Shown in pieces: positions 1 to 64,000 of a DNA stretch of 64,000 nucleotides (positions are counted from its first letter, which is position 1; every line of letters begins with the position of its first letter). The DNA comes from a virus (lineage: Duplodnaviria; Caudoviricetes). Both the position numbers and the translations under genes were made by a program. A model generated the notes under the pieces. The model was not told where the DNA came from. It searched no databases and was given only the letters and a program-made list of their open reading frames with translations. Location of the stretch: the IMG/VR virus record IMGVR_UViG_3300022752_000013; one strand, given 5' to 3'.

Positions 1-197
1 GATTGCTCTGCAGTTATCCAAGCGTCCATAAAATCATGAGCATCTTTATACTTGCCAACTTTAGGATAGAATGTTAATGATTTAAACACGATTTGATCGT
101 CGGCACTGTCACCTCTTTTGTATACAGCACCGGATTCTCTACCGCTGAGTCCGCGGCTTTCTGCAATTGAGTCTAGTAGGTTGATTAAATCTCGCAT
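1..197 (-). CDS. Late protein, runs off window start; N-terminus MRDLINLLDSIAE (putative virion-internal protein)
   Basis: Hand-translated, open from ATG 197 (or 200) to base 1; TAAGTA immediately upstream on minus strand; absent from ORF track. Confidence 0.7.
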   Translation of the reverse strand, partial: MRDLINLLDSIAESRGLSGRESGAVYKRGDSADDQIVFKSLTFYPKVGKYKDAHDFMDAWITAEQ

Positions 198-201
198 CAT
201 G

Positions 202-222
202 TACTTATCTCCGCGATAAGTA
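202..222. promoter_or_regulatory. Back-to-back late promoters (TAAGTA on both strands) forming inverted repeat TACTTATC-N5-GATAAGTA
   Basis: TACTTA 202-207 and TAAGTA 217-222, each a few nt from a divergent ATG. Confidence 0.6.
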
Positions 223-229
223 AACCACA

Positions 230-1237
230 ATGAATATCACAATACCCATAGAAGTCAGCGGAGATATATGGTACAACGAAGTTGAAGTGCAACAAAAATT
301 AAAAGAGTTATCCAGCGACGTCGAAATTACACTAGATTTACGCAGTGAAGGTCCTAGTCTACATCGTTTAGGCGTTGTTGCTATGGTTGATGCCTGGCTT
401 GCTAGACACAATTTGCTACCAACTGCAATCACTGTTACTAAATGGAGTAATGCCGGCGAATCTATTGCTTATAAAAAATTCCAGTGTAGTGTGCCCAGTC
501 ATTTTTGGTACTTTGCACGAGAATATCAACTGCAGCCAGAACAAGATTTTGGTGGCATAAAATCACACTTGTTTGGATTGTTCTTGGGCCGAGCAACAGT
601 GCACCGTAATGCAATTTTGTATCAGGTGCAACAACAATGGGACAATAGATTTTTGATCAGTAGATTAACAGCACTCACACCCGAAGGTACTCCAGTGCCT
701 GAACCTTGGCACATACGCAATTTCAAAGGTTGGTGCTTGCCAGAAACTCTAGCAGATTGGGCACCAGACAATCAACAAGACGTCATTGATTGGTTTGCCA
801 CACAAAAATTCTCAAGCCTAGACGGTAGAACTATTCGAGATCAATATGGAGATCCAGACAACCACTTTGTACATAATCGCAGTATGATAAGTCATTATCA
901 CCGATTCAATATAGAACTTGTGTGTGAAAGTTACACGCTGGGTCAAACATTTTTCCCTACGGAAAAAACAGCAAGGCCTATTGCAGGAACACGGCCTTGG
1001 ATCATCTATGGAGCATCAGGTTACATTCAACGGTTGAAACACATGGGCTTTTGTAGTTTTGATTCTGTATGGGACGAATCTTATGATCAACTGGAAGGAC
1101 CTGCTAGATGGTTGGCCATGAAAATAGTGATTCAGTCGCTGATTGATCTGGATGCCACAAAACTAAATTCTGTGCTGGAACAAGCCCATGCAATTGCATT
1201 GCACAATAGATTACATCTAGAAACATTATACCCATGA
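230..1237 (+). CDS. GT10/fucosyltransferase-like glycosyltransferase
   Basis: C-terminal NIELVCES...FFPTEKTARPI...PWIIYG resembles the GT10 ENS...TEK...P motif. Confidence 0.5.
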   Translation: MNITIPIEVSGDIWYNEVEVQQKLKELSSDVEITLDLRSEGPSLHRLGVVAMVDAWLARHNLLPTAITVTKWSNAGESIAYKKFQCSVPSHFWYFAREYQLQPEQDFGGIKSHLFGLFLGRATVHRNAILYQVQQQWDNRFLISRLTALTPEGTPVPEPWHIRNFKGWCLPETLADWAPDNQQDVIDWFATQKFSSLDGRTIRDQYGDPDNHFVHNRSMISHYHRFNIELVCESYTLGQTFFPTEKTARPIAGTRPWIIYGASGYIQRLKHMGFCSFDSVWDESYDQLEGPARWLAMKIVIQSLIDLDATKLNSVLEQAHAIALHNRLHLETLYP

Positions 1238-2223
1238 TAATTACGACATTTGATCAAGGCTGGGGACGTGAATACCCGCTCAAACAGTACGAGCAAGGTA
1301 TTGTGAGTGATCTTGTGAAACCGTTTGTTAAGAGTGATCAACGTGTGGTCATAATCAACAGCGTGTGGTACACTGGGGAAATGCACGAACAAGTGATGTT
1401 GTGGTTGCGTGAGAATGAGTGGGATCAGATTGTGTTGATTGCCATGTTGGATGCTGCCATACCCTATCCTGACCGCTATGAGGAATTTGGTCGTCCGGTC
1501 ACCGGTATAGGTTACTATCCGGGCGCAGGTCAAGTGGATTTTTGTGCATTATTTGTTGATCACTTTTTACAGGCCCCTGATAACACTGTATTGTTGGAGG
1601 TCAACACAATTGACACTGCATACATGTGTTTGAATCGAAAACCTCACTGGCACAGACAAAAACTATACAGCAAACTACAGGCCATGAATCTGGTCAATCA
1701 AGGCATTGTGAGCATGGGCGGCGACGGGCAGGCTGTAGTAGCATTGGCACAAGATCGAGATCACGACACCCTGGCACCCAATGCCACTAGCGATCATTAT
1801 GGTATACCCAACGATATTGTGAGTTTGGGACACCCGGGTAATTGGCAACGACACCTGCTCAATGTGGTCACTGAAACCTTTTACAACATAAATAGTTCAG
1901 GCTTTGTAAGTGAAAAAATCTACAAACCCATTGTGGGTTGCAGACCGTTTTTGGTATATGACCCAGATGGTGGCACACGTTGGTTGCGTGATCGAGGGTT
2001 TGAACCTTACACACAGGACTTTGAGGACATTTCGAATTTGGATCTGGCAGAACCACACAACCTACCCGGATTTCTAAAGGTTCTGTGTGAGCAAACACCT
2101 GCGTACTGGCAAAAGAAATTTGTTGACTTACAGGAAAAAATCCTATACAATCAGGCTCACTTTGCTGATTACGTCAAACAGCAACAATCTATAGTCGAAA
2201 AAGGAATACCATGCCCCATTTAG
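1234..2223 (+). CDS. GT10-like glycosyltransferase, paralog of 230-1237
   Basis: LNVVTETF...[19 protein letters not shown]; ATGA overlap with upstream gene. Confidence 0.5.
2123..2151 (+). promoter_or_regulatory. sigma70-type promoter for clpP, embedded in upstream gene
   Basis: TTGACT-17-TACAAT. Confidence 0.6.
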
Positions 2224-2807
2224 TGCCAATTGTGCTTGAACAAACTGCCAAAGGCGAGCGCAGTTACGATATCTACAGTCGTCTATTAAAAGACCGTGTG
2301 ATCATGCTGGACACAGAAGTGAGCGAACACACAGCCAGTCTGCTGGTAGCACAAATGCTGTTTTTGGAAAGTGATAACCCTGATAAAGATATTTCCTTGT
2401 ATATTAATTCGCCAGGTGGAAGTGTAACAGCGGGCATGGCCATTTATGATACCATGCAGTTTATTCGCTGTGATGTACAAACTATCGTAATGGGACAGGC
2501 CTGCTCCATGGGGTCGTTGTTGGCCACAGCAGGAGCCGCAGGCAAACGTATGATCCTGCCCAATGCCCGACACATGATTCACCAGCCATCAGGTGGTGCT
2601 TCAGGACAAGCCACAGACATCCAAATTCAAGCACGTGAAATTCAAAAGATGAAAGAGTATCTTACCAACATCTATGTCAAACACAACACAGCAGGCAAAG
2701 ACTACGATGTACTGAGTGCAGACATGGAACGTGATTTCTTCATGAGTGCCCAAGAAGCAGTGGACTATGGTTTAGCAGATCGAATCATCAATCAACGTGA
2801 CCAATAA
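2211..2807 (+). CDS. clpP: ATP-dependent Clp protease proteolytic subunit
   Basis: [29 protein letters not shown] (Ser), MIHQPSGG (His), MERDFFM (Asp). Confidence 0.97.
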
Positions 2808-4077
2808 TTTAAAAAACAATTTTTGTCCCAGCCCGTGGTTCCATATGAGAATCAACAATGCCGGGCATTATGAATACTGTCGTTGGGCGGCAACAGATCA
2901 ACGCTATTCTGCTGACAATATCTACAACATAACACCAGTTGAGTTTTTTCAACAACGCATGACCAGTGTTAGACAAGAGTTAGCAACAGGTAATTCACCT
3001 CCTGGTTGTGCAAAATGCACACAGATGGAACGTCACAACAAAATCAGCGGACGACAAAAACAACTGCTCAAAGCAGGTGTTAGACTTGAACATTTTGAAA
3101 AGACTCTAGCATCATCGCCGTGGTTGACAGAATTTGCCCAAGGTGGCGAGACAACACAAATGCCCCAGGATTGGCAAATAGATCTTGGCAACTATTGCAA
3201 CGGTGCCTGTGTATTTTGTAGCCCACATTCAAGTTCGCGCCTGGCGTCGGAGTTTAAAAAGATCGGCATCATCAATGATCTACCACCTGCAAACTGGACC
3301 GACGATCCTGTGCGGGTTCAACAGTTGGTTGATACCTTGATCTCAAGTTCACACATACAATACTTGCATTTCATTGGTGGTGAAACACTGATAACTCCCG
3401 CATTCAAAACCATACTTGAGGCTCTGATTCAAGCCGGCTTGAATCGCACGGCCACAATTGGGTTTACTACTAATCTAGGCGTATGGCGCGATGATGTGGT
3501 TGAACTGTTGACCCAATTCCAGGGAGTGAATCTTGGCATGAGTGTGGAGAGTTTTAAGATTGTGAATGACTATGTGCGTTATCCTGTGTGTTTGCCCACT
3601 GTGTTTGAAAGTATGGAACGTTGGTTAGAAATAAGTCAGCAACAAGATTGGTTAGTGCAGTTTAGAACCACGCCCACAGCACTCACAGTTGGTCACATGC
3701 TAGGAGTATATGAATATGCCTGGCACCACAACATTGCTGTGGAAAGTTGTAATTTTTTAAACAAGCCTGAGTGTTTGCGCCCATCAGTTCTGCCTCTGGA
3801 ATACAGACAACGCATTGTGTCCGACCTTGAAGCCTGGATAGACCAGCATCCGGTTGGCAGCGATGTGGTAGTAAACATTCGTGATCCAAATGTAGCCCAA
3901 CAACAAATTGTACAGGATCTACAGAGTTATGTGAATTATCTCAAGGCCGAATCGGATGAAAGTTGGCGTCTGCCAGACCTAGTTGAGTATTTGAAAAGAC
4001 TGGAAGCCAATCGTGGCAACTCAATTGTAACTTATTTGCCTGAATATGAAGAACTTTTTACAACTGCTGGATACTGA
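2797..4077 (+). CDS. Radical SAM protein with N-terminal SPASM/twitch-like Cys domain
   Basis: CNGACVFC (CxxxCxxC), FIGGETL, FTTN, N-terminal CPSPW...YC...CAKC. Confidence 0.88.
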
Positions 4078-4294
4078 ACTATTGCTGACCGTGGTTGATA
4101 ATCACAGTCAATCAACTGTGAGTTTGCATGACCACTTGGAGTTTGATGCTGATCATGTGGTAACAATTGATGGCATTGATGTGTTGCCAAGATATTGGCA
4201 TTTGGCTCAGAATGGAGTGTTAACCATTTCAGAACCGTTTTATTGCTGGTATCACCGAGTGTCAGGGCAAGGTTGGTTGCTGACCCCACACTAG
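4046..4294 (+). CDS. Hypothetical protein
   Basis: 82-aa ORF continuing the operon. Confidence 0.6.
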   Translation: MKNFLQLLDTELLLTVVDNHSQSTVSLHDHLEFDADHVVTIDGIDVLPRYWHLAQNGVLTISEPFYCWYHRVSGQGWLLTPH

Positions 4295-4353
4295 GGGTGA
4301 ACTTCCCAACCTTCATGTGCCCAACGACACAGCATCAATAGATCTGCAATCAT
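4291..4353 (-). CDS. 20-aa micro-ORF MIADLLMLCRWAHEGWEVHP
   Basis: ATGA overlap with the stop of 4350-4469. Confidence 0.35.
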   Translation of the reverse strand: MIADLLMLCRWAHEGWEVHP

Positions 4354-4469
4354 TTTGCGTACATGGCCTTGGCTTCGTTTATTTTACCTGCTCTGGCCAA
4401 CACGCTGGCTGCACGGGCTTCGCCCATGGATTCAAGAAAATTCCAAACTGAGTTAAAAAATTGTTTCAT
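4350..4469 (-). CDS. 39-aa small protein MKQFFNSVWNFLESMGEARAASVLARAGKINEAKAMYAK
   Basis: ATGA-coupled to 4466-4636; amphipathic helical pattern. Confidence 0.6.
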   Translation of the reverse strand: MKQFFNSVWNFLESMGEARAASVLARAGKINEAKAMYAK

Positions 4470-4636
4470 GCAAAATTCCTATCTGATTGTTTGTCGTACT
4501 GACGTTGCCAGTATTCTACGTCTGCTTCGCTGGCAATGCATTTGGTGCTCAAATACTGTTCCAAGCGAGATTGGTAATTTTGCTTGGGGAACATCTCAGC
4601 AAGACGTTCTATTAATTGAATAAACATTTGTGACAT
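4466..4636 (-). CDS. 56-aa small protein, DUF3563-like
   Basis: MSQMFIQLIERLAEMFPKQNYQSRLEQYLSTKCIASEADVEYWQRQYD; AAGGAG RBS; TAAATA at 4657-4662 (minus). Confidence 0.7.
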   Translation of the reverse strand: MSQMFIQLIERLAEMFPKQNYQSRLEQYLSTKCIASEADVEYWQRQYDKQSDRNFA

Positions 4637-4660
4637 TTATTTTTCTCCTTCTCAGTATTT

Positions 4661-4679
4661 ACCACGAGTCTCTCGTGGT
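4661..4679. repeat. 8-bp inverted repeat ACCACGAG-N3-CTCGTGGT between divergent promoters
   Basis: Perfect arms read directly from sequence. Confidence 0.75.
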
Positions 4680-4694
4680 TTATACTAATATAAT

Positions 4695-4756
4695 CAAGAT
4701 TAGTACTCAAGTACTAATCTTGGGAGTTTGACTTGAAATACCCAAAGTGCTATAAT
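4695..4756 (+). promoter_or_regulatory. 13-bp perfect palindrome followed by sigma70 promoter
   Basis: CAAGATTAGTACT-CA-AGTACTAATCTTG, then TTGACT(4728)-17-TATAAT(4751) with TGn extension. Confidence 0.85.
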
Positions 4757-4781
4757 GTACACATGATTAACCTTTTGGAGC

Positions 4782-6005
4782 ATGATTGTGCCAAAAATTT
4801 GTTGTTTATTAATGTGTCTAGCACTTGTGGCCTGTGGGGGCGGGGGTGGTGGCGGAAGCAGTGGGACTCCTGCAAGTTCTGCATCTATTGCCGTGAAAAT
4901 AATCAATCAAGGCACTGCAATACATAACAACAAGGTCAAAAACTATGCGGTGGGAGATTTAAACAACGATGGACTTGATGATGTGGTAATTGGGGGGTGG
5001 TCAGGATCTGGGACCTCGTATCTTGCAATTATGATACAAAACTCCAACGGAACGTTAACAGAGCGCACCACAGAACTATTAGGCAGCAACTCTTACCCGG
5101 GCAGTGGTCACATTTTTATTTGGGATTTTGACCACGATGGCCATGCGGATATATGGCTACCGGGTGCTGATGATTTTGTTAGTTCTTCTAACAGTCTAAT
5201 GTTGTGGGGTAGCGCCGCCGGAACTTTTAGTAAACAAACCTTCAGTGAATCCATGTCTAGTGCCGGTGCCTGTTTATTTGATCTCAACAACGACGGCAAC
5301 ATGGACATGCTGGTTCGAGGAACCTACAATCGAAATACAAATACATACGGATATTACTTGAATCAGGGCAATAGAACTTTTACATTTGTTGCTGATCAAT
5401 ATGTAAATGGTGCCAGTGCATGTGCAGTGATACGTGATTCTACCACTGGGCATCTGGCCGCGATGCAAGGTGGCAACAGCCAAGGTGCCACTGCGGACGC
5501 CATTAGCATTGTTGATGCAAATCTTGGGTTGATCAAACTGATACCCGTTCCCAGACAAGACAATGCCATGGCCGGAATGATTGGGGTTGTGACAGCAGAT
5601 GTTAATGAAGACGGACTGTTGGATTTTATAACTCTATATGAGGCCTCTAGTGCAGGATTACCAGGACGCAAAGAAGTTTGGTTAAATCAAGGATCAGACA
5701 ATTTTTCCTATGCCTACGCTTTGGATACTGCCTATAACAGCAATGGAGATATTGTTAATTTTGTTTATCAAGGTATACAATATTACTTCTTTAATGGGCC
5801 CAATGGGGATGCTACATTTTACCAACTGGCCAATGGCGTTTTAAATCTTTATCAACGTGATACTTTTTTGAGCATGGCTCGATTGTTAGGAGCCAATCCT
5901 GGTGTAAAAGATTGGAGCGTGTTTTCTGCTACTGTATATCGTGGCAGTGAGGGGATTTATATACTTCAGGAGTTGAAATCGATATACTACACACAAAAAC
6001 TTTAA
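4782..6005 (+). CDS. FG-GAP/VCBS-repeat lipoprotein (beta-propeller-like)
   Basis: Lipobox LVAC plus poly-Gly linker; repeats GDLNNDGLDD, DFDHDGHAD, DLNNDGNMD, DVNEDGLLD. Confidence 0.8.
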   Translation: MIVPKICCLLMCLALVACGGGGGGGSSGTPASSASIAVKIINQGTAIHNNKVKNYAVGDLNNDGLDDVVIGGWSGSGTSYLAIMIQNSNGTLTERTTELLGSNSYPGSGHIFIWDFDHDGHADIWLPGADDFVSSSNSLMLWGSAAGTFSKQTFSESMSSAGACLFDLNNDGNMDMLVRGTYNRNTNTYGYYLNQGNRTFTFVADQYVNGASACAVIRDSTTGHLAAMQGGNSQGATADAISIVDANLGLIKLIPVPRQDNAMAGMIGVVTADVNEDGLLDFITLYEASSAGLPGRKEVWLNQGSDNFSYAYALDTAYNSNGDIVNFVYQGIQYYFFNGPNGDATFYQLANGVLNLYQRDTFLSMARLLGANPGVKDWSVFSATVYRGSEGIYILQELKSIYYTQKL

Positions 6006-6015
6006 ATACACTATG

Positions 6016-6044
6016 TTGACCAGGCGTCAAACATGTGCTACAAT
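6016..6044 (+). promoter_or_regulatory. sigma70 promoter
   Basis: TTGACC-17-TACAAT. Confidence 0.7.
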
Positions 6045-6072
6045 ACATTATCGATTTTACAAAGGAGTTGAC

Positions 6073-6297
6073 ATGAACAATTGGGACAAAGGAAATTTGG
6101 ATTTTATCTTGAATTCAACTGATGCGGATATGGAAGATTTCTTATCCTGGGCATCAGATGAAGATTTAAGATATGCGCTAGAATTGATTCAAATAGCCAA
6201 AAACGAATTGGTTATACAAGAAATTGAAATTCTAGATATCAAGGCCGATGAGGATTTTTCACAAGCACAGGCAGTGCTAGAACGATTCCGCTTGTGA
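6073..6297 (+). CDS. Acidic hypothetical protein
   Basis: AAAGGAG RBS before ATG 6073; ends DFSQAQAVLERFRL. Confidence 0.75.
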   Translation: MNNWDKGNLDFILNSTDADMEDFLSWASDEDLRYALELIQIAKNELVIQEIEILDIKADEDFSQAQAVLERFRL

Positions 6298-7367
6298 AAA
6301 TACGACTGATCGGTAAACGCAACAACTTGGGTATTGGCACCCATTTTGCAAACTTTGCAGATGCATTGAAACGTGTGAGTCACTGGGGTGCCTGTGTTGA
6401 AGAGTTTGATTGCGAAGATCCGCAGAGACTACTGGCCGAAGCACGTATCAGTGAACCAGGCGATATCAACATCTGTTTTGTGAGCATACCCTTGCAAGAT
6501 TACTTTAAAGGTACCAACATTCAATGGGTGGTGTTTGAAAGTACCCTAGTACCACCCACCGTGATGAGCACCATGCTCACCGCAGATCAAGTGTGGGTTC
6601 CTAGTGCCTGGGGTCAATCTGTGCTGATTGAAAATGGTCTGGATCCTGCCCGTTGTGAGATAGTGCCGGAAGGGGTGGATACAGATCGATATCATCCTTA
6701 TGCACCCAGAGTCAACAGTCCTATCTTGACCTATTTGATCACAGGCAAATATGAATTGAGAAAAAGCATCATAGAAACTGTGTATGCCTGGCACCAAGAA
6801 TTTGGCAATGATCCTGATGTTGAACTGGTGATCAAGACTGATCATTTCTTCAACAAAGAAGCCAAGTACAATGAACTCACTCAATGGATTGGGGAACTTG
6901 GCTTGACCAATGTGCGTGTGATGTGGGGCTCAGTACCAGCCAATGACATGGCAGATCTTTATCAACAGGCTCATGTGTTTGTGTTGCCCTCCAAAGGTGA
7001 AGGTTGGGGACTTCCGCTAATCGAAGCCGCGGCAGTGGGCCTGCCTATCATCACAACCTGGCACAGTGCTCACACAGAATTCTTGCAACACATACAATCC
7101 AGTGTGATAACAGTGGAATATGACATGGTGCCGGTTGCTTGTCAGGATTATCAGTTGTTCTACCCCACAACAGATGGCAATTGGGGCGAGTGGGCACAAC
7201 CCCGAATTGACAGCATAAGGCAAGCATTAAAAACCAGTCGACAAAGTTATACATATCTACAAAAAAGAGCCAGAGAAAACAGCCACATTATACGCAACAA
7301 CTTTTCCTGGGCACAGGTAGCAGACAGAGCCTTGCAGATACTGCAAAAACACGGGTTGCTAAAGTAA
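6294..7367 (+). CDS. Glycosyltransferase family 4 (GT-B)
   Basis: DQVWVPSAW, VPEGVD, FVLPSKGEGWGLPLIEAAAVGLPII, NFSW. Confidence 0.9.
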   Translation: MKIRLIGKRNNLGIGTHFANFADALKRVSHWGACVEEFDCEDPQRLLAEARISEPGDINICFVSIPLQDYFKGTNIQWVVFESTLVPPTVMSTMLTADQVWVPSAWGQSVLIENGLDPARCEIVPEGVDTDRYHPYAPRVNSPILTYLITGKYELRKSIIETVYAWHQEFGNDPDVELVIKTDHFFNKEAKYNELTQWIGELGLTNVRVMWGSVPANDMADLYQQAHVFVLPSKGEGWGLPLIEAAAVGLPIITTWHSAHTEFLQHIQSSVITVEYDMVPVACQDYQLFYPTTDGNWGEWAQPRIDSIRQALKTSRQSYTYLQKRARENSHIIRNNFSWAQVADRALQILQKHGLLK

Positions 7368-7445
7368 TACTTTAGTACTACTTTTTAAAAGATTGACTCA
7401 AAACCGTACTTTTGCTATAATAATGACATGTTAAGCAAAAAGGAG
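7361..7445 (+). promoter_or_regulatory. Palindrome + sigma70 promoter + conserved leader cassette
   Basis: AAAGTAATACT-TT-AGTACTACTTT; TTGACT(7393)-17-TATAAT(7416); ACATGTTAAGCAAAAAGGAG. Confidence 0.85.
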
Positions 7446-7451
7446 ATCCAA

Positions 7452-7703
7452 ATGCGACATGTAGCCGGGTTTAGTAACAGCACCCGAATTCGTTTTATCG
7501 TCAACGGTTTTGGTATGTACGGTACCATCAATGACATCTACACAAAAACAGCCACAGTCACACATGGTGCCGCTCTGCGCTTGGCAATCCAAAAATTGGC
7601 TTACGATCGCCGTCGCAGTAGTTTCACAGGTGCCGGTCGCCCAGTGGGTGTGGGCATCACGCATGAAGGCATCGACGTACAAATCACTTTAATGGCCAAC
7701 TAA
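7452..7703 (+). CDS. Hypothetical early protein
   Basis: AAGGAG RBS; in-frame upstream ATG at 7428. Confidence 0.75.
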   Translation: MRHVAGFSNSTRIRFIVNGFGMYGTINDIYTKTATVTHGAALRLAIQKLAYDRRRSSFTGAGRPVGVGITHEGIDVQITLMAN

Positions 7704-7719
7704 TCACAAGGAGCATCAT

Positions 7720-7998
7720 ATGAGTTACTATGTCATTTCTAAAGGTTCAGGTCTTATTGTCAACGACGGCCCTGCCAAAACTCGTGCATACAAAACTTTT
7801 GGTGCCGCTATGGCCACCCGCACTCGTCTTTGCCGAAAGTCAGGTTGGAACATCTCCGAACTCAGCATCATTGCCACTAGTCATTACAAACCTAAAATGG
7901 TCACCCGTACAAATTTGATGACTGGCAAGACATTTGAGGAAGATGTCAACACCCCAAATTGTTGCTCACCAGCATCAGAAACTTTTTGGAGCATGTGA
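7720..7998 (+). CDS. Conserved phage hypothetical protein
   Basis: AAGGAG RBS; C-terminal NLMTGKTFEEDVNTPNCCSPASETFWSM. Confidence 0.75.
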   Translation: MSYYVISKGSGLIVNDGPAKTRAYKTFGAAMATRTRLCRKSGWNISELSIIATSHYKPKMVTRTNLMTGKTFEEDVNTPNCCSPASETFWSM

Positions 7999-8120
7999 TG
8001 AGTGAACCTGTTTGGACCATATCCTGGACCCAGAATTATCTCAACTGGGAACCCATTGAATTACCAATCACAGACTTCTCCCAAGCACAAGAAGTCATAG
8101 CAAGGATCATGTCACTATGA
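7998..8120 (+). CDS. 40-aa small protein MSEPVWTISWTQNYLNWEPIELPITDFSQAQEVIARIMSL
   Basis: Fills gap with TGATG and ATGA overlaps; not in ORF track. Confidence 0.65.
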   Translation: MSEPVWTISWTQNYLNWEPIELPITDFSQAQEVIARIMSL

Positions 8121-8464
8121 AATGGTTTGCAGAAACTACTGACTACAAAGATAACACCCCCAACGGTGTGTACTTGCTGGACGATGGCAAGAGCAAGATG
8201 TATGCGTTCAAGCCAAAAGGCACAGGCACTATCAAAGTATTCAAGAATCCCATCCGCATCGATGTGCGTGGGCGTAAGTTTGCCATCAACTCTGTTCAGT
8301 TTAAAACTAAACTAAAAGAAGAACAGCCCGAAGGGCGTGTGATTGAAGTTACAGGCAGTAAAGGCGACGTATACAAGGTTACCGAACTCAATGGCAACTT
8401 GTCTTGCACTTGTTCAGGATTCCGTTTCCGCGGCGACTGCAAGCACGTCAAGAGCGTGGCATGA
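8117..8464 (+). CDS. SWIM zinc-finger protein
   Basis: C-terminal CTCSGFRFRGDCKH (CxC...CxH). Confidence 0.75.
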   Translation: MKWFAETTDYKDNTPNGVYLLDDGKSKMYAFKPKGTGTIKVFKNPIRIDVRGRKFAINSVQFKTKLKEEQPEGRVIEVTGSKGDVYKVTELNGNLSCTCSGFRFRGDCKHVKSVA

Positions 8465-8706
8465 AGTTTGCTTTTAAAAATTCACCCGAGTGGTTTACTA
8501 ACTATGTGACCGAAACTTATGTGGACGAGTTCCACCAACGAGTAAAAGACATCAATTGGGATCAAACAGGTCGTATCGAATTATTAGATGCGGCCGTGAA
8601 ATTCTTTAGTGAAAAAGGCTTTAGGGTTTACTGCTACAATAGAGAACTTTGGTTTGACTTGGACGAAGACCAAGAGACCACAATGCTGGCTCTACAGTGG
8701 TCTTGA
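8461..8706 (+). CDS. Small protein, divergent member of the FxLxW family
   Basis: ATGA-coupled start at 8461; ends FDLDEDQETTMLALQWS. Confidence 0.7.
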   Translation: MKFAFKNSPEWFTNYVTETYVDEFHQRVKDINWDQTGRIELLDAAVKFFSEKGFRVYCYNRELWFDLDEDQETTMLALQWS

Positions 8707-8707
8707 C

Positions 8708-9139
8708 TTACTTGTAAATGTAGTTGATGGTGTCCGAATTTTCGCGATAGACTCCAGCACCATTCTTTAAATGGAAACGTCGGGCCATCTCGGTCTTGGG
8801 ACTTAGTGTAACATAGGTATCAATACCAGGGAATTCTTGCTTGATCGACTTCTGTGTTTCCACAATCAACTCACGCCCAGACCCTGCGGCGTAACTCCAA
8901 ATTGTATAAAATACTGCAACAGTGGCACTTCCAACCAACTCAGCCAAGTCATCCACAGCCGCCGGAATGGCCTGCAAGAATTTGACACAGGTCACTGCTT
9001 GAGTTTGGTCCCCATCCTTCAACATGTAGATTCGACTGTTGGAGTTTATCCGTTTGGTCATGGGGATTTCAGGACGCACAGGGTCATCCTTGATCAGGGT
9101 TTCTAAGTCTTCTGTAATGGTGGTGATGGTGTGTAACAT
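8708..9139 (-). CDS. GNAT-fold protein resembling the malonyl-CoA decarboxylase catalytic core
   Basis: AVFYTIWS...LI...EFP...VTLSP parallels MCD AIFYSIS...LIK...TLSP; TAAATA at 9169-9174 (minus). Confidence 0.5.
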   Translation of the reverse strand: MLHTITTITEDLETLIKDDPVRPEIPMTKRINSNSRIYMLKDGDQTQAVTCVKFLQAIPAAVDDLAELVGSATVAVFYTIWSYAAGSGRELIVETQKSIKQEFPGIDTYVTLSPKTEMARRFHLKNGAGVYRENSDTINYIYK

Positions 9140-9207
9140 AATCTACGCCGTTAATGTTTATGTAAAGGTATTTATCACAACCTTTGTTACATTAAAATTA
9201 CAGAGTG

Positions 9208-9549
9208 TTAGGTGTGGAGTTCTCGGTACCGAGCCATGGCTCGAGCACGGGCCACTGCCAGTCTCACCTGGACATACGCAGACAACTCATCATCTGGTTG
9301 GTCGGTTGGTGGTGCCACCTTGGGACGTCGAGCCAAACTACTACAAAGAAATTCATCATCTGGAGCATCATAAGGATTGGTACCTTGCAAACGAATGGCA
9401 GTGAATCTGTGTGGATTACTCCGCAATAGTTTGACTCTTGGCACTCGCGGTTGGTGCGCCCGTGTGTGCAAATCTTTAGATACGTGAACAGGCACCTGGG
9501 CCCAGGCGGTGACGGATAATATGGCCACAATGATCAAGAAGTGTTTCAT
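9208..9549 (-). CDS. Secreted hypothetical protein
   Basis: Signal peptide MKHFLIIVAILSVTAWA. Confidence 0.65.
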   Translation of the reverse strand: MKHFLIIVAILSVTAWAQVPVHVSKDLHTRAHQPRVPRVKLLRSNPHRFTAIRLQGTNPYDAPDDEFLCSSLARRPKVAPPTDQPDDELSAYVQVRLAVARARAMARYRELHT

Positions 9550-9591
9550 GTGTATATATAACGCCTTGACCCTGGTTTACGCTGACACAAA

Positions 9592-9613
9592 AAAAGGCTC
9601 CGAAGAGCCTTTT
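9592..9613. terminator. Bidirectional intrinsic terminator
   Basis: AAAAGGCTC-CGAA-GAGCCTTTT. Confidence 0.8.
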
Positions 9614-9631
9614 GTGTGAATCAAATAATGG

Positions 9632-10174
9632 TTAACCCATTGTGTTATCTTGTTTTTCTTTTGGATGGCCCATTGCTCCGACTTGCCCTCTTCCTCTTCC
9701 AAAAAATGTATCAGCAAACATTAATAGTAATATTCCGATTGGAATAAGAATGCCAGATGCAACACCCATACCGGTACCGGCCACGCCAGGTTGTGAACCT
9801 AAATATCCTCCAACAGCGGAACCTGCTATACCAATGGTGTATAACAATTGAATTAATTTACCTTTCCAATCTCCTGCTAAGCCCCAAGTAACTTCATCAA
9901 GTTGTTGTTCGGCCACTGCCTTTTTTGGTGCAATTTTGTCGAAACCAAGTGCTTTTGCTACCTTAATAGCATTTTCTTGACTTGGGGTAAAATCTCCGCC
10001 TGTGGCTTGTTTTACTTGCTGTGCAATTTGTTGAACTGTATCACCGCCCAAAAGTTTCATTGCTTTAGGTACCAGTGATTTGATAGTATCCATCATGCCT
10101 TCATCAAGTTGAACCTTGGGTTGTTCTGCTTCCTTGATAATATCAATGTAGTTTCTTAAGAATTCTGTGCTCAT
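9632..10174 (-). CDS. Late protein with hydrophobic Gly-rich C-terminus, putative virion-internal/membrane protein
   Basis: N-term MSTEFLRNYIDIIKEAE, repeated QLDE; TAAATA at 10197-10202 (minus); GGAG RBS. Confidence 0.7.
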   Translation of the reverse strand: MSTEFLRNYIDIIKEAEQPKVQLDEGMMDTIKSLVPKAMKLLGGDTVQQIAQQVKQATGGDFTPSQENAIKVAKALGFDKIAPKKAVAEQQLDEVTWGLAGDWKGKLIQLLYTIGIAGSAVGGYLGSQPGVAGTGMGVASGILIPIGILLLMFADTFFGRGRGQVGAMGHPKEKQDNTMG

Positions 10175-10241
10175 ATCATCTCCAAATAATTGCTTTTATT
10201 TACCTTATGTGCAAGTTTAGGCAAATGAGTTGTCAAAAAGC

Positions 10242-10271
10242 CTTGCTATTGCCAGCAAGATGCCTTATACT
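10242..10271 (+). promoter_or_regulatory. Promoter overlapped by a 6-bp inverted repeat
   Basis: TTGCTA(10243)-17-TATACT(10266); CTTGCT-N6-AGCAAG spans the -35. Confidence 0.5.
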
Positions 10272-10318
10272 TGTTGAATGCTGTACGCAACGGCTATTTT
10301 ACATGAAAGGTAATTTAT

Positions 10319-10585
10319 ATGCGTTTTAATCCAGAAACTAAGACTTTTAAAGTCTTCAATGCACTCTACAACGGCGAAACTTTGACTCCATCAGAAGCAA
10401 AGAAGCGTTTTGGCGTGGGCAACCTCAGTGCCGAAGCCAGCCGTATCCGTCAAGCCGGTTTTGCTGTTTATAGCAACAGCCGTGTTGCCGGTAATGGTGT
10501 CAAGGTTACAGAATATGTAATTGGGAAACCATCAAGAAAAATCGTAGCCGCAGGCTACAAAGCAATGGCCATGGGCTTGGTCTAA
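10319..10585 (+). CDS. Winged helix-turn-helix DNA-binding protein
   Basis: ALYNGETLTPSEAKKRFGVGNLSAEASRIRQAGFAVYS...EYVIG, an HTH+wing pattern seen in T4-like phages. Confidence 0.65.
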   Translation: MRFNPETKTFKVFNALYNGETLTPSEAKKRFGVGNLSAEASRIRQAGFAVYSNSRVAGNGVKVTEYVIGKPSRKIVAAGYKAMAMGLV

Positions 10586-10625
10586 AATTTAGACACGCTG
10601 TCCAATTCAGACTGGACACATTGAT

Positions 10626-10652
10626 AAAACCCTGTTCACGACAGGGTTTTTT
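10626..10652 (+). terminator. Intrinsic terminator
   Basis: AAAACCCTGT-TCACG-ACAGGGTTTTTT. Confidence 0.85.
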
Positions 10653-10653
10653 C

Positions 10654-10682
10654 TTGACTGCATATTCCTAATCCTGTATAAT
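10654..10682 (+). promoter_or_regulatory. sigma70 promoter
   Basis: TTGACT-17-TATAAT. Confidence 0.8.
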
Positions 10683-10713
10683 AACTTTATCGTTTAACAT
10701 TTGGAGCATATAA

Positions 10714-11631
10714 ATGACAACAAAAAAATCTAGTCTAGAAACAGAATTGTTATTTGCAAGCAAAGATAAAAATCTGCTCATCGAGCAAGGAAAACTCGAA
10801 GACGAAAAATCAAGGAATTTTATAAAATCTGCATTAGGTATAAAAAAGAAATTAGTTGAAGCCACACGACATAGCATTTTGTCTGGCCCGCCCGGCGTAG
10901 GAAAGACTCATGGCACTATGGACGAATGTAGAAATGCGGGACTCAAATATATAACTATTGCTCCTGGTATGACTGATTTACAGTTGGCTATCAAGTTAGC
11001 AATCGGTGTTGCTGAACTTAACGACAATGAAGAATTAGTTGTCATCTTAGATGATGCAGATGATGTTGTTTTTGGTGCATACGAAACACTTAATAAGTGG
11101 AAATTAGCAATGGGGGATATTGACTACGAATTGGGCATTATCCCGCATTATCACTATCCTGCAAGTATGATCTCAACTATCTCTTCGTTGACTAAACAAA
11201 ATAGAATGAAGATTGTGAGTACCATACAAAAATGGCAATCTGACTCTGACATTGGACTGTCCATCCCAATGGATAGAGTTAGATTCATTGTATTATGTAA
11301 TTTAGATTTAGAGAATCCGAAAGCATTTACTAGTCCAAAAATTCGAAGTGCAGTAGCCCCTGTTCTAGATCGATTTAATTATAAACGTATGTCTATTCCC
11401 TGGACACACCAATGGGGGTGGCTGGCATACACACTTAAAAACACGCAACCATTTCCAGAATTTCCATTATCTGTAGACCAAAAGAAACTTCTATTAGATT
11501 GGTTATATAGCAATTGGTCCCAATTACGCGGTGGCGGGGCATCATACAGAACTGTTAGAAAATTAGCGGCTGACATGATTAATGAAACGGAGTACGAAGA
11601 TGCATGGAAAGAAAATCTCAAAGGAAACTAA
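10714..11631 (+). CDS. AAA+ family ATPase
   Basis: Walker A GPPGVGKT, Walker B VVILDDAD, sensor-1 IVLCN, Arg finger LDRF. Confidence 0.8.
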   Translation: MTTKKSSLETELLFASKDKNLLIEQGKLEDEKSRNFIKSALGIKKKLVEATRHSILSGPPGVGKTHGTMDECRNAGLKYITIAPGMTDLQLAIKLAIGVAELNDNEELVVILDDADDVVFGAYETLNKWKLAMGDIDYELGIIPHYHYPASMISTISSLTKQNRMKIVSTIQKWQSDSDIGLSIPMDRVRFIVLCNLDLENPKAFTSPKIRSAVAPVLDRFNYKRMSIPWTHQWGWLAYTLKNTQPFPEFPLSVDQKKLLLDWLYSNWSQLRGGGASYRTVRKLAADMINETEYEDAWKENLKGN

Positions 11632-12124
11632 AACTTTTGATGAATCAATTGATTCGTTACTAGCAGAGTTAGAATTACCATCAGACTCCGAAATCAAAAA
11701 ACATACTGGTAATGTCAAACAAGCACAAAAGGTTAAGGGAAGAAAACGTCCAGATCAAAGTACTCGAATGGCAGGCGATCGCAACTCGATGGCTGGCAAA
11801 ACGCATCCTAACAAAGGTAAGTCTTTACCGCAGATAGGAAGACCGGGGCAGAAGAAACCAGAAGGGTTCGGTGAAAAGATTAGAAAATCTCGAAAAGGTA
11901 TTCCAAATTTGAAAGCACTCGGTGTAGAAAGACCAGACCATAGTGAGTTGATGAAAACAAAAAATCCTATGTTTCGTCCTATCCGAACCCCACACGGTGA
12001 TTTTGATTCTATACGATTTGTAATCGCTGATGAAAAAGCCAGAGGAATGAAAAATGTAGAACGCCGTGTGCGTAACTTGCTCGCTATCTCGGGCTCGGGA
12101 TATTACTACATTGACCATAATTAA
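11600..12124 (+). CDS. Basic NUMOD3-like repeat DNA-binding protein
   Basis: KVKGRKRPD, NSMAGKTHPNKGK, EKIRKSRKG, HSELMKTKNPMF; no nuclease motif seen. Confidence 0.55.
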   Translation: MHGKKISKETKTFDESIDSLLAELELPSDSEIKKHTGNVKQAQKVKGRKRPDQSTRMAGDRNSMAGKTHPNKGKSLPQIGRPGQKKPEGFGEKIRKSRKGIPNLKALGVERPDHSELMKTKNPMFRPIRTPHGDFDSIRFVIADEKARGMKNVERRVRNLLAISGSGYYYIDHN

Positions 12125-12139
12125 ACTTTCCTGTATAAT
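12111..12139 (+). promoter_or_regulatory. sigma70 promoter, leaderless transcript
   Basis: TTGACC-17-TATAAT, ATG 6 nt downstream, no SD. Confidence 0.8.
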
Positions 12140-12145
12140 AGCAAC

Positions 12146-12598
12146 ATGCTTAAAAAACTCTTTGACCGCTTGGGTCGGTACCGTATTATTATGGACCGTG
12201 TGGATAATCAACCATACTTGGAACGCTACTATGTGTTTCTCCGAGATCGGGAACGATTTCCGTTCAACGTGTTTGTACACAAGTTTTTGAAAAGTGATAC
12301 CGAAGATGTGCATGACCATCCTTGGCCGTTCCTGACCATAATTCTCCGAGGCGGCTACTGGGAATGGACACCGCAGTTTGATGCCCAAGGTCGCAAGGCG
12401 GGTGAGATTGCCCGCTGGTGTGGACCGGGAAGCATGCGTTGGGCCAAGGCCCGTCAGTATCACAGAGTTGAACTGGACCCAGATGTCACGTGCTGGACCT
12501 TGTTCTGCCCGGGTGTCAAACAACGTGATTGGGGATTCCTGGTCCAGAACCAGTGGATACAATGGGAACAGTATCTAGCCACTCGCTCAAGTAAATAA
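12146..12598 (+). CDS. Cupin-fold protein
   Basis: VHDHPWPF...GGYWE...YHRVEL metal-binding cupin pattern. Confidence 0.65.
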   Translation: MLKKLFDRLGRYRIIMDRVDNQPYLERYYVFLRDRERFPFNVFVHKFLKSDTEDVHDHPWPFLTIILRGGYWEWTPQFDAQGRKAGEIARWCGPGSMRWAKARQYHRVELDPDVTCWTLFCPGVKQRDWGFLVQNQWIQWEQYLATRSSK

Positions 12599-12615
12599 CA
12601 CAAGGAAATCATATT

Positions 12616-12993
12616 ATGAACTTAGAAACTATCATAGCCGCCATGTTTACCGGAGTAGGATTTGGTGTGATTGTGTTCTTGCTATTTGTTTGGATAATAT
12701 CTCGACGAATCCAGTTTCGGATTGATTCAGAAATATCGGGTGTGATAGAAAAATTAGCCCAGGATCGACTGATAGCACTCACGGTGGAAATTGACAACAA
12801 TCAGTACTTCTGCTACAATGCACTTACCAAAGACTTTGTATGCCAAGGCTACAGTTTGAAAGAAATCATAGAACGATTTCGTCTGCGTTATCCCGACAAG
12901 GCCGCCGCAATATATGACGGCGATGAAACAGCAGTACAGACACTCAAATCTCAAATGGATCAACTTGATAAATCAGACACAGTGCAATCTTAA
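12616..12993 (+). CDS. Membrane-anchored hypothetical protein
   Basis: N-terminal TM helix; AAGGA RBS. Confidence 0.7.
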   Translation: MNLETIIAAMFTGVGFGVIVFLLFVWIISRRIQFRIDSEISGVIEKLAQDRLIALTVEIDNNQYFCYNALTKDFVCQGYSLKEIIERFRLRYPDKAAAIYDGDETAVQTLKSQMDQLDKSDTVQS

Positions 12994-14074
12994 AGGCACC
13001 CAAAAATTATTTTTTATCCAGTTAAATCAGGCTGCCTCTTGTTGTAGAAGTAATCTTGAATCGTTGCCGGCTGACATGTCAGACTTGCTTGAGCATTGGC
13101 AACTGGAACATGATCAATTGACACAAGGCATTGCCGTTCAAAATTGTTCTGTTTGTTGGAAACAACAGGCCCAAGGTCATACATCTTGGAGACAACTACA
13201 CGGTCACCAGAATAACAACACCGTTGAACTGTGGTTGAACAATTCCTGCAATCAAATGTGTAGTTATTGTAGTCCAAAATTCTCTAGCACTTGGCAACAG
13301 AATATCATTGACCACGGACCTTTTGAAAATATCAGTAGCACAGCCAAATCCAATCTTGACCTGCCACCAATAGCAATAGATCAGCAACAGTGGATAGAAA
13401 AAATAGGTGAATATTTACAATCTCAACCTCCAGAATCAGTTGATCTAAAGTTGTTGGGCGGTGAGCCCTTGATGCAGATTCGAAATTTACAAAAATTAAT
13501 TGATCTTTCTGGTAATAGTATAAATCAACTGATGATAAACACCAATCTCAATCCTCCCAACAATCGATTCCTGCATTGGTTATTGGACACAGTGCCTGCT
13601 TACAAACTCAAATTTGAGATAAGTCTAGACGCCAGTCCCAAATATAATCATGTGCCAAGAGCAGGATTTGATCCAGAACGATTCCATACCAATTTAGAAT
13701 TGCTGATTGAAAAAAATATAAATTTTGGTTTTTTGTCGGTTATGAGTGTGCTGAGTATTTTTGACTTGCCCGACTTTACGAAATGGTCTCAACCATATCA
13801 AGTGGCATTTAACAAAATCAACAATCCGGATTGCCTGGACCCAATTTGGTTACCAATGGAAATCTTAGACCAAATAAACAACCAGTTTGAGCAAGAACCG
13901 CCAATGATTTTCCAAGAATTATACAACAAGCCGCAATCTTTGGTTGACCTAAAATTGTTTGAGCAGTATAATTACTTGTGTCAGTATTTTTCTAGAACTG
14001 GCATAAACATCAAACAAATCGATAATCTCTTGTTCCAACAATATTGGACTTGGCTAGAAGAAAGACAAAAATGA
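12914..14074 (+). CDS. Radical SAM protein (start uncertain)
   Basis: CNQMCSYC, LLGGEPL, INTN, SCC...CSVCW N-terminal Cys cluster. Confidence 0.85.
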   Translation: MTAMKQQYRHSNLKWINLINQTQCNLKGTQKLFFIQLNQAASCCRSNLESLPADMSDLLEHWQLEHDQLTQGIAVQNCSVCWKQQAQGHTSWRQLHGHQNNNTVELWLNNSCNQMCSYCSPKFSSTWQQNIIDHGPFENISSTAKSNLDLPPIAIDQQQWIEKIGEYLQSQPPESVDLKLLGGEPLMQIRNLQKLIDLSGNSINQLMINTNLNPPNNRFLHWLLDTVPAYKLKFEISLDASPKYNHVPRAGFDPERFHTNLELLIEKNINFGFLSVMSVLSIFDLPDFTKWSQPYQVAFNKINNPDCLDPIWLPMEILDQINNQFEQEPPMIFQELYNKPQSLVDLKLFEQYNYLCQYFSRTGINIKQIDNLLFQQYWTWLEERQK

Positions 14075-14925
14075 AAATCTCACTGGTCAGTGACGTACAT
14101 TTAGAATTTGGAGACTTGGACTTTGAAAATGATCAAGGTGCTGAAGTCTTGATTCTGTCTGGCGACATTTGCGTGGCTAAAGACATTGCCCAACGTGATC
14201 CCTATGGCATCATGGGCCCAGGATATCGTAGCAATCGCTTTCATGATTTCTTTCAACGCTGTCATGACCGGTTTCCACATGTGATCTACATTGTGGGCAA
14301 TCATGAATACTACCATGGCGACTTTGCCACCGCTTTTGCACATCTCAAGGATGTGCTGGGCTACTTGCCCAACTTGCATATCCTGGAAAAAGAATCTATT
14401 ACTATTGGTGACACCACATTCTTGTGTGGTACGCTGTGGACTGACATGAACCGTGAAGACCCGGATACCTTGTATCGCATTCGCAGTTACATGAATGATT
14501 TTAGAATCATCAAAGACAGTCGCCATCCTGTACACTTCAAGGACTCGGAAGGTCACAGGCACACACGTGATGGCAAATTCAGCCCCGAGGCAACGGTGGA
14601 AGAGCACCGGGCCATGTTGAAGTTTGTGAAGGAGTCAATTGAGGCCAATCCTGCAGGTAAGTATGTGGTAGTTGGTCATCATGCACCCAGCCGGGCGTCG
14701 ACTCATGCACAGTACGCAGATCAAACCATGGTGAATGGTGCTTACAGTTCAGACCTGGATCAGTTTATTCTTGATCGTCCACAAATCAAACTATGGACAC
14801 ATGGACACACTCATCATGAGTTTGACTACATGATCGGCTCGTGCCGTGTGATGTGCAACCCACGTGGTTATGATGGCTATGAACAACAGGCGGAACAATG
14901 GAAACTAAAAACAGTAGATATCTAA
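14071..14925 (+). CDS. Calcineurin-like metallophosphoesterase
   Basis: SDVHLE, LSGDI, VGNHEYY, GHHAP, HGHTH. Confidence 0.92.
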   Translation: MKISLVSDVHLEFGDLDFENDQGAEVLILSGDICVAKDIAQRDPYGIMGPGYRSNRFHDFFQRCHDRFPHVIYIVGNHEYYHGDFATAFAHLKDVLGYLPNLHILEKESITIGDTTFLCGTLWTDMNREDPDTLYRIRSYMNDFRIIKDSRHPVHFKDSEGHRHTRDGKFSPEATVEEHRAMLKFVKESIEANPAGKYVVVGHHAPSRASTHAQYADQTMVNGAYSSDLDQFILDRPQIKLWTHGHTHHEFDYMIGSCRVMCNPRGYDGYEQQAEQWKLKTVDI

Positions 14926-15104
14926 ACTGGTTGCGTTACAGTGGTGCCAGCATCATTGTAACGCTTAATCCCTTGCATTGGCGATGGGTGCCTCAAGCAC
15001 GTCGCGAACGCAATACAGAATGGCCCAGCCCCAATGAGGTCACTTACATGGTGAGTTGGTTGTTTGTGACCATACGTGGTTGGGTAGATGATGGTGATTG
15101 GTAG
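14898..15104 (+). CDS. Small hypothetical protein
   Basis: Trp-rich 68-aa ORF ending VDDGDW, in operon. Confidence 0.55.
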   Translation: METKNSRYLNWLRYSGASIIVTLNPLHWRWVPQARRERNTEWPSPNEVTYMVSWLFVTIRGWVDDGDW

Positions 15105-15256
15105 TGCGAGATCTAGTGTCATACATAGTTTATGCCCTGATGTTTATAGTGGTATATAACCACAACTCTGTAATGGGCCCGGACCGTGAACGTGCAGAAC
15201 TGGCTCGGCTACGAGACTCAAGTGGATACTTAATACGATATGAACCAACAGACTAA
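15104..15256 (+). CDS. 50-aa putative membrane microprotein
   Basis: GTG start overlapping upstream TAG; hydrophobic VSYIVYALMFIVVY. Confidence 0.4.
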   Translation: MRDLVSYIVYALMFIVVYNHNSVMGPDRERAELARLRDSSGYLIRYEPTD

Positions 15257-15512
15257 ACAACTAGCAGAACAAGCAGGCTTTGTTCTAGATGACTTGCCAG
15301 ACTCGGTTCTACAGCCATTGGAGACGTTTGCTGATCTATTGAGAACTGCCAACACTCGTGAAGTGATTGCATTGTGTGCCAGCACAATTAATAATAACAT
15401 CAATGAGCAAAAGCAAAAAACAAAACATCGTTGGGAAATCGTAGAAGCCCTAGTGATCGTAACAGCATTGATAGCCTGGGCCACCTGGTGGTACACTCAG
15501 TCACACACTTAA
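15240..15512 (+). CDS. Hypothetical protein with C-terminal TM
   Basis: LAEQAGF motif; terminal hydrophobic helix. Confidence 0.65.
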   Translation: MNQQTKQLAEQAGFVLDDLPDSVLQPLETFADLLRTANTREVIALCASTINNNINEQKQKTKHRWEIVEALVIVTALIAWATWWYTQSHT

Positions 15513-15522
15513 AGGATAACAC

Positions 15523-16236
15523 ATGAAAGTATATATTGGTAAACCTCGAGATCACTGGATCTCACCTTACACCATGTTGGACTATGCGTTCTGGTGGACT
15601 GATTGGTCACGGTGCAGTCGTGACCGGCGTATCCGCAGTCTTGAAGAAGAAAGCAAGTATGTGGAACATCCTGCCTGGGTAGAACGTTGGAGCAACTACT
15701 TGACTCCTGTTAGTCGTGCTATTGCCTGGGTATTGGATCGTGTGCATCCGGCCATCAACCTTGTGAAGATTGACTACTGGGATACCTGGAGCATGGATCA
15801 TACTCTGAGTCCCATTATCCTTCCCATGCTCCGGCAATTGAAAACAACTCAGCACGGTGCAGGATTTGTTGATGATACGGATGTGCCTGAAGAACTAAAA
15901 TCAACGTCAGCACCCGCCAAAGAGAACGAGTGGGACACTGATGCCAATCACTTTGCTCGCTGGGAACATGTGCTGAACGAAATGATCTTTGCATTTGAAT
16001 GCAAAGTGGATGACTCATGGGAAGATGCGTTCCGTTCAGGAGAACATGACATGTTGTGGGTGCCTGTAGACGTACATGGCAACGAAGTGCCTAAAGGTGA
16101 GCACCGGTACTATGAAATGAAAGACGGTCCCAAGAACACATACAAGTGCGATTACGAAGGAATGCGAGTGGTTGAAGCACGTATTCAAAACGGTTTCCGT
16201 TTGTTCGGCAAATACTATCAAAATCTCTGGGACTAA
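15523..16236 (+). CDS. Conserved phage hypothetical protein
   Basis: AAGGA RBS; IDYWDTWSMDHTLSPIILPML...FGKYYQNLWD. Confidence 0.85.
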   Translation: MKVYIGKPRDHWISPYTMLDYAFWWTDWSRCSRDRRIRSLEEESKYVEHPAWVERWSNYLTPVSRAIAWVLDRVHPAINLVKIDYWDTWSMDHTLSPIILPMLRQLKTTQHGAGFVDDTDVPEELKSTSAPAKENEWDTDANHFARWEHVLNEMIFAFECKVDDSWEDAFRSGEHDMLWVPVDVHGNEVPKGEHRYYEMKDGPKNTYKCDYEGMRVVEARIQNGFRLFGKYYQNLWD

Positions 16237-16709
16237 TGGAAGAATCCAACTCCGCCAAGGGTAGAGACAGTTTTGATATTTCTACCGGCAACACCTTGGT
16301 GCATTTCTTTAATCGTAATGTAACACCTTACGCCACTAGCACTCTGGGCCCGACATTTGATCTAGTGCCAGTAGAAAAACAAAAAGATCTCATGATCAAC
16401 CATGCTAGGATGTATGCCCAGCAGGAATATAATCGCATTATGGAATTGGTGGCGGTATTACAACGACAAGCCGAGGATATCCGACGTAGATTAGAAGTTA
16501 CCGATATGGTCCACGGTGCTGAGTATCAGTTTCAAATTGTGATGGGCAACTGCTATTGGTTGGTATGGCACCGGAGATTTGAGAAAACTCTCTTGGTTGT
16601 GACTGGTCCGGATGAATGGAATACTGGTGTACCCGAAGATTATGAATACTTGACGCAGGTACGATACATGGGAGACCATACCTGGCTAGAGATTGACTCC
16701 AAATCCTAA
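16236..16709 (+). CDS. DUF2452-like protein
   Basis: LQRQAEDIRRR...AEYQFQIVMGNCYWL pattern. Confidence 0.6.
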   Translation: MEESNSAKGRDSFDISTGNTLVHFFNRNVTPYATSTLGPTFDLVPVEKQKDLMINHARMYAQQEYNRIMELVAVLQRQAEDIRRRLEVTDMVHGAEYQFQIVMGNCYWLVWHRRFEKTLLVVTGPDEWNTGVPEDYEYLTQVRYMGDHTWLEIDSKS

Positions 16710-16721
16710 ATGTGCTACAAT
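16693..16721 (+). promoter_or_regulatory. sigma70 promoter, leaderless transcript
   Basis: TTGACT-17-TACAAT, ATG 5 nt downstream. Confidence 0.75.
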
Positions 16722-16726
16722 AAATC

Positions 16727-16903
16727 ATGACTACCATAACTGTTGAAGGTGTTGATCGAGCAATTAATGCTGGTGCCTGGCTTGAAGAACAATGCATAAA
16801 GTATGAACTGTTTGGCATTGGACTATTGTCCTCTGATCCCAAATATCAGTTTAAATTTGCCAGCGCCCAGGACGCAACACACTTTGCACTACGATGGCGA
16901 TAA
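16727..16903 (+). CDS. FxLxW-family microprotein 1 (58 aa)
   Basis: Hand-translated MTTITVEGVD...FKFASAQDATHFALRWR; not in ORF track. Confidence 0.75.
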   Translation: MTTITVEGVDRAINAGAWLEEQCIKYELFGIGLLSSDPKYQFKFASAQDATHFALRWR

Positions 16904-16906
16904 GAT

Positions 16907-17137
16907 ATGTTCGAGCATGAGATACGTATAGAAAATGCTGGTCCTGACGACGGCATATACTGGAGCCATGAACTGCAAGTGACCGGCCTGATTCAAGATC
17001 AAGACTATGTGTGGCAATACATGCCGGCTTGGGACGACAATTTTGGATCCGACAATTCATCGCCTCGAGCCGTGGTGTTTGCGTTTAGCAATCCTGCCCT
17101 GGCAACCTTTTATCAATTGAAATGGCAACGTTGCTAA
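16907..17137 (+). CDS. FxLxW-family protein 2
   Basis: Ends FAFSNPALATFYQLKWQRC. Confidence 0.75.
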   Translation: MFEHEIRIENAGPDDGIYWSHELQVTGLIQDQDYVWQYMPAWDDNFGSDNSSPRAVVFAFSNPALATFYQLKWQRC

Positions 17138-17355
17138 TGAAACAACACATGCTACCCGAAACTGCTCGAATGTTTGACCAGTGTGTACATTGTGTGACAC
17201 CACGAAAAGATGCATACGGACCAGATATCATGCGTTGGCTTACTGAAAATATAATCAAAACTGAAGCAGGATTCAGGCCTTGGACTAGAACAGATCGAGA
17301 ATTCCGATTCATGCACGAACGTGATGCTGTGGTGTTTGCACTCAAATGGTCATGA
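17122..17355 (+). CDS. FxLxW-family protein 3
   Basis: Ends FRFMHERDAVVFALKWS. Confidence 0.75.
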   Translation: MATLLMKQHMLPETARMFDQCVHCVTPRKDAYGPDIMRWLTENIIKTEAGFRPWTRTDREFRFMHERDAVVFALKWS

Positions 17356-17543
17356 CTCATACAGTAAGAATACCCTGGCGAAAGGGCGACACGATTTCTA
17401 AATGGGACGAAGTATGTGTTTGGGTAATTGAAGAATTTGGCTTGCCTGGTGAACGTTATTCAACACACCCTAAACACGATGCTATGTTTTTTGTTTTCCA
17501 GGACAGCCGGGACGCTATATACTTCAAACTCCGATGGCTATAA
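17346..17543 (+). CDS. FxLxW-family protein 4
   Basis: Ends FVFQDSRDAIYFKLRWL. Confidence 0.75.
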   Translation: MVMTHTVRIPWRKGDTISKWDEVCVWVIEEFGLPGERYSTHPKHDAMFFVFQDSRDAIYFKLRWL

Positions 17544-17770
17544 AAACTGCTGAAGACACAATACGATTGGGCGACAGTTTCAGTCATGCCTGTAGAATTC
17601 AAAAAAACTACGGTGTGTTGGAACAAATACTAGCATGGTCAAAAGAGAGTTTGACAGCAGAATGGCGTTGGCAACTGGTCAGTGTAAGTTCAGATATCCG
17701 CCCAGGAGATTACATTTTCTACTTTGATAGTGAGCGTGACTATCTAGCATTTGTTATGAAATGGTTATAA
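17534..17770 (+). CDS. FxLxW-family protein 5
   Basis: Ends FYFDSERDYLAFVMKWL. Confidence 0.75.
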   Translation: MAIKTAEDTIRLGDSFSHACRIQKNYGVLEQILAWSKESLTAEWRWQLVSVSSDIRPGDYIFYFDSERDYLAFVMKWL

Positions 17771-17778
17771 GTAAAATT

Positions 17779-18066
17779 ATGCACACACCTCAAGAACGAG
17801 ACAAAAGAAATCTACGTATTCAACGTGACGAAAATGCCATTCGAAAACAAGCCAAGATTGCCCGGGCACATGGCATGGATGTAAAAGAGCCACACAAGTT
17901 TGTCAAGCATCATGCCATGGACTGTGGACAACCAGGTTGTGTCCTGTGTGGTAATCCAAGAAAAACATTTAGTGAATTGACCACACAAGAAAAACGCCTG
18001 TTCCAGGATGTAGAACAGCCGCGTGACAAACATTCAAACGGCTTGCCCCGGGATCAAAATGATTGA
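17779..18066 (+). CDS. Basic Cys/His zinc-binding protein
   Basis: KHHAMDCGQPGCVLCGNPRK; TAAGTA at 17768-17773. Confidence 0.7.
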   Translation: MHTPQERDKRNLRIQRDENAIRKQAKIARAHGMDVKEPHKFVKHHAMDCGQPGCVLCGNPRKTFSELTTQEKRLFQDVEQPRDKHSNGLPRDQND

Positions 18067-18268
18067 TTTTGACATAACCATGCAACGTATTAAGAACTTG
18101 GCTGAGTACGAAGTTCAAGTCACTGTGCCTGAAACATTTAGTTTTCGCGGCCAAGTGCCTTGGGACATGCAGATCCTGGGCAACCAGGCCTTTGTGACAG
18201 TTATCGCAGCCAGCCTTACTGAGGCTCGAAGCAGAGTAGAAGAATATTTTAATTTCAAGGAAGAATAA
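18059..18268 (+). CDS. Hypothetical protein
   Basis: ORF in operon; start chosen at second Met. Confidence 0.6.
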   Translation: MIDFDITMQRIKNLAEYEVQVTVPETFSFRGQVPWDMQILGNQAFVTVIAASLTEARSRVEEYFNFKEE

Positions 18269-18269
18269 T

Positions 18270-18515
18270 ATGGACATGGATCAATCGGCAGTATTTTTGG
18301 CCGGAAGTATTTTAACAGCACTAGGATTTGTTGTGTTTGTTATTGCTATTGTCATAGTCAACAACATCATACATCGTTGGTGGAAGCCATTGGGTTGGAC
18401 ATTTGGATGGATAGCCGCACCCACAAGATTTGCCACACCGGAAGAACTGGAACAACCTCCAAAAATAGAACCTGTAATCGATAAAAAAGATGAACCGAAA
18501 GCAAAAACTAATTGA
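18270..18515 (+). CDS. Membrane protein
   Basis: N-terminal TM; AAGGA RBS. Confidence 0.7.
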   Translation: MDMDQSAVFLAGSILTALGFVVFVIAIVIVNNIIHRWWKPLGWTFGWIAAPTRFATPEELEQPPKIEPVIDKKDEPKAKTN

Positions 18516-18702
18516 GCAGGCAGGCTTTAGTAAGACCTTTGAAGCAGATCGACTGAATCACTTGATTGATCTTACTGTAAACCAATGCATTGTTGCTATC
18601 ACCAACTCTTCACGAGATCACTGTCCCACAACCTATGATCAGGACCAATGGGCCAGCACCATCGAACGGTGCGTTCAAAGTGTAAAACAACAGTTTCGGT
18701 AA
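18490..18702 (+). CDS. Hypothetical protein
   Basis: LIEQAGF motif similar to 15240 ORF. Confidence 0.6.
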   Translation: MNRKQKLIEQAGFSKTFEADRLNHLIDLTVNQCIVAITNSSRDHCPTTYDQDQWASTIERCVQSVKQQFR

Positions 18703-18704
18703 GA

Positions 18705-18733
18705 TTGACAACTTAATCCTGTGGTGTTATACT
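18705..18733 (+). promoter_or_regulatory. sigma70 promoter
   Basis: TTGACA-17-TATACT. Confidence 0.75.
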
Positions 18734-18752
18734 ATGATCAAAGGAGCAGGTT

Positions 18753-19088
18753 ATGGGCACAAGTACTTTTGTGGTGGTATGGGACAATACTGGTTTGGAA
18801 TATGTGGGCAACGTCACTGAGGACGAGCAACGCCGTGTGTGGGGTGAACTCAACGGCAAGCCTGTGTCGAGCCAACTGCCCAACGTAAACCATCTTGTGC
18901 TCAGGGCTAGATACAACAGCCAACGTCATTATGAAATCTATTTGATAGCGGCCACAGATGGAATAACTACAAATGACATACGTAATATGTTTGAGGCTTC
19001 TCCCCAAACAGCCGCGGACACCATACGTAGACTTGGTCACTGTTACTACAGTGGCCGAGCAGATACAAGTAAAATACTAATTACATAA
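18753..19088 (+). CDS. Hypothetical protein
   Basis: AAAGGAG RBS; 111 aa. Confidence 0.75.
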   Translation: MGTSTFVVVWDNTGLEYVGNVTEDEQRRVWGELNGKPVSSQLPNVNHLVLRARYNSQRHYEIYLIAATDGITTNDIRNMFEASPQTAADTIRRLGHCYYSGRADTSKILIT

Positions 19089-19094
19089 ATCAAA

Positions 19095-19739
19095 ATGGCA
19101 ACTCTACAACAAGTTTGTGATTATAATCGGGCTCAGGTAAATTGGATCAAACTGTATTCAATGATCGATACTCTCGGCACAACCATGAACGGAAAAAAAG
19201 ATCGGTTTGACAAAAGCGATCTCATTGAGATGGGCATGGACATCTATAGTAATGGAGGAATCAAACTTGTAAATCTTGATGGTGTGGACCACGAACTGGT
19301 AAACTTGCCAAGCGCAAAAGGCCTACCAACCACACAGGAAATGAAGTTTGATAGCAAACTTTTTTACAAAATGATTAGTGTCCAACGTGCCAATCGACGT
19401 CGAGGAATCGAAGGCCGGAAAGAATTGCAACGATCAAATGATCCTGTCACGCTAAAATTGGTCAACACACAGGGAGAGAACAATTACACTGAGTTGCCAG
19501 ATACATACGCAGAATTTTTACTAGCGGCAGACAACCATAGTGCTCATGTGATCGAGGTTGCCACATTGAAGCCGTATTTGAAATTTCCTAATGATGGAAT
19601 CACAGCAGTCAACGTTCCATCAAACTTGTTTATGCAGGTGGTTGGCCCAGACGATATCACTGCCAGGCAGCCCCTGGCAAATTTCAACTACAAACAAGAG
19701 AAGTTGGCATTTCAAAGAAACTTTTTAAACAAGTTCTAA
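19095..19739 (+). CDS. PD-(D/E)XK restriction-endonuclease-like protein
   Basis: DLIEMG...DGVDH...TQEMK arrangement of acidic residues and Lys. Confidence 0.5.
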   Translation: MATLQQVCDYNRAQVNWIKLYSMIDTLGTTMNGKKDRFDKSDLIEMGMDIYSNGGIKLVNLDGVDHELVNLPSAKGLPTTQEMKFDSKLFYKMISVQRANRRRGIEGRKELQRSNDPVTLKLVNTQGENNYTELPDTYAEFLLAADNHSAHVIEVATLKPYLKFPNDGITAVNVPSNLFMQVVGPDDITARQPLANFNYKQEKLAFQRNFLNKF

Positions 19740-19740
19740 A

Positions 19741-19788
19741 GTAGTACTTTAGTATTAGATTGACAACGACCGAGTTTTGCTATATAAT
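19741..19788 (+). promoter_or_regulatory. Palindrome + sigma70 promoter
   Basis: TAGTACT-TT-AGTATTA 2 nt before TTGACA(19760)-17-TATAAT(19783). Confidence 0.8.
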
Positions 19789-19794
19789 AGAAAC

Positions 19795-19847
19795 TGTTGG
19801 GTAGGCATAGTGCCTACTAACACTTAACCAATCCTGTATTGTACAGG
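19795..19847 (+). promoter_or_regulatory. Structured 5' leader with two hairpins
   Basis: TGTTGGGTAGGCA-TAG-TGCCTACTAACA and CCTGTA-TTG-TACAGG. Confidence 0.6.
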
Positions 19848-19863
19848 TAAAGAAGGAAAAATT

Positions 19864-20916
19864 ATGGCACAGAAACGCCTCACACGTAAACTTACGGATG
19901 TGATTGCTGAAGTTGAAACTCAACTACGAGCACACTACGGTGTAACCCAAAAAGATCTCGATGCATGGCGAGTCCGTGCAAAGGCTTTATCACACCGATT
20001 TCCCACTAGTTCAATGATTGCTATTGAAGACCTTTGGATTGATTATGAAGTCCAACGTGATGTCTTGCACAAGCACATTATTAATATCATTCGGAAATGG
20101 GATCCACGCATTTGTAGTCCTGGTTCTGCTTGCCGCTTTGGCGGAAAACCTCCGATCTATTTGTATGATGCACAACACCGTACCATTGCGGCCGGACTGC
20201 TAGGCTATACTGAAATTCCGTGTGCTGTAGTAGAAACAGATGAACTTAATTTTGCAAGTTATGCATTTGAACTGCTCAATGACACAGGCGTCAAACGATT
20301 AACTCCGGGGGATTTGCATCGCAATGCCTTGGTGCGTTTTAAAAATGGCAGCGGTGATAAGAAAGTTGTGGATGCCCGCACCATGCAGGATCAATTTGAT
20401 ACCGCAGGTATTGACTTGCAAGACAAAGGATCACGTGCGTCAGACAACTTGCGTGGTGACAATGATTACTTCTTTAGTCACTTTAAGTATGCACAAAAAG
20501 GCATTGAGATTGATGACAGTGGCAAAATACTTTTAGAAATTTTAACTGCAATCAAAGACACGTTTCCACTGCAAGAAGAAATTGATCAAGGTTGCTACAT
20601 TGGATTATACGAACTGCATCGTATCTCGAGCAATAGTGCCAACAGCAAACTACCAACAGGATGGATGAAGGCAGTACTTGAAGCAATCAAGCCCACGTTC
20701 AAGAGTTCCTCATTGATACATACCAAGGCTAAAATACAATGGGATTATGTAAACCCTGGTGCTACTTGGTCAGCCCCTAGTGCTATGTCTAACTTTTTAC
20801 GTGAGTTATACATCCGTAATAGTGGCAAGATTAATTTACCATACCACGGTGAAGGTGCCAAGATGGGTATCGAAGAAGGCAACATTGCCCCAGGCTTGTT
20901 TCCTGAAGGAGCATAA
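19864..20916 (+). CDS. ParB/Srx-fold DGQHR (DUF262/DndB-like) protein
   Basis: Three motifs in order: VQRD, YDAQHR, FELLNDTG. Confidence 0.7.
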   Translation: MAQKRLTRKLTDVIAEVETQLRAHYGVTQKDLDAWRVRAKALSHRFPTSSMIAIEDLWIDYEVQRDVLHKHIINIIRKWDPRICSPGSACRFGGKPPIYLYDAQHRTIAAGLLGYTEIPCAVVETDELNFASYAFELLNDTGVKRLTPGDLHRNALVRFKNGSGDKKVVDARTMQDQFDTAGIDLQDKGSRASDNLRGDNDYFFSHFKYAQKGIEIDDSGKILLEILTAIKDTFPLQEEIDQGCYIGLYELHRISSNSANSKLPTGWMKAVLEAIKPTFKSSSLIHTKAKIQWDYVNPGATWSAPSAMSNFLRELYIRNSGKINLPYHGEGAKMGIEEGNIAPGLFPEGA

Positions 20917-20917
20917 A

Positions 20918-21382
20918 ATGAATTTCATGATTGAAAATTTATTGGGTAAGCAAGCAGATAAAAAGGTTACCTTTGCTCAGGCATTTAAAACTTTGCTAGA
21001 TATGGACTTGATCAACATTGGCGAAGTAGGCGAGCAGACTATTAGTAATGCCAGTGGTGTTGAAAGATGTCCTCGCAATACCGCTAAAATTGATTTAGTA
21101 TCAGGTGTGCAAATTAAAACCGCACAAACCCATCCTGACAAAGAAAAATTGCAGGCGTATTTTGCACCAGGTAACACCAACGCCCCAATATTGTTAATGG
21201 TAATAGAAAGATTAACTGGAAAAGAGTACTTTTTCTTTTTTCAATATAAAGATTACAAAAATACAATCGGTTCTAGTGTTTGTCTACCGTTTTTCTTGGA
21301 TGGAACCCCACGTCGATCTAACAGTTGGTGGGATTACGAAATTACATTCGATGAACTTTGTAAGTTAGCAAAAAATGATTAA
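20918..21382 (+). CDS. Putative PD-(D/E)XK nuclease
   Basis: AAGGAG RBS; GEVGE...IDLVSGVQIKT (E...D...QxK). Confidence 0.45.
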   Translation: MNFMIENLLGKQADKKVTFAQAFKTLLDMDLINIGEVGEQTISNASGVERCPRNTAKIDLVSGVQIKTAQTHPDKEKLQAYFAPGNTNAPILLMVIERLTGKEYFFFFQYKDYKNTIGSSVCLPFFLDGTPRRSNSWWDYEITFDELCKLAKND

Positions 21383-21938
21383 TCTTAAAGAATCCTTAGA
21401 CCAATTCACAGCACCGGTGTACGGCAAAACCAAACGCACCGCTGACACTTATCAGACGGTAGCCGACTATTGTCGCCGCAACTTGGTTCGCTTGGTTGCT
21501 GACTATCATGCCGTTCAAAACGATCAACAACTGCTGAGAGAGATCCGCAACGACATTGACACATATCTACGCAGGTATCACGAGTACTGTATCCAACAAC
21601 GTGATGGTATGAAAGCACACTACCACGAAATTGGAGCGGATGAAGAATGTGATTTTGAGCATTTGATTCCAGCGGCTCGTATTCGTGACTTGCTTTTGGC
21701 CAGTGCCATTTCTGTAGAGCAGGCTCTCAATGCACCAACTGTGAGGTTGAGTCGTTCCAAACACATGGCTCTTAAGGAAGCAGGTTGGGCCAGTACCACT
21801 CCAGACATGTGGCAACCGTTTAGGCGTTACACTCAAGTGTTTGACGCTAAGTACGAAACACATGATGGAACACCAATTGACCCCGAAACTTGGACCTTGC
21901 AACAGCACTTTGACTATTTCAAGCATCTTGTGCTTTAA
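21375..21938 (+). CDS. His-Me/HNH-like protein with DUF1524-type EHxxP motif
   Basis: CDFEHLIPA...PTVRLSRSKH; PFRRY. Confidence 0.5.
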   Translation: MINLKESLDQFTAPVYGKTKRTADTYQTVADYCRRNLVRLVADYHAVQNDQQLLREIRNDIDTYLRRYHEYCIQQRDGMKAHYHEIGADEECDFEHLIPAARIRDLLLASAISVEQALNAPTVRLSRSKHMALKEAGWASTTPDMWQPFRRYTQVFDAKYETHDGTPIDPETWTLQQHFDYFKHLVL

Positions 21939-22023
21939 AAAAGTAATACTCAAGTACTACTTTTTGCCCGGTTGACCAATATCTACCAAAATGCTATAAT
22001 ACGGCATGTTCAGCAAAAAGGAG
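21937..22023 (+). promoter_or_regulatory. Palindrome + sigma70 promoter + conserved leader cassette
   Basis: AAAAAGTAATACT-CA-AGTACTACTTTTT; TTGACC(21972)-17-TATAAT(21995); CATGTTCAGCAAAAAGGAG. Confidence 0.88.
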
Positions 22024-22029
22024 CCCACA

Positions 22030-22260
22030 ATGGGATACAAGGTAATTGCAGACCGTTTCGAAACAGACATGATGCGTCAAAAATATGGCCCCCGCAAAGG
22101 GCTTGAAGGGCCATTCATGTATGCGTCAGGTCGTGTGTTATACTACGATCCCAAAGAGGGCCGGTACTGGGATCCCCGTACTGACTTTTATGTTTCGAAC
22201 GAAGAGATGGATGCTGAACACGGCATTCTTGTGCAACGTCTTGTAGACTTTCAGAGGTAA
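22030..22260 (+). CDS. Conserved phage hypothetical protein
   Basis: KGLEGPF...GRVLYYDPKEGRYWDP; AAGGAG RBS. Confidence 0.75.
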   Translation: MGYKVIADRFETDMMRQKYGPRKGLEGPFMYASGRVLYYDPKEGRYWDPRTDFYVSNEEMDAEHGILVQRLVDFQR

Positions 22261-22265
22261 TACTT

Positions 22266-22691
22266 TTGCTTTACTTTGCTTATGGCATGAATACCAATCG
22301 TAGAGGTATGGCCCAGCGATGCCCTGGTGCATTGAGTCTGGGTCACGCTCGCCTGATCGATTACTCGTTTAGATTTGCCATCCACGCTGACGTGGTCAAA
22401 TGCAAAGGCTCCTATGTGGATGGGGTGCTGTGGACCATTGATGATTTTCACTTGAACAGCCTGGATCGCCTGGAAGGTTATCCTCTCTACTACAATCGCC
22501 GTGCCCTGCGTGTGGCACACGAAGATCGTGTTGTGATGGCCGAAACTTACTACATGCAACCCGGCAACTTGGATAACCTTCCAGGGCAGGGATATTTTGA
22601 CATGGTGGTCGAAGGCTACAAGGAGCACAACGTGCCCACAGAACAACTGTTTAATAATGTATACGAAAGTACTACATTTGTAAAAGGTTGA
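22266..22691 (+). CDS. Gamma-glutamylcyclotransferase (AIG2-like)
   Basis: LYFAYGMN, QRCPGA, LDRLEGYP..Y. Confidence 0.88.
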   Translation: MLYFAYGMNTNRRGMAQRCPGALSLGHARLIDYSFRFAIHADVVKCKGSYVDGVLWTIDDFHLNSLDRLEGYPLYYNRRALRVAHEDRVVMAETYYMQPGNLDNLPGQGYFDMVVEGYKEHNVPTEQLFNNVYESTTFVKG

Positions 22692-22741
22692 CCAATAATC
22701 ACCAAAATGCTATAATACGGACATGTTCAGCAAAAAGGGAG
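22659..22741 (+). promoter_or_regulatory. Near-duplicate of the 21937 cassette (degenerate left arm)
   Basis: AGTACTAC; TTGACC(22688)-17-TATAAT(22711); CATGTTCAGCAAAAAGGGA. Confidence 0.85.
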
Positions 22742-22742
22742 T

Positions 22743-23060
22743 TTGAAAATGGAAAAACTTACATCAATTCAGCAAATTAATTCTTCTATCATGTTTGGTA
22801 CCTGGACTGATGTAGAACTTCGTAGCATGGCTGACGCCATCCGTTTTGCACAGGCCAGTCTTCGCAAGCAGGTCAAGCGCCAATTGGATGTAGGCGTTCA
22901 AGTTCGTTGGATCAGTTCCAAAAACCCTTCTGGTGCCACAGGCACAGTAAAAAAGATTGCTATTAAATATGTCACAGTTCGTAGTGACAGAGACGGTGGC
23001 TTGTGGAAGATCCCGGCCAACATGCTGGAGATCGTTGAAGGTCAGATGGTGACAGCATGA
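22743..23060 (+). CDS. Hypothetical protein with C-terminal SH3/KOW-like barrel
   Basis: VGVQVRW...GTVKKIAIKYVTV...WKIPANML. Confidence 0.7.
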   Translation: MKMEKLTSIQQINSSIMFGTWTDVELRSMADAIRFAQASLRKQVKRQLDVGVQVRWISSKNPSGATGTVKKIAIKYVTVRSDRDGGLWKIPANMLEIVEGQMVTA

Positions 23061-23111
23061 ACGTAGCAATGGCCATAATCTTATTAATCGAATCACTCAG
23101 GAATATCTAAT

Positions 23112-23891
23112 ATGCCAGGATTTGTAGATGTATCAAATATGACAGCCCGTGAAGTTCGTATGATGGACCATGCGGCTGATGCTGACGAAACCGATCAGCC
23201 ACGCCGTCAATGGAAATCTCGTGCCAAGCCCGAGGGCATCAAGCACTCAGTGGACAATGTTTGGGGTGCGGCAGTGGCGGCACAACGTATCAATGGCTCT
23301 TATATTAAAGAGACTGTGTACAAGGTTGATCCAGAAATGTCCAGCAATACCGTGGTAGACAAACGTCGCAACCGCGACATCATGGTGGACATTTTGGCCA
23401 ACCCTGCTCAACTCACTGTGGAAGATATTTCACAGGGTCAGGAGTGCCGCAAGTTCTTGCAAAACGACATTACCTTCCGTGCTCTTAAAAACAAACTCAC
23501 AGAGTTTGACGGTGCTGTCAGCAAGGTCTTGGCAGTTGAAGATGAGTTTGATACTGTAAAACACAAGTTGGAATTGGCTGTGGTTGCATGTCTCCCACAA
23601 AGTCATACCCGCAGTTTGGAGCGCCAGGCTGTGCAGGAACGTGTGCGCCAAACATCAGGCGCCTTGATCGGCACCCCTGGTGACAAAGTGCAACTGGACG
23701 TGGAGATCATCAAATCAAACTACAGTCAGCAATGGAACACCTGGTACGCCACTGGCGTTACCCAAGACAACTCTGCTGTGTTTTTTGCATACCGCCAAGA
23801 ACTGGCGAAGGATGCAAAACACACTATCCAAGGAACCGTCAAGGCTCACAGAGACGGCTCCACTCAACTCAATCGCGTGAGCATTATCTAA
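23112..23891 (+). CDS. Hypothetical protein with C-terminal OB-fold
   Basis: IGTPGDKVQLDVEI...TIQGTVKAH...TQLNRV. Confidence 0.7.
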   Translation: MPGFVDVSNMTAREVRMMDHAADADETDQPRRQWKSRAKPEGIKHSVDNVWGAAVAAQRINGSYIKETVYKVDPEMSSNTVVDKRRNRDIMVDILANPAQLTVEDISQGQECRKFLQNDITFRALKNKLTEFDGAVSKVLAVEDEFDTVKHKLELAVVACLPQSHTRSLERQAVQERVRQTSGALIGTPGDKVQLDVEIIKSNYSQQWNTWYATGVTQDNSAVFFAYRQELAKDAKHTIQGTVKAHRDGSTQLNRVSII

Positions 23892-23900
23892 GGACACATC

Positions 23901-24029
23901 ATGAGCAAACTCATAATTGGATTCATTCTAGGCTTGGTGGTCAGTGCTGTGGGATTTTCGGGCATTGCTCGAATGTTTGACAAAGGCGTACAGACCATCC
24001 AAACTCAGAGCAAGGAACTGGCACAATGA
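23901..24029 (+). CDS. 42-aa membrane microprotein
   Basis: MSKLIIGFILGLVVSAVGFSG; AAGGA RBS; ATGA overlap; not in ORF track. Confidence 0.65.
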   Translation: MSKLIIGFILGLVVSAVGFSGIARMFDKGVQTIQTQSKELAQ

Positions 24030-24220
24030 CCAAAACAAAAACATCAGACCGTTTCGATCTGGAACAACAAATTTTAGACTGCTGGAAAATCACAGACGAT
24101 CTACGATTGGTCGCTGAGAAGGGCGAACACGCCGTTGAAGCAGTGGCCACTTTATACGAACTCAAATTTGAACAACTGTGGAGCACATTTGAAAGCATGA
24201 TTCACGAAAGAAAAATGTGA
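24026..24220 (+). CDS. Conserved phage hypothetical protein
   Basis: DRFDLEQQILDCWKITDDL. Confidence 0.75.
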   Translation: MTKTKTSDRFDLEQQILDCWKITDDLRLVAEKGEHAVEAVATLYELKFEQLWSTFESMIHERKM

Positions 24221-24399
24221 GTGACGTACAAAAACGCATGGCCGAACTCATGGTACCGGTTGATCGTCAGATCATGATGTGTGATGATGGCAATGAGTTA
24301 CTAATGATGGCCTGTGCCATGTTACAACGTACCAAAGAATTATTTGACCAAACTTTGGGCGAACAAGGTCGGAAAGAAATGTTTAAGGACTTAATATGA
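24217..24399 (+). CDS. Hypothetical protein
   Basis: GTGA overlap; LLMMACAML. Confidence 0.65.
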   Translation: MSDVQKRMAELMVPVDRQIMMCDDGNELLMMACAMLQRTKELFDQTLGEQGRKEMFKDLI

Positions 24400-24590
24400 A
24401 ATTTTATGCATGGTTTGTAAAACACCAAGATGTGATATCTGGCTTTGTGTCAGGTATTGCGTTGATGACTGCCGCCGATTACTTTTCTCGAGGTGATATG
24501 GCGTATGGTTGTTTGAGCCTGTTTGTTTCGGTAGCAAACTTATTGCTATCGGGTAAAAAAATCGGACAAAACCTTGAGCCAAAAGAATAA
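24396..24590 (+). CDS. Two-TM small membrane protein
   Basis: Two hydrophobic segments; AAGGA RBS. Confidence 0.65.
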   Translation: MKFYAWFVKHQDVISGFVSGIALMTAADYFSRGDMAYGCLSLFVSVANLLLSGKKIGQNLEPKE

Positions 24591-24628
24591 TTTTGGCAAA
24601 ACTACCCAATCTTTTGTGGCAGAATTGG

Positions 24629-24657
24629 TTGACCAAAATCAACCATTCTGTTACAAT
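24629..24657 (+). promoter_or_regulatory. sigma70 promoter overlapped by GGTTGA-N6-TCAACC inverted repeat
   Basis: TTGACC-17-TACAAT. Confidence 0.7.
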
Positions 24658-24717
24658 TAGATATGTTGTTAACAGCAACATTTTTTAAACTTAAAAGCAC
24701 TTTGAAAGGCATTTATT

Positions 24718-25053
24718 ATGGCATCGGAAAAACTCTTTACAGTGGCGGGCACTGCAACAAACCCGGATGGTACTACCAAGGCTCGTTTTGCAAATGACTT
24801 GGTTGCTCGTGTGAAAATCTTGAGCAAGAACAACTGTACCAACATCAACTTGGTTGAGTTGCCCAAGGCAATGAGCAAGTTGGAAGCCTTGCAGTATTTG
24901 CAAGAGCAAGGTATCACCGCAGGTGATGCTGGCTTTGCGGTCGCTAACAAGTTGGCCGAGAAAAGCAAGATCGCCAAGAAGGGCGAGATCATGGTCAAGG
25001 CTACAAAGGCCACAGTCTCTACCAAATCGGTAGACGCAAAAGTCTCTGCCTAA
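24718..25053 (+). CDS. Conserved phage protein with Lys-rich tail
   Basis: FTVAGT...KARFAND...INLVELPKAMSK. Confidence 0.8.
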   Translation: MASEKLFTVAGTATNPDGTTKARFANDLVARVKILSKNNCTNINLVELPKAMSKLEALQYLQEQGITAGDAGFAVANKLAEKSKIAKKGEIMVKATKATVSTKSVDAKVSA

Positions 25054-25072
25054 GCGGATGACTTCCCAAAGC

Positions 25073-25099
25073 AACGGCCCTAAGTGGCCGTTTCTTTTT
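25073..25099 (+). terminator. Intrinsic terminator
   Basis: AACGGCC-CTAAGT-GGCCGTT-TCTTTTT. Confidence 0.8.
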
Positions 25100-25158
25100 G
25101 AACAAAAAGATTGAATTGGTGTAAATAATATCGGGTCCACTAACTGCGACCCAACTCG

Positions 25159-25404
25159 ATGGCAAAATATAACAAGACCGAGAGCGAGGCTCTCTACATC
25201 GTGGTACTCCACGAATCACAAGGCGAACAAAGACTCAAGGACTGGCAAAAACGAAATCCCACTGCCTCAGCATCCATTGCTGGTGGACGTATGAGATTGT
25301 TTGACCAACGTAGCCTCAGCCTGTTCCAGGTCAGTTGGCGTGGCAACTGGGATCAAATAACCATCTGGGATACCTGGCAACGTCGCCATATTTTCATAGA
25401 ATAA
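25159..25404 (+). CDS. Hypothetical protein, distant FxLxW-like motif
   Basis: MRLFDQRSLSLFQVSW; TAAATA upstream. Confidence 0.65.
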   Translation: MAKYNKTESEALYIVVLHESQGEQRLKDWQKRNPTASASIAGGRMRLFDQRSLSLFQVSWRGNWDQITIWDTWQRRHIFIE

Positions 25405-25406
25405 TC

Positions 25407-25435
25407 TTGACAGACCGTGTGCAGGCGTATATAAT
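25407..25435 (+). promoter_or_regulatory. sigma70 promoter, leaderless transcript
   Basis: TTGACA-17-TATAAT, ATG 6 nt downstream. Confidence 0.8.
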
Positions 25436-25441
25436 AGCACT

Positions 25442-25672
25442 ATGTCTACTACACCAATTGTTGTTACTTGGCACCAGGCCCTTGTGTCCGCAGGCAGTGC
25501 CGATTCAGACTCAGTTTGGCAACAGGATCAACTGTTGGCGGAATGGATAGGCAATCGCTCAGTTCGAGTGGTTGCACTGGGCAATCGATCATACGAATCA
25601 ATTGCCAACTTAGAAGATCTACCTCAAGTAGATATTGTCATAATCAAGGAGAAATCAAATGACCAATCATGA
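25442..25672 (+). CDS. Hypothetical protein
   Basis: ORF directly after promoter. Confidence 0.6.
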   Translation: MSTTPIVVTWHQALVSAGSADSDSVWQQDQLLAEWIGNRSVRVVALGNRSYESIANLEDLPQVDIVIIKEKSNDQS

Positions 25673-25844
25673 ACAAATCGTAGCCGCTTACGAAAACTAC
25701 ATTGCCGAAAACGAAAAATTCACTACCAAAGGTGTCAAGGCCGCTGCCGCTCGTGCTCGCAAGGCCCTGCAAGAAATGACCAAGGGTATCAAAGAGCGCC
25801 GCAAAGAAATCACTGCTGAAAAAGAAGCCCTGGCAGCCAAGTAA
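25659..25844 (+). CDS. Histone H1-like Hc1-family protein
   Basis: KGVKAAAARARKALQEM..IKERRKEI; AAGGAG RBS. Confidence 0.75.
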   Translation: MTNHEQIVAAYENYIAENEKFTTKGVKAAAARARKALQEMTKGIKERRKEITAEKEALAAK

Positions 25845-26035
25845 TGCCAATGGTTCAAGTGGTTGAAGACCCAGACAATCCTGGAGAACTACTCCTGGAC
25901 CTTGGTACAGAAGTGTGTGCCCAACTTGGTTGGCAAGTGGGCGACACAATTGAATGGAAAGACAACAAGGACGGCACATGGCTAATGACCAAATCAGCCT
26001 CGACGAATACCTCGCCCAACTCAACTCAAGAGTAG
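25844..26035 (+). CDS. AbrB/MazE/SpoVT-like DNA-binding protein
   Basis: ELLLDLGTEVCAQLGWQVGDTIEW swapped-hairpin pattern. Confidence 0.65.
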   Translation: MPMVQVVEDPDNPGELLLDLGTEVCAQLGWQVGDTIEWKDNKDGTWLMTKSASTNTSPNSTQE

Positions 26036-26511
26036 AAGTAGAAGACTACAAAGCACTAGACTGGAAGTGGGAAGCAAATCCTATCGAGCAGTTAACAATT
26101 AATGGCATTGACCCTCTCACAACCTACAGTAGTGGTACAAGTCACCCTTCATACGGTGCTATACCCAATGTGTCCATTGGTGGTGGTAGTAATATCAGCC
26201 CAACTGTTTGGACTACAACTACTAACAATACTGGCGGATATACTTTTGCCAATCAAAACATTCAGCCCAACAACACAGTTCACATCAAAGGTGAAAACGC
26301 TGATCTCTTGATCAATGAAAAGAGTCTCAAGACCTGGATGGAGAAGGTTGAAGAACGATTGAACATACTCGCTCCCAATCCTGAAATGGAAAAGGAGTGG
26401 GACCAATTGCGTAAGTTAGGTGAGAGATATCGTAAGTTAGAGAAAAAATGCAAGGAAAAATCAGATATGTGGAACAAACTAAAGGCCATGCCTAAACCGG
26501 AGATCAAATGA
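25978..26511 (+). CDS. Hypothetical protein
   Basis: Low-complexity N-half; C-terminal LNILAPNPEMEKEWDQLRKL coiled coil. Confidence 0.75.
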   Translation: MANDQISLDEYLAQLNSRVEVEDYKALDWKWEANPIEQLTINGIDPLTTYSSGTSHPSYGAIPNVSIGGGSNISPTVWTTTTNNTGGYTFANQNIQPNNTVHIKGENADLLINEKSLKTWMEKVEERLNILAPNPEMEKEWDQLRKLGERYRKLEKKCKEKSDMWNKLKAMPKPEIK

Positions 26512-27284
26512 CACCCCGACAAAGAATCAAACACATCACCAAGTGGATCAAAGCCTACGCCCGGAGTGCCAAAATTGACACTTTGGTGGTGGGAATTTCC
26601 GGCGGCATTGACTCCAGTGTGGTATCCACTCTGTGTGCCGAAACAGGACTCAAGACCATTGTGGTTCAAATGCCAATCCGTCAAAATCGGAAACTAGATA
26701 ATCGTAGCAGTATGCAGGCCAACTGGTTGCTGGAACGTTACAAAAACGTCACCCATGTGAGCATGGATCTAACCCCAGTGTTCACATCATTTGAAAAGAA
26801 ACTTGAACCCATTTGCCGAGACAGCACGGACATAACCCTAGCATTTGCCAACAGCCGTGCTAGATTGCGCATGATGACTCTATATCAAATTGCGCAAAGT
26901 TATGGTGGAATTGTGGTAGGCACAGGCAACCGGGTAGAGGATTTTGGTGTGGGCTTCTTTACCAAGTACGGTGACGGTGGCGTGGACATCAGCCCCATTG
27001 GCGACTGCATGAAAACAGACGTTTGGGCTATGGGCAGTGAATTTGGTTTGCCACAAGAAATCATTGACGCAGAACCCACTGACGGACTCTGGGATGATGA
27101 CCGCACAGACGAAGGACAACTGGGCATGACCTATCCTGAACTGGAACGAACTATGTGGCTGGACGAGTCCGGAGACCAGTCTGTAACCAGTACAGAAAAA
27201 GCAAATCTTAAAAAGTATCGAGCAATTCGCGCCAGAAATCTGCACAAGATGGAACCAATTCCTGTGTGCAAAATATCTGAGTAA
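26508..27284 (+). CDS. nadE: NH3-dependent NAD+ synthetase
   Basis: VGISGGIDS, NSRARLRM, VGTGN..E...GFFTKYGDGGVDISPIGD..KT, EPTDGLW...TDE. Confidence 0.95.
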   Translation: MTPRQRIKHITKWIKAYARSAKIDTLVVGISGGIDSSVVSTLCAETGLKTIVVQMPIRQNRKLDNRSSMQANWLLERYKNVTHVSMDLTPVFTSFEKKLEPICRDSTDITLAFANSRARLRMMTLYQIAQSYGGIVVGTGNRVEDFGVGFFTKYGDGGVDISPIGDCMKTDVWAMGSEFGLPQEIIDAEPTDGLWDDDRTDEGQLGMTYPELERTMWLDESGDQSVTSTEKANLKKYRAIRARNLHKMEPIPVCKISE

Positions 27285-27366
27285 ACTACGCCGTTTACAC
27301 CAAAACGGTACCATTTTTGCCCGGTCTGAGCCCGGTTCTGCAACCCATTGAGTAAGTAAAACTACC

Positions 27367-27942
27367 ATGAAAGCACAAGTAAACCACATCAGCGATCAAA
27401 TCGCAATCTGGAGTTCAAGGGCGTTCCGAGTCGCAGGACTTTGGATCATTGCCCTTGCGGTGATCGCTGTATGCAATCACAAACTCAGCGAACTCCGCGC
27501 AGGTGTTGAAGCCATGCCAGCGGGCTATGTCAGCACTACAGAAAAAATCAAGCAACTGGAATGCTTGACTCGCAACATCTACTGGGAAGCAGCCTCGGAG
27601 CCTTTTGAAGGCAAAGTAGCAGTGGCCCAAGTCACAATGAACCGTGTGGCCCACGGAAAATTTGGTGATTCAGTTTGCGGTGTGATCTATCAAAAAAACG
27701 TATTCTATGAACGAGTAATTTGCCAGTTCAGTTGGGTGTGTGAAACCACACACAAAACTCGACCAGTACACCCGCCCTTGTGGGCAGAATCTGAATTGGT
27801 GGCCAAAAAAGTTCTATTAGAAAACTTTAGACTGCCCGGCTTAAAAGGCGCACTTTATTATCATGCAGATTATGTCAGCCCGGGCTGGAAACTGCCCAAA
27901 ATTGATAAAATTGGTCGTCACATCTTTTACGGAGAACGCTAA
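27367..27942 (+). CDS. SleB-like cell wall hydrolase (Hydrolase_2)
   Basis: CLTRNIYWEAASE...AVAQVTMNRV...CQFSW...ALYYHADY...IGRHIFY; TAAGTA at 27353. Confidence 0.92.
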   Translation: MKAQVNHISDQIAIWSSRAFRVAGLWIIALAVIAVCNHKLSELRAGVEAMPAGYVSTTEKIKQLECLTRNIYWEAASEPFEGKVAVAQVTMNRVAHGKFGDSVCGVIYQKNVFYERVICQFSWVCETTHKTRPVHPPLWAESELVAKKVLLENFRLPGLKGALYYHADYVSPGWKLPKIDKIGRHIFYGER

Positions 27943-28256
27943 TGCCTTTCAATCTGCCTGTCACAATCATTGCCATTCGTGACTACATTACCAACAGCCT
28001 GGCAACTCTTTCAGCAGACACTCTGGGCTGGTTGTCGGTCATAGTGTTGCATTGTGCAACCCTGCCCAGTTTCTTGGCCTTGATGACCGGACTGAGCGAT
28101 AAAACTCCGGGTCTGGACATGATCTTTTTCTTGTGGAGTGGCCTGATCCTGCTGTTCCTACGGGCAGTGGTGCTCCGGGACATGTTGAACATCATCACAA
28201 TTGGGTTTGGATTTATACTGCAAGCAGGATTCATGGCCCTGATCCTGTTTAAGTAA
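27942..28256 (+). CDS. Small 3-TM membrane protein (PQ-loop/SemiSWEET-like topology)
   Basis: Three hydrophobic helices; ATLP in TM1. Confidence 0.55.
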   Translation: MPFNLPVTIIAIRDYITNSLATLSADTLGWLSVIVLHCATLPSFLALMTGLSDKTPGLDMIFFLWSGLILLFLRAVVLRDMLNIITIGFGFILQAGFMALILFK

Positions 28257-28754
28257 ATGACCCCTGAAGAAATTGAACAAAAGTTAACTGACTGGATGGT
28301 TAACTTTGTTGAACAGCCTCACCCTGGCTTGGGTCAGTGGGCACCATGCCCTTATGCTAGACAGGCCAGAATTACTAATCAAATCAAGATTGTGCATAGT
28401 GGCCACCAAAGATTGATGGCCACAGTTGAACAACAGTTACCCGAGTTAGAATACAAAGAAGTTGTGGTCATTTGTTTTGATCATACCAAAATTTCTGCCC
28501 TGGATCTAGAAAAACTAATTAAAGTATACAACCAGCAGGTGCTGATGGCAAGAAACTATGTGATCCTTGAGGATCATCCGGATGCTGTGGAATTGGTCAA
28601 TGGTGTTCACATGAACTTTGGTCATTGTGGGCTATTGGTAATTCAACGACTAGACAAACTAACAACAGCAAGTGAACAACTCAAATCAAAAGGCTACTAC
28701 AATACCTGGAATCAGGCTGAACTGGATCAGGTGGTAACATGGCGAAGTCAATGA
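28257..28754 (+). CDS. DUF1415-like protein
   Basis: W..NFVE...PCPYARQA...LEDHP. Confidence 0.55.
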   Translation: MTPEEIEQKLTDWMVNFVEQPHPGLGQWAPCPYARQARITNQIKIVHSGHQRLMATVEQQLPELEYKEVVVICFDHTKISALDLEKLIKVYNQQVLMARNYVILEDHPDAVELVNGVHMNFGHCGLLVIQRLDKLTTASEQLKSKGYYNTWNQAELDQVVTWRSQ

Positions 28755-29179
28755 AATTTTGCAGAATCAATCTGTCAAAAACCAACTACAGTTATTATCC
28801 CGGTGCTGAACGATTTACCTGGGCCAGCGGCCTGGCACCATATGAACAGATCTATCGTGATTACTGTGCCCACAAACAGTTTGAGAGCGTGATGCCTTTG
28901 TTCTTGCAACAGTTTCAAGACTCACACAACGACACACATGTGTATCGGAATGGCACAGATATCGTGGCCTGGAGCCTGTGTCGACGCTGGGACAGTTGCA
29001 ATGCAGAAAGTCTACAGTTTGCCTGGAACTATCATGAACCAGAACTGGAACTGGGCAGACGCAGTCTTGAACATGAATGTGCCTACTACAAACAACTGGG
29101 TTATGAATATTTGTATCTAGGTCAAGCGTCTGAATACAAGACTCGCTTTGATGGTTACGAAGAATTAGGAAGACTATAA
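28751..29179 (+). CDS. Arginyl/leucyl-tRNA-protein transferase C-terminal (ATE_C/Bpt)-like GNAT protein
   Basis: LELGRRSLEHE...KQLGYEYLYLG...YKTRFDGYEEL parallels SLG..SIL.EI...G..Y.YLG...YK..F...E.L. Confidence 0.55.
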   Translation: MKFCRINLSKTNYSYYPGAERFTWASGLAPYEQIYRDYCAHKQFESVMPLFLQQFQDSHNDTHVYRNGTDIVAWSLCRRWDSCNAESLQFAWNYHEPELELGRRSLEHECAYYKQLGYEYLYLGQASEYKTRFDGYEELGRL

Positions 29180-29511
29180 TGGACTTGTATACAATCTGGG
29201 CAGATAAACAAGGTGACATCACTGACTTGGAATGGGTCAACGGAATGAAGAGTTTCTTTGATCACCTAATCTCAGAAGGTAAAATGGAGACGTACAGAAT
29301 TACCAGATGCAAGATGGGATTCCGTAGCATAGCAGACATGCCAGAATGGATGATCATCATGGAGTTTAAGGACATGGGTCAAATGGATTCAGCGTTCCGT
29401 CGTGTGGCTCCACTGGAAGGCGAATTGGAAGTCAAGCACAAAAGTTTCAACCAGTTTGTTTCGGGCAACATACAACACGCCTTGTTTAGAGACTGGCCCG
29501 ATCAGTTCTAG
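29179..29511 (+). CDS. DUF6614-like ferredoxin-fold protein
   Basis: MDLYTIW...YRITRCKMGF...EW.I.MEF...FRDWPD. Confidence 0.6.
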   Translation: MDLYTIWADKQGDITDLEWVNGMKSFFDHLISEGKMETYRITRCKMGFRSIADMPEWMIIMEFKDMGQMDSAFRRVAPLEGELEVKHKSFNQFVSGNIQHALFRDWPDQF

Positions 29512-29554
29512 TACTTTGGTATTACTTGACTAGGAATCATGTTTCTGCTATAAT
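29509..29554 (+). promoter_or_regulatory. Palindrome + sigma70 promoter, leaderless transcript
   Basis: TAGTACT-TT-GGTATTA 1 nt before TTGACT(29526)-17-TATAAT(29549); ATG 6 nt later. Confidence 0.8.
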
Positions 29555-29560
29555 GTAGAC

Positions 29561-29788
29561 ATGTTTGAGACTTCTACACACACATTCCGGACGCTGAGGC
29601 CTAAAGACACTGACTTTAATTTCAGCCCCGACGGTATAACACTGATACCACGTGCAGGAATTGAGATTTCAAACAATTGCCCCGACAACTATTTTCAGAT
29701 ACTTCAAACTTGTATCAACAAAGGATGGATCAAGCCTGTTGCCCACATGCGAGATACAGAATACACCATGGAGTTACTATACAAATGA
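29561..29788 (+). CDS. Hypothetical protein
   Basis: LIPRAGIEISNNCP...GWIKPVAHM. Confidence 0.7.
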   Translation: MFETSTHTFRTLRPKDTDFNFSPDGITLIPRAGIEISNNCPDNYFQILQTCINKGWIKPVAHMRDTEYTMELLYK

Positions 29789-30000
29789 CTGATACTGATC
29801 CCACCGACTATGGTACTGTGGGAGTAAAAGACGATGCTATTGCTTTTCACTCTCATGGCGGTCAAGAAATGCTCAGAATAACACCTGATGGTTTTTGGGT
29901 GCGTGGGGAAAAGATTCCTGCGGATGACAAAGAAGCCCAATCAGTATATAATGCATTTAAACAGTGGCTGGCTTGGGCCAGTATTCAACGAGAGGAATAA
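29785..30000 (+). CDS. Hypothetical protein
   Basis: ATGA overlap; EMLRITPDGFWVRG. Confidence 0.65.
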   Translation: MTDTDPTDYGTVGVKDDAIAFHSHGGQEMLRITPDGFWVRGEKIPADDKEAQSVYNAFKQWLAWASIQREE

Positions 30001-30002
30001 TT

Positions 30003-30395
30003 ATGACCATGCACTTACATCACCCCAGTCTCAGCCTCAACGGTCGCAAGAAGGGCAAAGTAAAATTTCGTAATGCTGAAGAAGCACAACGTGCCCGTGA
30101 ACTCGATGCAAGTTGGAAAGAACTACTCAAACGCCAAGGCCTTGAGTTAGAAGAAAAGCGTCGCAAACGTGCTATGAAGGCCGAGCCCTTGGTATACAAA
30201 TTGTCCGCACCAGAAGGCCGTATGACCACGCATCATATTCCCAGTGTTGACACAGGTGGCAACGCCACCTTGGCACCGCCAAAAGTATACACAGGTACCA
30301 AGGTCAAAGGTATTGCTACCATGCACAAATCAAATGCTGTACCTGTGTTCTCAGACGAAGAAGCAGTAGAAATTTCCAGAATGCGTCGTGGATGA
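30003..30395 (+). CDS. Conserved basic phage protein
   Basis: GAGGA RBS; YTGTKVKGIATMHKSNAVPVF. Confidence 0.8.
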   Translation: MTMHLHHPSLSLNGRKKGKVKFRNAEEAQRARELDASWKELLKRQGLELEEKRRKRAMKAEPLVYKLSAPEGRMTTHHIPSVDTGGNATLAPPKVYTGTKVKGIATMHKSNAVPVFSDEEAVEISRMRRG

Positions 30396-30433
30396 TTAAA
30401 AAACGTTTATTAACCTATAAAGGAGATTTTGAA

Positions 30434-30826
30434 ATGGGTGGTATGTGGGAAAAAGATGAAGTGGTTCGCTTGCTCAGAAGCCAGCCTGGCACTCAATATC
30501 AAGAAGCAGATGATCAGGTCAAAGAACAAATACGTGAATGGATTAGAGGCCTATTACAAAACAGTGAAGCCACTGTGACATTCACCAAAGCAGATGGTAC
30601 CGACCGTGACATGTTGTGTACGCTGGATCACAGTAGAATCCCTGTTCGACCGGTAGCACCAACCACAAGTACCGCTCCAGTGGATGGCATTGTGCGTGAG
30701 AGTCGGAAACCCAAAAAAGAACCCGACCCGCACAGTATCCGTGTGTTTGATTTGGAAAAGCAGGAGTGGCGCAGTTTCCGTTTTGAACGACTCAAAAAGG
30801 TCACGGCTACCCTGGATTTCCAATAA
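30434..30826 (+). CDS. DUF2693/WYL-like Sm/SH3-fold protein
   Basis: VTFTKADGTDRDMLCTL...VFDLEKQEWRSFR. Confidence 0.75.
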   Translation: MGGMWEKDEVVRLLRSQPGTQYQEADDQVKEQIREWIRGLLQNSEATVTFTKADGTDRDMLCTLDHSRIPVRPVAPTTSTAPVDGIVRESRKPKKEPDPHSIRVFDLEKQEWRSFRFERLKKVTATLDFQ

Positions 30827-30836
30827 GTAATTGCTT

Positions 30837-31055
30837 ATGGCAAAAGAAGATATTATAAACATGGAAGGCCGTGTTGAAGAGGTACTACCGGCTACCATGT
30901 TTAGGGTCAAGTTAGACAACATAGACGCTCAGGTATTAGGACACTTGAGTGGGCGTATGCGCAAAAACAACATCAAGGTGTTGCTAGGAGATCGGGTTGA
31001 AATGGAATTTTCACCCTACGATCTTACCAAGGGTCGTATTACCCGACGCAAGTAA
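30837..31055 (+). CDS. infA: Translation initiation factor IF-1
   Basis: [26 protein letters not shown]...[33 protein letters not shown]. Confidence 0.96.
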
Positions 31056-31057
31056 AC

Positions 31058-32623
31058 ATGTATCATGTAAAATTAAATGATTCAACTGCTCGAGTACTAT
31101 TCCTTGGCAACAACAATGAATCTACAGATCATCAAGTGTCAACTCTGGCAACAGAACACGACATTGTCAATCATGGACTAGTAATCGAATCTAAGGTTGT
31201 TCATGACCAACCAGGATTTTATCATACCACTGTGGTAGACATTCCCTGGGGCGATTTAATTTCATTTGCATCAAAATTTGATTTGATTGTCATGTTAGAT
31301 CAGCCGCAGGCTCAATGGAGTCATTGGAAATGCATGCAGGCCACATTTAAGTTAATGGTCAAACTGGAACAAATGGGGTGTGATACTGTATTTCGTAACA
31401 ATAAAAATATTAAAAAAATCTTATATTGGTCCGACTTGGTGTACAAAGAAAACAAAAGTTTTTGTATATACCCATGGATTAATTTCTTCAATGACGGAAA
31501 AGAACTTAGATTATGTTCACGTGCTGACACTGCGGTGACCAAAATTGATCAATTTCAAGACTGGAAGTCTGATCCTAATTATACCCAAATTCGCGATTCA
31601 ATGTTACAAGGTCACAAACTGCCAGAACATTGCAAAGTGTGTTATGAGTATGAAGATCATGACATTGAAAGTTACAGGCAATTTGAAACCATGGACTGGG
31701 CAGTGCAATTGGATTTAGAAACAGTTGAAGATCTGGAGAAAATTCAACACCCTTATTTTTACGAAATTCACACAGGTAATCATTGCAACATCAAATGTAG
31801 AGGTTGTCAACCAGCGTTCAGTGAGCCCATTGGTAAAGAATTAAAAAAATTCAATATTGTCACACCCGGTACCATGATGTGGACTCCCAGCACGTCAACT
31901 CTAGATCAAATCAGCATAGACGACTTAGACAGCAAATCTACTGTTTATTTTCAAGGCGGCGAACCCACGATCATGCCAGAAGTTCTGGACTTTATGAAAC
32001 AGTGCATCAAGAAAAATCAGACAGATTTCAATCTCACCATGTGTACCAACGGAGTAAAATTTTCTGACGAATTTTTAGAAACAGTTTCGCATTTTCCCAA
32101 CACCAATTTTAGTTTCAGCATTGATGGGTACGCCAAGGTCAATGACTACTGGAGATCAGGATCCAAATGGGACCGAGTCATAGCAAATGCACACATGATA
32201 CAGAATCTTGGTCATTCTGTCAGTATTAACACTGTGCCGGGTATTTACAATGTGACCAACTTGCATCTGTTGTTTGAATTTTTAGATCGTGAATTCCCGT
32301 TTACTGCTATCTATCTACAAATCAATTACCTGGCTTGGCAGTCAGCATTCAATCATCCTCGTCAAGATCTAGTAGTTGAATCCATGCTCAAATGCATGCA
32401 GACATCTGTGTATCATTCCAATGGTAAAAGTTGCAAAAGTGGTATAGACAGCATTTACAATCATTACAACAATAATCCAGTTTGTGACCTCAAAGATCTC
32501 AAAGATTTTTTTGCATACAACGATCAGTTGGACCGTGCTCGCGGCACAAAACTAGCAGATTACATACCTGAATTAGAGGCCGCAAGAAGTTACATTTTGG
32601 AACTCAATCATGAAACCATGTGA
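31058..32623 (+). CDS. Radical SAM / twitch-domain protein with N-terminal extension
   Basis: FCIYPW...LCS...HCKVC; CNIKCRGC; FQGGEPT; CTNG; FSIDG. Confidence 0.88.
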   Translation: MYHVKLNDSTARVLFLGNNNESTDHQVSTLATEHDIVNHGLVIESKVVHDQPGFYHTTVVDIPWGDLISFASKFDLIVMLDQPQAQWSHWKCMQATFKLMVKLEQMGCDTVFRNNKNIKKILYWSDLVYKENKSFCIYPWINFFNDGKELRLCSRADTAVTKIDQFQDWKSDPNYTQIRDSMLQGHKLPEHCKVCYEYEDHDIESYRQFETMDWAVQLDLETVEDLEKIQHPYFYEIHTGNHCNIKCRGCQPAFSEPIGKELKKFNIVTPGTMMWTPSTSTLDQISIDDLDSKSTVYFQGGEPTIMPEVLDFMKQCIKKNQTDFNLTMCTNGVKFSDEFLETVSHFPNTNFSFSIDGYAKVNDYWRSGSKWDRVIANAHMIQNLGHSVSINTVPGIYNVTNLHLLFEFLDREFPFTAIYLQINYLAWQSAFNHPRQDLVVESMLKCMQTSVYHSNGKSCKSGIDSIYNHYNNNPVCDLKDLKDFFAYNDQLDRARGTKLADYIPELEAARSYILELNHETM

Positions 32624-33705
32624 TCTCAAGAGACGTATCACTTGTAGAAAATAATTTTATGTCAGCAACCGATTTACGCAAGCAATCTTTTTATAATTTC
32701 CAATTAGGTAAAATAGAGTTCTCCGCAGAAACAATCATACCTGCAACCGATGACATTGTTCCTTTTTTGAATTTATATGCAGTTTTGTATTATGGACATT
32801 TTCATAAACAAGTTTATATTGACAGATTTTTGCAGGTACGAAATCAATTAGTACAACAACTCATTGATTTGTCAGCATACAAGTCTTGTCAATGGTCGGA
32901 TCATTTTTTTGAGAATAGGGGTTCATATCAAAGTGCATCATTTATCATGTACATGTGTAGACTGGCCAGTGACACGGTATGGAATTTTCCTACATTGTGC
33001 AATTATAGTAAATGGGTAAATGGTGGTAGCAGGTCTGTGGCAACTGGCATGCATAAACGTGATCCGTGGAATAGTGTGTTGGGCTTCGAGTTAGTTGAAT
33101 TAGGGCAATCAAGCACCATGCTATCTGATCCCAAAGAAATAACATCCACTGAGATGTTGCACAATGTTCTACAATTAGATAACAACCCGCCACACGATTC
33201 AGCAAAAGTTATGTTAATCACTGAATTAATAAAAAATAAAATTTATTTTCTATCAATCGAAAACAAATTAGACAAGTTTGATAATTTTAGTAATATTAAC
33301 AGTTATAATATTTGGGATAGTTATTCCGCCTGGCGGAGTCAATACCCAATAAAACCAAAAATAAAAATATACACTAACTGGCCCGAACAAATACACAATT
33401 ACTTCGACGCTTGGGACATAGTAGAAATTGAGTCTGGCCAACACATCATTGATGAAATTCAAGGCTTTGGCGGAAGATCAGGAAGATTGGAACGCTTTGC
33501 AACCGAGGAATACCGAAATCCTAAAGAAATCGTGGACCATGTGTTGTATGTAATTGATCCTAGACCAATTGAACTTGGTGAGTTGTTGATATGGATGGAC
33601 ATGGAACACAATGCTTACATCGAATCGGAATGGAAGTTTCTTTTGTATAGAAAAGCAGATATCTACAAAACCACTTACATTGACACAAGTTATATCATGC
33701 AATAA
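32620..33705 (+). CDS. Hypothetical protein (AT-rich)
   Basis: 361-aa ORF, GTGA overlap; no motif recognised. Confidence 0.7.
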   Translation: MISRDVSLVENNFMSATDLRKQSFYNFQLGKIEFSAETIIPATDDIVPFLNLYAVLYYGHFHKQVYIDRFLQVRNQLVQQLIDLSAYKSCQWSDHFFENRGSYQSASFIMYMCRLASDTVWNFPTLCNYSKWVNGGSRSVATGMHKRDPWNSVLGFELVELGQSSTMLSDPKEITSTEMLHNVLQLDNNPPHDSAKVMLITELIKNKIYFLSIENKLDKFDNFSNINSYNIWDSYSAWRSQYPIKPKIKIYTNWPEQIHNYFDAWDIVEIESGQHIIDEIQGFGGRSGRLERFATEEYRNPKEIVDHVLYVIDPRPIELGELLIWMDMEHNAYIESEWKFLLYRKADIYKTTYIDTSYIMQ

Positions 33706-33712
33706 ATACAAC

Positions 33713-34255
33713 ATGCGCAAACACATCGATTTATTAGAAGCAACAACCCGTCCAGCCAAATTGGAAACAATCCCTTTGCCATACGGTGAAGACGACCTAA
33801 ATCCTGTGCTCAGCGGAGACAGTATCAATTATCATTATGAGCATTTGGCCAAGGGCTATGCCAAACGCTACAACGCCGGCGAAGGTGATTCAGATTTCAA
33901 TCGTGCTGGCAGTTTCTTACACAACAAGTTTTTTCCACAATTGCAACCTCCCAAAGGCAACAACCGCCCACGTGGTGCTGTACTGGAACTGATTGAACGC
34001 AAGTTCAAGAGTTACGAAAACTTCCAGGATGAAGTTAAAAAAGTCGCAATGAAGATCCAAGGTTCTGGGTGGGTGTATTTGAGCACCGGTGGTGAAATCA
34101 AAACCATTCGCAATCATGCAGTGCGTACAGATATATGCGTACTTATTGACTGGTGGGAACATGTTTGGGCCTTGGACTACCAGTGGGAAAAAGAAAAATA
34201 CCTGGACAATATCTGGCGTATCATCAATTGGGACGTTTGTTCTGATAGACTATAA
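33713..34255 (+). CDS. sod: Fe/Mn superoxide dismutase with extra N-terminal MRKHIDLLEA
   Basis: LPYGEDDLNP, ligands H(YEH), FLHN, DWWEH; IQGSGW; TAAATA 4 nt before ATG. Confidence 0.9.
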   Translation: MRKHIDLLEATTRPAKLETIPLPYGEDDLNPVLSGDSINYHYEHLAKGYAKRYNAGEGDSDFNRAGSFLHNKFFPQLQPPKGNNRPRGAVLELIERKFKSYENFQDEVKKVAMKIQGSGWVYLSTGGEIKTIRNHAVRTDICVLIDWWEHVWALDYQWEKEKYLDNIWRIINWDVCSDRL

Positions 34256-34267
34256 AGTAGGTACATT

Positions 34268-34588
34268 ATGAAACTAGAATCTGGCGCAGTTGAGAAACTT
34301 CGTGAACTTGTGGCTGAAGAAGGCAACCCTGATCTCATGCTCCGAGTGTTTGTGCAGGGTGGCGGCTGTTCGGGCATGAGTTATGGATTCACTTTTGACG
34401 AAATGCAAAACGAAGATGACTTTGATTTTGCCTACGAAGAGGTGAAGGTAGTGGTCGACTCCATGAGCATGCAGTACCTGCAGGGTGCTACCATTGACTA
34501 CAAAGAAGATATCATGGGCAGTAGTTTTGTAATCAACAATCCTCAAGCACAAACCACCTGCGGTTGCGGAAGCAGTTTTTCCGTGTAG
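34268..34588 (+). CDS. erpA: A-type Fe-S cluster carrier (ErpA/IscA/HesB)
   Basis: [38 protein letters not shown]. Confidence 0.93.
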
Positions 34589-34605
34589 CCCAAAACACAT
34601 AGACC

Positions 34606-34632
34606 TTCTCTGCCGCTAAATACAGCAGAGGA
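34606..34632 (+). promoter_or_regulatory. Late promoter in loop of an RBS-sequestering hairpin
   Basis: TTCTCTGC-CGCTAAATACA-GCAGAGGA; right arm contains the SD GAGGA. Confidence 0.65.
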
Positions 34633-34641
34633 TACAGATCT

Positions 34642-36603
34642 ATGACTCAAGAAGTAATCGATATAGGGACTGCGCCAAATGACGGCTTGGGCGACCCACT
34701 GCGCGAGGCATTTGCCAAAACCAATAACAATTTCAGTCAACTTTTTGCCACCAGTGGTGTAAGTGGTATTTCCAATGGTTCTAGCAATGTAAATATTCCT
34801 CTAGTCAATGGAAATGTGGTTATTTCCTCAGCCGGCACTGCCAATGTGCTCACAGTCACTGGTACCGGCGTTAATGTAGCAGGAACCCTAAATTCGTCAG
34901 GACTGGCCACTCTCGGCAATCTCAGCGTGACTGGTACTGTGATCAGTACCGGAACAATTCAAGGTCTTGGCGCTGTGACTGCGGTCACGGTGACAGCATC
35001 GGGCAATAGTTCAGCCAACAACGCAATAGTCAGCAACTTGTTGACTGCGGGTCAACTGAGTTTGACCGGTAATATTGTGTCAGCCACAGTGACAGGTAAC
35101 ATTGTGGGCAGTAATATTGCAACCAGTGGGCTGGTGACGGCAACTGGCAATATCACAGGTGGTAACGTGATAACTGCTGGACAAGTCAGTGCTGTGGGCA
35201 ATATCACTGCGGCATTCTTCACAGGTAACGGTGCAGGTTTAACTGGTGTTGTTGCATCGGGCAACGTGGGTGCGGCAAGCAAATTGCTCAATGGCACCAG
35301 TGAAATGAATATTCCTGCCTCAGGCGGAAACATCGTTGGTAACGTGGCCGGTGTGACCAACGTCTTTACATTGACCACTGCAGGTTTGATCATTGCTGGT
35401 GTTGTGAGTGCAAGTGGCAATGTAACCAGTGGCAACTTGTTAACTGCGGGTTTGATAAGTTCTACAGGTACTGTTACCGGTTCAAGTTTATTGGGTTCAG
35501 TTGTATCTGTAACTGCCAACGTAACTGGTGGCAACTTGTTAACTGCGGGTTTGATAAGTTCTACAGGTACTGTTACTGGTTCAAGTTTATTGGGTTCAGT
35601 TGTATCTGTAACTGCCAACGTAACTGGTGGTAACATCACAACAGGTGGGCTGGTATCTGCGTCTGGTAACGTCGCAGCCACATATTTCTTGGGCAATGGC
35701 GCTTTACTAACTGGTGTGATCACTTCAGTTGCTAATATCAATTCAGGCACAAGTAATGTTGTTATTGTGAGTTCAGGTGGCAACGTTGCAGTTGGAGTTG
35801 GCGGGACATCAAATGTGGCTGTGTTTGCTACATCAGGAGAATATGTAACAGGCGTAGTAAGTGCGTCAGGCAACATCACGGGTGGTAACTTGATCACAGG
35901 TGGCCAAGTATCAGCCGCTGCCAACATCACTGGTGGTAATATTTTAACAGGTGGCTTGATTAGTTCTGCTGGTAACATTACATCAATTGGACTTACCACA
36001 ATCGGTGCTGGTGGAGCAATTTCAGGCACAGGCAATATCACTGCTGGTAATTTCTTAACCAGCGGATTGATCACAGCCACCGGTAACATCACTGGCGGCA
36101 ACTTGACTGTGGGCACTGGCAATGTAACTGCAGGCAACATTGTAAACGCCAATGGCAATGCTGTGGGCAACATTGGATCATCCAGTAATTATTTCAATCA
36201 GGTGTTTGCTCAAGCAACCACAGCATTGTATGCTGACTTGGCCGAGGTATATTCAGCAGATGCTAAATATTCTGCAGGTACTGTGGTTGTATTTGGTGGC
36301 ACCCAAGAAGTGACCGTAAGTACCGTAGATTCCAGTCGCAGAGTGGCTGGGATAATATCCGAGAAACCCAGTTACCTAATGAACTCCGGACTTGAAGCAG
36401 AACATTGTGCTGTGGTAGCACTGACTGGTCGAGTGCCCACTCAGGTAATTGGTCCAGTGGTCAAAGGCGACATGATGGTTTCAACCAGTAGTGGTCGGGC
36501 CCGTGCAGAAGCCGAACCAATGTCGGGCGCTGTTATTGGCAAGGCCTTGGAAGATTTTGACGGCGTAGAAGGCACAATTGAAATTGTGGTAGGAAGACTG
36601 TAA
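34642..36603 (+). CDS. Tail fibre/spike protein 1 (gp9/gp10-like N-terminus, G/N/T repeats, peptidase-G2/chaperone-like C-terminus)
   Basis: IDIGTAPNDGLGDPLREAFAKTNNNF; GNITGGN repeats; YADLAE...VALTGRVP. Confidence 0.8.
   Translation: MTQEVIDIGTAPNDGLGDPLREAFAKTNNNFSQLFATSGVSGISNGSSNVNIPLVNGNVVISSAGTANVLTVTGTGVNVAGTLNSSGLATLGNLSVTGTVISTGTIQGLGAVTAVTVTASGNSSANNAIVSNLLTAGQLSLTGNIVSATVTGNIVGSNIATSGLVTATGNITGGNVITAGQVSAVGNITAAFFTGNGAGLTGVVASGNVGAASKLLNGTSEMNIPASGGNIVGNVAGVTNVFTLTTAGLIIAGVVSASGNVTSGNLLTAGLISSTGTVTGSSLLGSVVSVTANVTGGNLLTAGLISSTGTVTGSSLLGSVVSVTANVTGGNITTGGLVSASGNVAATYFLGNGALLTGVITSVANINSGTSNVVIVSSGGNVAVGVGGTSNVAVFATSGEYVTGVVSASGNITGGNLITGGQVSAAANITGGNILTGGLISSAGNITSIGLTTIGAGGAISGTGNITAGNFLTSGLITATGNITGGNLTVGTGNVTAGNIVNANGNAVGNIGSSSNYFNQVFAQATTALYADLAEVYSADAKYSAGTVVVFGGTQEVTVSTVDSSRRVAGIISEKPSYLMNSGLEAEHCAVVALTGRVPTQVIGPVVKGDMMVSTSSGRARAEAEPMSGAVIGKALEDFDGVEGTIEIVVGRL
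35429..35630 (+). repeat. 99-bp tandem duplication within fibre 1
   Basis: Two copies differing only at 35478/35577. Confidence 0.92.
36190..36264 (+). repeat. 75-bp block shared with 38572-38646 of fibre 2
   Basis: 53 nt exact, then 2 mismatches (both third codon position). Confidence 0.9.
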
Positions 36604-36613
36604 GGAAAATATT

Positions 36614-36754
36614 ATGAGTTTATCAATTGGATCAGGATGGCAAATAGGATCTGGGTGGGTACTTCAAGGAGGCACACCCAGCGGTAGTTATATTACCACT
36701 ATAAGTGGACTTTATATTACCACGCTCGCGGGCGACAAATTTATTACAATTTAA
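36614..36754 (+). CDS. 46-aa Gly-rich microprotein
   Basis: MSLSIGSGWQIGSGWVLQGG...; AAGGA RBS; fills the gap between fibre genes; not in ORF track. Confidence 0.7.
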   Translation: MSLSIGSGWQIGSGWVLQGGTPSGSYITTISGLYITTLAGDKFITI

Positions 36755-36765
36755 GGAAATAGAAA

Positions 36766-38985
36766 ATGGCAGATACAACCATATCGGGATTAACCAATAC
36801 CAACACCATCGATGGTGCTACAGTAGTCCCTGCTGACTACAGCGGCGCAACTTACAAGGTAACAGCAAACACTCTAGGAAGTTTTATAACAACCAATGCG
36901 GTGACTGTGACTGCTACTGGCAATATCACCGGTGGTAATTTGCTCACAGGTGGACTGATCAGTGCCACTGCCAACGTGACTGGTGGTAATATAAGAACTG
37001 GCGGATTGATTAGTGCTACTGCCAACATCACCGGCGGTAATTTGCTCACAGGTGGATTGATTAGTGCTACAGGCAATATTACAGGTGCTTACATTGTGGG
37101 CAATGGGTCATTATTGACTTCAATTCCAGCAGGTAATATCACTGGACAAGTTGCCAATGCATTGGCTGCTGGCACAGTGTATACCAACGCACAACCAAAC
37201 ATTACTAGTGTTGGTTCTTTAACTTCACTCACAGTTAGTGGCAACACACAGTCAGGTAATTTACTGACTGGAGGCTTAGTATCAGCCTCGGGCAATGTGA
37301 CTGGTAACTATATTTTTGGTAATGGCGCTTGCTTAACAGGCGTTATCACTTCGGTCGCTAATATCAATTCAGGCACATCAAACGTCACAGTGGTAAGTTC
37401 AGGCGGCAACATCAGTGTTGGTGTAGGCGGAACATCGAATGTAGCAGTATTTGCCACCACAGGCGAGTATGTAACAGGTATAGTCAGTGCCAGTGGCAAC
37501 ATCATATCATCAGGCAACGTGTCAGGTGGTAACTTGTCAACAGGTGGCCAAATAAGTGCCAGCGGTAACATAAACACATCTGGATATTTTGTGGGTAACT
37601 TTGCCGGCAATATTTCTGGTAACCTAACAGTTCCTGGGTCAAACACACAGGTACTCTTTAACTCTAATGGTAATGCAGGTGCCGCCTCCGGATTGACTTT
37701 TGCGTCAGATACTAATTTATTGAGTGTCACCGGCAATGTCTTGGCCAACAATGGCATGTTTACCAACGTTGTGAACGTGGCCAGTCATACAGGTGCCGTG
37801 GTGAGTGTCACAGGCAACGTCACAGCCAACAATGGCATGTTTACCAACGTTGTGAACGTGGCCAGTTTCACTGGTGGTCTTGTTTCTGTTACAGGTAACG
37901 TCACAGCCAACAACGGCATATTCACTAACATTGTGAACGTGGCCAGTTTCACTGGTGCCGTAGTATCAGTAAGTGGTAACGTAACTGGTGGCAACATCTT
38001 GACCGGTGGGCTAATAAGTTCAACCAGTACCATAACCGGCACAAGTTTCTTGGGTGCAGTAGTATCTACAACTGGCAACATTACCGGTGGAAACGTCACT
38101 CTAGATACAGGCACAGGCAATTTATATGCACACGATGCATCTTTTGGTGGAGTCGTAAGTGCCACTGGCAACATATCTGGTAGTTACATCCTGGGTAATG
38201 GTGCTTTGTTAAGCGGAGTTATCACTTCAGTTGCTAATATCAATTTGGGTAATAGTAATGTTACTGTGGTCAGTTCTGGCGGCAACGTTGCAGTTGGAGT
38301 TGGCGGAACATCGAACGTAACTGTGTTTGCTACTTCAGGTGCATACGTAACTGGTATAGTAAGTGCATCGGGTAACATCACAGGCGGTAATATTGTTACG
38401 TCCGGTGCCGGCGGAGCAATTTCAGGCTCGGGTAATATCACAGCCGGTAATTTCTTAACAGGTGGACTGATCAGCGCCACTGGTGCTATCACAATCAATA
38501 GTGGTAATGCTGCCACTGCCATTATAAATGGTGCCGGCAATGCAGTGGGCAATATCGGATCATCCAGCAAGTATTTCAATCAGGTGTTTGCTCAAGCAAC
38601 CACAGCATTGTATGCTGACTTGGCTGAGGTATACTCAGCAGATGCTGAGTACGCTCCTGGTACTGTGGTGAGTTTTGGCGGCGATCAAGAAGTTACAAAA
38701 TCTATCACACCCAGCGACCCAAGAGTGGCTGGTGTAATATCAGAGAAGCCCAGTTACTTGATGAACTCAGGACTTGATGCTGAGCACCGTGCCGCAGTGG
38801 CTCTAACCGGGCGTGTGCCAACCCTGGTTATTGGTCCGGTGCGCAAAGGCGACATGATGGTATCTGCTGGCAATGGATGGGCACAAGCCTGTACAACACC
38901 AGCAATGGGAACCGTGATTGGTAAAGCACTTGTAAACTTTAATGGTGATTCAGGAATAATTGAAATAGTTGTAGGAAGAATGTAA
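36766..38985 (+). CDS. Tail fibre/spike protein 2, paralog of fibre 1
   Basis: Same repeat units and C-terminal YADLAE...GRVP domain. Confidence 0.8.
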   Translation: MADTTISGLTNTNTIDGATVVPADYSGATYKVTANTLGSFITTNAVTVTATGNITGGNLLTGGLISATANVTGGNIRTGGLISATANITGGNLLTGGLISATGNITGAYIVGNGSLLTSIPAGNITGQVANALAAGTVYTNAQPNITSVGSLTSLTVSGNTQSGNLLTGGLVSASGNVTGNYIFGNGACLTGVITSVANINSGTSNVTVVSSGGNISVGVGGTSNVAVFATTGEYVTGIVSASGNIISSGNVSGGNLSTGGQISASGNINTSGYFVGNFAGNISGNLTVPGSNTQVLFNSNGNAGAASGLTFASDTNLLSVTGNVLANNGMFTNVVNVASHTGAVVSVTGNVTANNGMFTNVVNVASFTGGLVSVTGNVTANNGIFTNIVNVASFTGAVVSVSGNVTGGNILTGGLISSTSTITGTSFLGAVVSTTGNITGGNVTLDTGTGNLYAHDASFGGVVSATGNISGSYILGNGALLSGVITSVANINLGNSNVTVVSSGGNVAVGVGGTSNVTVFATSGAYVTGIVSASGNITGGNIVTSGAGGAISGSGNITAGNFLTGGLISATGAITINSGNAATAIINGAGNAVGNIGSSSKYFNQVFAQATTALYADLAEVYSADAEYAPGTVVSFGGDQEVTKSITPSDPRVAGVISEKPSYLMNSGLDAEHRAAVALTGRVPTLVIGPVRKGDMMVSAGNGWAQACTTPAMGTVIGKALVNFNGDSGIIEIVVGRM
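37744..37975 (+). repeat. Three 81-bp (27-aa) tandem units within fibre 2
   Basis: GCCAACAA(T/C)GGCAT at 37744, 37825, 37906. Confidence 0.88.
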
Positions 38986-41594
38986 TGGCACAGCCACAGT
39001 GGCAAACTGCCGCAGGCCACTTGGGTACCATACCCGAAGGTGAGTTCTACCAAATTCAATTGGTAGCAACAGATCCTGCTGATCCGTTTGATCCTACCGC
39101 AGTGACCTATAGAGCAATTGCAGGTGCTTTGCCCTTAGGTATACAATGTACCACAAGTGGCCTATTAAAAGGTATACCTTATGTTATCAACGGTATAAAC
39201 AATGTTGACAGTCGATTTGTGATTAGAGCAAGTAGCAACTCAATTCCGCCACGTTTTGCCGATAGAACATTTGATTTTACTGTGCTGTCACAGGTGCCTC
39301 CGGTATTTGTAACTCCAGCAGGCAATGTGGGTACATTCTACGACGGCGCACCTATTGCTCCCATTCAAATTGAAATATCCGATCCCAATCCTGGAGACAA
39401 TGTTGTGATATCATTGGCTGCCGGTACATTACCTCCAGGACTAAGTTTAAGCCCAACCGGTTTGATCACAGGATACATTGTGCCATTGGTTCCTGTTGAA
39501 CAAACCCCAGGGTTTGATGCCACACCTTTTGATCAATACCCATTTGATTTTGCTACCAATAGTCTCAATACCAACTATCAATTTACACTGGAACTCAATG
39601 ATGGTAGAGAAACAAACATACGCACATTTGAGATTTATGTTTATAGCCGTAGTTCATTAACGGCTGACACAATAGATATCACAGCAGACAACACTTTTGT
39701 CACTGCCGATGAAACCAATGTATATCTACCATTCTTGGTCAACTCTGAGCCCAGCGACTTGGGACAAGTTCGTAGTGACAATTTCTGGGCCTATCAGTTT
39801 ATTGGCCTAGACTTCGATAGCGATGCTATTGAATATTTAGAATATCAAACTGATGGATCCACAAGTGCATTGCCGCCTGGTACCACTCTTGATCTGCAAA
39901 CCGGTTGGTTATATGGTTACCTGCCCTATCAAGGTGCCACAGAAAATATCTACAATTTCGAAATCTATGTAAGAAAAGCCGCTTACCCACAATATCGCAG
40001 TGAAAATTATACGTTCTCACTGACTCTGGTTGGACAAGTCAACACCGATGTTACCTGGTTGACCGCCGCCGATCTTGGCACTATCATCAATGGCAGCACC
40101 AGTACATTATATGTGGCAGCAGTCAATACCTTGGGTGGGCGACTTTTGCAGTATCGTCTCATGCCAGGATCATATCCCTCCCCTAACATTGGTGTGTACA
40201 ACAAGTTGCCACAAGGCCTACAGTTGTTGTCATCAGGAGACATTGCAGGACGTGTGAGTTTCAACACCTTTGCTGTGGATCTTGGAACCACAACATTTGA
40301 CCAAGGCACCACAACATTTGATTCCGTATACACATTCACAGTAAACGCCTACAGTCAAGATGGCTTGATCAGTGTGTTTAAAACGTTCTCCATAACTGTG
40401 TTACGAGAGTACAACGAACCCTACGAAAATCTCTACATCAAATGCATGCCCCCACAAGCAGACAGAGATTTGATCAATCAGTTGATTCAGAATCAAGATA
40501 TTATTCCAGTTGATCTGGTGTATCGTATTGATGATCCCAACTTTGGCATTGCCAAGAATGTGATATATGAACATGCCTATGGACTTACTGCGGCCACCTA
40601 CGAAGCCTATGTCAGTAGTTTGGTAATCAATCACTACTGGAAAAATCTTGTGCTGGGGTCAATTCAAACAGCACGGGCACTTGATGATGCAGGCAATGTA
40701 TTGTATGAAGTGGTGTATAGCAGTATCATTGATGATCTAGTGAACAATTCAGGACAAAGCGTGAGCAAGAGTGTGACCTTGCCCTATCCAATCAATCAAT
40801 TTGACTCTACAGAAATTGCCACAGTGTATCCCAATAGCCTGATCAACATGCGAGACCAAGTGATTGATACCGTGGGACAAATTTCAAAACTGTTGCCACG
40901 TTGGATGTTGAGCAAACAGGCAAACGGGCGAGTACTGGGCTTTACTCCTGCCTGGGTAATTTGTTATTGCATGCCCGGTAAGTCTGGACAAGTGGCCTAC
41001 AACATAGCCCAGCAGTATGGAGATCAACTGAACCGGGTAGACTTCAAAGTTGATCGCTATGAACTGGATCGATTGTTGACCAAGAATTGGAACCCAACTG
41101 TTCAACGATGGGTCAGTTCTCAACCTCCTTTTGTGCCAAATTCAACCACATTTGATTTGCTCTTGCACTACCAGGTCACTGCCATTGGAGGCGGTGGCGG
41201 AACTGGATATCGTGGTATTGAGCGTAGTACAACCGGAATAATTGTTTATCCCGGTGATGAAATTTTAATTTTAGGATCCCAAGTTGGGGGAGATGATGGC
41301 ATCAATGACATCACAATTAGAGTGCAAGATGTGGGCAATACTGGGAACATAACCTTGGTAACCTTGCAAGGTCAAGCACCACGTTTCTCTAGCGGTGACA
41401 CTTATACCGGTATTTCAGGAACTGATATTACTGGATCGGGCACAGGAGCCACGTTTAACTTTGTGGTAGCCAGCGGTGAAATAACCACATTTGATGCTTC
41501 AAGTATGAGATTTGAAGCACCAGTAGATATGTACTCCAGCACAGACGTTTACGATAAATATCTTGTGTTTCCCAGACGGAATATATTAGTGTAA
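38985..41594 (+). CDS. Baseplate wedge-like structural protein with Ig-like repeats
   Basis: Repeated GxLPPGLxLxxxG..Y..FT units; position in tail operon. Confidence 0.7.
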   Translation: MAQPQWQTAAGHLGTIPEGEFYQIQLVATDPADPFDPTAVTYRAIAGALPLGIQCTTSGLLKGIPYVINGINNVDSRFVIRASSNSIPPRFADRTFDFTVLSQVPPVFVTPAGNVGTFYDGAPIAPIQIEISDPNPGDNVVISLAAGTLPPGLSLSPTGLITGYIVPLVPVEQTPGFDATPFDQYPFDFATNSLNTNYQFTLELNDGRETNIRTFEIYVYSRSSLTADTIDITADNTFVTADETNVYLPFLVNSEPSDLGQVRSDNFWAYQFIGLDFDSDAIEYLEYQTDGSTSALPPGTTLDLQTGWLYGYLPYQGATENIYNFEIYVRKAAYPQYRSENYTFSLTLVGQVNTDVTWLTAADLGTIINGSTSTLYVAAVNTLGGRLLQYRLMPGSYPSPNIGVYNKLPQGLQLLSSGDIAGRVSFNTFAVDLGTTTFDQGTTTFDSVYTFTVNAYSQDGLISVFKTFSITVLREYNEPYENLYIKCMPPQADRDLINQLIQNQDIIPVDLVYRIDDPNFGIAKNVIYEHAYGLTAATYEAYVSSLVINHYWKNLVLGSIQTARALDDAGNVLYEVVYSSIIDDLVNNSGQSVSKSVTLPYPINQFDSTEIATVYPNSLINMRDQVIDTVGQISKLLPRWMLSKQANGRVLGFTPAWVICYCMPGKSGQVAYNIAQQYGDQLNRVDFKVDRYELDRLLTKNWNPTVQRWVSSQPPFVPNSTTFDLLLHYQVTAIGGGGGTGYRGIERSTTGIIVYPGDEILILGSQVGGDDGINDITIRVQDVGNTGNITLVTLQGQAPRFSSGDTYTGISGTDITGSGTGATFNFVVASGEITTFDASSMRFEAPVDMYSSTDVYDKYLVFPRRNILV

Positions 41595-41606
41595 CAAGGA
41601 AAAAAA

Positions 41607-42488
41607 ATGACCAGCCAAATTAACCCAAACGACATTGACGGCGCTTATCCAGTAGCCGGGCAAGACAACGACAGCCAAGGCTTTCGTGACAATTTTACCA
41701 ATACCTCAACCAACTTTCAATATGCAGCCGATGAAATTACTGATCTGCAAAATAATGCTGTGCTGAAAGCCGCGTTGACCGGAACCACTTTGGACAACAA
41801 CATGAACGGGAGTTTGTTGTACAACTTTGAGGCTAGTCAAGTTGCTGGAGCGGTCAATCCGTTGGGTACCACATCAGGTACAGTTACACTGGATTGGGAC
41901 AACGGCTCTTATCAAACTCTAACCACATCGGGTTCAGTCACACTGGGATTTACTAACTTTCCTGCCTCGGGCGTGGCGGCTTCAATTGTGTTGCGGATCA
42001 CCGTGGCCAGCACAGCACATACGCTAACACTGCCAGCCGCTGTGTCTATTGGTACTGCAAACTTGCAAGGTTATGCCTCAAACATAATCACCTTCAGTAC
42101 TACAGGAACCTTCATATTTGAATTTACCACGGTTAATGGTGGTTCCGCAATCAGCATTGTTGATCTTAACCGCAACAGAGATCCATTGTACTTGCCCAGT
42201 TCTGAAGATTTGGCTGCAAGTGCTGCCGCCAGTTTGGGCAAAACTACCAGTTATTTTTCAACTTCTACCTCAGAAACTGCCACGCTGGCAGCCGGAGTTG
42301 CAGGACAAATCAAAGTGTTTGCCATGTATGCTGATTCTGGAGACATGGTGATCACTGTTTCAAATGCCGGCTGGAAATCAAGCGGTTCAGGAACAATTAC
42401 GTTCAATGACATTGGTGATGCTTGTACCTTGATGTACATCAATGCCAAATGGTTTGCCATCGGCGCCAATGGTGTAGCATTTGCCTAA
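41607..42488 (+). CDS. Virion structural protein
   Basis: YPVAGQDNDSQGFRDNF; Thr/Ser beta-rich. Confidence 0.7.
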   Translation: MTSQINPNDIDGAYPVAGQDNDSQGFRDNFTNTSTNFQYAADEITDLQNNAVLKAALTGTTLDNNMNGSLLYNFEASQVAGAVNPLGTTSGTVTLDWDNGSYQTLTTSGSVTLGFTNFPASGVAASIVLRITVASTAHTLTLPAAVSIGTANLQGYASNIITFSTTGTFIFEFTTVNGGSAISIVDLNRNRDPLYLPSSEDLAASAAASLGKTTSYFSTSTSETATLAAGVAGQIKVFAMYADSGDMVITVSNAGWKSSGSGTITFNDIGDACTLMYINAKWFAIGANGVAFA

Positions 42489-42494
42489 CAGGTA

Positions 42495-42523
42495 TTGACA
42501 GGCCACTGTAATTCCTGTATACT
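42495..42523 (+). promoter_or_regulatory. sigma70 promoter
   Basis: TTGACA-17-TATACT. Confidence 0.75.
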
Positions 42524-42541
42524 CTACACACAAGGAGTAAC

Positions 42542-42778
42542 ATGGAACATCCATTCATCAATGATCTAGATGGTTTGACCCTGGAACAACTGGGGTCGAA
42601 AATTTCCGAACTTCATAAAAAATTGGGCATTGCCATGCGGTCTGGTAATCCCTACCTCTGTGATCAAATACGAATGGCCCTGAGCAGTTACACAACCAAA
42701 CAACAAGAAAAAACAGCCGAACTTTACCGACCCAAAGACGGGGAAGATCCTTTTAATTCCAAGATTGATATATCATGA
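42542..42778 (+). CDS. Conserved phage hypothetical protein
   Basis: AAGGAG RBS; MEHPFINDL. Confidence 0.8.
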   Translation: MEHPFINDLDGLTLEQLGSKISELHKKLGIAMRSGNPYLCDQIRMALSSYTTKQQEKTAELYRPKDGEDPFNSKIDIS

Positions 42779-43389
42779 ACGTAAGATTAGAATATGACAT
42801 GCAATGGCGTGCCGCCATCTGGTTTGAAAACTGTCTACAGATCAACAGTTACAACATAGAATTGGCCATCACAACCAATACTTCCAACGCAGATGATCAT
42901 GTGGTCAGTCTGAATAGACTCAATCACTTTGTCTACAACGAAATGGCCAATACTGTGTACATTCATCAAAATGATGTCACGCAGATCCAAGCACTGACTT
43001 CGGCCGGAATCAAAGTAACCACCATGCCTGAACAACCCATTGACCAGATCATTGGTATTGCGTTATACTGCAAACTCAATGCTATATTGCAGGAGCGAAT
43101 GTTTGTGAACGGTGTGACCATACAAAGTGATTTGGGGGATAATGTGCGATACCTGCACAGTGACCGTGAAAGCGCAGGCCCTATGGCACAACCGGGCTGG
43201 TGGCAGGATCACACACCCGTGCATTCCGATTTCAAATCCTCTGCTAGTAAGAAACATGTGGTCAAACTCAGTAGAACACTGAGTTGGCAGGATCTTGAAC
43301 TGGAATGGTCAGATGTAGAACCCACCGACAACACTGGCAACACTGGCAACACCGTGGTATTTGCAAAGTTTGGGCCCGATGAAAACTGA
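42775..43389 (+). CDS. Conserved phage hypothetical protein
   Basis: ATGA overlap; 204 aa. Confidence 0.8.
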   Translation: MNVRLEYDMQWRAAIWFENCLQINSYNIELAITTNTSNADDHVVSLNRLNHFVYNEMANTVYIHQNDVTQIQALTSAGIKVTTMPEQPIDQIIGIALYCKLNAILQERMFVNGVTIQSDLGDNVRYLHSDRESAGPMAQPGWWQDHTPVHSDFKSSASKKHVVKLSRTLSWQDLELEWSDVEPTDNTGNTGNTVVFAKFGPDEN

Positions 43390-43888
43390 TAGTGTAGGAC
43401 AAATTGTACTAGGTGAAGCAGATCTAATCAACTTGGTCATGCAAGGGCGTGATCTCGAAAGTGTGGGCGGCACCCTGGTAGACGATTCCGTGGACATAGA
43501 AGCCGCGGCCTTTTGGTTGGAGCATGTGCCTGATTTCACACACTGGTCAGAACCGGATGCTCAAGCAGTGTTTGATCACATGCAACAAAGCACATGGCAC
43601 ATGCCCGAAGAATACCGGACGTTGGACATTGCAGAACATGTGCTGAAACTTTGTGCTACAGAAGCACAACTACAACGCTGTGGTGCAGAACTGTTACAGT
43701 ATCAAGAGCGTGGCCTGTTTGATCTTTTGCGTTACTTGAAGTATCTAGTGGACGTTATGAAACAAAATCATGTGATATGGGGCGTGGGTCGAGGATCTAG
43801 TGTGGCCAGTTATGTGTTATACCTGTTGGGCGTACACAGAATTGACAGTTTATACTATGAATTAGATCCTGCAGAGTTCCTGCGTTAA
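43379..43888 (+). CDS. DNA polymerase III alpha (DnaE) palm fragment
   Basis: RCGAEL...WGVGRGSSVASYVLYLLGVHRID..YELDPAEFLR; stops before the PDxD motif. Confidence 0.8.
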   Translation: MKTDSVGQIVLGEADLINLVMQGRDLESVGGTLVDDSVDIEAAAFWLEHVPDFTHWSEPDAQAVFDHMQQSTWHMPEEYRTLDIAEHVLKLCATEAQLQRCGAELLQYQERGLFDLLRYLKYLVDVMKQNHVIWGVGRGSSVASYVLYLLGVHRIDSLYYELDPAEFLR

Positions 43889-43910
43889 ATAAAAATCAAG
43901 GAGAAAAACA

Positions 43911-44315
43911 ATGACACAAAAAACCTATCGAACTGCACAAGGCAAGATTGTGGACCTGGGTGCCATGATGGTACAAAACGAAAATGTTCGTGCTGTGGGC
44001 AACATGAAAGCCAACGCACGTGGTGATATTATTGACAATCACGGACATGTTGTGGCCACTCGTGGCCAACAAGTAAACCGAAATCTCAATCGTCAAACCA
44101 ATGCCAACGCAGGACCAATACCCACAAGCAATCGTAATCCAACTCCAGAACCAAAGTTGACTGAAGCAGAACAACTGGAACAGGATCGCCAGCAACGCCA
44201 GGCCAAGCGTGAAGCCATGGAACGTGGGGAAAAGGTAGAACTCAAGGGCGATGCACCCACACAGGGTCTGGCGGCTGCCATGGCTCGTGCAGAAAAACTC
44301 AAGGATCAAGAATGA
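43911..44315 (+). CDS. Conserved late phage protein
   Basis: TAAATA at 43886; AAGGAG; YRTAQGKIVD...VGNMKANARGD. Confidence 0.8.
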   Translation: MTQKTYRTAQGKIVDLGAMMVQNENVRAVGNMKANARGDIIDNHGHVVATRGQQVNRNLNRQTNANAGPIPTSNRNPTPEPKLTEAEQLEQDRQQRQAKREAMERGEKVELKGDAPTQGLAAAMARAEKLKDQE

Positions 44316-44713
44316 CAAAATTAGCATATCAAGCACATCAGATCACCCGAGATCAACTGCGTCCCTTAAACGACTCAGTTATCGTGGGAGAAATGACATT
44401 TGACCAACGCTTTACCACAGGTGGTATTGTGTTGCTCAACGACAACGGCAAGAGCACAGGTATTCGTCCACGCTGGGGACAGGTGTATGCTGTGGGTCCA
44501 GAACAACATGATGTCCGGGTAGGCGAATGGGTGTGTATTGCACACGGTCGTTGGACACGTGGTATCGATATCGAAGATGAAAACGGCAAACAAACACTAC
44601 GCCGAGTTGACCCCAAAGACATACTGATACAAACAGACGAAGAGCCCAAAGACGAAACTTTTAGCACGGCCATTCATGTGGAAGCCAAGCCAGACTGGAT
44701 GCAACACAATTGA
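44312..44713 (+). CDS. groES: Co-chaperonin GroES-like
   Basis: LRPLNDSVIV...TTGGIVL...GQVYAVGP...VRVGEWV. Confidence 0.85.
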   Translation: MTKLAYQAHQITRDQLRPLNDSVIVGEMTFDQRFTTGGIVLLNDNGKSTGIRPRWGQVYAVGPEQHDVRVGEWVCIAHGRWTRGIDIEDENGKQTLRRVDPKDILIQTDEEPKDETFSTAIHVEAKPDWMQHN

Positions 44714-44940
44714 TTATAGATTGGAATGTAAAAAACGTCATTGGCGAATGCCAAAAGATGTACCGTGGTGCCAACGACCCTTACATGACGGGTTATGTCA
44801 ATTGGCCTTGCAAACAAGACTTGTATCGTGTAAAATTTGCTGTAGACGAGATGCTGAAAAAGACGTCAGGCTTTGCTGGTGAAGAGGAATGGCTTCGCGA
44901 ACAAGAAGCAGAATGCATTGTCAACATACTTAAAAAATGA
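44710..44940 (+). CDS. Hypothetical protein
   Basis: ORF in operon. Confidence 0.65.
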   Translation: MIIDWNVKNVIGECQKMYRGANDPYMTGYVNWPCKQDLYRVKFAVDEMLKKTSGFAGEEEWLREQEAECIVNILKK

Positions 44941-45413
44941 TATTCAACCACATCAAACAACTCAAATCAGAAGGTAAGCGCATTGGCATTACTTTCTCAA
45001 CCTTTGACATGGGCCCACATGCAGGCCACATTGCCATGCTGAGTGAAGCCAAGAATCATTGTGACTATCTGATCTGTGGGTTACAAACGGACCCAACTAT
45101 CGATCGGCCAGACACCAAAAATCGCCCTATACAAAGTATTGTTGAGCGACAGATACAGTTGGCCGCATGCCGTTACGTTGATGAAGTTGTTGTATACCAA
45201 ACCGAACAAGATCTTGTGGACTTGTTGCTGATCCTGCCAGTTGATGTTCGTGTGCTGGGTGTGGAATATCAACACCAAAACTTTTCTGGCTATGAGGAAT
45301 GTGGCATGCGCGGGATTGAACTGGTGTTCAACGGCAGAGATCATTCGTTCTCCAGTTCAAGTTTACGTAAAAGAGTAGTGGCAGCAGAAACAATAAAGGC
45401 ATTGAAGCAATGA
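44937..45413 (+). CDS. Cytidylyltransferase (TagD/RfaE-like)
   Basis: FSTFDMGPHAGHIAMLSEAK, YVDEVVVY, RDHSFSSS. Confidence 0.88.
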   Translation: MIFNHIKQLKSEGKRIGITFSTFDMGPHAGHIAMLSEAKNHCDYLICGLQTDPTIDRPDTKNRPIQSIVERQIQLAACRYVDEVVVYQTEQDLVDLLLILPVDVRVLGVEYQHQNFSGYEECGMRGIELVFNGRDHSFSSSSLRKRVVAAETIKALKQ

Positions 45414-46333
45414 AAGAACTATGGGTAGAAAAGTATAGGCCAAAAACTGTAGATGGCTATGTGTTTGTGGACGATGCACAACGTGAACAAGTTGAGCAAT
45501 GGATTCAAGATAAAAGTATTCCGCATCTGTTGTTGTCGGGTCCAGCAGGCACAGGCAAAACAACCTTGGCCAAACTGCTGATCAATCAACTGGGTGTGGA
45601 TGAATATGATGTGATGTATGCCAATGGTTCCAAAGAAGGTCGTGTGATTGCCTGGGTAGACAAATTGATATCATTCTGTCAGACCATGCCGTTTGGTGAA
45701 TTAAAAATTGTGCTGGTAGATGAGGCTGATTATCTAGGAGTAAACACAGTTCAACCAGCACTTCGCAACTTGATGGAAGACTATAGCCAAACTGTTCGTT
45801 TCATTCTCACTTGCAACTATCCATCAAAGATTATTCCACCTTTGCACTCACGTTGCCAAGGGTTTCACATTGCCAAAACTGATCACACAGAGTTCACTGC
45901 CAGAGCCGCAACTGTGCTGGTCACAGAAGGTGTGGAGTTTGATCTTGATGTGCTGGACACCTATGTCAAGGCCACGTACCCAGATCTACGCAAGTGCCTG
46001 AACTTGTTACAGCCCAACAGCCAGTCAGGACAATTGATTGCACCCAAGGCCGCGGACAAGAGCATGGGCGACTGGCGACTGGAGTGTGTGGACCTGTTCA
46101 AACAAGGCAGAGTTCGCGACGCAAGAACACTCATGTGTCAAAGTTCCACGCCGGAAGAAGCCAATGAAATATTCACATGGATGTACAACAACTTGGACTT
46201 GTTTGGAAAGACCCCTGAACAGCAGGATCAAGCCATTGTGATCATTCGTGATGGCATTGCTAAAATTCCTCTAGTGGCTGATCAAGAGATCAACTTGAGT
46301 GCTACCTTGATTGAACTTGGACAAATCAATTAA
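45410..46333 (+). CDS. Sliding-clamp loader small subunit (gp44/RFC-like)
   Basis: LWVEKYRP, GPAGTGKT, LVDEAD, FILTCN, PLHSRC, PDLRK. Confidence 0.93.
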   Translation: MKELWVEKYRPKTVDGYVFVDDAQREQVEQWIQDKSIPHLLLSGPAGTGKTTLAKLLINQLGVDEYDVMYANGSKEGRVIAWVDKLISFCQTMPFGELKIVLVDEADYLGVNTVQPALRNLMEDYSQTVRFILTCNYPSKIIPPLHSRCQGFHIAKTDHTEFTARAATVLVTEGVEFDLDVLDTYVKATYPDLRKCLNLLQPNSQSGQLIAPKAADKSMGDWRLECVDLFKQGRVRDARTLMCQSSTPEEANEIFTWMYNNLDLFGKTPEQQDQAIVIIRDGIAKIPLVADQEINLSATLIELGQIN

Positions 46334-46886
46334 CAACTGTTATCAACCAGCATGGAACCATCGTGGTCAGACTGTACGTGCATGGGGTAAAGATTCCACT
46401 GGGTTGATTGAATATCGATTTAATAATCAAGGGTATCGGCATAGTCAAAACTACAATTGGCCAGCAGATTGGGCATTTTTTGGCAACAGCATTGTGTTTG
46501 GAACTGGTGTTGCCGAATTGGATATATTGACATCACAGTTTGAACGCAGTCAAAATTATGGATTGTCGGGCAATTACATGAATCATCACAGTGTGACCAA
46601 CTTGTCAAATTTTGTTGAATCAACATGCTACACACCAACAACTCGTATTGTATTTTTTTGGATTGATCGAGATCAAGAAGATGTTGATGCACTGATTCAA
46701 CAGGTCAAAATCCTGGCACCTGGTTGTTTGCATATCAGTTCTGGACAATCGCGATCCAAGGCTATCAATCTCATGCCATCGTGTGATCAAGATGTTTCAG
46801 GTACTCACCCAGGACCAAACACTCACAAGATCTGGGCCAAAACAATAAAATCGTTAAGTCATGCTCAAACAACTAATTGTAATTGA
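46311..46886 (+). CDS. SGNH-hydrolase-like protein
   Basis: YRFNNQGYR, FFGNSIVFG, C-terminal HPGPNTH. Confidence 0.55.
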   Translation: MNLDKSINNCYQPAWNHRGQTVRAWGKDSTGLIEYRFNNQGYRHSQNYNWPADWAFFGNSIVFGTGVAELDILTSQFERSQNYGLSGNYMNHHSVTNLSNFVESTCYTPTTRIVFFWIDRDQEDVDALIQQVKILAPGCLHISSGQSRSKAINLMPSCDQDVSGTHPGPNTHKIWAKTIKSLSHAQTTNCN

Positions 46887-47574
46887 TTATCAGGAAGGTG
46901 CAGGCGGGGAATTCATAGCCAGTTGGTTGTCTGCACATTTTGGACAACAGTTAGAAATCAACACACAGGATGATCCTAACTATTTGCAAAAATGGTTGAA
47001 TTCTCACAGTTTAATCACGCCTGATTGGCAAATAAACTTTACTGAATATTTGTTGAATTTTAACAATCTCTGCAGTGAACACAATATTCAACACATCTGT
47101 ATTCCTTATCATTTGTATAAATGGCCCGAACATGTAGACATATTAAAAAAAATCAATCAGGCAAGATTTATACGCATCAACTGTGAAGGGTATGAATTTC
47201 AAATTGCTGAAGATTTCAAAAGAAAAATACTTGATCGTGTGTTGGGGCCCAACGACTTTGCTGAAATTAAGTTCATGCTAGGCAACCAAGGCAAAGAAAA
47301 ACGCAAACATTGTTTGAATTTGTTCAAACAAGGAAAATTAACCTATAGTGAACTTGTTCCAACTACATCAAGCGCCGAATCAAAGCATTTGCCCAGCGCA
47401 GATTTAGAAATAATGTATGGAGATTTTTTTGTTGATTTTACCGGGACTCTGGCAGCATACAAACAACTGTGCAATCAATTGGAAATATCACCCAATCTTG
47501 TGTTGTTGGACGCACTTGTTGATCGTAACAGAAAAAATTTACAACACCATCAAAAGCATTTAAGTACAGCATGA
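46861..47574 (+). CDS. Sulfotransferase-like P-loop protein
   Basis: IVIDYQEGAGGEFIASWL PSB-like loop; EIMYGDFF...YKQLCNQL. Confidence 0.4.
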   Translation: MLKQLIVIDYQEGAGGEFIASWLSAHFGQQLEINTQDDPNYLQKWLNSHSLITPDWQINFTEYLLNFNNLCSEHNIQHICIPYHLYKWPEHVDILKKINQARFIRINCEGYEFQIAEDFKRKILDRVLGPNDFAEIKFMLGNQGKEKRKHCLNLFKQGKLTYSELVPTTSSAESKHLPSADLEIMYGDFFVDFTGTLAAYKQLCNQLEISPNLVLLDALVDRNRKNLQHHQKHLSTA

Positions 47575-47879
47575 GATATCTATTAATTACCTACTATAAA
47601 AAACCCAATGGCCAAATTGACGAAAGCACCGCAATCAGCCGAAATCTAAAAAAGCGAGACATTCAAACTTGCAATGTAATACTTGACTTTCGCACCCTTT
47701 CTGTAGTAAAATGTAGCATGGTTGGTACAGTGGTTCCTAGAGATTGGGACCGAATTGTTTCCTACTACAATCAATATTATGAAAACATTATTGAACGCTT
47801 ACTAAAAGAGAACGGATACGAAATTGTCAAACCTGAAGAAACCCCAGAAGTACAACCCCAAACAGTTGATCCTAGTTGA
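47571..47879 (+). CDS. Conserved phage hypothetical protein
   Basis: MRYLLITYYKKPNGQIDE. Confidence 0.75.
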   Translation: MRYLLITYYKKPNGQIDESTAISRNLKKRDIQTCNVILDFRTLSVVKCSMVGTVVPRDWDRIVSYYNQYYENIIERLLKENGYEIVKPEETPEVQPQTVDPS

Positions 47880-48438
47880 TGCCGACGGCGTTATCTTAGA
47901 TTGGGAATATGCCTTCTCAGTCTGGATGGAAGAGCATGGCTTTGTGAGAACTGAAGGCAGTCAGTTCATGTATGATATAGGACAACGCTACGGAATTGAC
48001 CATGAACAAGGTCGCAAGTTGATTAAGATTTTTAACGAATCGGCTGCCATTGGTTTTTTGCCTCCATTACGTGATGCCATGTATTATGTCAAACGCTTGC
48101 ACGAAGAACACGGTTACGTATTTCACTGTATTACCAGTCTAAGTCTTGATGCCAACGCCGGCAAACTGAGAGAAATGAATCTACGTAAGTTATTTGGAAA
48201 AACTGCATTTGAACGCATTGTGTGTTTGGACACCGGTGCAGACAAGAATGATGCATTGAGTGAGTATCAGAATTCTGGTTGTCACTGGATTGAAGACAAA
48301 CCGGAAAATGCTGAAGTTGGACTAGATTTAGGTTTACGTAGCATCCTGATGGAGCATGGGCATAATATGAATCATGTCAACGAACAAATTCCGGTAGTCA
48401 AAAACTGGCGAGAAATTTACGAAATCGTCACCTCCTAA
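47824..48438 (+). CDS. HAD-family 5'(3')-deoxyribonucleotidase-like
   Basis: LVDADGVILDW, CITS, WIEDK..N. Confidence 0.85.
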   Translation: MSNLKKPQKYNPKQLILVDADGVILDWEYAFSVWMEEHGFVRTEGSQFMYDIGQRYGIDHEQGRKLIKIFNESAAIGFLPPLRDAMYYVKRLHEEHGYVFHCITSLSLDANAGKLREMNLRKLFGKTAFERIVCLDTGADKNDALSEYQNSGCHWIEDKPENAEVGLDLGLRSILMEHGHNMNHVNEQIPVVKNWREIYEIVTS

Positions 48439-49169
48439 TCTTCGTACAATCTCAGCACTGAGCCAATTATAGGGTGACGCTGGATATCTTTTCCGGTCAG
48501 TCTGCACACAGCCATACCTGCCACGGGCCGTGCCTCTAATTTGATACACAGATCCAACAGTCCATTGTTGTGCTCTTTGCGATCTGCTTGTTCCACATCT
48601 CCAGTTACCACAATCTTGCTGCCGGTGCCGATGCGGCTCAGGAGCATTTTCATTTGTGCGGGAGTAGCGTTTTGCATTTCATCTGCAATGATCCAGGCAT
48701 GCTTGAACGTGCGTCCACGCATGTAGGCCAAGGGTGAAATTTCAATGTTGCCTTCTTCGATCATGGCAGTGATCTCAGCGGGCCGGTAATACTCACGCAG
48801 TACATCAAGCAAGGGTCTTGTCCAGGGTTCCATTTTGGCCACTAGATTGCCGGGTAAGAAGCCATGTTGTTCATCCTCCACGCCGATGGCGGGACGAGTT
48901 AGAACGATACGCTTGGCTTCGCCGCTTCTGAAGGCTTTGACCGCTGCCAGCATGGCTAGATAGGTTTTACCAGTTCCTGCTGGCCCTGCTGTTACAATGA
49001 TGTGTTGGTCTGCGTCGAGTAGATTTAGTATGAGATGCTCTTGGTTTCGTGTTTTGGGTATTAGTTCTATGGGTCGTTGTCGTGCCTTTGGTTGTGTGTT
49101 AAACGGAATTGTGTTTTCAATGTTTGTTTGCATACGTTGTTGCGCCTTAGCGCCTCTGTTTCTACTCAA
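48435..49169 (-). CDS. phoH: PhoH-like ATPase
   Basis: GPAGTGKT, LTRP, GFLPG, LAYMRGRT, DEMQN, GDVEQAD; TAAATA at 49211 (minus). Confidence 0.95.
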   Translation of the reverse strand: MSRNRGAKAQQRMQTNIENTIPFNTQPKARQRPIELIPKTRNQEHLILNLLDADQHIIVTAGPAGTGKTYLAMLAAVKAFRSGEAKRIVLTRPAIGVEDEQHGFLPGNLVAKMEPWTRPLLDVLREYYRPAEITAMIEEGNIEISPLAYMRGRTFKHAWIIADEMQNATPAQMKMLLSRIGTGSKIVVTGDVEQADRKEHNNGLLDLCIKLEARPVAGMAVCRLTGKDIQRHPIIGSVLRLYED

Positions 49170-49332
49170 GTGCGATTCTCCTTTTGAAACAGCCGGTCTG
49201 GCTGTGTGAATATTTAGGTGAGTTAGCCCGGAGTTTTCTGACCATGTATTTCAGATATTTCTAGCATAAGTATTCCACTGTCCGGAGCAAATTTAAACAA
49301 ACCCGGAATTGATGTTTGCCATAAATATCTGC

Positions 49333-49941
49333 ATGGCACTCAAAGACGAAGCAATTTTTAAAGATCATCAGGATTACTGGATGGTGGCTGACAACATCCG
49401 CGATATCTATCTATCAGAAGGCAGTTTGCTTACTCTCCTGGATTTTGAGCGTGTGCTGGACGAAATGGACTTGTATGCATTCAAAAACTGGGACCGCGGT
49501 GAACTGGTACAAGGTCCCGACATTGGCAAGTACAAAGTGGGCTGTATCTTTATGTGGCCGGAAAAACTCATGCCTGATCCACGTGGCGCACGTCGACTGC
49601 TGCCGTTTGATTGCGATGTCAAGTTCAAAAAAACCACTATCAAAATACCCATCAAAGTGGAGCAACCTGCAGACTACATGGCTGGTACGCACACCGCTCG
49701 CTTGGTGGACAAACATGTATGGCTGGTGGAAATTGTCATGCCCAAGGCCTTGATTTCAGACATCCGCACAGGATCAATTGAGTTGGAAGACGAGGAAATT
49801 GATCTAGAAGATTTGGATTCAGCCTATCAAGAAGATCTTGATGGAGAACAATATCAAAATGACCAGAGCGCAGAAAATGCACAACAATCACTACAACAAC
49901 CAGGAGCACCAATTGCAGCCGCACCGCCAGTCGCTTCTTGA
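49333..49941 (+). CDS. Conserved late phage protein
   Basis: TAAATA 5 nt before ATG; DFERVLDE.DLYAFKNW. Confidence 0.8.
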   Translation: MALKDEAIFKDHQDYWMVADNIRDIYLSEGSLLTLLDFERVLDEMDLYAFKNWDRGELVQGPDIGKYKVGCIFMWPEKLMPDPRGARRLLPFDCDVKFKKTTIKIPIKVEQPADYMAGTHTARLVDKHVWLVEIVMPKALISDIRTGSIELEDEEIDLEDLDSAYQEDLDGEQYQNDQSAENAQQSLQQPGAPIAAAPPVAS

Positions 49942-50461
49942 AGGTCTTGGCTACAAAGACCTTGAGGGCATACTCAAGCCCACTATTCACATTGATGAAT
50001 TCTCATCCAAAATGGGTGACGATGATGACATCATTGTTGTGAGTTTCTTTGCCCGTGACAAAGCCGCTGCCAAGGACCTGATGAATTGGTTTGAAAAAGG
50101 CTATGACTTTGTGCTGGACGCTGATCAAAGCCCTGGCGAAATCAAACCCAATAGATATCTGGTTTACGTGGAAATGCGACGTCGCAGAGCCGCTCCTGAG
50201 CAGATCAACGAACTCTTGGAAGACCTGGCTACACTAACAGAGTTTGAACCTGAAGACTGGACCATGGTCTACAAGGAAAAGACACACCCTTGGAGTACTG
50301 AAGAATTTGCTCGCTTGGTGCCACTCAGTCCAAGAGAGTATCGCGAGCGCACAGAGCGCGATCTCAACGAATGGCGCACGGCCGCAGGTTTGCCTGTGAA
50401 GGCCACTTACGATCGAGATGATGCTATTCGCACGATACAATCCGCCGCAGGTATCCTATGA
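49877..50461 (+). CDS. Conserved late phage protein
   Basis: LEGL.YKDLEG...HIDEFSSKMGDDDD. Confidence 0.8.
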   Translation: MHNNHYNNQEHQLQPHRQSLLEGLGYKDLEGILKPTIHIDEFSSKMGDDDDIIVVSFFARDKAAAKDLMNWFEKGYDFVLDADQSPGEIKPNRYLVYVEMRRRRAAPEQINELLEDLATLTEFEPEDWTMVYKEKTHPWSTEEFARLVPLSPREYRERTERDLNEWRTAAGLPVKATYDRDDAIRTIQSAAGIL

Positions 50462-51372
50462 GACTGAGAGAATTTGCACCCTCAGGTGGCGGAGATTCAG
50501 GCAACTACTTCCAAGCCCTGGCCTCGGCCTGGTACAATGGTACCTTTGACACAGGTAGTCTGCAAAAAGGTATCAAGAGTCAACAAGATGTTGAACGTTT
50601 ACTAAATCGCGGCATTGTTTGTCCTGATGGTAAAACACGTAAACTGCATATTGATTACAATGGTGACTTTGACGGTGTGGAAATCTACAGTGATGACTAC
50701 TATGAATATGGTGATCACGATGACACTATAGACAGTCGCACAGGACAAAAGTGGGGACCATATGATTTTATGGCCTTTTCAGATGAGGACTTGAGCGAAG
50801 GCCTAAATGAATTTGCAGCCGATGATGGTGACAGTGGCGGTGAAGACGATGCCTTACATAACTACGCTAGAATGTGGTGGGCCGGAGACGAAGCAACACA
50901 AATGCAAATTGAAGCCGCACTGGCAAAAATGGGCTGGGAAATTGGCGAAGACGAAGGCGGCTACGACAACGGTGGCGTGTTTGTGATACGTGCTGGTGAC
51001 ATCAATGGCGATAGTTACGTCTCATGGGCCGCAGAAGATTTAACAGAAGGTGTATGGGACAATATTAAAAAGTCTTTTACTCCTGACCCTAATTGGCAAA
51101 AACGTGCTGGCCAAGCGGCAGGACACGTGGCACAGGGTGCTGTGGCCGGAGGAGCACACGGCCATGCTGTGGGCCATGCTATGGCAGATACCGGAGTACA
51201 CGAAGGCGACTTGAATGAAAAGTCCACAAGCCAAGCACAGTTCCGCACAATGGCAGCGGCTGCGCACAATCCCGAGTTTGCTCGCAAAGTAGGCATCAAA
51301 CAATCAGTAGCACGAGAGTTTAATCGCGCTGACAAGAAATCCAACTACAAAGCATTGCCCAAAAAGGCCTAA
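50458..51372 (+). CDS. Multi-module acidic protein, putative processed head-internal polyprotein
   Basis: Modules delimited by LRE, LSE/LNE, LTE, LNE; C-terminal KSTSQAQFRTMAAAAHNPEFARKVGI. Confidence 0.7.
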   Translation: MRLREFAPSGGGDSGNYFQALASAWYNGTFDTGSLQKGIKSQQDVERLLNRGIVCPDGKTRKLHIDYNGDFDGVEIYSDDYYEYGDHDDTIDSRTGQKWGPYDFMAFSDEDLSEGLNEFAADDGDSGGEDDALHNYARMWWAGDEATQMQIEAALAKMGWEIGEDEGGYDNGGVFVIRAGDINGDSYVSWAAEDLTEGVWDNIKKSFTPDPNWQKRAGQAAGHVAQGAVAGGAHGHAVGHAMADTGVHEGDLNEKSTSQAQFRTMAAAAHNPEFARKVGIKQSVAREFNRADKKSNYKALPKKA

Positions 51373-51380
51373 GGTACCCA

Positions 51381-51809
51381 ATGAGACAGTACATCAATCT
51401 TGTGGAAGCGGTGCAAAAGGGCTGTCCTATTGCCACGCATGATATCACCTTAAATCTTAAAAATCGCCAAACAGCCATTGACGACTATCACTACGGCCCG
51501 GCTAATCCACTAGAGCCAGGCGACTATTGGGCAGGTGCTGCCAAGCGTTGGGCGGTGCCAGAAAAAACTGTAAAGACCATGCTTTGCGGCAACTGTGCGG
51601 CGTTTGATGCCAGTGACAGTATGCGCAAGTGTATCGAGTCAGGAATCCAAGGCGATGAAAAACATGCAGACGCTGTGGCCACAATAAACTTGAGTGATCT
51701 TGGCTACTGCAATTTTCTACACTTTAAATGTGCTGGAACCAGAACCTGTGCGGGCTGGGTAGTAGGCGGTCCTATCACTGAAAAAGATCGCGGGCAAAAG
51801 GCCAACTAA
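51381..51809 (+). CDS. Cys-rich conserved phage protein
   Basis: MRQYINLVEA; CGNCAAFD, YCNFLHFKCAGTRTC. Confidence 0.8.
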   Translation: MRQYINLVEAVQKGCPIATHDITLNLKNRQTAIDDYHYGPANPLEPGDYWAGAAKRWAVPEKTVKTMLCGNCAAFDASDSMRKCIESGIQGDEKHADAVATINLSDLGYCNFLHFKCAGTRTCAGWVVGGPITEKDRGQKAN

Positions 51810-52559
51810 ATGAATCTGGGTGATATCTTTGAATCCAGCGGCCCTAGTTTAGAGGGCAGTTACACGCCGGATCTGGTGTTCAGCAAACTGTGGCTGGCCC
51901 GTGAACTCAAATTGATACTGGAACAACAGGGCGTTGAATCAGTACCTGTTGCTTACATACTGGGCTCTTGGTACAGCAATCTCAGCACAATCCTACGCAG
52001 AACAGGCGTGCCTATTGATCGAATTGTGGATGTAGAACAACGAGGCGAATGGTTGCGTACTGGTCAGCAATTGCAACAAGATATGAATATTTCAGGTGTG
52101 GAACACATGCAGGCTGATGTCAATGAACTAGACTACAGACAACTTGAACAGCCCGGACTAGTCATAAACACCAGCATCAACGACATTGCTGACCACGGAT
52201 GGTTTGATAATATTCCTGACGGCACCCTGGTGATCATGCAAGGACGAGATGCTGTGGAACAAAACGCATACGAATCTCCTGAAGAACTGTTACAGGCATA
52301 TCCATTAGAATCAGTACTGTATTCAGGCACATGGGACCTGGAAGATCCTGAAACTGAGTATCAACGCTCAATGGTCATTGGCATCAAAGGACGTGAGCAA
52401 TTGAGTGAATTACAGTTCCTGGGCTCAACCTGTACCAAGGACTGCTCAGGACATCGTGCTGGCTACAATTGGAGCAAGCGCAAAGGTTTGGTTCAGGCCA
52501 ACAGTCCCTGGAGTCCCAGTTTCAACAAAGGCGCCGCACTGGCAGTGGCTGGAAAATAA
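51810..52559 (+). CDS. Class I SAM-methyltransferase-like protein with C-terminal CxxxCxGH module
   Basis: ILGSWYS, DVE, ADVNELDY, VINTS; CTKDCSGHRAGY. Confidence 0.55.
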   Translation: MNLGDIFESSGPSLEGSYTPDLVFSKLWLARELKLILEQQGVESVPVAYILGSWYSNLSTILRRTGVPIDRIVDVEQRGEWLRTGQQLQQDMNISGVEHMQADVNELDYRQLEQPGLVINTSINDIADHGWFDNIPDGTLVIMQGRDAVEQNAYESPEELLQAYPLESVLYSGTWDLEDPETEYQRSMVIGIKGREQLSELQFLGSTCTKDCSGHRAGYNWSKRKGLVQANSPWSPSFNKGAALAVAGK

Positions 52560-52593
52560 ACTACACATATAATTCACAATATATAACTGCACT

Positions 52594-53238
52594 ATGAAGT
52601 TGAAAAGTTTCGGGTGCAGTTTTATTTTTGGCAGTGATCTTTCTGACATTACCACCAAATCAAAAAAATACAGTCAATTGACATGGCCGGCCATAATTGC
52701 CCAACGTCAAGGATTGGAGTATCAGTGTTATGCCAGGCCAGGATCGGGCAATTTACAAATACTAAACAACATACTGGATCAGGTGGCACAACACAGCAGT
52801 GATGTTTATGTAATCAATTGGACTTTTGTAAATCGTTGGGACTATATGTATGCTGGCAACAATCAATGGCATTCTGTCTTGCCTTGGGATCAACATGAGC
52901 GAGCAGAATTTTATTATCGACACTTCCAAGCAGAATACACAGACAAATTAAACAATTTAATTTGGATTGATTGTGCTGTGCAAGCACTACAGTCCGTGGG
53001 AGCAAAGTTTTGCATGACTTACATGGACGAATTATTGCTGGATTCAAGATGGAACATCAGTCCAGGCATTGCACAATTACAACAAAAAATTGCGCCACAC
53101 TTGCATTTGTTTGACGGTGCAAACTTTGTGGCCTGGAGTCAACGCAATGGGCATGCTATTAGTACAGAATATCATCATCCATTGGAACAGGCACATTCTG
53201 CAGCCGCCAACTACCTGCAAAATCACAGTTTGGTATAG
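52594..53238 (+). CDS. SGNH-like (DUF6071-like) protein
   Basis: SFGCSFIFG, TWPA, RPGSGN, HHPLEQAH. Confidence 0.6.
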   Translation: MKLKSFGCSFIFGSDLSDITTKSKKYSQLTWPAIIAQRQGLEYQCYARPGSGNLQILNNILDQVAQHSSDVYVINWTFVNRWDYMYAGNNQWHSVLPWDQHERAEFYYRHFQAEYTDKLNNLIWIDCAVQALQSVGAKFCMTYMDELLLDSRWNISPGIAQLQQKIAPHLHLFDGANFVAWSQRNGHAISTEYHHPLEQAHSAAANYLQNHSLV

Positions 53239-53948
53239 ACAAAATACAATCGATCATTGGCATCCTTTTTGTAGGTATCCAAATGTAAATTGTACTGCTC
53301 AGCAAATTCATTTACTACTTCAAATGTCCAGGGGAATATTTCCACATAAGGTCCTGTTTTGTGTGTGATACCAGGATTGGCACGTAAGTAAAATTTTCCA
53401 CCCTGTTTCAACAAACTCACACAGTGTGCAAAACGTTGCTCAATTTCGTCTCGACTATTAAAGTTGATTGATCCCAGCGCAATAATAACATCGTATTGAT
53501 GCTTGACTCGGTACTCTAAGATATCAACTTCATAATCTGCACAGTTATTGTAAGGGTCAATTCCAACAATGTTCTGTATGCGCCCTTTGAATGGGTGATA
53601 GCCACAGCCCACGTCCAACACACGCTCAGGATTTAATTTGTTGATCTCATCAGCAAGTTCCCAACCTGTGTGTTCATAGTCGCCTGTGCGTGGCTTCCAT
53701 ATTTCACTGAAGAAACGTAGAATATAACGTTCTGAAAGATCGTCTACTATGCTTCGTAATGTACCCACATAATCGCAAGGCAACGATAACTCTGCTTCCA
53801 CAGCGTCCTTGAACTTTGAATAACGTGCTGGGGTCCAGGGCAGGTCTTGTACAACAGTATCAGCATCAATAGAAATATTTGCATACTTGGGTAAATTAAA
53901 CGCTAGTTGCAAATTTTTTGTTAAGAGGTTAAAAATTTTGGTGTTCAT
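53223..53948 (-). CDS. Class I SAM-dependent methyltransferase with N-terminal ACP-like helical domain
   Basis: VLDVGCG, GIDP, YDVIIALGS, LKQGG. Confidence 0.8.
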   Translation of the reverse strand: MNTKIFNLLTKNLQLAFNLPKYANISIDADTVVQDLPWTPARYSKFKDAVEAELSLPCDYVGTLRSIVDDLSERYILRFFSEIWKPRTGDYEHTGWELADEINKLNPERVLDVGCGYHPFKGRIQNIVGIDPYNNCADYEVDILEYRVKHQYDVIIALGSINFNSRDEIEQRFAHCVSLLKQGGKFYLRANPGITHKTGPYVEIFPWTFEVVNEFAEQYNLHLDTYKKDANDRLYFVYTKL

Positions 53949-54000
53949 AAGAAATTTTGGTAAATAAAGTTGATTTTCAAATACTATTTAAGGAGTCCGC

Positions 54001-54978
54001 ATGTCAATCAAAAAATTATTAATCGCCGCACTACTGGCGCCTGTCATGGCATTTGCCTGGGAGCCCACACGTCCTGTCACAGTTGTTATTGGCAACACCC
54101 CCGGGGCCGGAAACGAAATGGCCTTCCGCAAACTGGCTGAAATTGTGCAGAAGCGCAATCCCAACTTTGTGTATGTTGTACAAAACATTCCTGGCGCAGA
54201 CAGTGTGATTGCCAACAACCGGTTTTTAGAAGCCGCCAATGATGGGCACACCATTAATCTGCCCAGCCACATGAGCAGTTATGTCACAAACGACATCTGG
54301 GAAAAGAACATCAAAAAATACAATTACGATTCATTTGTTGATGTGCTCACAATGGGTAAATCACCATTGGTACTAGTTGCAAGTGTAAAGAGTGGGATTG
54401 AAACTCCTCAGGACTTTGTAAAATATATTCAATCGGGTAGAAATATCAATGTGGCCATTGGTGGCGGTGCGCATCGTACTGCATTTGAATACCTAATGGA
54501 CAAGGGCCGGGGCAACAAGGATGTTGTTAAAAGCATCAAATTCAATGGCCCTGTTCCTGCACTGCAAAGTGTGGGTCAATGGGATGGTAAGATAGGAACA
54601 GAATTTGGTATTGTGCCCATTGCAGTGGCCAAATCATTAATTGATGGGGGCAAGGTAAAGCCCATTGGATTTACCGGCACAAGGCGAATGCCACAGTTTC
54701 CTGCAGTTCCGTTATTGAACACAGTCACACCTGGCATTAACGTATATGCCGCGTGGTCAATTCAATTGCCTCCTGGTACATCTAAGGATATCGCAGACTG
54801 GTATCAACAACAGTTCTCAGCCGCTGTTCGTAGTGCAGAATATCGAGAATATACGGATGCCAATGTTATCTTTTATGCTGAAGATGAACTAACTCCTGCT
54901 GGATTAAAACGACACATGGATGACCTAAGAGCCGCCTTTATTCCTGTGCTGAGTAAAATTGATTTAAGTAAAGAATGA
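54001..54978 (+). CDS. Bug/TctC tripartite tricarboxylate transporter substrate-binding protein
   Basis: Signal peptide; WEPTRPVTVVIGNTPGAGNE, QNIPGA, ANDGHT, KPIGFTG..RMPQFPAVP; TAAATA at 53961. Confidence 0.88.
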   Translation: MSIKKLLIAALLAPVMAFAWEPTRPVTVVIGNTPGAGNEMAFRKLAEIVQKRNPNFVYVVQNIPGADSVIANNRFLEAANDGHTINLPSHMSSYVTNDIWEKNIKKYNYDSFVDVLTMGKSPLVLVASVKSGIETPQDFVKYIQSGRNINVAIGGGAHRTAFEYLMDKGRGNKDVVKSIKFNGPVPALQSVGQWDGKIGTEFGIVPIAVAKSLIDGGKVKPIGFTGTRRMPQFPAVPLLNTVTPGINVYAAWSIQLPPGTSKDIADWYQQQFSAAVRSAEYREYTDANVIFYAEDELTPAGLKRHMDDLRAAFIPVLSKIDLSKE

Positions 54979-55595
54979 AATATATCTTTGTGGCTGGCGC
55001 TCCAGGCTCTAAATGGTCAAGTGTAGTAAAGAACATTTATTACAGTTCCGATATTGATCGTTCTGACTATTCTGACGCACGTACATATTATCACGATGCG
55101 AGTGGCCGGCGAGAATTAATGCACTTGGGTGCGTATTTTGATCCTGGAATGGAATTCGGCCATTTCTTTGATCAATTGGATCAATACACAAAAGACCAGT
55201 GCGAAGCAGAATTTGATAGGCCATTTTCGGGCACAGGAATTAGAATTATCAAAAGTCACGTGTTTGCCAATCATATTGATTATATCAAAGCAACATGGCC
55301 TGACTGCCCCATAGTGTTGGTGCATCGTGATGATGACGCTTGTTTAGGTTGGTGGGTCAAGTGCGGCCATTTTGACATCACATATCCACTGTATCATGAC
55401 TATTACAAGAACTTAAAAACAATGGCTGGTATAATTCGCGAGCAAAATGCAGGTATAGTAGCGGCACAACTTCAATATTACGGAAGGCACCCGCTGACAA
55501 ATCACGAGTTGGCCAGTATATTGAATCTTGATTGGCCGCCAGGTGAATACAGCCAAAACTATGGTCAATCAAACATAAGGGTAACAGTGATATGA
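54975..55595 (+). CDS. Sulfotransferase-like P-loop protein
   Basis: IFVAGAPGSKWSSV, IIKSH, IVLVHRD. Confidence 0.55.
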   Translation: MKYIFVAGAPGSKWSSVVKNIYYSSDIDRSDYSDARTYYHDASGRRELMHLGAYFDPGMEFGHFFDQLDQYTKDQCEAEFDRPFSGTGIRIIKSHVFANHIDYIKATWPDCPIVLVHRDDDACLGWWVKCGHFDITYPLYHDYYKNLKTMAGIIREQNAGIVAAQLQYYGRHPLTNHELASILNLDWPPGEYSQNYGQSNIRVTVI

Positions 55596-56242
55596 AATCA
55601 AATTGGGAAATATCAAAGTCCAAGAGCACCTATCATTTTGATCCTAAACAAATAGATCGGCCGGAAACGGTTGTTGCATACTTGGGCTGTATAGAACCCA
55701 CGTGGGCTCACGACTTAACGGATATTGTTGCAAACGCACGACCTGCAACCTGGGCCACACGTGGTTACAAAGGTGAAGGACTGGAAGCGCCGCCGGAAGA
55801 ACTTGAAAAAGAAGAATATGATTTGACGGCAAATGGCATGCCTGCGGACTTGCCTATTTCACATTTGACGTGGCGCATGCCTGAAAGTCTACAGCGTATC
55901 AGTGATGCTTTTGCACTGGAAGACTGCATGAATCGCATACACGTACAGCAGCCTGGAGAAGTATGGAATCTACACATAGATAAATTGCAGAAATGGAGCC
56001 CCGAACACCCTGACAGCATCATGCGTATAATGATTCAATTGACAGCGTGGCAGCCAGGACAGTTCTGGGAATACGGCAATTATCACTACAACCATTGGCG
56101 GGCAGGAGATGTAACAACATTTGACTGGGCCAATATTCCACACTGCACAGCCAACGCAGGCTTTGATCCTCGCGTGACATTGCAATTAACAGGCATACGA
56201 ACTGCCGCAACCATGGACTACCTAGCGGCACTACCCCGATGA
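55592..56242 (+). CDS. 2OG-Fe(II) oxygenase / AspH-like DSBH protein
   Basis: PGEVWNLHID (HxD), WRAGD..FDW..IPHCTAN (distal H), PRVTLQ (R). Confidence 0.75.
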   Translation: MKSNWEISKSKSTYHFDPKQIDRPETVVAYLGCIEPTWAHDLTDIVANARPATWATRGYKGEGLEAPPEELEKEEYDLTANGMPADLPISHLTWRMPESLQRISDAFALEDCMNRIHVQQPGEVWNLHIDKLQKWSPEHPDSIMRIMIQLTAWQPGQFWEYGNYHYNHWRAGDVTTFDWANIPHCTANAGFDPRVTLQLTGIRTAATMDYLAALPR

Positions 56243-56859
56243 AAACAATATTAATCTTAACAGGCCCGCAAGGCGCAGGCAATCACTTATGGAGCAAGAT
56301 ATTTGCCCTACACCCTCAGGTCTCAGGATGGTCAGCACTATTAACGGATTATTGGATAGGACATGATCAAGAGCCATTTGCACAGTACTGGCAGGATCCT
56401 GATCAATTGCGATACTACAGATGGGCTCAGAGCGACTGGTATGTGACGTCAATGAGTGTGCCGTATATGAATAATGGTGTGCCTACGGTGCCCAATTTCA
56501 AAGCATTTGTGTCTAAATTGCAAATAGCAGGTCTACGTATAAAGTTTGCTGTGTTAGGACGTGATCAGAACATAGTTCAAATGCAACAGTCCCGTGTCCG
56601 TGGCGCAACTACATTGAGCACGGCCCTGGCAGAGTTTGATCAATTGGCAGCACCTGTGTTCTTGAGTTATGAATTACTGCATCTTTATGGCCAACGATAT
56701 CTAGAAAATATTCAACAACAACTGGCCTTCCCAATTGCCACAGCAGATCCCAGATTAAAGGATATATTAGCAACGGATGCAAATGCCAAGTATTTTAAAC
56801 CCATTGCACATCACGCCACAGATGATCTTGCACGACACGCTAGTAGAAAACACACATGA
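56239..56859 (+). CDS. Sulfotransferase-like P-loop protein
   Basis: ILTGPQGAGNHLWSKIF, VLGRD, FLSYELL. Confidence 0.55.
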   Translation: MKTILILTGPQGAGNHLWSKIFALHPQVSGWSALLTDYWIGHDQEPFAQYWQDPDQLRYYRWAQSDWYVTSMSVPYMNNGVPTVPNFKAFVSKLQIAGLRIKFAVLGRDQNIVQMQQSRVRGATTLSTALAEFDQLAAPVFLSYELLHLYGQRYLENIQQQLAFPIATADPRLKDILATDANAKYFKPIAHHATDDLARHASRKHT

Positions 56860-57491
56860 AACAAAAGTTACTGGTGTCAGGATGTTCAGTCACTCACGGT
56901 GCAGAGTTGTACAACGGATTCATGCATGAAGAAAATGTCAAAAGATCCTACTCTGCTTATATGTCTCGAGCATTAAACACAGAACTAGTAAATGTTGCCT
57001 TGAGTGGTGCGTCAAATGAATACATATTTCACAGTGTCATGGACCATTTACACAGCGCAAACAATATACATTCTGTTGTTGTGATGTGGACCAGCAATGA
57101 ACGACTGTATTGGAAAAATCAAAATCGACATTGGTTTGTGTTGCCCAATTGGGCCAGTAGCATGATTGATTTAGTCAACTTTGAAATGCACGACAAGCGC
57201 GAGCATGGAGCATGGTTCACCGGCGATAGTGATCAGGCGATAAATGATCTATCTGCGGTGTACCCATTCTTGATTGAAAATTATTTTGACAGCCAGGAAA
57301 TGGCAAAAAAGACTCGGAATTATCGGCAGGCAATCCAAGCACATTGTGATGCAAAACAAATAAAATTAGTGGATTTAACTATCAATGATTTAATAACTAA
57401 TAAATTAATACCACATGTCAAACACCCCTCAGATTCTGAACATGAATCTATAGCCAAATTTATACTGGAGAACTACTATGAAAACACCTAA
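56856..57491 (+). CDS. SGNH-like (DUF6071-like) protein
   Basis: VSGCSVTHG, ALSGASN, VMWTS..R, KHPSDSEH. Confidence 0.6.
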   Translation: MKQKLLVSGCSVTHGAELYNGFMHEENVKRSYSAYMSRALNTELVNVALSGASNEYIFHSVMDHLHSANNIHSVVVMWTSNERLYWKNQNRHWFVLPNWASSMIDLVNFEMHDKREHGAWFTGDSDQAINDLSAVYPFLIENYFDSQEMAKKTRNYRQAIQAHCDAKQIKLVDLTINDLITNKLIPHVKHPSDSEHESIAKFILENYYENT

Positions 57492-58320
57492 ACGCATATT
57501 AATAATGGGCCTGCCCGGCTCGGGCAAAACCTACTTTGCAGAACGATTAAAACGCTATCTCGAAGATCACATCACACCCATCAATGAGCACAGTCTAAGA
57601 CCCATTGCTGATGCTCGAATCACAGTGGCATGGCTCAATGCCGACGAAGTGCGTAGACACTACAATGATTGGGACTTCTCAACAGAAGGACGAGTTAGAC
57701 AAAGTCTGCGCATGCGAGACCTAGCAGACGAAGCCAATACTGACTATTGTATTGTGGACTTTGTGGCACCCTTGGTGGAAATGCGCAACAATTTCAAAGC
57801 AGATTGGTGCATTTGGATTGACACAATTGAAAAAGGCCGTTTTGAAGACACCAACCGGATGTTTGTGCCACCTGAAGTTTATGATTTCCGCATTACAGAA
57901 CAGAACGCAGAGAAATGGGTGGAATTTGTGGGCGAGCACATAATTGAGAATCGCCGTAGACCCACATTCGATTGGCAAAAGGAAACTGTGCAAATGCTGG
58001 GTCGCTGGCAGCCGTGGCATGCAGGACATCGTGCCTTGTTTGAACGTGCCATTGCCAAAACAGGGCAGGTGGTTATACAAATACGTGATTGCCAGGGTTG
58101 GCAAGGCACAAATCCTTTTGCCATTGAGCAAGTTAAATACTTCATACGCAGGGATTTAGATACTGTATACCAAGGTCAATATGAAATTCAGGTTGTTCCT
58201 AATATTGTTAATATCACTTATGGTCGCGACGTGGGTTACACAATCGAGCAAGAATCCTTTGACCAATCGATTACCAATATCTCTGCGACCAATATAAGAA
58301 AGTCTCTGGGCCTTGAATAA
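57478..58320 (+). CDS. APS-kinase (CysC)-like domain fused to HxGH nucleotidyltransferase
   Basis: GLPGSGKT, LNADEVR, DFS.EGR..Q, DFVAP; C-terminal LGRWQPWHAGH...NPF. Confidence 0.85.
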   Translation: MKTPKRILIMGLPGSGKTYFAERLKRYLEDHITPINEHSLRPIADARITVAWLNADEVRRHYNDWDFSTEGRVRQSLRMRDLADEANTDYCIVDFVAPLVEMRNNFKADWCIWIDTIEKGRFEDTNRMFVPPEVYDFRITEQNAEKWVEFVGEHIIENRRRPTFDWQKETVQMLGRWQPWHAGHRALFERAIAKTGQVVIQIRDCQGWQGTNPFAIEQVKYFIRRDLDTVYQGQYEIQVVPNIVNITYGRDVGYTIEQESFDQSITNISATNIRKSLGLE

Positions 58321-58537
58321 GTACCACGTGAGATTCAACACCCGACACAATGGCTCAGAATTGGTTTGGCGCATATTTGAAAATGGTACGGAACATCTGG
58401 CCAAAGATGTGAGATTGATTGGCGAAACCTACACAGAATGCACTCAAGAGCATGGTGAAACCAAATGGAATATTGCTTGTGTTGGGCGAATGGTCTGGGT
58501 AGATAATGTGGCAGTAATTGTCACAGACAAAGATTAA
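58313..58537 (+). CDS. Hypothetical protein
   Basis: KYHVRFNT...WRIFENG...KWNIAC. Confidence 0.7.
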   Translation: MNKYHVRFNTRHNGSELVWRIFENGTEHLAKDVRLIGETYTECTQEHGETKWNIACVGRMVWVDNVAVIVTDKD

Positions 58538-58549
58538 CCAGGGTCAAAT

Positions 58550-59413
58550 ATGAACGCAGTCAATGGTCCATTGACCCTGCCTGAACTTGCCAACCAACAG
58601 TTTGACTATTCTGGAATGGACAGTTTGAACAGATGTTTAGACCGGGAAGTGTTCACACAATGGCCACACTCAATTGACTACCGATACAACAGCAGAGGAT
58701 TTAGAGATCAGGAATGGCCGGAGGATTTAGAGTCTGCTGTGTGGTGCCTGGGTGATAGTTTTACCGTAGGCCTGGGCAGTTGCTTTGAGCACACCTGGCC
58801 TCAAGTGCTGAGCCAACACAGTCAGCGCCGTGTGATCACGGTGGCCATGGACGGGGCCAGCAATGAATGGATTGCTAGAACAGCATGTGATGCATATGAT
58901 CTTGCCGGACCCAGTGACATTGTGATAATGTGGAGTTATTTGCATCGTCGAGAACACCCTGACGCTGACCTGTCGGATCTGGATCGTCGTCAGCATCATG
59001 TGAAGTCAACTGATATACAGGATTTTGAAAATTTCTATTCATGTAGGAAAAAGGTTCGTACACATTGTGCAAATTCACGTGTGATAGAATCTATTGTGCC
59101 AAACTTCAGCAATAACTCCTTTACTGATGCGGCCTGGCAAAAAACACGTGATCCTAATTGGCCAATTCTGTTGCCATCAAGTTCAACAGAATGTCAGGAT
59201 CTTTATCCCGAAATTGTCACAGAATTGCGCACACTACACGGTATAGATATCAAGGGCTTGCTGGAGTTTCAAGCAATACAACAGAGTCATCCTGAGTTTT
59301 TGTGTGATTTAATAAGAGTTGAATATCTGGATCGAGCACGTGACGGACTGCACTTTGATCTCCTCACGGCTGAATGGGTAGCAACGCAGGTACAGAATCT
59401 TTTGAATTCATAA
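58550..59413 (+). CDS. SGNH-like protein
   Basis: YRYNSRGFRD, CLGDSFTVG, GASN, ARDGLHF. Confidence 0.65.
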   Translation: MNAVNGPLTLPELANQQFDYSGMDSLNRCLDREVFTQWPHSIDYRYNSRGFRDQEWPEDLESAVWCLGDSFTVGLGSCFEHTWPQVLSQHSQRRVITVAMDGASNEWIARTACDAYDLAGPSDIVIMWSYLHRREHPDADLSDLDRRQHHVKSTDIQDFENFYSCRKKVRTHCANSRVIESIVPNFSNNSFTDAAWQKTRDPNWPILLPSSSTECQDLYPEIVTELRTLHGIDIKGLLEFQAIQQSHPEFLCDLIRVEYLDRARDGLHFDLLTAEWVATQVQNLLNS

Positions 59414-60605
59414 TTGAATTCCAGAAGTTAGATTCTGTTGATATTTGATTCTGTATTTTATCACTGTCAATGGGCTCTCCAATACCAGGATTTTGTTCAA
59501 TCCAATGGTTGTACACTGTGATCAATTGATCAAAATTTTTGATTATTTGGTGCTTGTCATCTAGTGTTTGTTTTTTGATAGGCGGGCCACTGACCATTAT
59601 GCCTAATTGGATCATTTGATCTATTGTGGCTTTGGCCATGGCATAACCAGACTCATATGGTGCTAGTTTTTGCTGTTTTTCTGAGTCCAGGAAAGGCACA
59701 ATGCCTGTGCGGCTGATCACGTCACGAGTCCAGGTGTTGACCACATGTTCAGGCAGCGCCGCAAGATCTGCGGCAGAATAAACAGGCGGCATTTCTGGCT
59801 GACTGTGCTGTTGATAATCATCAACTGGATCCAGAGTCAACAACAATTTTTCCACGGCCTGTGCGGGCAGACAGGACAATGCACTAGGATTGCTACGGAT
59901 ATAGTGCATTTGATTCCAGTCATTGAAACTGTGCCCGAAATTTTGATCCCAGGTTATCTGTGTGGCCTGTGCGGCAAATACCGGCAGATTTAGGATGTAT
60001 TGTTCCAGTCTGGGAATATCTTTTTCGTAATGGAAATATGCACCAATATCAAAATACTGTTCACTCCAGGTGAGATAATTTTTGTAGGCTGTCAATTGGC
60101 GCTCAAATACTGTGGCATCCAGGTTGATCCCAGATTTGTACATGTCATAAAAAGTGTCTACTTTTTCATACACATCGTACACATTGAGTTTTTTTGTCAC
60201 AGTGCTGAGAGTCATGCTGAGCGCATGCTCAAACACGTTCTCACGTCGGCAGGCAATTACAAAAAAATTCTCATTGAGATAATTATAAAATGGAATTTGT
60301 TCCGCCACGGAGTCCCCGCGGCGCACAATATGATAGTGTGCAAGTCTTGACGTTTTGTAGTGATCCACACTGCTCAACATCTCAGTCACCTGTGCCAGTG
60401 ACTGATGATATCCCCACTCTTTCAAGGCATGTTTACTGACCAATTCTTGATTGAATTCAGGGCTGTAGTATCGGGCCAGGCCATTGGTCAGTTCGTGTAG
60501 GTTGATAACTGGACGGCCAAACGCATGAAATTGCATGTAAATGGTCAACATACGTTGCAACAAAGTACTGCCCACTGCATCCGGTGTAAGAATTAGAACA
60601 TTCAT
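59364..60605 (-). CDS. Sulfotransferase-like protein
   Basis: MNVLILTPDAVGSTLLQR PSB-like loop; CRRENVFEHALS; FHYEKD. Confidence 0.55.
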   Translation of the reverse strand: MNVLILTPDAVGSTLLQRMLTIYMQFHAFGRPVINLHELTNGLARYYSPEFNQELVSKHALKEWGYHQSLAQVTEMLSSVDHYKTSRLAHYHIVRRGDSVAEQIPFYNYLNENFFVIACRRENVFEHALSMTLSTVTKKLNVYDVYEKVDTFYDMYKSGINLDATVFERQLTAYKNYLTWSEQYFDIGAYFHYEKDIPRLEQYILNLPVFAAQATQITWDQNFGHSFNDWNQMHYIRSNPSALSCLPAQAVEKLLLTLDPVDDYQQHSQPEMPPVYSAADLAALPEHVVNTWTRDVISRTGIVPFLDSEKQQKLAPYESGYAMAKATIDQMIQLGIMVSGPPIKKQTLDDKHQIIKNFDQLITVYNHWIEQNPGIGEPIDSDKIQNQISTESNFWNSIMNSKDSVPALLPIQP

Positions 60606-60609
60606 CAAG

Positions 60610-60628
60610 TAGTTATCAACGATAAATA
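60610..60628. promoter_or_regulatory. Back-to-back late promoters TAACTA (minus) / TAAATA (plus)
   Basis: TAGTTATC-AAC-GATAAATA, each 4-8 nt from a divergent ATG. Confidence 0.55.
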
Positions 60629-60636
60629 TTAGCATA

Positions 60637-61080
60637 ATGTTTATCCTACACTTTCTCCCTGACTCTGTTATCTTATGGTTCTGTAATATCTTGTTACTCA
60701 CAGGTATTGTGGCCACTGCGGCAGGCTTTGTTGCACATCGTGTTCCTGTATTATGGCCCTATCAACTGGGCTTTAAACTGGCCGGCATTGCGTTACTAGT
60801 GCTGGGTGTTTACTTTCGCGGCGGTATTGCTGTGGAAACAGAATGGCGTGAGCGTGTGGCAGCAGTAGAGGCACGCTTGGCCGAGGCAGAAAAAGCATCA
60901 GCAGAAGCCAATGCCCAAATTGATTCCAAGACACAAAAACAAACAACAGAAATCCGCCAGCGCATGACATACATCCGACAGTATGTTGACCGTGAAGTTG
61001 TGCGATACAATGACCAATGCGTGATTCCACCACCATTTATTGACGCACACAATCGTGCCGCGGAGGCGCCGCCAAAATGA
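60637..61080 (+). CDS. Inner-membrane spanin (Rz-like)
   Basis: N-terminal TM helices, coiled coil, C-terminal CVIPPPFIDAHNRAA. Confidence 0.75.
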   Translation: MFILHFLPDSVILWFCNILLLTGIVATAAGFVAHRVPVLWPYQLGFKLAGIALLVLGVYFRGGIAVETEWRERVAAVEARLAEAEKASAEANAQIDSKTQKQTTEIRQRMTYIRQYVDREVVRYNDQCVIPPPFIDAHNRAAEAPPK

Positions 61081-61388
61081 AAGATCAACGAGACCAACAG
61101 GTTATATCAAGTCTGATTATATTTTCTCTAGTCATTATGGTGATTCTGGCCATATCAGGATGTGCCACAGCAGTGCCTGTCACAGCAAAATTCCCTGAAC
61201 CGCCTGGCAAGGGTGCAATGACTGTGTGTCCTGACTTGCAAAAGTTAAAGGACAATGCTAAGTTAAGTGATGTGGCCAACACAGTCACTGTCAACTACAG
61301 TACCTATTATGAGTGTGCAGTAAAGACAGATGCCTGGCAAGAATGGTACCGCATACAAAAAATAATACATGAAGGAGCCCAAAAATGA
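61077..61388 (+). CDS. Outer-membrane lipoprotein spanin (Rz1-like)
   Basis: Lipobox LAISGC, Pro-rich FPEPP...CPDL, YYEC. Confidence 0.8.
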   Translation: MKDQRDQQVISSLIIFSLVIMVILAISGCATAVPVTAKFPEPPGKGAMTVCPDLQKLKDNAKLSDVANTVTVNYSTYYECAVKTDAWQEWYRIQKIIHEGAQK

Positions 61389-62002
61389 GCACAATCTTGA
61401 CAAAAGACCAATTAAAACAAATGGTCAAGAATCCGCATATTGATCACTGGTATGAAGCACTAGAGCAATTGTTGGACGACTACGAAATTAATACTCCATT
61501 AAGAGTTGCACATTTCATAGCACAATGCGCACATGAGTCAGGAAATTTTGTTTTTATCAAAGAGAATTTGAATTACAAAGCAGTCAGCCTACAAAAGACA
61601 TTTGCCAAGTATTTTCCCACTGCTGAATTGGCACAACAATACGCCAATAAACCTGAACGGATTGCCAATAGAGTCTACGCCAAAAGAATGGGCAATGGCG
61701 ACGAAGCGTCAGGCGACGGCTATAGATACTGCGGACGTGGACTTATACAACTCACAGGCAAAGACAACTACACATTCTTTGCAGGGTCATTGGGTATCAC
61801 AGTAGAAGAAGCAAGCGAATACTTGGCCACCTTTGAAGGTGCCGCACAGTCAGCCTGCTGGTTCTGGGAACAAAACAATTTAAATCGCTTTGCTGATGCA
61901 AATGATGTCAAAGGCCTGACTCGTGCCATCAATGGTGGCTACATTGGCCTGGACGATCGTATCAGTCATACTGAACACGCATTACACGTACTGGGTGCTT
62001 GA
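61385..62002 (+). CDS. GH19 chitinase-like endolysin
   Basis: AHFIAQCAHES...ENLNY, YCGRGLIQLTG, ACWFW, INGG..GLDDR. Confidence 0.93.
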   Translation: MSTILTKDQLKQMVKNPHIDHWYEALEQLLDDYEINTPLRVAHFIAQCAHESGNFVFIKENLNYKAVSLQKTFAKYFPTAELAQQYANKPERIANRVYAKRMGNGDEASGDGYRYCGRGLIQLTGKDNYTFFAGSLGITVEEASEYLATFEGAAQSACWFWEQNNLNRFADANDVKGLTRAINGGYIGLDDRISHTEHALHVLGA

Positions 62003-62995
62003 TTGACATTACCGACTATCAACAGTCACAACTCGTGGTCACAACTGGAAGAATGTTGGTTGGGAGATGTTTATCCTGCGTCCTGGTATGAGCATTTTGC
62101 CCCAGAGATTAGAGATGTATTTCAACAATTAACTGAAATAACACAAGAGGATTTGAATTCAATACAACGCACAATTGAATCATTCAATGTGACGGTGCAA
62201 CGGCCACAATTCACAAGCATAGACAATCATTTAAAAAACGGCATATTACAAAAGCCACCCATTGTGCCCCGGGACGATCATGTGGTCATTGGTCACACTC
62301 TGTATCAAACGGATTCTGCAGGCAGTTGTTGGGATTGGATCATTGATCAATATGTTCAAGACCCAAGATGCCAGCAAATGACCAGTCCGCATAGGTTTGT
62401 ACACGGTGCCAATGTTGTGCGTGTGGGTCGCGACATTGTGTTGGACACAGATGTATTTGACATTGAGTATCGCAATTGGTGGCCTGAATATCGAGTGCAG
62501 GTAGAACAGAACGGTGGGCACATGGACGGGTGTTTTGCTGTGTTAAAGCCTGGACTGATCCTGGCCAATCATTATTTCAACGGATACGAACGCACATTTC
62601 CCGGCTGGGAAATCATATATCTAGACAACCCCACGTATCATGCACACCCCAGCATAGGCTACCAGCAACCTTATCCTGTGTACAATGGCAAGTTTTATGA
62701 CACCACCGTGGGCACAAATCGCATGTTCAACGATCACATTGTTCAGCATGCCCAGGACTGGGTGGGCAACTACACAGAAACCTATTTTGAATTAAACTGC
62801 CTGAGTATAAATGAATCAAATGTAATTATGTTAGCAGAGAATGAAAAACTAGCAGAAGAACTGTCCCGTCGCGGTATAACAGTACACTGGGTGCCATTTC
62901 GCACCAGAAGTTTCTGGGACGGTGCCATGCACTGCTTGACCGTGGACATACGCCGTCAAAGCACAGTAGAAGATTATTTCCCTGCTCGTGGTTAA
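62003..62995 (+). CDS. Amidinotransferase family protein
   Basis: NSHNSWSQLEE, PRD, GHMDG.F..LKPG, DGAMHC.T.DIRR (catalytic Cys); TTG start. Confidence 0.85.
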   Translation: MTLPTINSHNSWSQLEECWLGDVYPASWYEHFAPEIRDVFQQLTEITQEDLNSIQRTIESFNVTVQRPQFTSIDNHLKNGILQKPPIVPRDDHVVIGHTLYQTDSAGSCWDWIIDQYVQDPRCQQMTSPHRFVHGANVVRVGRDIVLDTDVFDIEYRNWWPEYRVQVEQNGGHMDGCFAVLKPGLILANHYFNGYERTFPGWEIIYLDNPTYHAHPSIGYQQPYPVYNGKFYDTTVGTNRMFNDHIVQHAQDWVGNYTETYFELNCLSINESNVIMLAENEKLAEELSRRGITVHWVPFRTRSFWDGAMHCLTVDIRRQSTVEDYFPARG

Positions 62996-63017
62996 ATACA
63001 ATGTCAACGGAGAAATC

Positions 63018-63560
63018 ATGACAGAACAAAAACAATTATCACGTTCAGAACGTGAAGCACAAATCAAAGACAAAGCCGGATGGGTCATTGTGGTCATGGC
63101 AGCCTTGTTGGCCATCAACACATACCTGGGCAATGGCAATAGCAGTCGTATCTTAAACGACACAATTGAAGCCAACAACACCTGGGCATTTTATCAAGCC
63201 AAGAGTATCAAAGGTACCTTGGCAGAAATGGCCCTGGATGATGCCATGGCCCGCAAGGATGTGAACAAAGTTGCCGCACTCAGCAAAAAGATTGCCAGAT
63301 ATGAAAGTGATCCTGCCACAGGCGAAGGCAAGAAAGAACTAATGACTAAAGCACGTGCTCTTGAAGCAGATCGTGCAGTGGCCAAGCAACGTAGCCCTTG
63401 GTACACATACGCAGGCAGTCTGTTGCAGATTGCTATTGTTTTACTCACTGCCAGTATACTCAGCGTGAAGAACAGTTTGTATCGAGCCAGCATAGGTGTT
63501 GGCGCATTTGCCTTGCTTTTGATGAGCCAGGCCGTTTGGTTATGGATACCAGGAGTATAA
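63018..63560 (+). CDS. DUF4337-like membrane protein
   Basis: A.NTWAFYQAKSIK, one N-terminal and two C-terminal TMs; TAAATA at 62993; GGAG. Confidence 0.75.
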   Translation: MTEQKQLSRSEREAQIKDKAGWVIVVMAALLAINTYLGNGNSSRILNDTIEANNTWAFYQAKSIKGTLAEMALDDAMARKDVNKVAALSKKIARYESDPATGEGKKELMTKARALEADRAVAKQRSPWYTYAGSLLQIAIVLLTASILSVKNSLYRASIGVGAFALLLMSQAVWLWIPGV

Positions 63561-63561
63561 T

Positions 63562-64000
63562 ATGGCATTACCAGGAATAGCAATTGGTGGCGGAATCAAC
63601 ATAGGTGGCGGCATTTTTATGGGCGGAGATCCTCCCAATCTCTACACACCCCTGGCAGGTAGTTTAGGGTTTAACGGAACCAGTCAGTATATCAGCATGA
63701 CTCCTGGGTGGACTCCGGCAGCCGGCGCATTTACTATAGAAGGCTGGTTCTACAACACCGGTGACTTCTCCAATCGGGCACTGATAGGCACTGATCAAAG
63801 TGTGGGCATGAGCATGTTTCTCACCAGTGATTCCAACATTACCCTGGACAGATACGGCGGTGGATATCAGCCCTCTTACACCTGGTCAGCAGGTACATTT
63901 AAAATAGGTCAGTGGCAATACATAGTGCTGAATCGCAATGCCACAACTGACTTGGAAACCATGTGGGTTGGAACTTTCTCCAACACTGCCAACTACGTGA
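63562..64000 (+). CDS. Concanavalin-A/LamG-like domain structural protein, runs off window end
   Basis: Hand-translated MALPGIAIGGGINIGGG...SLGFNGTSQY...FTIEGWFY...QWQYIVL; open to 64000; not in ORF track. Confidence 0.8.
   Translation, partial: MALPGIAIGGGINIGGGIFMGGDPPNLYTPLAGSLGFNGTSQYISMTPGWTPAAGAFTIEGWFYNTGDFSNRALIGTDQSVGMSMFLTSDSNITLDRYGGGYQPSYTWSAGTFKIGQWQYIVLNRNATTDLETMWVGTFSNTANYV

Follow-up and report, generated by a model that had tools for sequence, protein, structure and literature searches.

The stretch of DNA analysed here, referred to as the window, comprises 64,000 nt from an uncultured T4-like lake phage of roughly 330 kb, which has a T4-type clamp loader gene and many small ORFs without known function. 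Five full copies of a palindrome of 16-18 bp, all on the + strand, and one isolated half-site lie ahead of sigma70-type promoters in the window. These features and the genes that the promoters drive are as follows.

4695..4722, unstranded: 28-bp perfect palindrome, enclosing the core 4701-4716
4728..4756, + strand: sigma70-type promoter (TTGACT, 17-bp spacer, TG-n-TATAAT), 11 nt past the palindrome
4782-6005: FG-GAP repeat gene, driven by the promoter 4728..4756
7365..7380, unstranded: palindrome core, extended to 7361-7384
7393..7421, + strand: promoter, 12 nt past the palindrome, driving the small gene 7452-7703
19742..19757, unstranded: palindrome core, 2 nt past the stop codon of ORF 19095-19739
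19760..19788, + strand: perfect consensus promoter (12/12 matches), 2 nt past the palindrome, driving the 350-aa gene 19864-20916 via a structured leader
21944..21959, unstranded: palindrome core, extended to 21938-21965
21972..22000, + strand: promoter, 12 nt past the palindrome, driving 22030-22260 and the AIG2/GGACT gene 22266-22691
22668..22675, unstranded: right half-site AGTACTAC only, within the 3' end of the AIG2/GGACT gene
22688..22716, + strand: promoter, 13 nt past the half-site, driving the gene 22749-23060
29509..29524, unstranded: palindrome core with one mismatch
29526..29554, + strand: promoter, 1 nt past the palindrome

The shared motif is G-TA(A/G)TACT-NN-AGTA(C/T)TA-C, present as four exact copies and one with one mismatch; a search with the pattern TARTACTNNAGTAYTA places the exact copies at 4701, 7365, 19742 and 21944, and the mismatched one at 29509. 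In 100 dinucleotide shuffles the same pattern gave 0.00 exact matches and 0.32 at ≤2 mismatches. The motif is thus real, and its frequency is not that of shuffled DNA. With a weight matrix trained solely on relatives, the five full sites score 18.7-29.5 bits, and the best score in shuffled windows averages 7.9 bits. The first-pass annotation had listed six cores. Five of them stand as full sites, and their gaps to the -35 (TTGACx) are as it gave them (11, 12, 2, 12 and 1 nt, in order of position); the sixth, at 22659, is a right half-site only, and its 4.1 bits are at noise level for a full site. The full palindrome is found at 5 of the 20 strong promoter-like sites in the window. The chance of all five matches landing ahead of a promoter is about 2e-12, a rough estimate that assumes a 30-nt slot ahead of each of the 20 promoters.

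Among the matches listed, related freshwater jumbo phages have the 18-mer motif in more than 119 IMG/VR contigs, most of the additional sites being found through an exact motif match, so that the apparent conservation is inflated. Complete genomes of 320-375 kb have 3-7 exact sites each. A sigma70 promoter lies within 75 nt at 110 of 149 sites, and the palindrome marks about 10% of the strong host-type (sigma70) promoters in this phage and many relatives. AGTACT, GTACTA and TAATAC are among the top enriched hexamers before promoters in motif-bearing genomes. The palindrome usually begins at the stop codon of the upstream gene. For example, the leading TAA of the core at 7365 is the stop codon of the GT4 glycosyltransferase gene 6294-7367, and the leading TAG of the core at 29509 is that of the DUF6614 gene 29179-29511. 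In relatives, an intrinsic terminator is often placed between palindrome and promoter.

Such a position could mean that the palindrome acts in RNA, as a hairpin at the 3' end of the upstream transcript that serves as a terminator, 3' stabiliser, processing site or antiterminator target. The palindrome forms the transcribed 3' end of the gene before it, the copies at 7365 and 21944 have an A-run before and CTTTTT after them, and the copy at 4701 forms a stable hairpin (-15.6 kcal/mol, z = -5.4). However, it is the sole window copy to do so; the other five of the six fold weakly (-4.9 to -8.2 kcal/mol, z -0.5 to -2.4), and two of these favour another register. The core stems have at most two G-C pairs per arm, and in a scan for intrinsic terminators (GC-rich stem and U-run) only 4695-4722 on the reverse strand passed. 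In relatives, a separate GC-rich intrinsic terminator directly follows the palindrome. The centre is just 2 nt long, the most frequent arm combination, A3/C14, is mismatched on the transcribed strand, and no covariation was found between the palindrome arms. A protein reading an RNA hairpin would be expected to leave the opposite pattern to a conserved stem with a variable "loop", and an RNA role predicts no phasing to the next -35. A function as RNA hairpin is therefore very improbable. The symmetric conservation profile, the variable central NN, the unpairable A3/C14 and the occurrence of both orientations relative to transcription among the relatives' sites fit a protein that reads duplex DNA, not a hairpin. 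Together, the weak hairpins, the variable centre and the lack of covariation favour, as far as sequence can tell, a double-stranded-DNA operator for a dimeric protein.

Short distances to the -35 are quantised. Two classes about one helical turn apart had been proposed from the window; the helical register is borne out, and the relatives widen the classes to 1-2, 9-12 and 19-22 nt. Among 60 quasi-independent site clusters, gaps of 1-2 (10 clusters), 9-12 (16), 19-22 (3), 30-36 (23) and 38-45 nt (8) are found, and none at 3-8, 13-18 or 23-29 nt. An earlier set of 22-30 sites gave a Rayleigh R of 0.80 at a period of 10.75-11 bp; because many sites are cassettes of common ancestry, these spacing statistics overstate independence. 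At terminator-interrupted sites the gaps are continuous from 30 to 45 nt and the phasing is loose. Orthologous sites also switch class: the gap is 1 at 29509 of the window vs 11 in the relative G009, the promoter of the 350-aa gene has a gap of 2, 11 or 12 depending on the phage, and one further orthologous cluster has 1 vs 22. The sites thus bear out the proposal of an operator-like palindrome that is symmetric, recurs and keeps helical register with the -35.

Positions about one turn apart on one helical face are also characteristic of class I/II activator sites, to which the palindromes had been compared. The likeness to CRP-type sites and UP elements extends to a dyad site with slots at about -44.5, -55 and -65. 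CRP sites lie at -41.5 and -61.5, so that the palindrome positions are shifted by about 3 bp, and consensus-grade promoters should need no activator. The spacer is 17 bp in all 25 palindrome promoters, and the -10, TG-extended in 76% of them, has 0.12 mismatches on average; the cassette order is TTGACx, 17-bp spacer, TG-n-TATAAT, then AAAGGAG and ATG. The sub-optimal core of an activator-dependent promoter was not seen among these 25. The activator analogy is therefore not supported: promoters that already match the consensus point to timing or repression more than to class I/II activation. How a phased site ahead of such promoters might work is illustrated by protein p4 of phi29. It binds upstream of the strong early A2c promoter and represses it by contacting the RNA polymerase alpha subunit; this repression was reportedly described by Monsalve and co-workers in 1996 (PNAS 93:8913, cited in PMC11806353). 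The site sequence, phage family and host are different, and any repression here would be by analogy.

Which palindrome is present, A (the motif above), B or none, is specific to each lineage. In a sister lineage, a second unrelated palindrome, GTTAGTG-NN-CACTAAC (palindrome B), lies ahead of promoters including that of the same 350-aa gene, with gaps of 6-8 and 18-20 nt, more rarely 27 and 38, and thus its own quantisation of about 11 bp. In another relative, G001 (331 kb, 95% complete), no motif site was found at ≤1 mismatch, although its 350-aa gene is nearer to that of the window than those of several motif-bearing phages. Genes, promoters and terminators are kept in G001, and decay is visible at one orthologous site. 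Such a pattern is what loss of a trans-acting factor would produce.

Two regulators encoded in the window had been suggested, and neither tracks the motif. The wHTH protein (10319) is about 80% identical in G001, and its presumed recognition helix is nearly alike in G001, without the motif, and in the motif-bearing G007. The AbrB-like protein (25844) is acidic, with a pI of 4.05 and 3 K+R vs 11 D+E, and it occurs in motif-less genomes too. Phylogenetic profiling gave 161 candidates, none of them singled out as the cognate protein; its best candidate is missing from one complete motif-bearing genome.

As a sub-case of the operator explanation, the binding protein may be a transcription factor of the host, such as a LexA-type repressor, and lineages would then have different palindromes because they infect different hosts. 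The lineage specificity of the palindromes and the failure of profiling to find a phage-specific cognate protein agree with this. The cyanobacterial LexA box AGTACWNWTGTACT, a GTAC-N4-GTAC type dyad of similar length whose consensus may not be that of the host, is similar to the inner 14 bp (AGTACT-NN-AGTACT), as is the Gram-positive GAAC-N4-GTTC class (PMC3091678). However, nearly all cyanobacterial boxes have T at position 10, where 28 of 29 sites here have A. The usual LexA box overlaps the -35/-10 core, and the palindromes were found always upstream of the -35. There is no sign of a cyanophage, since psbA is absent from five complete relatives, and G001 is very near the motif-bearing phages yet without the motif. 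A host factor is thus distinctly unlikely. Another known system is the stoperators, orientation-dependent elements in which the site of one repressor likewise recurs many times across the genome, in the short gaps that follow the ends of genes; protein bound there halts transcription arriving from upstream. Stoperators of cluster A mycobacteriophages (L5 gp71 type) are asymmetric and bound by a monomeric immunity repressor in temperate phages (PMC9283540), whereas the site described here is a palindrome that occurs in both orientations and is phased to the promoter that follows, and its phage is T4-like and presumably lytic.

The closest known elements are PeSLs, promoter-early stem-loop cassettes of the T4-type phages RB49/phi1, T4/PST and KVP40/nt-1 (Arbiol et al., 2010, PMC2839356; Comeau et al., 2014, PMC4122927). 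T4-like phages carry both systems in variable regions with many small ORFs, where the elements occupy the short gaps separating small accessory genes. Each consists of a strong sigma70-like promoter, closely preceded by an inverted repeat (here 1-45 nt before the -35) and followed by a Shine-Dalgarno sequence and a small gene's start. The repeat consensus is lineage-specific in either system, and the elements are tied to insertions, deletions and gene swaps among close relatives; the palindrome at 21944, for example, is the left edge of a cassette absent from relatives. However, the published stem-loop is an effective terminator, whereas here the AT-rich palindrome is separate from a GC-rich terminator that stands alongside it, is conserved in sequence rather than structure, and has quantised distances to the -35. 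The first-pass annotation had read the sites as a regulon. Their downstream genes belong to about 55 unrelated families, mostly small and reshuffled among relatives. The sites make up a cassette system, not a fixed regulon; each element is a mobile promoter cassette of PeSL type to which an operator-like module has been added.

This raises the question of whether the palindrome serves chiefly in cassette exchange, as a cis-acting boundary or crossover signal like the PeSL stem-loop, and is conserved through recombination or a structure- or site-specific nuclease acting at it and not through promoter control. It sits exactly at gene ends, its first three bases being the stop codon of the upstream ORF at 16 of 32 sites, and AAA-AAG-TAA is a frequent ending of unrelated upstream genes, which gives the impression that their final codons come from the element. 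Cassette-gene pairings vary even between close relatives, and palindromes coincide with swap breakpoints: in a metatranscriptome run, one contig of a relative passes from 21960, where the palindrome has its right edge, through a terminator to 22686, and another contig joins 22717 to 23112. PeSLs have been described as mediators of comparable shuffling (PMC2839356; PMC4122927). Exchange by homology, however, predicts neither dyad symmetry nor quantised -35 spacing, and G001 has kept the promoter-terminator cassettes and genes with every palindrome lost; the cassette system therefore works without the palindrome. For cruciform extrusion, an AT-rich palindrome of 16-18 bp is short. A primary role in exchange is thus unlikely, although exchange-signal and operator roles are not mutually exclusive.

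We therefore consider the palindrome, conserved in more than 100 contigs, to be most probably (roughly 0.58) the double-stranded-DNA operator of a putative sequence-specific dimeric protein, edging PeSL-type cassettes. Such an operator would form the upstream edge of early-promoter cassettes in a freshwater T4-like jumbo phage lineage, beginning at or a few bases from the stop codon of the preceding gene and keeping to one face of the helix with respect to a near-consensus sigma70 promoter. The operator centre would fall near -44.5, -55 or -65; with an intervening intrinsic terminator its placement would be looser, around -77 or -87. The two closest positions would fill the region where the C-terminal domain of the RNA polymerase alpha subunit normally binds UP elements. 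We infer that a regulator present in some lineages only binds here, presumably as a dimer, and may contact the polymerase; it would more probably restrain or time the cassettes than activate them, because the promoters are already maximal. Possible means are occupancy of the UP region or over-stabilisation of polymerase, as by p4 at A2c.

Early transcription in T4-type phages is usually described as starting from unregulated strong host-type promoters, which are later shut off globally through polymerase modification and MotA/AsiA-type factors. If the operator reading is true, a phased operator at about 10% of early promoters would mean gene-specific control of accessory cassettes; the exchange of the palindrome for another in the sister lineage and its total disappearance from a close relative agree with this. 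The PeSL concept would also be refined by a protein-site module split from the terminator. A more far-reaching and tentative possibility, which we regard as rather doubtful, is an unrecognised layer of early-gene control in T4-like jumbo phages, in which interchangeable, lineage-specific dimeric regulators gate cassettes by docking at phased UP-region slots of otherwise constitutive consensus promoters. The gated subset would be accessory, possibly anti-defence, cassettes, and operators (A, B and others) would double as left exchange borders, so that regulation travels with the cassette. The motif may also serve as a handle for regulator fishing, for predicting co-regulation among genes without a known function and for tracing cassette exchange in uncultured freshwater jumbo phages.

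Several local features accompany the window sites. The symmetry at 4701, 7365 and 21944 runs into non-conserved flanks, to 28, 24 and 28 bp; the flanks CAAGAT / ATCTTG of 4695-4722 show no conservation elsewhere. The ATG of the gene 29561-29788 is 6 nt past the -10 of the promoter 29526..29554. The half-site AGTACTAC is retained in both closest relatives, the GGACT stop codon falls within the -35 of the promoter 22688..22716, and many loose contig ends start or stop at this promoter core (22686-22717).

Scanning of the window with the pattern TARTACTNNAGTAYTA, called palindrome A below, gave four exact matches and one match with a single mismatch. Dinucleotide-preserving shuffles of the window gave 0.00 exact matches and 0.32 matches at ≤2 mismatches. 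All copies are on the + strand, each with a near-perfect sigma70 promoter just after it (TTGACx and, 17 bp further on, usually TG-n-TATAAT), and the full palindrome is found at 5 of the 20 strong promoter-like sites of the window. The features are as follows, the gap being the number of nucleotides from the palindrome to the -35 of the next promoter:

4701, + strand, palindrome A, exact, gap 11 nt
7365, + strand, palindrome A, exact, gap 12 nt
19742, + strand, palindrome A, exact, gap 2 nt
21944, + strand, palindrome A, exact, gap 12 nt
29509, + strand, palindrome A with one mismatch, gap 1 nt
22659, right half-site AGTACTAC within the 3′ end of the AIG2/GGACT gene
22266-22691, AIG2/GGACT gene
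19864-20916, gene of a 350-aa protein

The first-pass annotation had listed six sites. Its coordinates and spacings were right for the five full ones, and the sixth, at 22659, is downgraded to a half-site: with a weight matrix trained solely on other genomes, the five sites score 18.7-29.5 bits, but 22659 scores 4.1 bits, less than the 7.9 bits that shuffled sequence typically reaches at best. This half-site is kept in the two closest relatives, and the stop codon of the AIG2/GGACT gene falls inside the following -35. At 47677-47711, a left half-site GTAATACT runs straight into the -35 (TTGACT) of promoter-like site 47683. No avoidance of the ScaI site AGTACT was seen in the genome.

Genes of the window are all on one strand, many being small ORFs, and a T4-type clamp loader is encoded among them. 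The 350-aa protein has 63 related IMG/VR loci (56-92% identity, on contigs of up to 357 kb), and the DNA is present in lake and freshwater metagenomes of many studies. INPHARED contained no megablast match to the window and no close isolate; at the protein level, the match there was to a radical-SAM protein of KVP40-type phages, with only 25% identity. A subset of the relatives has the full motif, G-TAATACT-NN-AGTACTA-C, flanked on the 5′ side by A-rich sequence and on the 3′ side by C plus T-rich sequence. In each of five complete or near-complete genomes there are 3-7 exact sites, dispersed genome-wide, each of five partial genomes has 2-6 at ≤1 mismatch, and the 18-mer occurs in at least 119 IMG/VR contigs. 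Among the matches listed, a sigma70 promoter lies no more than 75 nt away on one side for 110 of 149 pooled sites. Upstream of promoters in motif-bearing genomes, the most strongly enriched hexamers include AGTACT, GTACTA and TAATAC, and about 10% of strong promoter-like sites (25/247) bear palindrome A. The first three bases of the palindrome (TAA or TAG) are the in-frame stop of the upstream gene in 16 of 32 non-redundant sites, and in most of the others the palindrome lies within 8 nt of that stop.

Such a palindrome may work as an RNA hairpin or as an operator in duplex DNA. In RNA folding, the sole stable copy was the 28-bp one at 4695-4722 (-15.6 kcal/mol, z = -5.4); the other five gave -4.9 to -8.2 kcal/mol, and two of them favour another register. 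The arms are nearly invariant and show no covariation, the central 2-nt spacer is variable (CA, TT, CT, TG and others), and the commonest arm combination, A3 with C14, is unable to pair on the transcribed strand. Relative to the promoter, the asymmetric form is found either way round. Taken together, the symmetry, the conserved arms around a free centre and the lack of covariation are the signature of a dimeric protein reading duplex DNA, and palindrome A is probably the site of such a putative protein. That A is preferred at position 3 of the left arm plausibly reflects frequent use of TAA as the stop. In most relatives, a GC-rich intrinsic terminator separate from palindrome A lies between it and the promoter, and therefore the palindrome is not the terminator itself.

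For the counts of gaps, palindrome A sites were merged into 60 clusters by upstream context.

Table. Gap between palindrome A and the -35
Gap (nt): number of clusters
1-2: 10
9-12: 16
19-22: 3
30-36: 23
38-45: 8
3-8, 13-18 and 23-29: 0

Applied to an earlier collection of 22-30 sites, the Rayleigh test gave a peak at a period of 10.75-11 bp (R = 0.80, reached by 0 of 20,000 uniform random sets), although such spacing statistics overstate independence because the cassettes share ancestry. When a terminator intervenes, gaps are continuous over 30-45 nt, so that the phasing is firm only in the promoter-proximal classes. More telling than the pooled statistics are three orthologous switches: downstream of the DUF6614 gene, the gap is 1 in the window but 11 at the orthologous site of the relative G009; for the 350-aa gene, the promoter gap is 2, 11 or 12 depending on the phage; and a third cluster shows 1 versus 22. 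If the -10 hexamer is taken as -12 to -7, the palindrome centres come to about -44.5, -55 and -65 from the start site, within the region of the UP element and alpha-CTD. There is good support for the earlier proposal that an operator-like palindrome stands in helical register with the promoter, and it holds for more than 100 related contigs. In some cassettes, two palindromes are present whose starts are 26-28 bp apart (G010 24679/24707; G006 59305/59331; L169, L191, L193 and L221). This separation is about 2.5 helical turns, so that the distal copy is not in phase with the -35.

A sister lineage (G003, G011 and G012) is without palindrome A and instead has GTTAGTG-NN-CACTAAC (palindrome B) upstream of promoters, including that of the 350-aa gene. 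Its gaps are 6-8 and 18-20 nt, more rarely 27 and 38, and at one orthologous site the gap switches from 7-8 to 19. Palindrome B is an independent case of quantisation by about 11 bp, with a phase differing from that of palindrome A. Tandem arrays of palindrome B, with 2-3 copies 24-57 bp apart, were seen in IMG/VR contigs that seem to be outside this jumbo phage family (L338:1108-1213, L354:2115-2154, L356:1275-1314, L361:6171-6220 and L385:5140-5189); therefore, its putative binding protein may belong to a widespread phage family. A different case is G001 (331 kb, 95% complete), whose 350-aa gene is nearer to that of the window than are those of several motif-bearing phages. No palindrome A site at ≤1 mismatch is present in G001, which retains the same downstream genes, promoters and terminators, and shows a decayed remnant of the palindrome at one orthologous position. 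Disappearance of all copies from maintained cassettes is what would be expected after loss of a trans-acting factor.

Two candidate regulators had been proposed in the first-pass annotation, and neither is suitable as the cognate one. The wHTH protein at 10319 (Pfam HTH_39, basic) is conserved in the motif-less G001 and G003, with 80% identity in G001, and hardly differs in its presumed recognition helix between G001 and the motif-bearing G007. The AbrB-like protein at 25844 is acidic (pI 4.05), universal, and likewise conserved in G001 and G003. Profiling of the window ORFs for presence in motif-bearing contigs and absence from G001 and G003 gave no convincing regulator, only alternative-frame artefacts, a protein of about 50 aa (7959-8120) and a secreted protein. 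The same comparison of the complete genome G016 with motif-less genomes gave 161 candidates; in the ten scanned in Pfam, no DNA-binding domain was found, and the most widespread candidate, a 160-aa protein, is missing from the complete motif-bearing genome G015. An autoregulated regulator encoded just downstream of the palindrome was also rejected: the eight most widespread of the twelve most recurrent downstream families, a small HTH-like protein among them, have G001 homologues, and none of the twelve marks the motif-bearing genomes as a group.

Known operators were compared as well. The inner 14 bp of palindrome A resemble cyanobacterial LexA boxes, with position 10 consistently different, and its placement is wrong for LexA-type occlusion. 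No phage-encoded LexA or psbA was found in five complete relatives. The sites of TrpR, Fis, CRP and Xanthomonad LexA seem to differ from palindrome A in spacing or half-sites. As to the host, no bacterial relative was found for a host-like gene that could have served as a hint. Palindrome A had 12 matches in bacterial genomes, mostly chance ones, and three are contigs of this phage family with its typical palindrome-terminator-promoter cassettes: L436 and L444, binned in the Haliscomenobacter sp. MAG EUL_031, and L439, in an Aquiluna MAG. This may be mis-binning or a weak hint of the host, and neither the canonical -35/-10 promoters nor the Shine-Dalgarno sites of these phages go well with such binning.

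Class I or II activators had been offered as an analogy for the bound protein. Promoters with palindrome A are no weaker in consensus match than those without.

Table. Promoters with and without palindrome A
Property: with palindrome; without
17-bp spacer: 100%; 83%
TG extended -10: 76%; 46%
Mean -10 mismatches: 0.12; 0.27

Since promoters with the palindrome match or surpass the others in these respects, an activator of either class should be unnecessary, and the analogy is not supported. A restraining or timing role of the putative protein is therefore favoured. It might fill the UP region or hold the polymerase, as p4 of phi29 reportedly does at promoter A2c (work cited in PMC11806353).

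The first-pass annotation also envisaged a phage regulon, but a fixed regulon is not supported by the genes that follow. At 109 palindrome-promoter sites with a callable first ORF, the first downstream genes represent about 55 unrelated families, for the most part of small proteins without assigned function, and cassette-gene pairings differ between close relatives. For example, the small gene 7452 comes after a full palindrome in the window and after the GGACT half-site in G006 and G010, and the 21944 cassette is missing from all relatives examined. PeSL cassettes of T4-type phages similarly combine strong sigma70 promoters and an upstream stem-loop, are shuffled as modules and have a stem consensus specific to the lineage (PMC2839356, PMC4122927). 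The window cassettes match this pattern of promoter, stem-loop and shuffling. A stem consensus of this kind is seen in G001, where the stem TGTTGC...GCAACA is common to many intergenic terminators (L132-L148; e.g., upstream of 234760 and 40556), and also in G008 and L182. Unlike in PeSLs, however, the conserved palindrome here is a module apart from the terminator, conserved in sequence and phased to the -35. These elements are classed as PeSL-type cassettes plus a separable, phased, lineage-specific, operator-like module. In contigs of relatives from the only metatranscriptome run that contained any, which cannot reveal transcript starts or ends, 21960 (the right edge of the palindrome) is joined via a terminator to 22686, and 22717 to 23112; the promoter core 22686-22717 is a breakpoint of many contigs.

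Rfam and tRNA scans of the window gave no matches. The leader of the 350-aa gene (window 19789-19863; L001-L062, about 80-100 nt upstream of the match), also with no Rfam match, is conserved in most of 59 relatives and has one to three short GC-rich hairpins with loops CATTGTG or CATGGTG directly before the Shine-Dalgarno, which may act as a translational operator or be a site of processing. At 12146, 16727, 25442 and 29561, the downstream ATG is just 5-6 nt past the -10 hexamer of strong promoters, an arrangement that suggests leaderless mRNAs. Promoters 7393, 21972 and 22688 have a conserved ACATGTT 5-6 nt past the -10, followed by an ordinary Shine-Dalgarno and a second ATG. A homologue of translation initiation factor IF-1 is encoded at 30831-31055 (Pfam eIF-1a, E = 2.8e-21), and the gene adjoins that of a WYL_2 domain protein (30392-30826). 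Finally, two large paralogous genes at 34642-38985 encode proteins of 653 and 739 aa that may be fibre-like; the genes consist of many imperfect repeats of 51-99 nt that are rich in Gly-Asn-hydrophobic motifs, and the proteins match phrog_22593 at their C-termini.

What the first reader, a model, noticed from the sequence alone, without database searches (positions are those of the whole stretch)
19095..21938. Four-gene nuclease island resembling a split GmrSD type IV restriction module carried by a phage
Seen: PD-(D/E)XK-like gene (19095); ParB/Srx-fold protein with QR, DAQHR and FxxxN motifs (19864); second PD-(D/E)XK-like gene (20918); EHLIP His-Me-like gene (21375). The last three are coupled and lie between two palindrome-promoter cassettes; no methyltransferase is adjacent. 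Known: DUF262 (QR/DGQQR/FxxxN) plus DUF1524 (EHxxP) form GmrSD, which cuts modified phage DNA; DGQHR proteins also occur in Dnd/Ssp systems. Inference: an early modification-dependent or NTP-gated nuclease complex against host DNA or co-infecting modified phages.
Basis: partly seen in the sequence, partly recalled or inferred. Interest (0 to 1): 0.8.

Follow-up and report, generated by a model that had tools for sequence, protein, structure and literature searches.

The report
Phage ParB-like plus HNH-like gene pair
Only two of the four genes form a real unit: a ParB-like nucleotide-binding protein and a small, probably HNH-type nuclease that stay together in uncultured lake and marine phages, built like the GmrS/GmrD restriction enzyme but belonging to no described family.

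Summary
The four ORFs, their motifs and the two flanking palindrome-promoter cassettes are all present. The "four-gene island" is not one unit.

**The conserved unit.** It runs in this order:
- a consensus sigma-70 promoter
- conserved leader hairpins
- gB (19864-20916), with a ParB/Srx fold and the motifs QR, D(A/G)QHR and FxxxN
- a variable slot
- gD (21375-21938), with an invariant (E/D)H..P motif and a probable His-Me finger

**Evidence for the pair.**
- gD follows gB in 61 of 61 related viral contigs.
- The pairing also holds in three distant lineages, one of them marine.
- Both genes have dN/dS of about 0.05.
- A complex prediction gave weak support (0.50 against 0.00 for the best control).

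**The other two genes.**
- gC is a small restriction-enzyme-like gene. In relatives its slot is empty or holds unrelated HNH, EndoVII-like or homing endonucleases.
- gA belongs to the upstream transcription unit. It carries D..ExK, sits beside an N6/N4 methyltransferase in distant phages, and is absent from five complete relatives.

**Family membership.** GmrSD membership is not met. The GmrSD_N and GmrSD_C models and PADLOC find nothing.

**Best reading (0.5).** An early NTP-gated ParB-like/His-Me nuclease pair used in host takeover or phage-phage conflict, organised like split GmrS/GmrD.

First readers of this scan had already noted the same pair in at least four other genomes.

The parts
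18705..18733 (+). Sigma-70-type promoter (TTGACA-17-TATACT) of the upstream unit that holds the 111-aa gene and gA
   Evidence: 11 of 12 matches. It places gA in a different transcription unit from gB-gD.
19095..19739 (+). gA (P0001, 214 aa). Sporadic accessory gene, probably an orphan type II restriction-endonuclease-like PD-(D/E)XK protein. Not part of the conserved pair.
   Evidence: Invariant D65...E82-x-K84 in 21 homologues. Homologues are followed by an N6_N4 methyltransferase in L065/L066, L067 and L070/L071. Absent from 63 related loci and from 5 complete relatives. No Pfam, PHROG, PADLOC or NCBIfam hit.
19738..19750 (.). Palindrome AAAGTA-G-TACTTT containing AGTACT, just after the gA stop and upstream of the -35 hexamer
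   Evidence: Sequence read. The AGTACT-plus-promoter pattern has 7 overlapping matches at 6 sites in the window, 0 expected.
19760..19788 (+). Consensus sigma-70 promoter TTGACA-17-TATAAT of the gB operon
   Evidence: 12 of 12 matches. Most related loci shown carry a TTGACA-type promoter at the same place.
19795..19822 (+). Leader hairpin 1, apex GCA-UAG-UGC
   Evidence: leader MFE -19.5 kcal/mol, z -2.16
19833..19847 (+). Leader hairpin 2 (CCUGUA-UUG-UACAGG), just 5' of the ribosome-binding site
   Evidence: The apex YA-UNG-UR recurs 43 times in 49 non-redundant leaders, with covarying stems. 45 of 129 strict hairpins in 646 kb of loci fall in the 200-nt leader windows.
19864..20916 (+). gB (P0002, 350 aa). 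ParB/Srx-fold domain at about residues 48-132 with QR, D(A/G)QHR and FxxxN..G..L..D..RN motifs, followed by an all-helical C-terminal domain. Predicted NTP-binding subunit.
20918..21382 (+). gC (P0003, 154 aa). Small restriction-endonuclease-like gene in a variable insertion slot; most likely a selfish, mobile nuclease gene.
   Evidence: PLM neighbours Bsp6I, PvuII and MamI, 0.91-0.94. Conserved E39, D59, Q65-x-K67. In relatives the slot is empty (14 loci) or filled by unrelated HNH, EndoVII-like or homing endonucleases. A gC-like gene occurs without the pair in L064.
21375..21938 (+). gD (P0004, 187 aa). Helical hairpin plus a probable beta-beta-alpha-metal (His-Me) core: beta 92-96 ending in E95-H96, beta 122-126, helix 127-135 with H130. 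Predicted nuclease subunit.
21938..21965 (.). Inverted repeat AAAAAGTAATACT-CA-AGTACTACTTTTT at the end of the operon. Terminator-like; contains the AGTACT palindrome.
   Evidence: Sequence read; pattern. The simple terminator scan did not list it because the stem is AT-rich.
21972..22000 (+). Promoter of the next unit (TTGACC-17-TATAAT)

Best explanation
The real feature is a self-contained early operon.

**Anatomy.** A host-type sigma-70 promoter and a leader with one or two conserved hairpins drive gB. gB has a ParB/Srx fold with a DGQHR-type phosphate-binding motif and a helical C-terminal domain. gD is a small protein whose invariant (E/D)H..P strand, second strand and following helix look like a His-Me (HNH-type) nuclease core.

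**Proposed mechanism.** The two proteins form a complex. Nucleotide binding or hydrolysis by gB gates DNA nicking or cleavage by gD, as in two-protein GmrS/GmrD. The phage would use this early in infection against host DNA or the DNA of competing phages.

**The other two genes.** gC is an unrelated, probably mobile restriction-enzyme-like gene that landed in the gap between the partners, where relatives carry homing endonucleases. gA is a separate, sporadic restriction-endonuclease-like gene.

**Shown:** gene order and coupling, co-occurrence, purifying selection, the ParB/Srx fold, the motifs, the promoter and the leader hairpins.

**Inferred:** NTP binding, the nuclease fold and activity of gD, complex formation, and the target.
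For: - **Co-occurrence.** The gD homologue follows the gB homologue in 61 of 61 loci with downstream DNA. The two abut or overlap in 14 loci.
- **Distant lineages.** The pairing persists where gD identity is only about 28%: L074, marine L075 and L076.
- **Selection.** dN/dS is 0.05-0.11 for both genes.
- **gB fold and motifs.** ParB/Srx fold. The QR, D(A/G)QHR and FxxxN triad is invariant. PMC4619093 describes this triad as the signature of DGQHR/GmrS domains and places it at the Srx-like NTP site.
- **gB relatives.** Viral DUF6551 ParB-like proteins are the nearest by shape and features. They bind CTP or ATP according to 10.1101/2025.10.10.680097.
- **gD model.** High-confidence model with a beta-...-beta-alpha layout around E95-H96.
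- **gD superfamily.** Across 45 members, (E/D)95 and H96 are invariant and P99 is in 44 of 45. Helix position 130 is D, N, H or E in 39 of 45.
- **Complex prediction.** Score 0.50 against a best control of 0.00. Runs agree in at least 94% of contacts and partner pLDDT is at least 89. The mark was reached by 58 of 80 solved complexes and 2 of 110 mismatched pairs, but a pass at 0.60 or under is rated weak.
- **Early promoter.** 12 of 12 consensus matches.
- **Cassette replacement.** A different ParB-like cassette sits between 82-84% identical flanks in L068. This fits a conflict-type locus.
Against: - **No sequence link.** Neither protein, nor 45 members of the gD superfamily, matches any Pfam, NCBIfam, PHROG, PADLOC or PDB entry.
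- **Missing structural Asn.** The Asn typical of HNH and GmrD is not conserved: N119 in 12 of 45 members.
- **Weak complex score**.
- **No fusion.** No fused gB-gD protein appears among 149 representative clusters.
- **Lone gD relatives.** Some lack a ParB-like neighbour: L072 and L077.
- **Possibly essential role.** Very strong conservation and the use of the site by homing endonucleases would also fit a replication or regulation function rather than conflict.
Confidence: 0.5

Rival explanations
1. One reading: all four genes form one modification-dependent (type IV, GmrSD-like) or NTP-gated nuclease complex.
For: All four look nuclease-related or ParB-like. gB, gC and gD are translationally coupled. 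gA homologues lie within one or two genes of other ParB-like DGQHR-type proteins in L065, L068 and L070.
Against: gA has its own promoter and is absent from 63 loci and 5 complete genomes that carry the pair. gC is missing from most relatives; its slot is empty or holds unrelated homing endonucleases. A gC-like gene occurs without the pair. The GmrSD HMMs do not match.
Confidence: 0.07
2. gB is a ParB-type CTP/NTP-dependent DNA clamp or transcriptional regulator, and gD is a non-catalytic partner that modulates it, as KorA does for KorB. The operon would then control gene expression or DNA organisation rather than cut DNA.
For: KorB, Noc and ParB are the top Foldseek matches, including the KorB-KorA co-complex 8qa9. 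The Atlas shape search lists ParB_N+HTH_ParB proteins after the viral clusters. A conserved leader element suggests autoregulation. DndB, the archetypal DGQHR protein, is described as a repressor in 10.1101/2025.10.10.680097. The nuclease fold of gD is not proven.
Against: gB carries the DGQHR motif, not the GERRxRA box of clamps. The invariant (E/D)H..P, the D/N/H position in the helix, and R151, Y152 and H178 in gD look catalytic. The leader stems covary while the loop is constant, which fits RNA rather than a double-stranded parS-like site.
Confidence: 0.2
3. gB is a DndB/DpdB-like accessory ATPase of a DNA-modification pathway, and gD helps to insert or read the modification.
For: DGQHR motif triad (PMC4619093). 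Other ParB-like paralogues in related phages lie next to DNA methyltransferases. The window holds three radical-SAM proteins and a glycosyltransferase.
Against: No modification enzyme is coupled to the pair in 61 loci. DndB and DGQHR HMMs give no hit. No N6_N4 methyltransferase exists in five complete relatives.
Confidence: 0.1
4. gD is not a DNA nuclease but an RNA-directed or purely structural helical protein (for example HEPN-like), and the pair acts on RNA, perhaps on its own leader hairpins.
Against: No Rx4-6H motif at the invariant positions. These matches rank below the HNH-type ones and within helical noise.
Confidence: 0.05

Closest known systems
GmrS/GmrD (GmrSD) type IV restriction enzymes, including BrxU (PDB 7p9k) and related SspE-type proteins
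   Same: A ParB/Srx-fold protein with QR, DGQ(Q/H)R and FxxxN motifs is paired with a protein carrying a hydrophobic-(E/D)-H-x-x-P strand of a His-Me nuclease. The pair is encoded as two adjacent, co-evolving genes (motifs as listed in PMC4619093).
Viral DUF6551 (PF20188) ParB-like proteins
   Same: Nearest named clusters to gB by language-model features (0.96-0.97) and by shape (TM 0.51/0.53 and 0.39/0.52). Phage-borne, of similar length. Members bind CTP or ATP (10.1101/2025.10.10.680097).
   Different: The PF20188 HMM gives no hit on gB or on its relatives. Its control also did not ring, so the genome test is uninformative. No partner nuclease has been described for DUF6551 proteins.
DGQHR domain / DndB (TIGR03187, PF14072)
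   Same: The motif triad QR, DGQHR and FxxxN on a ParB/Srx fold.
   Different: The HMMs give no hit at E <= 1. There are no dnd or ssp genes nearby.
KorB-KorA, ParB and Noc CTPase clamps
   Same: Same N-terminal fold; they are the top Foldseek hits. A small partner protein sits in the same operon.
   Different: gB lacks the GERR arginine box. gD has no HTH and carries invariant His and Asp/Glu residues that look catalytic.
Phage T5 SciA endonuclease (PDB 9qgx)
Free-standing homing endonucleases of T4-like phages (Seg and Mob type), for gC and its slot
   Same: A small nuclease-type gene sits between two conserved, otherwise abutting genes. Relatives carry HNH, EndoVII-like and homing-endonuclease PHROG members at the same site.
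   Different: gC itself matches no PHROG. It resembles small type II restriction enzymes (Bsp6I, PvuII) only by language-model features. Mobility is inferred from its distribution, not shown.

Membership tests
GmrSD (type IV restriction) | N-terminal or GmrS part matches DUF262/GmrSD_N (PF03235) | tested here: not met
   hmmscan of gB and of 7 divergent relatives gives no hit at E <= 1. A six-frame search of 5 complete relatives gives 0 hits while 9 of 14 control genomes ring.
GmrSD (type IV restriction) | Motif triad QR, DGQQR, FxxxN on a ParB/Srx fold | tested here: met
   Q64-R65, D101-(A/G)-Q-H-R105 and F135xxxN139 are invariant in 26 orthologues. The fold is confirmed. The central motif is the DGQHR variant rather than DGQQR.
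GmrSD (type IV restriction) | C-terminal or GmrD part matches DUF1524/GmrSD_C (PF07510) | tested here: not met
   No hit for gD or for 45 superfamily members at E <= 1. 0 of 5 relatives ring while 6 of 14 controls ring.
GmrSD (type IV restriction) | GmrD motifs (I/L/V)(E/D)H(I/L/V)xPQ, L(G/A)NLxLLxxxN and NxxFxxKK (PMC4619093) | tested here: inconclusive
   The first motif is present: F-E-H-L-I-P, with (E/D)H invariant and P in 44 of 45. The second and third are not recognisable; N119 occurs in only 12 of 45. Helix position 130 is D, N, H or E in 39 of 45.
GmrSD (type IV restriction) | His-Me (beta-beta-alpha-metal) fold of the nuclease part | tested here: inconclusive
GmrSD (type IV restriction) | NTP-dependent cleavage of modified (glc-hmC) DNA | not testable with these tools
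   Needs biochemistry.
GmrSD (type IV restriction) | The two parts co-occur and act as one enzyme | tested here: met
   Co-occurrence in 61 of 61 loci and in three distant lineages. The complex prediction gives only weak support: 0.50 against a best control of 0.00.
ParB/Srx fold superfamily | ParB/sulfiredoxin-type N-terminal domain | tested here: met
DGQHR domain / DndB (TIGR03187, PF14072) | HMM match | tested here: not met
   No hit at E <= 1 in Pfam or NCBIfam.
DUF6551 (PF20188) | HMM match | tested here: inconclusive
   No hit on gB or on 7 relatives. The genome search gave none, but its control rang nowhere. DUF6551 clusters are the nearest named ones by features and by shape.
Type II restriction endonuclease, PD-(D/E)XK (for gA) | Catalytic D...(D/E)xK and a cognate methyltransferase next door | tested here: inconclusive
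   D65...E82-x-K84 is invariant. An N6_N4 methyltransferase follows the homologue in 3 other phage contexts, but none is in this window. The fold was not modelled.
Free-standing homing endonuclease or mobile nuclease gene (for gC) | Sporadic presence at a site between conserved genes that other nuclease genes also occupy, plus a nuclease fold | tested here: inconclusive
   Slot occupancy and sporadic distribution are met. The nuclease fold rests only on language-model neighbours and a D...QxK pattern.
Known anti-phage defence systems (PADLOC-DB) | Match to any defence-system protein model | tested here: not met
   0 families at E <= 1 for all four proteins.

The most novel reading that the evidence does not exclude
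gB and gD would be the founding members of an undescribed, widespread phage system. A DGQHR-type ParB-like NTPase licenses a new branch of His-Me nucleases with the signature Y..(E/D)H..P...P..SK..D...RY...DH. The conserved YA-UNG-UR leader hairpins would be the system's own RNA operator, keeping a dangerous nuclease under autoregulation. The locus would act as an exchangeable conflict cassette in T4-like lake and marine phages.
Probability: 0.2. Interest if true: 0.7.

Novelty: new variant of a known kind. Interest (0 to 1): 0.5.

Why it matters
**Scale.** The pair is abundant in uncultured freshwater and marine phages.
- gB has 1070 homologue clusters at 90% identity.
- gD has 149 clusters at 50% identity.
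- The stretch is found in runs from 14 studies.

It is absent from all 50,697 deposited phage records and from every curated family library searched.

**If the mechanism holds.**
- It would extend the ParB-NTPase plus HNH principle, known from bacterial type IV restriction, to an offensive or competitive tool that phages carry themselves.
- It would define two new protein families.
- It would add a new cis-regulatory RNA hairpin.

**Annotation.** The finding also shows how a homing-endonuclease landing site can make a two-gene unit look like a larger island.

Tried and rejected
**Searches that found nothing**
- Pfam, PHROGs, PADLOC and NCBIfam on the four proteins.
- PDB sequence and profile searches with gB, gD, A1, A2 and A5.
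- Pfam on 45 gD-superfamily members and on 8 ParB-like relatives.
- blastn and tblastn against 50,697 phage records with the region, gB and gD.
- Foldseek on the PDB for gD. The pdb_via second look gave helical noise only.

**Tests with a negative or unusable outcome**
- A fused gB-gD protein was sought among 149 representative clusters; none was found.
- No whole genome is held for this window.
- MAFFT plus RNAalifold on the leaders failed because the hairpins fall in two registers. It was replaced by an anchored scan.
- The literature search for SciA gave nothing useful.

**Ideas considered and rejected**
- gA as part of the module: see the distribution data.
- A double-stranded parS-like operator in the leader: the stems covary while the loop is constant.
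- gD as a HEPN protein: there is no Rx4-6H motif.

**Weak result, recorded as such**
- Complex prediction gave weak support only: 0.50 against a best control of 0.00.
Full report
**What the window is**

All long ORFs run on the + strand. The window has no tRNA genes and no nucleotide match among deposited phages. Relatives in IMG/VR are contigs of 330-357 kb, five of them 95-100% complete. The stretch occurs in lake and freshwater metagenomes, in runs from 14 studies. This is an uncultured jumbo phage.

**Check of the observation**

- gC starts one base after the gB stop, and gD overlaps gC by 8 nt.
- The gB motifs (Q64-R65, YDAQHR at 100-105, F135xxxN139) and FEHLIP in gD are present. They are invariant or nearly so in 26 orthologues; many relatives read YDGQHR.
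- A perfect TTGACA-17-TATAAT promoter at 19760-19788 precedes gB. TTGACC-17-TATAAT at 21972-22000 follows gD.
- Both promoters are preceded by an AGTACT-containing palindrome. That combined pattern has 7 overlapping matches at 6 sites in the window, against 0 expected.
- gA lies upstream of the first cassette and is served by another promoter at 18705-18733.

**The conserved unit is two genes, not four**

A scan of viral contigs found 63 loci with a gB homologue of 56-92% identity.
- In all 61 loci that extend downstream, a gD homologue follows.
- In 14 loci the two genes abut or overlap. In the rest, a gap of 195-1120 nt holds one or more inserted genes.
- gA is in none of the 63 loci and in none of five complete relatives.
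- A gC relative lies between the pair in only four loci and, as a partial copy, upstream of gB in two.
- In L064 a gC-like gene sits between homologues of the window's flanking genes with no pair present.

**The slot between the partners is a landing site for mobile nuclease genes**

The inserts in relatives fall into many unrelated types. Eight of ten types tested hit PHROG families annotated as HNH endonuclease, endonuclease VII or homing endonuclease, with E down to 2.7e-44. Pfam gives weak HNH and NUMOD3 hits. First readers of this scan saw a GIY-YIG-like gene at the same place in other genomes.

gC matches no PHROG. Its nearest named language-model neighbours are the small restriction enzymes Bsp6I, PvuII and MamI, scoring 0.91-0.94. 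Its family conserves E39, D59 and Q65-x-K67. I read gC as a selfish nuclease gene, not as a subunit.

Contigs from two RNA libraries cover gB and gD but not gC. One contig joins 20903 to 21500, as expected from a relative without the insert. DNA carry-over in those libraries cannot be excluded.

**gA**

The family has 75 clusters at 48-100% identity and an invariant D65...E82-x-K84. In three different phage contexts (L065/L066, L067, L070/L071) the homologue is followed within 1-31 nt by an N6_N4 DNA methyltransferase. That arrangement is the signature of a restriction-modification pair.

The window holds no such methyltransferase. Here gA looks like an orphan restriction-endonuclease-like gene. 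Whether its methyltransferase lies elsewhere in the genome could not be checked, because no whole genome is held.

In L065, L068 and L070 the gA homologue lies within one or two genes of a distant ParB-like DGQHR-type paralogue. Some link between these gene kinds is therefore possible. It is not a link to the gB-gD pair itself.

**gB**

The AF2 model (pLDDT 79) has a ParB/Srx domain at about residues 48-132 and a helical C-terminal domain.
- The Foldseek top 44 PDB hits are nearly all ParB, Noc, KorB or sulfiredoxin (E from 1e-2, probability up to 1.0).
- AFDB clusters named ParB/Sulfiredoxin reach E 2.6e-6.
- By language-model features and by shape, the nearest named clusters are viral DUF6551 or ParB_N proteins. 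Only 1 of 100 feature hits is a GmrSD_N cluster.

A recent survey reports that phage ParB-fold/DUF6551 proteins bind CTP or ATP, and that a DndB-like protein binds ATP and GTP (10.1101/2025.10.10.680097). The QR, DGQHR and FxxxN triad is what PMC4619093 describes as the signature shared by DGQHR (DndB) and GmrS domains, with DGQ(Q/H)R aligned to the Srx nucleotide-binding motif. NTP binding by gB is thus a well-founded inference, not a result.

**gD**

The model is confident (pLDDT 92.6). It shows a helical hairpin (23-74), then strands 83-85 and 92-96 (the latter ending in E95-H96), two short helices, strand 122-126 and helix 127-135.

A profile search of 1.84 billion representatives found 149 clusters, almost all stand-alone proteins of about 180-200 aa. 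None is fused to a ParB-like domain.

Across 45 members at 19-57% identity:
- invariant positions are Y83, (E/D)95, H96, R151, Y152 and H178
- R66, P99 and P121 are each conserved in 44 of 45
- helix position 130 is D, N, H or E in 39 of 45
- N119 is not conserved (12 of 45)

No Pfam or PDB sequence match exists for any member.

Structural evidence points to His-Me nucleases but is weak.
- AFDB hits at E 5.6e-5 to 9e-3 are uncharacterised proteins plus one named HNH endonuclease.
- Four of the seven Atlas rows that carry a Pfam family are HNH families. The first of those four is GmrSD_C, at TM 0.39/0.46.
- Foldseek on the PDB found nothing. The second look returned helical bundles only.

I put the His-Me assignment at about two in three.

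**Are the two proteins partners?**
- Strict co-occurrence, and frequent overlap of stop and start codons.
- The same pairing in distant lineages. L074 has a 396-aa ParB-like protein with QR, EGQH and FxxxN. Marine L075 scores E 2.6e-118 to the gB profile. L076 scores E 6e-95.
- Equal and strong purifying selection, dN/dS about 0.05 at dS about 1.
- A complex prediction of 0.50 against a best control of 0.00. Runs agree in at least 94% of contacts, and partner pLDDT is at least 89. The mark was reached by 58 of 80 solved complexes and 2 of 110 mismatches, but a pass at 0.60 or under is rated weak.
- Against this, two distant gD relatives have no ParB-like neighbour: L072 and L077.

**Regulatory anatomy**

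Most relatives shown have their own TTGACA-type promoter upstream of gB. The leader carries one or two hairpins.
- In 49 non-redundant leaders, 43 hairpins have the apex YA-UNG-UR (CA-UUG-UG 18, CA-UGG-UG 11, and others). Their stems differ and covary.
- With a strict definition, 45 of 129 such hairpins in 646 kb of loci (both strands) fall within the 200-nt leader windows, which are about 1% of the space searched.
- The window's leader folds into both hairpins (-19.5 kcal/mol, z -2.16).

Conserved loops with covarying stems fit an RNA element better than a double-stranded operator. Its ligand is unknown; autoregulation is a guess. Similar hairpins occur elsewhere in the window, for example at 28046-28060.

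**Conflict cassette or core gene?**

In L068 the flanks are 82-84% identical in DNA to the window, gA included. Yet the promoter-bounded cassette is replaced. It holds a different ParB-like protein of 377 aa (26% identity over the core, with IQR, DAQH and FxxxN), a 102-aa GIY-YIG-like gene and a 70-aa gene. There is no gD relative.

Exchange of non-homologous but analogous cassettes between near-identical flanks is typical of conflict loci, while each version stays under strong purifying selection. This tips me towards host takeover or phage-phage competition. It does not prove that role.

**Comparison with what is known**

The organisation matches two-protein GmrS/GmrD. Membership is not met.
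- PF03235 and PF07510 find nothing in the proteins or in five complete relatives, while their controls ring.
- PADLOC finds nothing.
- The GmrD motifs beyond (E/D)HxxP are missing.
- DndB and DGQHR HMMs also fail. The test for DUF6551 is inconclusive.

I class the pair as a new variant of a known kind: a ParB/Srx NTPase paired with a His-Me nuclease, made of two families that no library describes.

**Verdict**

Interest is 0.5: the pair is widespread, uncharacterised and readily testable, but its principle is already known from bacteria. First readers of this scan had already noted the same pair in at least four other genomes.

Noticed in passing
window 19795-19847, and leaders of L001-L060: Conserved leader hairpins with apex YA-UNG-UR and covarying stems lie upstream of nearly every gB orthologue. 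This is a candidate new cis-regulatory RNA. Similar hairpins occur elsewhere in the window (1925-1939, 28046-28060, 48208-48230, and 6563-6581 on the - strand).
   Followed up: partly
window 4702-4756, 7374-7421, 19743-19788, 21953-22000, 22668-22716, 29510-29554: An AGTACT palindrome followed by a near-consensus sigma-70 promoter recurs at 6 sites (7 overlapping matches, 0 expected). These sites bound short gene cassettes.
   Followed up: partly
L068:5722-7380: A close relative has 82-84% identical flanks and includes gA. It replaces the whole gB-gC-gD cassette with a different ParB-like 377-aa gene, a GIY-YIG-like 102-aa gene and a 70-aa gene.
   Followed up: partly
L065:8001-10819; L067:8001-9507; L070:3237-6465: gA homologues are directly followed by an N6_N4 DNA methyltransferase. 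In L065 and L070 they also lie next to distant ParB-like DGQHR-type proteins of 390 and 423 aa. This could be a phage restriction-modification module linked to ParB-like genes.
   Followed up: partly
L076:1349-1984: In one distant lineage the slot between the gB and gD orthologues holds a 211-aa gene with a CTP_synth_N (PF06418) hit. That is curious next to a protein of the ParB CTPase fold.
   Followed up: no
L053-L055, L058, L062: 7032-7616: In one subclade the slot holds a 195-aa gene that starts with an SGNH-hydrolase-like GCSHTAG motif. It has no Pfam or PHROG hit.
   Followed up: no
window 2797-4077, 12914-14074, 31058-32623; 38985-41594: Three radical-SAM-domain proteins lie in one 64-kb window. 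An 869-aa protein has a He_PIG Ig domain and a weak match to S8 peptidases of Sinorhizobium and Agrobacterium jumbo phages.
   Followed up: no
window 19846-20170 and 21387-21604: Contigs from two metatranscriptome libraries, one freshwater and one marine, cover gB and gD or their relatives but not gC. One contig joins 20903 to 21500. DNA carry-over is not excluded.
   Followed up: partly

Follow-up and report, generated by a model that had tools for sequence, protein, structure and literature searches.

What function do three overlapping genes at positions 28257–29511 serve in the window, i.e., the whole 64,000-nucleotide stretch of phage DNA analysed here? An earlier note had read them as a split tRNA-dependent aminoacyl-transferase that lets the phage tag proteins for degradation or aminoacylate cell-wall or virion substrates. 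The genes themselves are present as plus-strand open reading frames, namely gene A (28257–28754, 165 aa), gene B (28739–29179, 146 aa) and gene C (29179–29511, 110 aa); the first two overlap by 16 nt, a single base (TAATG) is common to B and C, and the three are translationally coupled, as had been claimed. They belong to a five-gene unit spanning 27367–29511, which opens in this lineage with an endolysin-like cell-wall hydrolase of the SleB/Hydrolase_2 type (27367–27942, plus strand; Pfam Hydrolase_2 E 3.8e-24, PHROG endolysin 1.1e-18). The start of the next gene (27942–28256, plus strand) overlaps the hydrolase stop; it encodes a 104-aa hydrophobic protein, possibly holin-like, that has no Pfam or PHROG match and is seen at 4/89 loci.

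The borders of the unit were located by consensus scan, which is no proof of function. A terminator-like hairpin followed by a T-run (27290–27309, plus strand) lies 3' of a NadE-like gene and marks the upstream border, and a sigma-70-like site, TTGACT-17-TATAAT with TG (29526–29554, plus strand), which matches at 11/12 positions and was called strong, lies just 3' of C and marks the downstream border. The NadE-like gene (26508–27284) was rejected as the counterpart of the PP-loop protein that adjoins C in other lineages (E 0.027). The TAAGTA at 27353, from which a late operon had been proposed to start, is present; however, the surrounding 12-mer is not enriched (6 matches vs 6.0 expected, i.e., chance level), and a late promoter at this site is putative. 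DNA of the locus is carried by lake and freshwater metagenome runs from several studies, and none of the sequencing runs listed for the locus is an RNA run, so that the list is silent on expression. A–B–C is a conserved module, probably of enzymes, in an uncultured freshwater jumbo T4-like phage lineage.

The conservation of the module is evident from a linkage census of 55 non-redundant B lineages from IMG/VR, in which genes within 4 kb of B were counted as near. A is found near B in 52/55 lineages, C in 39/55 and a further gene, D, in 29/55, which bears out the functional linkage previously suggested for the three genes; D joins them as the fourth gene in roughly one lineage out of two. The genes occur in at least eight orders, e.g., A>B>C>, B>A<D<C<, A>B>D>C> and B>A>, and this variety indicates selection for the linkage, beyond mere inheritance. 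A longer, 235-aa relative of B likewise has A (5e-51) and D (3e-89) on its flanks. The locus (blastn) and B and C (tblastn) found no match among 50,697 cultured-phage records; within these records, cultured relatives are known for A and D only, comprising cyanophages and HMO-2011-like podoviruses for A, at 23–30% identity, and S-SCSM2R and Campylobacter CP220-like phages for D.

Family searches place B with the ATE/Bpt enzymes. ATE_C is the sole Pfam match in 25/25 aligned B members (best E 1.8e-7), the B family profile reaches K. lactis ATE1 with an E of 1.1e-3, and the window copy matches ATE_C with an E of 2.8e-4 and 21.9 bits, under the 25-bit cut-off, in keeping with its earlier description as ATE_C-like. 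The motif quoted for it is real and reads LGRRSLEHECAYYKQLGYEYLYLGQASEYKTRFDGYEELG, although two of its spacers are longer than in the version given before. The reported lack of an ATE N-domain is likewise upheld, with no ATE_N match for B at E up to 1 and none in its longer relatives (225–265 aa). Residue 5 of B aligns with residue 58 onward of these relatives, and thus only the last N-terminal strand is left in B. A mapping of klAte1 based on the HMM alignment and PMC9351520 equates Ser273, Glu277, Tyr303 and Lys304 with S109, E113, Y133 and K134 of B, which are conserved in 87, 82, 90 and 88 of 90 sequences, respectively. Position 91, the equivalent of klAte1 Ser255, is Ala, Ser or Cys (Ala in 37/90, as in Bpt), and position 125, the equivalent of klAte1 Tyr289, is mostly Leu, as in Bpt. 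The predicted aminoacyl pocket of B is mixed, with two of its four positions ATE1-like and two mixed or Bpt-like, and the conservation of Glu113 hints at a donor residue of basic character. The CoA pyrophosphate loop Q/R-x-x-G-x-G/A between β4 and α3 is absent from B; the corresponding loop reads L103-E-L-G106-R-R108-S109, with Leu in place of Q/R and Arg, Glu or Lys in place of G/A, and follows the ATE pattern LG..S.

The AF2 model of B (pLDDT 92.5) adopts a GNAT fold and is matched by 206 PDB representatives at Z >= 8, mostly GNATs. The top structural matches are FemX (Z 14.5), MprF (14.2) and L-PGS (14.0), while A-PGS was matched by Foldseek; the matches over the full length of B are to the donor-binding GNAT domain at the C-terminus of FemX, MprF, L-PGS and Sbb17. 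These matches raise an envelope-modifying function, in which B would aminoacylate a peptidoglycan precursor or a membrane lipid in the style of FemX or MprF/aaPGS, and which would tie the module to lysis or to a block on superinfection. The position of A–B–C downstream of the Hydrolase_2 endolysin-like gene and the small membrane protein is consistent with such a role, as is a weak GH19-like gene that precedes D. However, the hydrolase adjoins B in only 9/89 loci, the sequence of B is that of ATE_C and not of FemAB or DUF2156, FemX/MprF-type enzymes need two GNAT domains where B has one, and the Z-scores of B grade down into ordinary acetyltransferases, so that we consider an envelope function quite improbable.

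The B family has 197 relatives in the word index and occupies at least 579 loci in IMG/VR. These relatives were seen in viral contigs only, and a scan of 185,579 prokaryotic species genomes, which as a method is limited to the pattern used, found none; additionally, no fusion with A, C or D occurs among 149 representative relatives. B is acidic, with a pI of 5.9, which is unusual for a tRNA binder. By its sequence, B is best described as a putative minimal aminoacyl-tRNA-dependent transferase of the ATE/Bpt lineage that retains the donor-binding GNAT core only.

The upstream gene does not supply the part that B lacks. The AF2 model of A (pLDDT 91.7) folds as a sandwich, with helices on either side of a four-stranded sheet, and structure comparison yields AglA as its sole clear PDB match: the AglA structures align over 143–149 residues at Z 7.8–8.1 (9ub3: Z 8.0, rmsd 3.8 over 147 residues), and the next match scores 4.1–4.3. 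Foldseek of A against the PDB returned nothing below E 0.02, and the A profile found nothing meaningful among PDB sequences. AFDB clusters of DUF6875/DUF1415 match A with E-values of 1e-9 to 1e-4; the DUF1415-like label assigned earlier is thus supported by fold, with DUF1415 itself appearing only among the structural matches. Pfam DUF6875 (PF21780) is matched by 16/24 A-family members at E < 0.01 and by the window copy with an E of 2.5e-4 and 21.6 bits, where the cut-off is 24.5. The family counts 401 relatives.

The CPY motif noticed in A is present as C31-P32-Y33. Its Cys31-Pro32 pair, which lies in the N-terminal third of A inside the DUF6875-aligned stretch, does not vary across 24 + 7 sequences with identities as low as 25%, and is kept in cyanophage homologues at 25–29% identity. 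AglA carries haem ligated by Cys44 and catalyses the N-hydroxylation of an arginyl amide (PMC12866846), and DUF6875 is the thiolate-haem P422 family, the ligand of which lies within RxGxVCP (bioRxiv 10.64898/2025.12.11.692455); of this P422 motif A keeps CP only, in the form L-G-x-W-x-P-C-P. The invariance of Cys-Pro together with the unique fold match to AglA argues for haem ligation, and A, with the fold of AglA/YqcI-YcgG and P422, is predicted from its model to be a small haem mono-oxygenase with a Cys ligand. Such thiolate-haem 'sandwich' enzymes, AglA and P422, were reportedly first described only in 2025. A split ATE is contradicted by these data, since A has the AglA thiolate-haem 'sandwich' fold and not an ATE N-domain; A was also rejected as the missing half because its CPY suits a Cys-Pro haem-ligand motif and not the ATE_N metal site. 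A predicted complex of A and B scored 0.01, which speaks neither for nor against binding.

The third gene had been labelled DUF6614-like, and C matches Pfam DUF6614 (PF20319) over residues 1–109 with 78.3 bits, well above the cut-off of 25, and an E of 6e-22. The family is restricted to viruses, its atlas clusters being 98–100% viral. Its secondary-structure pattern probably corresponds to a β-α-β-β-α-β fold, a search of PDB sequences with the C profile found nothing meaningful, and C is regarded as an accessory protein. D (62003–62995, plus strand; 330 aa) is an L-arginine-type amidinotransferase, identified by a neighbour-family HMM with an E of 1.7e-84. The D family profile matches StrB1 (2.4e-42), AGAT (about 1e-40), and HsvA and SxtG (1e-36 to 1e-35), and the catalytic His, Asp and Cys are invariant (H173, D175, H310-C311). 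In this window D lies 33 kb from A–B–C.

We infer the haem of A, the tRNA use of B and the amino acid specificity of B from remote homology, at 10–15% identity to solved structures, and the homology could mislead. B might be an acyl-CoA-dependent or non-catalytic GNAT and A a non-haem protein with another use of its Cys, in a module with a function apart from tRNA and arginine, for example anti-defence. The acetyl-CoA enzymes VipF (Z 14.4) and MAB_4324 (13.2) score as high against B as the tRNA-dependent enzymes do, the window copies fall under the Pfam cut-offs, and anti-Druantia activity has been assigned to a DUF6614-like protein of another phage (bioRxiv 10.1101/2024.04.14.589459). However, B is without the CoA-binding loop signature, its motifs specific to ATE, among them the Tyr-Lys pair, hardly vary, and Cys-Pro invariance with the unique AglA match favours haem ligation in A; we regard misleading homology of this kind as very unlikely.

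By analogy with argolaphos biosynthesis, we tentatively propose, at somewhat less than an even chance, that A–B–C(–D) is an arginine/guanidine tailoring module, resembling the pairing of a GNAT aminoacyl-tRNA ligase with AglA. The argolaphos cluster encodes the YqcI/YcgG enzyme AlpD (= AglA) and the GNAT aminoacyl-tRNA ligases AlpF and AlpO (PMC8976061), and a preprint places argolaphos among the products with peptide bonds made by aminoacyl-tRNA-dependent ligases (PMC13622209). In the phage, B would transfer arginine or another basic residue from tRNA to the amine of an acceptor, A would then oxidise the substrate or product, probably by N-hydroxylation of the guanidino group, and D would make or move a guanidino group. 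The favoured acceptor is a small metabolite or a sugar- or polyamine-like amine over a protein N-terminus. Taken together, the module points to an undescribed arginine-modifying pathway over a simple protein-degradation tag. Speaking against an arginine module, A and B of the window both remain under their Pfam cut-offs (21.6/24.5 and 21.9/25 bits), D is 33 kb off here, and kin genomes carry ClpS, ClpA and ClpP. The P422 relatives of A use tryptophan, and A by itself does not force an arginine theme.

The Clp genes bring in the degradation tag itself. ClpP is encoded within the window (2211–2807, E 3.5e-80), as the earlier note had stated, and B could be an N-degron writer that tags protein N-termini with a destabilising residue from aminoacyl-tRNA for degradation by phage ClpS-ClpA-ClpP; A may prepare the N-terminus by oxidation, comparable to the Cys oxidation that precedes arginylation in eukaryotes. 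Three complete kin genomes (328–352 kb) and one that is 62% complete each have no ATE/Bpt-family gene other than B, and all four carry genes for ClpS (E about 1e-24), for ClpP and for a 753–778-aa ClpA-like protein with Clp_N. In other phage contigs, a separate 254-aa ATE_C clade lies directly 3' of a Clp_N-AAA gene; the 69-aa ORF between the ClpA-like and 254-aa ATE_C genes at locus L094 gave no ClpS match. Furthermore, the characterised ATE/Bpt enzymes all work on protein N-termini (PMC9351520). However, the klAte1 pocket for acidic N-termini sits in ATE_N (PMC9351520), which B does not have, and cultured jumbo phages with ClpS and ClpA, e.g., Atu_ph07 (PMC6102473), have no B. ClpS, ClpA and ClpP never adjoin B, lying 9 to >80 kb away where A is beside B in 52/55 lineages, and an amidinotransferase partner has no place within an N-degron pathway. 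Glu113 of B suggests a basic donor, whereas the residues recognised by bacterial ClpS are Leu, Phe, Tyr and Trp and not Arg. On balance, an N-degron writer appears unlikely, but if it were one, the phage would have the first virus-encoded complete N-degron system of writer, reader and protease.

Nucleic acids are also conceivable acceptors, since Mom of phage Mu, which uses Gly-tRNA, demonstrates that a phage GNAT is able to modify DNA with a charged tRNA (PMC13219725). By this precedent, B would put a tRNA-borne amino acid on phage DNA or a nucleotide, and A, D and C would tailor it. In one lineage A–B adjoin FolE and QueD of the 7-deazaguanine pathway, and these phages have many radical SAM genes. 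However, such surroundings occur in that lineage only, neither a DpdA/TGT-like nor a DNA-binding gene is a conserved neighbour of B, and B and Mom have nothing alike beyond the GNAT fold, ATE_C being the sole match of B; hypermodification of nucleic acids is hardly probable.

A more far-reaching reading, which is possible but doubtful, is that these widespread giant freshwater phages possess a tRNA-dependent arginine chemistry not known before. Its first step would be arginylation of something other than a protein (metabolite, glycan, polyamine or nucleic acid) by a minimal ATE-type transferase, and its second the N-hydroxylation of the product by a miniature phage-encoded thiolate-haem oxygenase. 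Such chemistry could yield an antimetabolite or NO donor of the hydroxyguanidine type, or else a new hypermodification of virion or genome. No earlier phage haem-thiolate enzyme would then be known, nor an ATE-family enzyme that acts on a non-protein substrate. After Mom, it would also be the second phage route that diverts charged tRNA from translation. To our knowledge, ATE/Bpt enzymes are known only as protein N-degron writers, and a truncated, virus-only ATE/Bpt branch tied to an oxygenase and an amidinotransferase would broaden the roles of the family. Small phage thiolate-haem 'sandwich' enzymes would offer compact oxygenases from a new source. The module is common, with at least 579 IMG/VR loci, and what it makes may matter ecologically in lakes, as a phage metabolite or modification.

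Among known systems, ATE1 and Bpt share with B the ATE_C core motifs ES.QF.W.Y, LG..S, HE, Y.YLG and YK..F.G. B keeps the equivalents of active-site Tyr303/Lys304 and arginine-binding Ser273/Glu277 of klAte1, and Leu-specific Bpt has Gln where B and ATE1 have Glu. B is smaller (146 aa vs about 235 for Bpt and about 500 for ATE1), is without ATE_N and thus without the Cys4 metal site and the acidic-N-terminus pocket, occurs in viral contigs only and is paired with a haem-oxygenase-like gene in 52/55 lineages. The argolaphos pathway likewise combines a GNAT that forms amides from aminoacyl-tRNA with an AglA-fold Cys-haem oxygenase for an arginyl guanidine, functions that are predicted for the phage proteins. 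However, AlpF and AlpO are larger (274 and 342 aa) and belong to a Streptomyces phosphonate cluster, whereas the phage loci are without phosphonate genes, and the argolaphos GNAT is of the Acetyltransf_6/Fem type in contrast to the ATE_C type of B. The P422 (DUF6875) tryptophan hydroxylases resemble A in the four-stranded sheet between helices, a weak Pfam match and the AFDB matches; they differ in size (180–300 aa vs 165 for A) and in the full RxGxVCP, of which A keeps only CP, and their Trp-binding motifs Dx2(Q/H)x3K and MxGxF are not evident in A.

B aligns end to end with the C-terminal donor-binding GNAT of FemX and MprF/aaPGS, but these enzymes are tandem GNATs, the first of which binds the acceptor, whereas B is a single domain with no sequence-family match to them. 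Mom is, like B, a single-domain phage GNAT, and the use of charged tRNA on a non-ribosomal acceptor is proposed for B as well; the two have no detectable sequence relationship, and Mom acts on its own, in contrast to B with its links to A, C and D. Finally, D matches AGAT, StrB1, SxtG and HsvA (E 1e-42 to 1e-35) and keeps their catalytic Cys, His and Asp, and differs from them in being phage-encoded and linked to the A–B pair.

The three ORFs that the earlier note read as an aminoacyl-transferase triad lie on the + strand and encode proteins of 165 aa (A, 28257-28754), 146 aa (B, 28739-29179), and 110 aa (C, 29179-29511); A runs 16 nt into B, whose last base is also the first of C. Upstream and without gaps lie the gene for a cell-wall hydrolase (Hydrolase_2, 27367-27942, +, E 3.8e-24) and then that for a 104-aa hydrophobic protein, and the five genes are preceded by a terminator-like hairpin (27290-27309) and followed by a strong match to a sigma-70-like site (29526-29554). 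The sequence TAAGTA occurs at 27353; since the motif around it is not enriched within the window, the label of late promoter stays putative. Directly upstream of the unit is an NAD synthase gene of the NadE-type PP-loop class (26508-27284, +, E 8e-48), unrelated to the PP-loop gene adjoining C in other lineages. Downstream, a WYL_2 Sm-like protein (30392-30826, +, E 1.6e-11) is followed by a 74-aa IF1-like ORF (30831-31055, +), a recurrent module neighbour (18 loci) whose homologues on the syntenic contigs L003 and L006 are named eIF-1a. The window ORFs at 33611-34255 and 34268-34588 (both +) correspond in position to genes on these contigs for Fe/Mn superoxide dismutase and for IscA-type Fe-S assembly; two large repetitive proteins rich in Gly/Ser/Thr/Val/Asn (653 and 739 aa; 34642-38985, +) are likely fibre or decoration proteins. 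The window is phage-like, with nearly all genes on the + strand, and encodes a clamp-loader-like AAA protein, glycosyltransferases, an FG-GAP repeat protein (4782-6005), and several radical SAM enzymes (at least three genes in 64 kb: 2797-4077, 12914-14074, and 31058-32623, all +); no tRNA genes were found in it.

B contains the motifs LG..SL..E, LGY.YLYLG, and YK..F, and its sole Pfam match is ATE_C, the C-terminal domain of ATE1/Bpt transferases, at 21.9 bits, which is under the 25-bit cut-off. ATE_C and no other family is matched by 25/25 aligned relatives (best E 1.8e-7), and the family profile matches Kluyveromyces lactis ATE1 (klAte1) in the PDB at E 1.1e-3. When the profile alignment to klAte1 is read with published residue numbers (PMC9351520), Ser273 and Glu277 of the arginine pocket and Tyr303 and Lys304 of the active site correspond to S109, E113, Y133, and K134 of B, conserved in 87, 82, 90, and 88 of 90 B sequences, respectively. 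Leu-specific Bpt has Gln at the position where ATE1 and B both have Glu, and the remaining two pocket positions of B are mixed or Bpt-like. The AF2 model (pLDDT 92.5) is a single GNAT domain that aligns along its entire length with the donor-binding C-terminal GNAT domains of FemX (Z 14.5), MprF (14.2), L-PGS (14.0), and Sbb17 (12.6). Ordinary acetyltransferases match it almost as well in structural comparison, and B lacks the signature of the CoA pyrophosphate loop; that the homology is misleading is judged quite improbable, and Mom-like nucleic-acid modification, for which Mom is the precedent (PMC13219725), has a similarly small chance. Among 180 relatives recovered by exhaustive profile search, some of 225-265 aa carry a Cys-less N-terminal extension, at whose last strand the short B starts, and Pfam gave no ATE_N match in either form. 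Since the Pfam matches are to ATE_C only, ATE_N is lacking, and the GNAT core stands alone, B belongs to the ATE/Bpt lineage but with its N-terminal part stripped away; the earlier note was right about both the lineage and the missing ATE_N. In klAte1, the domain that B lacks is the one that recognizes the acceptor's acidic N-terminus (PMC9351520).

The suggestion that A supplies the missing half of a split transferase is not borne out, and A was rejected as an ATE N-domain in view of its AglA-type fold and invariant Cys31-Pro32. In Pfam, A shows a weak match to DUF6875 (residues 8-59), which 16/24 of its relatives match at E<0.01. Its AF2 model (pLDDT 91.7) has one clear match in the PDB, AglA (Z 7.8-8.1, 143-149 residues aligned; next ~4.2), and further matches among AlphaFold-DB clusters carrying the names DUF6875 and DUF1415, in agreement with the DUF1415-like label. 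AglA, of the YqcI/YcgG type, has a haem ligated by Cys44 and catalyses N-hydroxylation of the guanidine group in an arginyl amide (PMC12866846), and DUF6875 was lately renamed cytochrome P422 (P422), a thiolate-haem family with its ligand in RxGxVCP (bioRxiv 10.64898/2025.12.11.692455). The Cys-Pro pair of the CPY motif of A, present as reported, shows no variation, even among cyanophage homologues with 25-29% identity; in light of the AglA fold and the weak P422 match, CPY is best read as a haem-ligand motif, through which A would bind haem. Distant homologues that retain Cys-Pro (23-30% identity) were found in cultured marine cyanophages and podoviruses that lack B, such as Synechococcus phage Sf-CH11 (L090, 3995-4420), S-PM2, Syn1, S-RIM44, and HMO-2011, often after a prolyl-4-hydroxylase-like 2OG oxygenase gene, and these phages offer tractable material for haem-binding tests. 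C clearly belongs to DUF6614 (E 6e-22), as previously assigned; its Atlas clusters are 98-100% viral, and no solved relatives were found by sequence.

Relatives of B were found at no fewer than 579 IMG/VR loci and on metagenome contigs of up to 335 kb; none were found in cultured phages, or in prokaryotic genomes by pattern scan. Linkage was assessed in 80 IMG/VR and nine metagenome loci (89 in total), which represent 55 non-redundant lineages; of these, 52 have A, 39 have C, and 29 have an amidinotransferase gene, D, no more than 4 kb from B, in at least eight distinct gene orders and orientations, A-B-D-C among them. A and D also flank a 235-aa B variant. D is of the L-arginine type (profile matches to StrB1 at 2.4e-42 and AGAT at ~1e-40), and its family invariably keeps the catalytic His, Asp, and Cys. 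The window copy (62003-62995; E 1.7e-84 vs the neighbour family) is followed by a DUF4337 membrane protein gene (62988-63560, +, E 1.5e-30), and this region (60637-63560, +) holds a second lysis-like cassette of a 147-aa membrane protein, a 103-aa lipoprotein-like ORF, and a GH19-like hydrolase (61385-62002, +; weak match, 18.9 bits). With D after the GH19-like gene and A-B-C after the Hydrolase_2 gene, both module halves adjoin wall hydrolases in the window genome; the endolysin-like neighbour of A-B-C is present at just 9/89 loci, and FemX/MprF-like envelope aminoacylation is rated as a slim prospect. On a 230-kb phage contig (L008, 3230-8848), A-B-D is flanked on one side by genes for GTP cyclohydrolase I and PTPS/QueD, both of the 7-deazaguanine pathway, and on the other by a faint radical SAM gene; at L001 and L004, B is inside clusters of radical SAM/SPASM and Asp/Arg beta-hydroxylase-like genes.

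The earlier note further proposed that the phage tags proteins as N-degrons. The window does encode a bona fide ClpP (Pfam CLP_protease, 2211-2807, +, E 3.5e-80), and the two ORFs just upstream (230-1237 and 1234-2223) match no Pfam family. Related jumbo phages, as judged by sequence, carry the full reader and protease set: ClpS, ClpP, and a ClpA-like protein of 753-778 aa with Clp_N accompany exactly one ATE-like gene, B, in each of four genomes, three of them complete (328-352 kb) and the fourth 62% complete (in G002:C1 at 251889-252122 [locus L098], 255404-255946, and 179745-179888; likewise in G001, G003, and G004), which strengthens the N-degron proposal. However, the Clp genes never adjoin B in those genomes, B is missing the domain for acidic N-termini, Arg is not among the residues that bacterial ClpS recognizes, and an amidinotransferase has no role in the N-degron pathway; moreover, cultured ClpS-bearing jumbo phages are without B (PMC6102473). 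It is thus unlikely that B writes N-degrons for ClpS-ClpA-ClpP. A distinct 254-aa ATE_C clade (L094, 3225-5765; L095, 462-2999; 35 bits, above the cut-off) may represent a true phage N-degron writer: its gene directly follows a 499-aa Clp_N-AAA gene and a 69-aa ORF on phage-like contigs with DNA pol III alpha, and neither A nor D was found nearby.

Three features favor an arginine/guanidine module: the pocket of B with its Glu, the AglA fold of A, and the arginine dependence of D. In such a module, the core A-B pair would combine a tRNA-dependent GNAT with a thiolate-haem oxygenase to tailor some acceptor. This reading is given somewhat less than an even chance; the families, conserved residues, and linkage are direct observations, and haem binding, tRNA use, Arg specificity, step order, and acceptor are inferred. 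We found no published description of an ATE-like GNAT or an AglA/P422-like protein from a phage, or of the two together, and of ClpS/ClpP/ATE-like genes, a jumbo-phage survey mentions ClpS and ClpP only (PMC7824862). The module is a new, widespread, virus-only combination of known enzyme kinds. The nearest precedent for the A-B pair is argolaphos biosynthesis, whose cluster encodes AlpD (AglA), a YqcI/YcgG enzyme, alongside AlpF and AlpO, which are GNAT aminoacyl-tRNA ligases (PMC8976061); argolaphos is listed among products with peptide bonds from aminoacyl-tRNA-dependent ligases (PMC13622209), and the arginyl product of the pathway is hydroxylated by AglA (PMC12866846).
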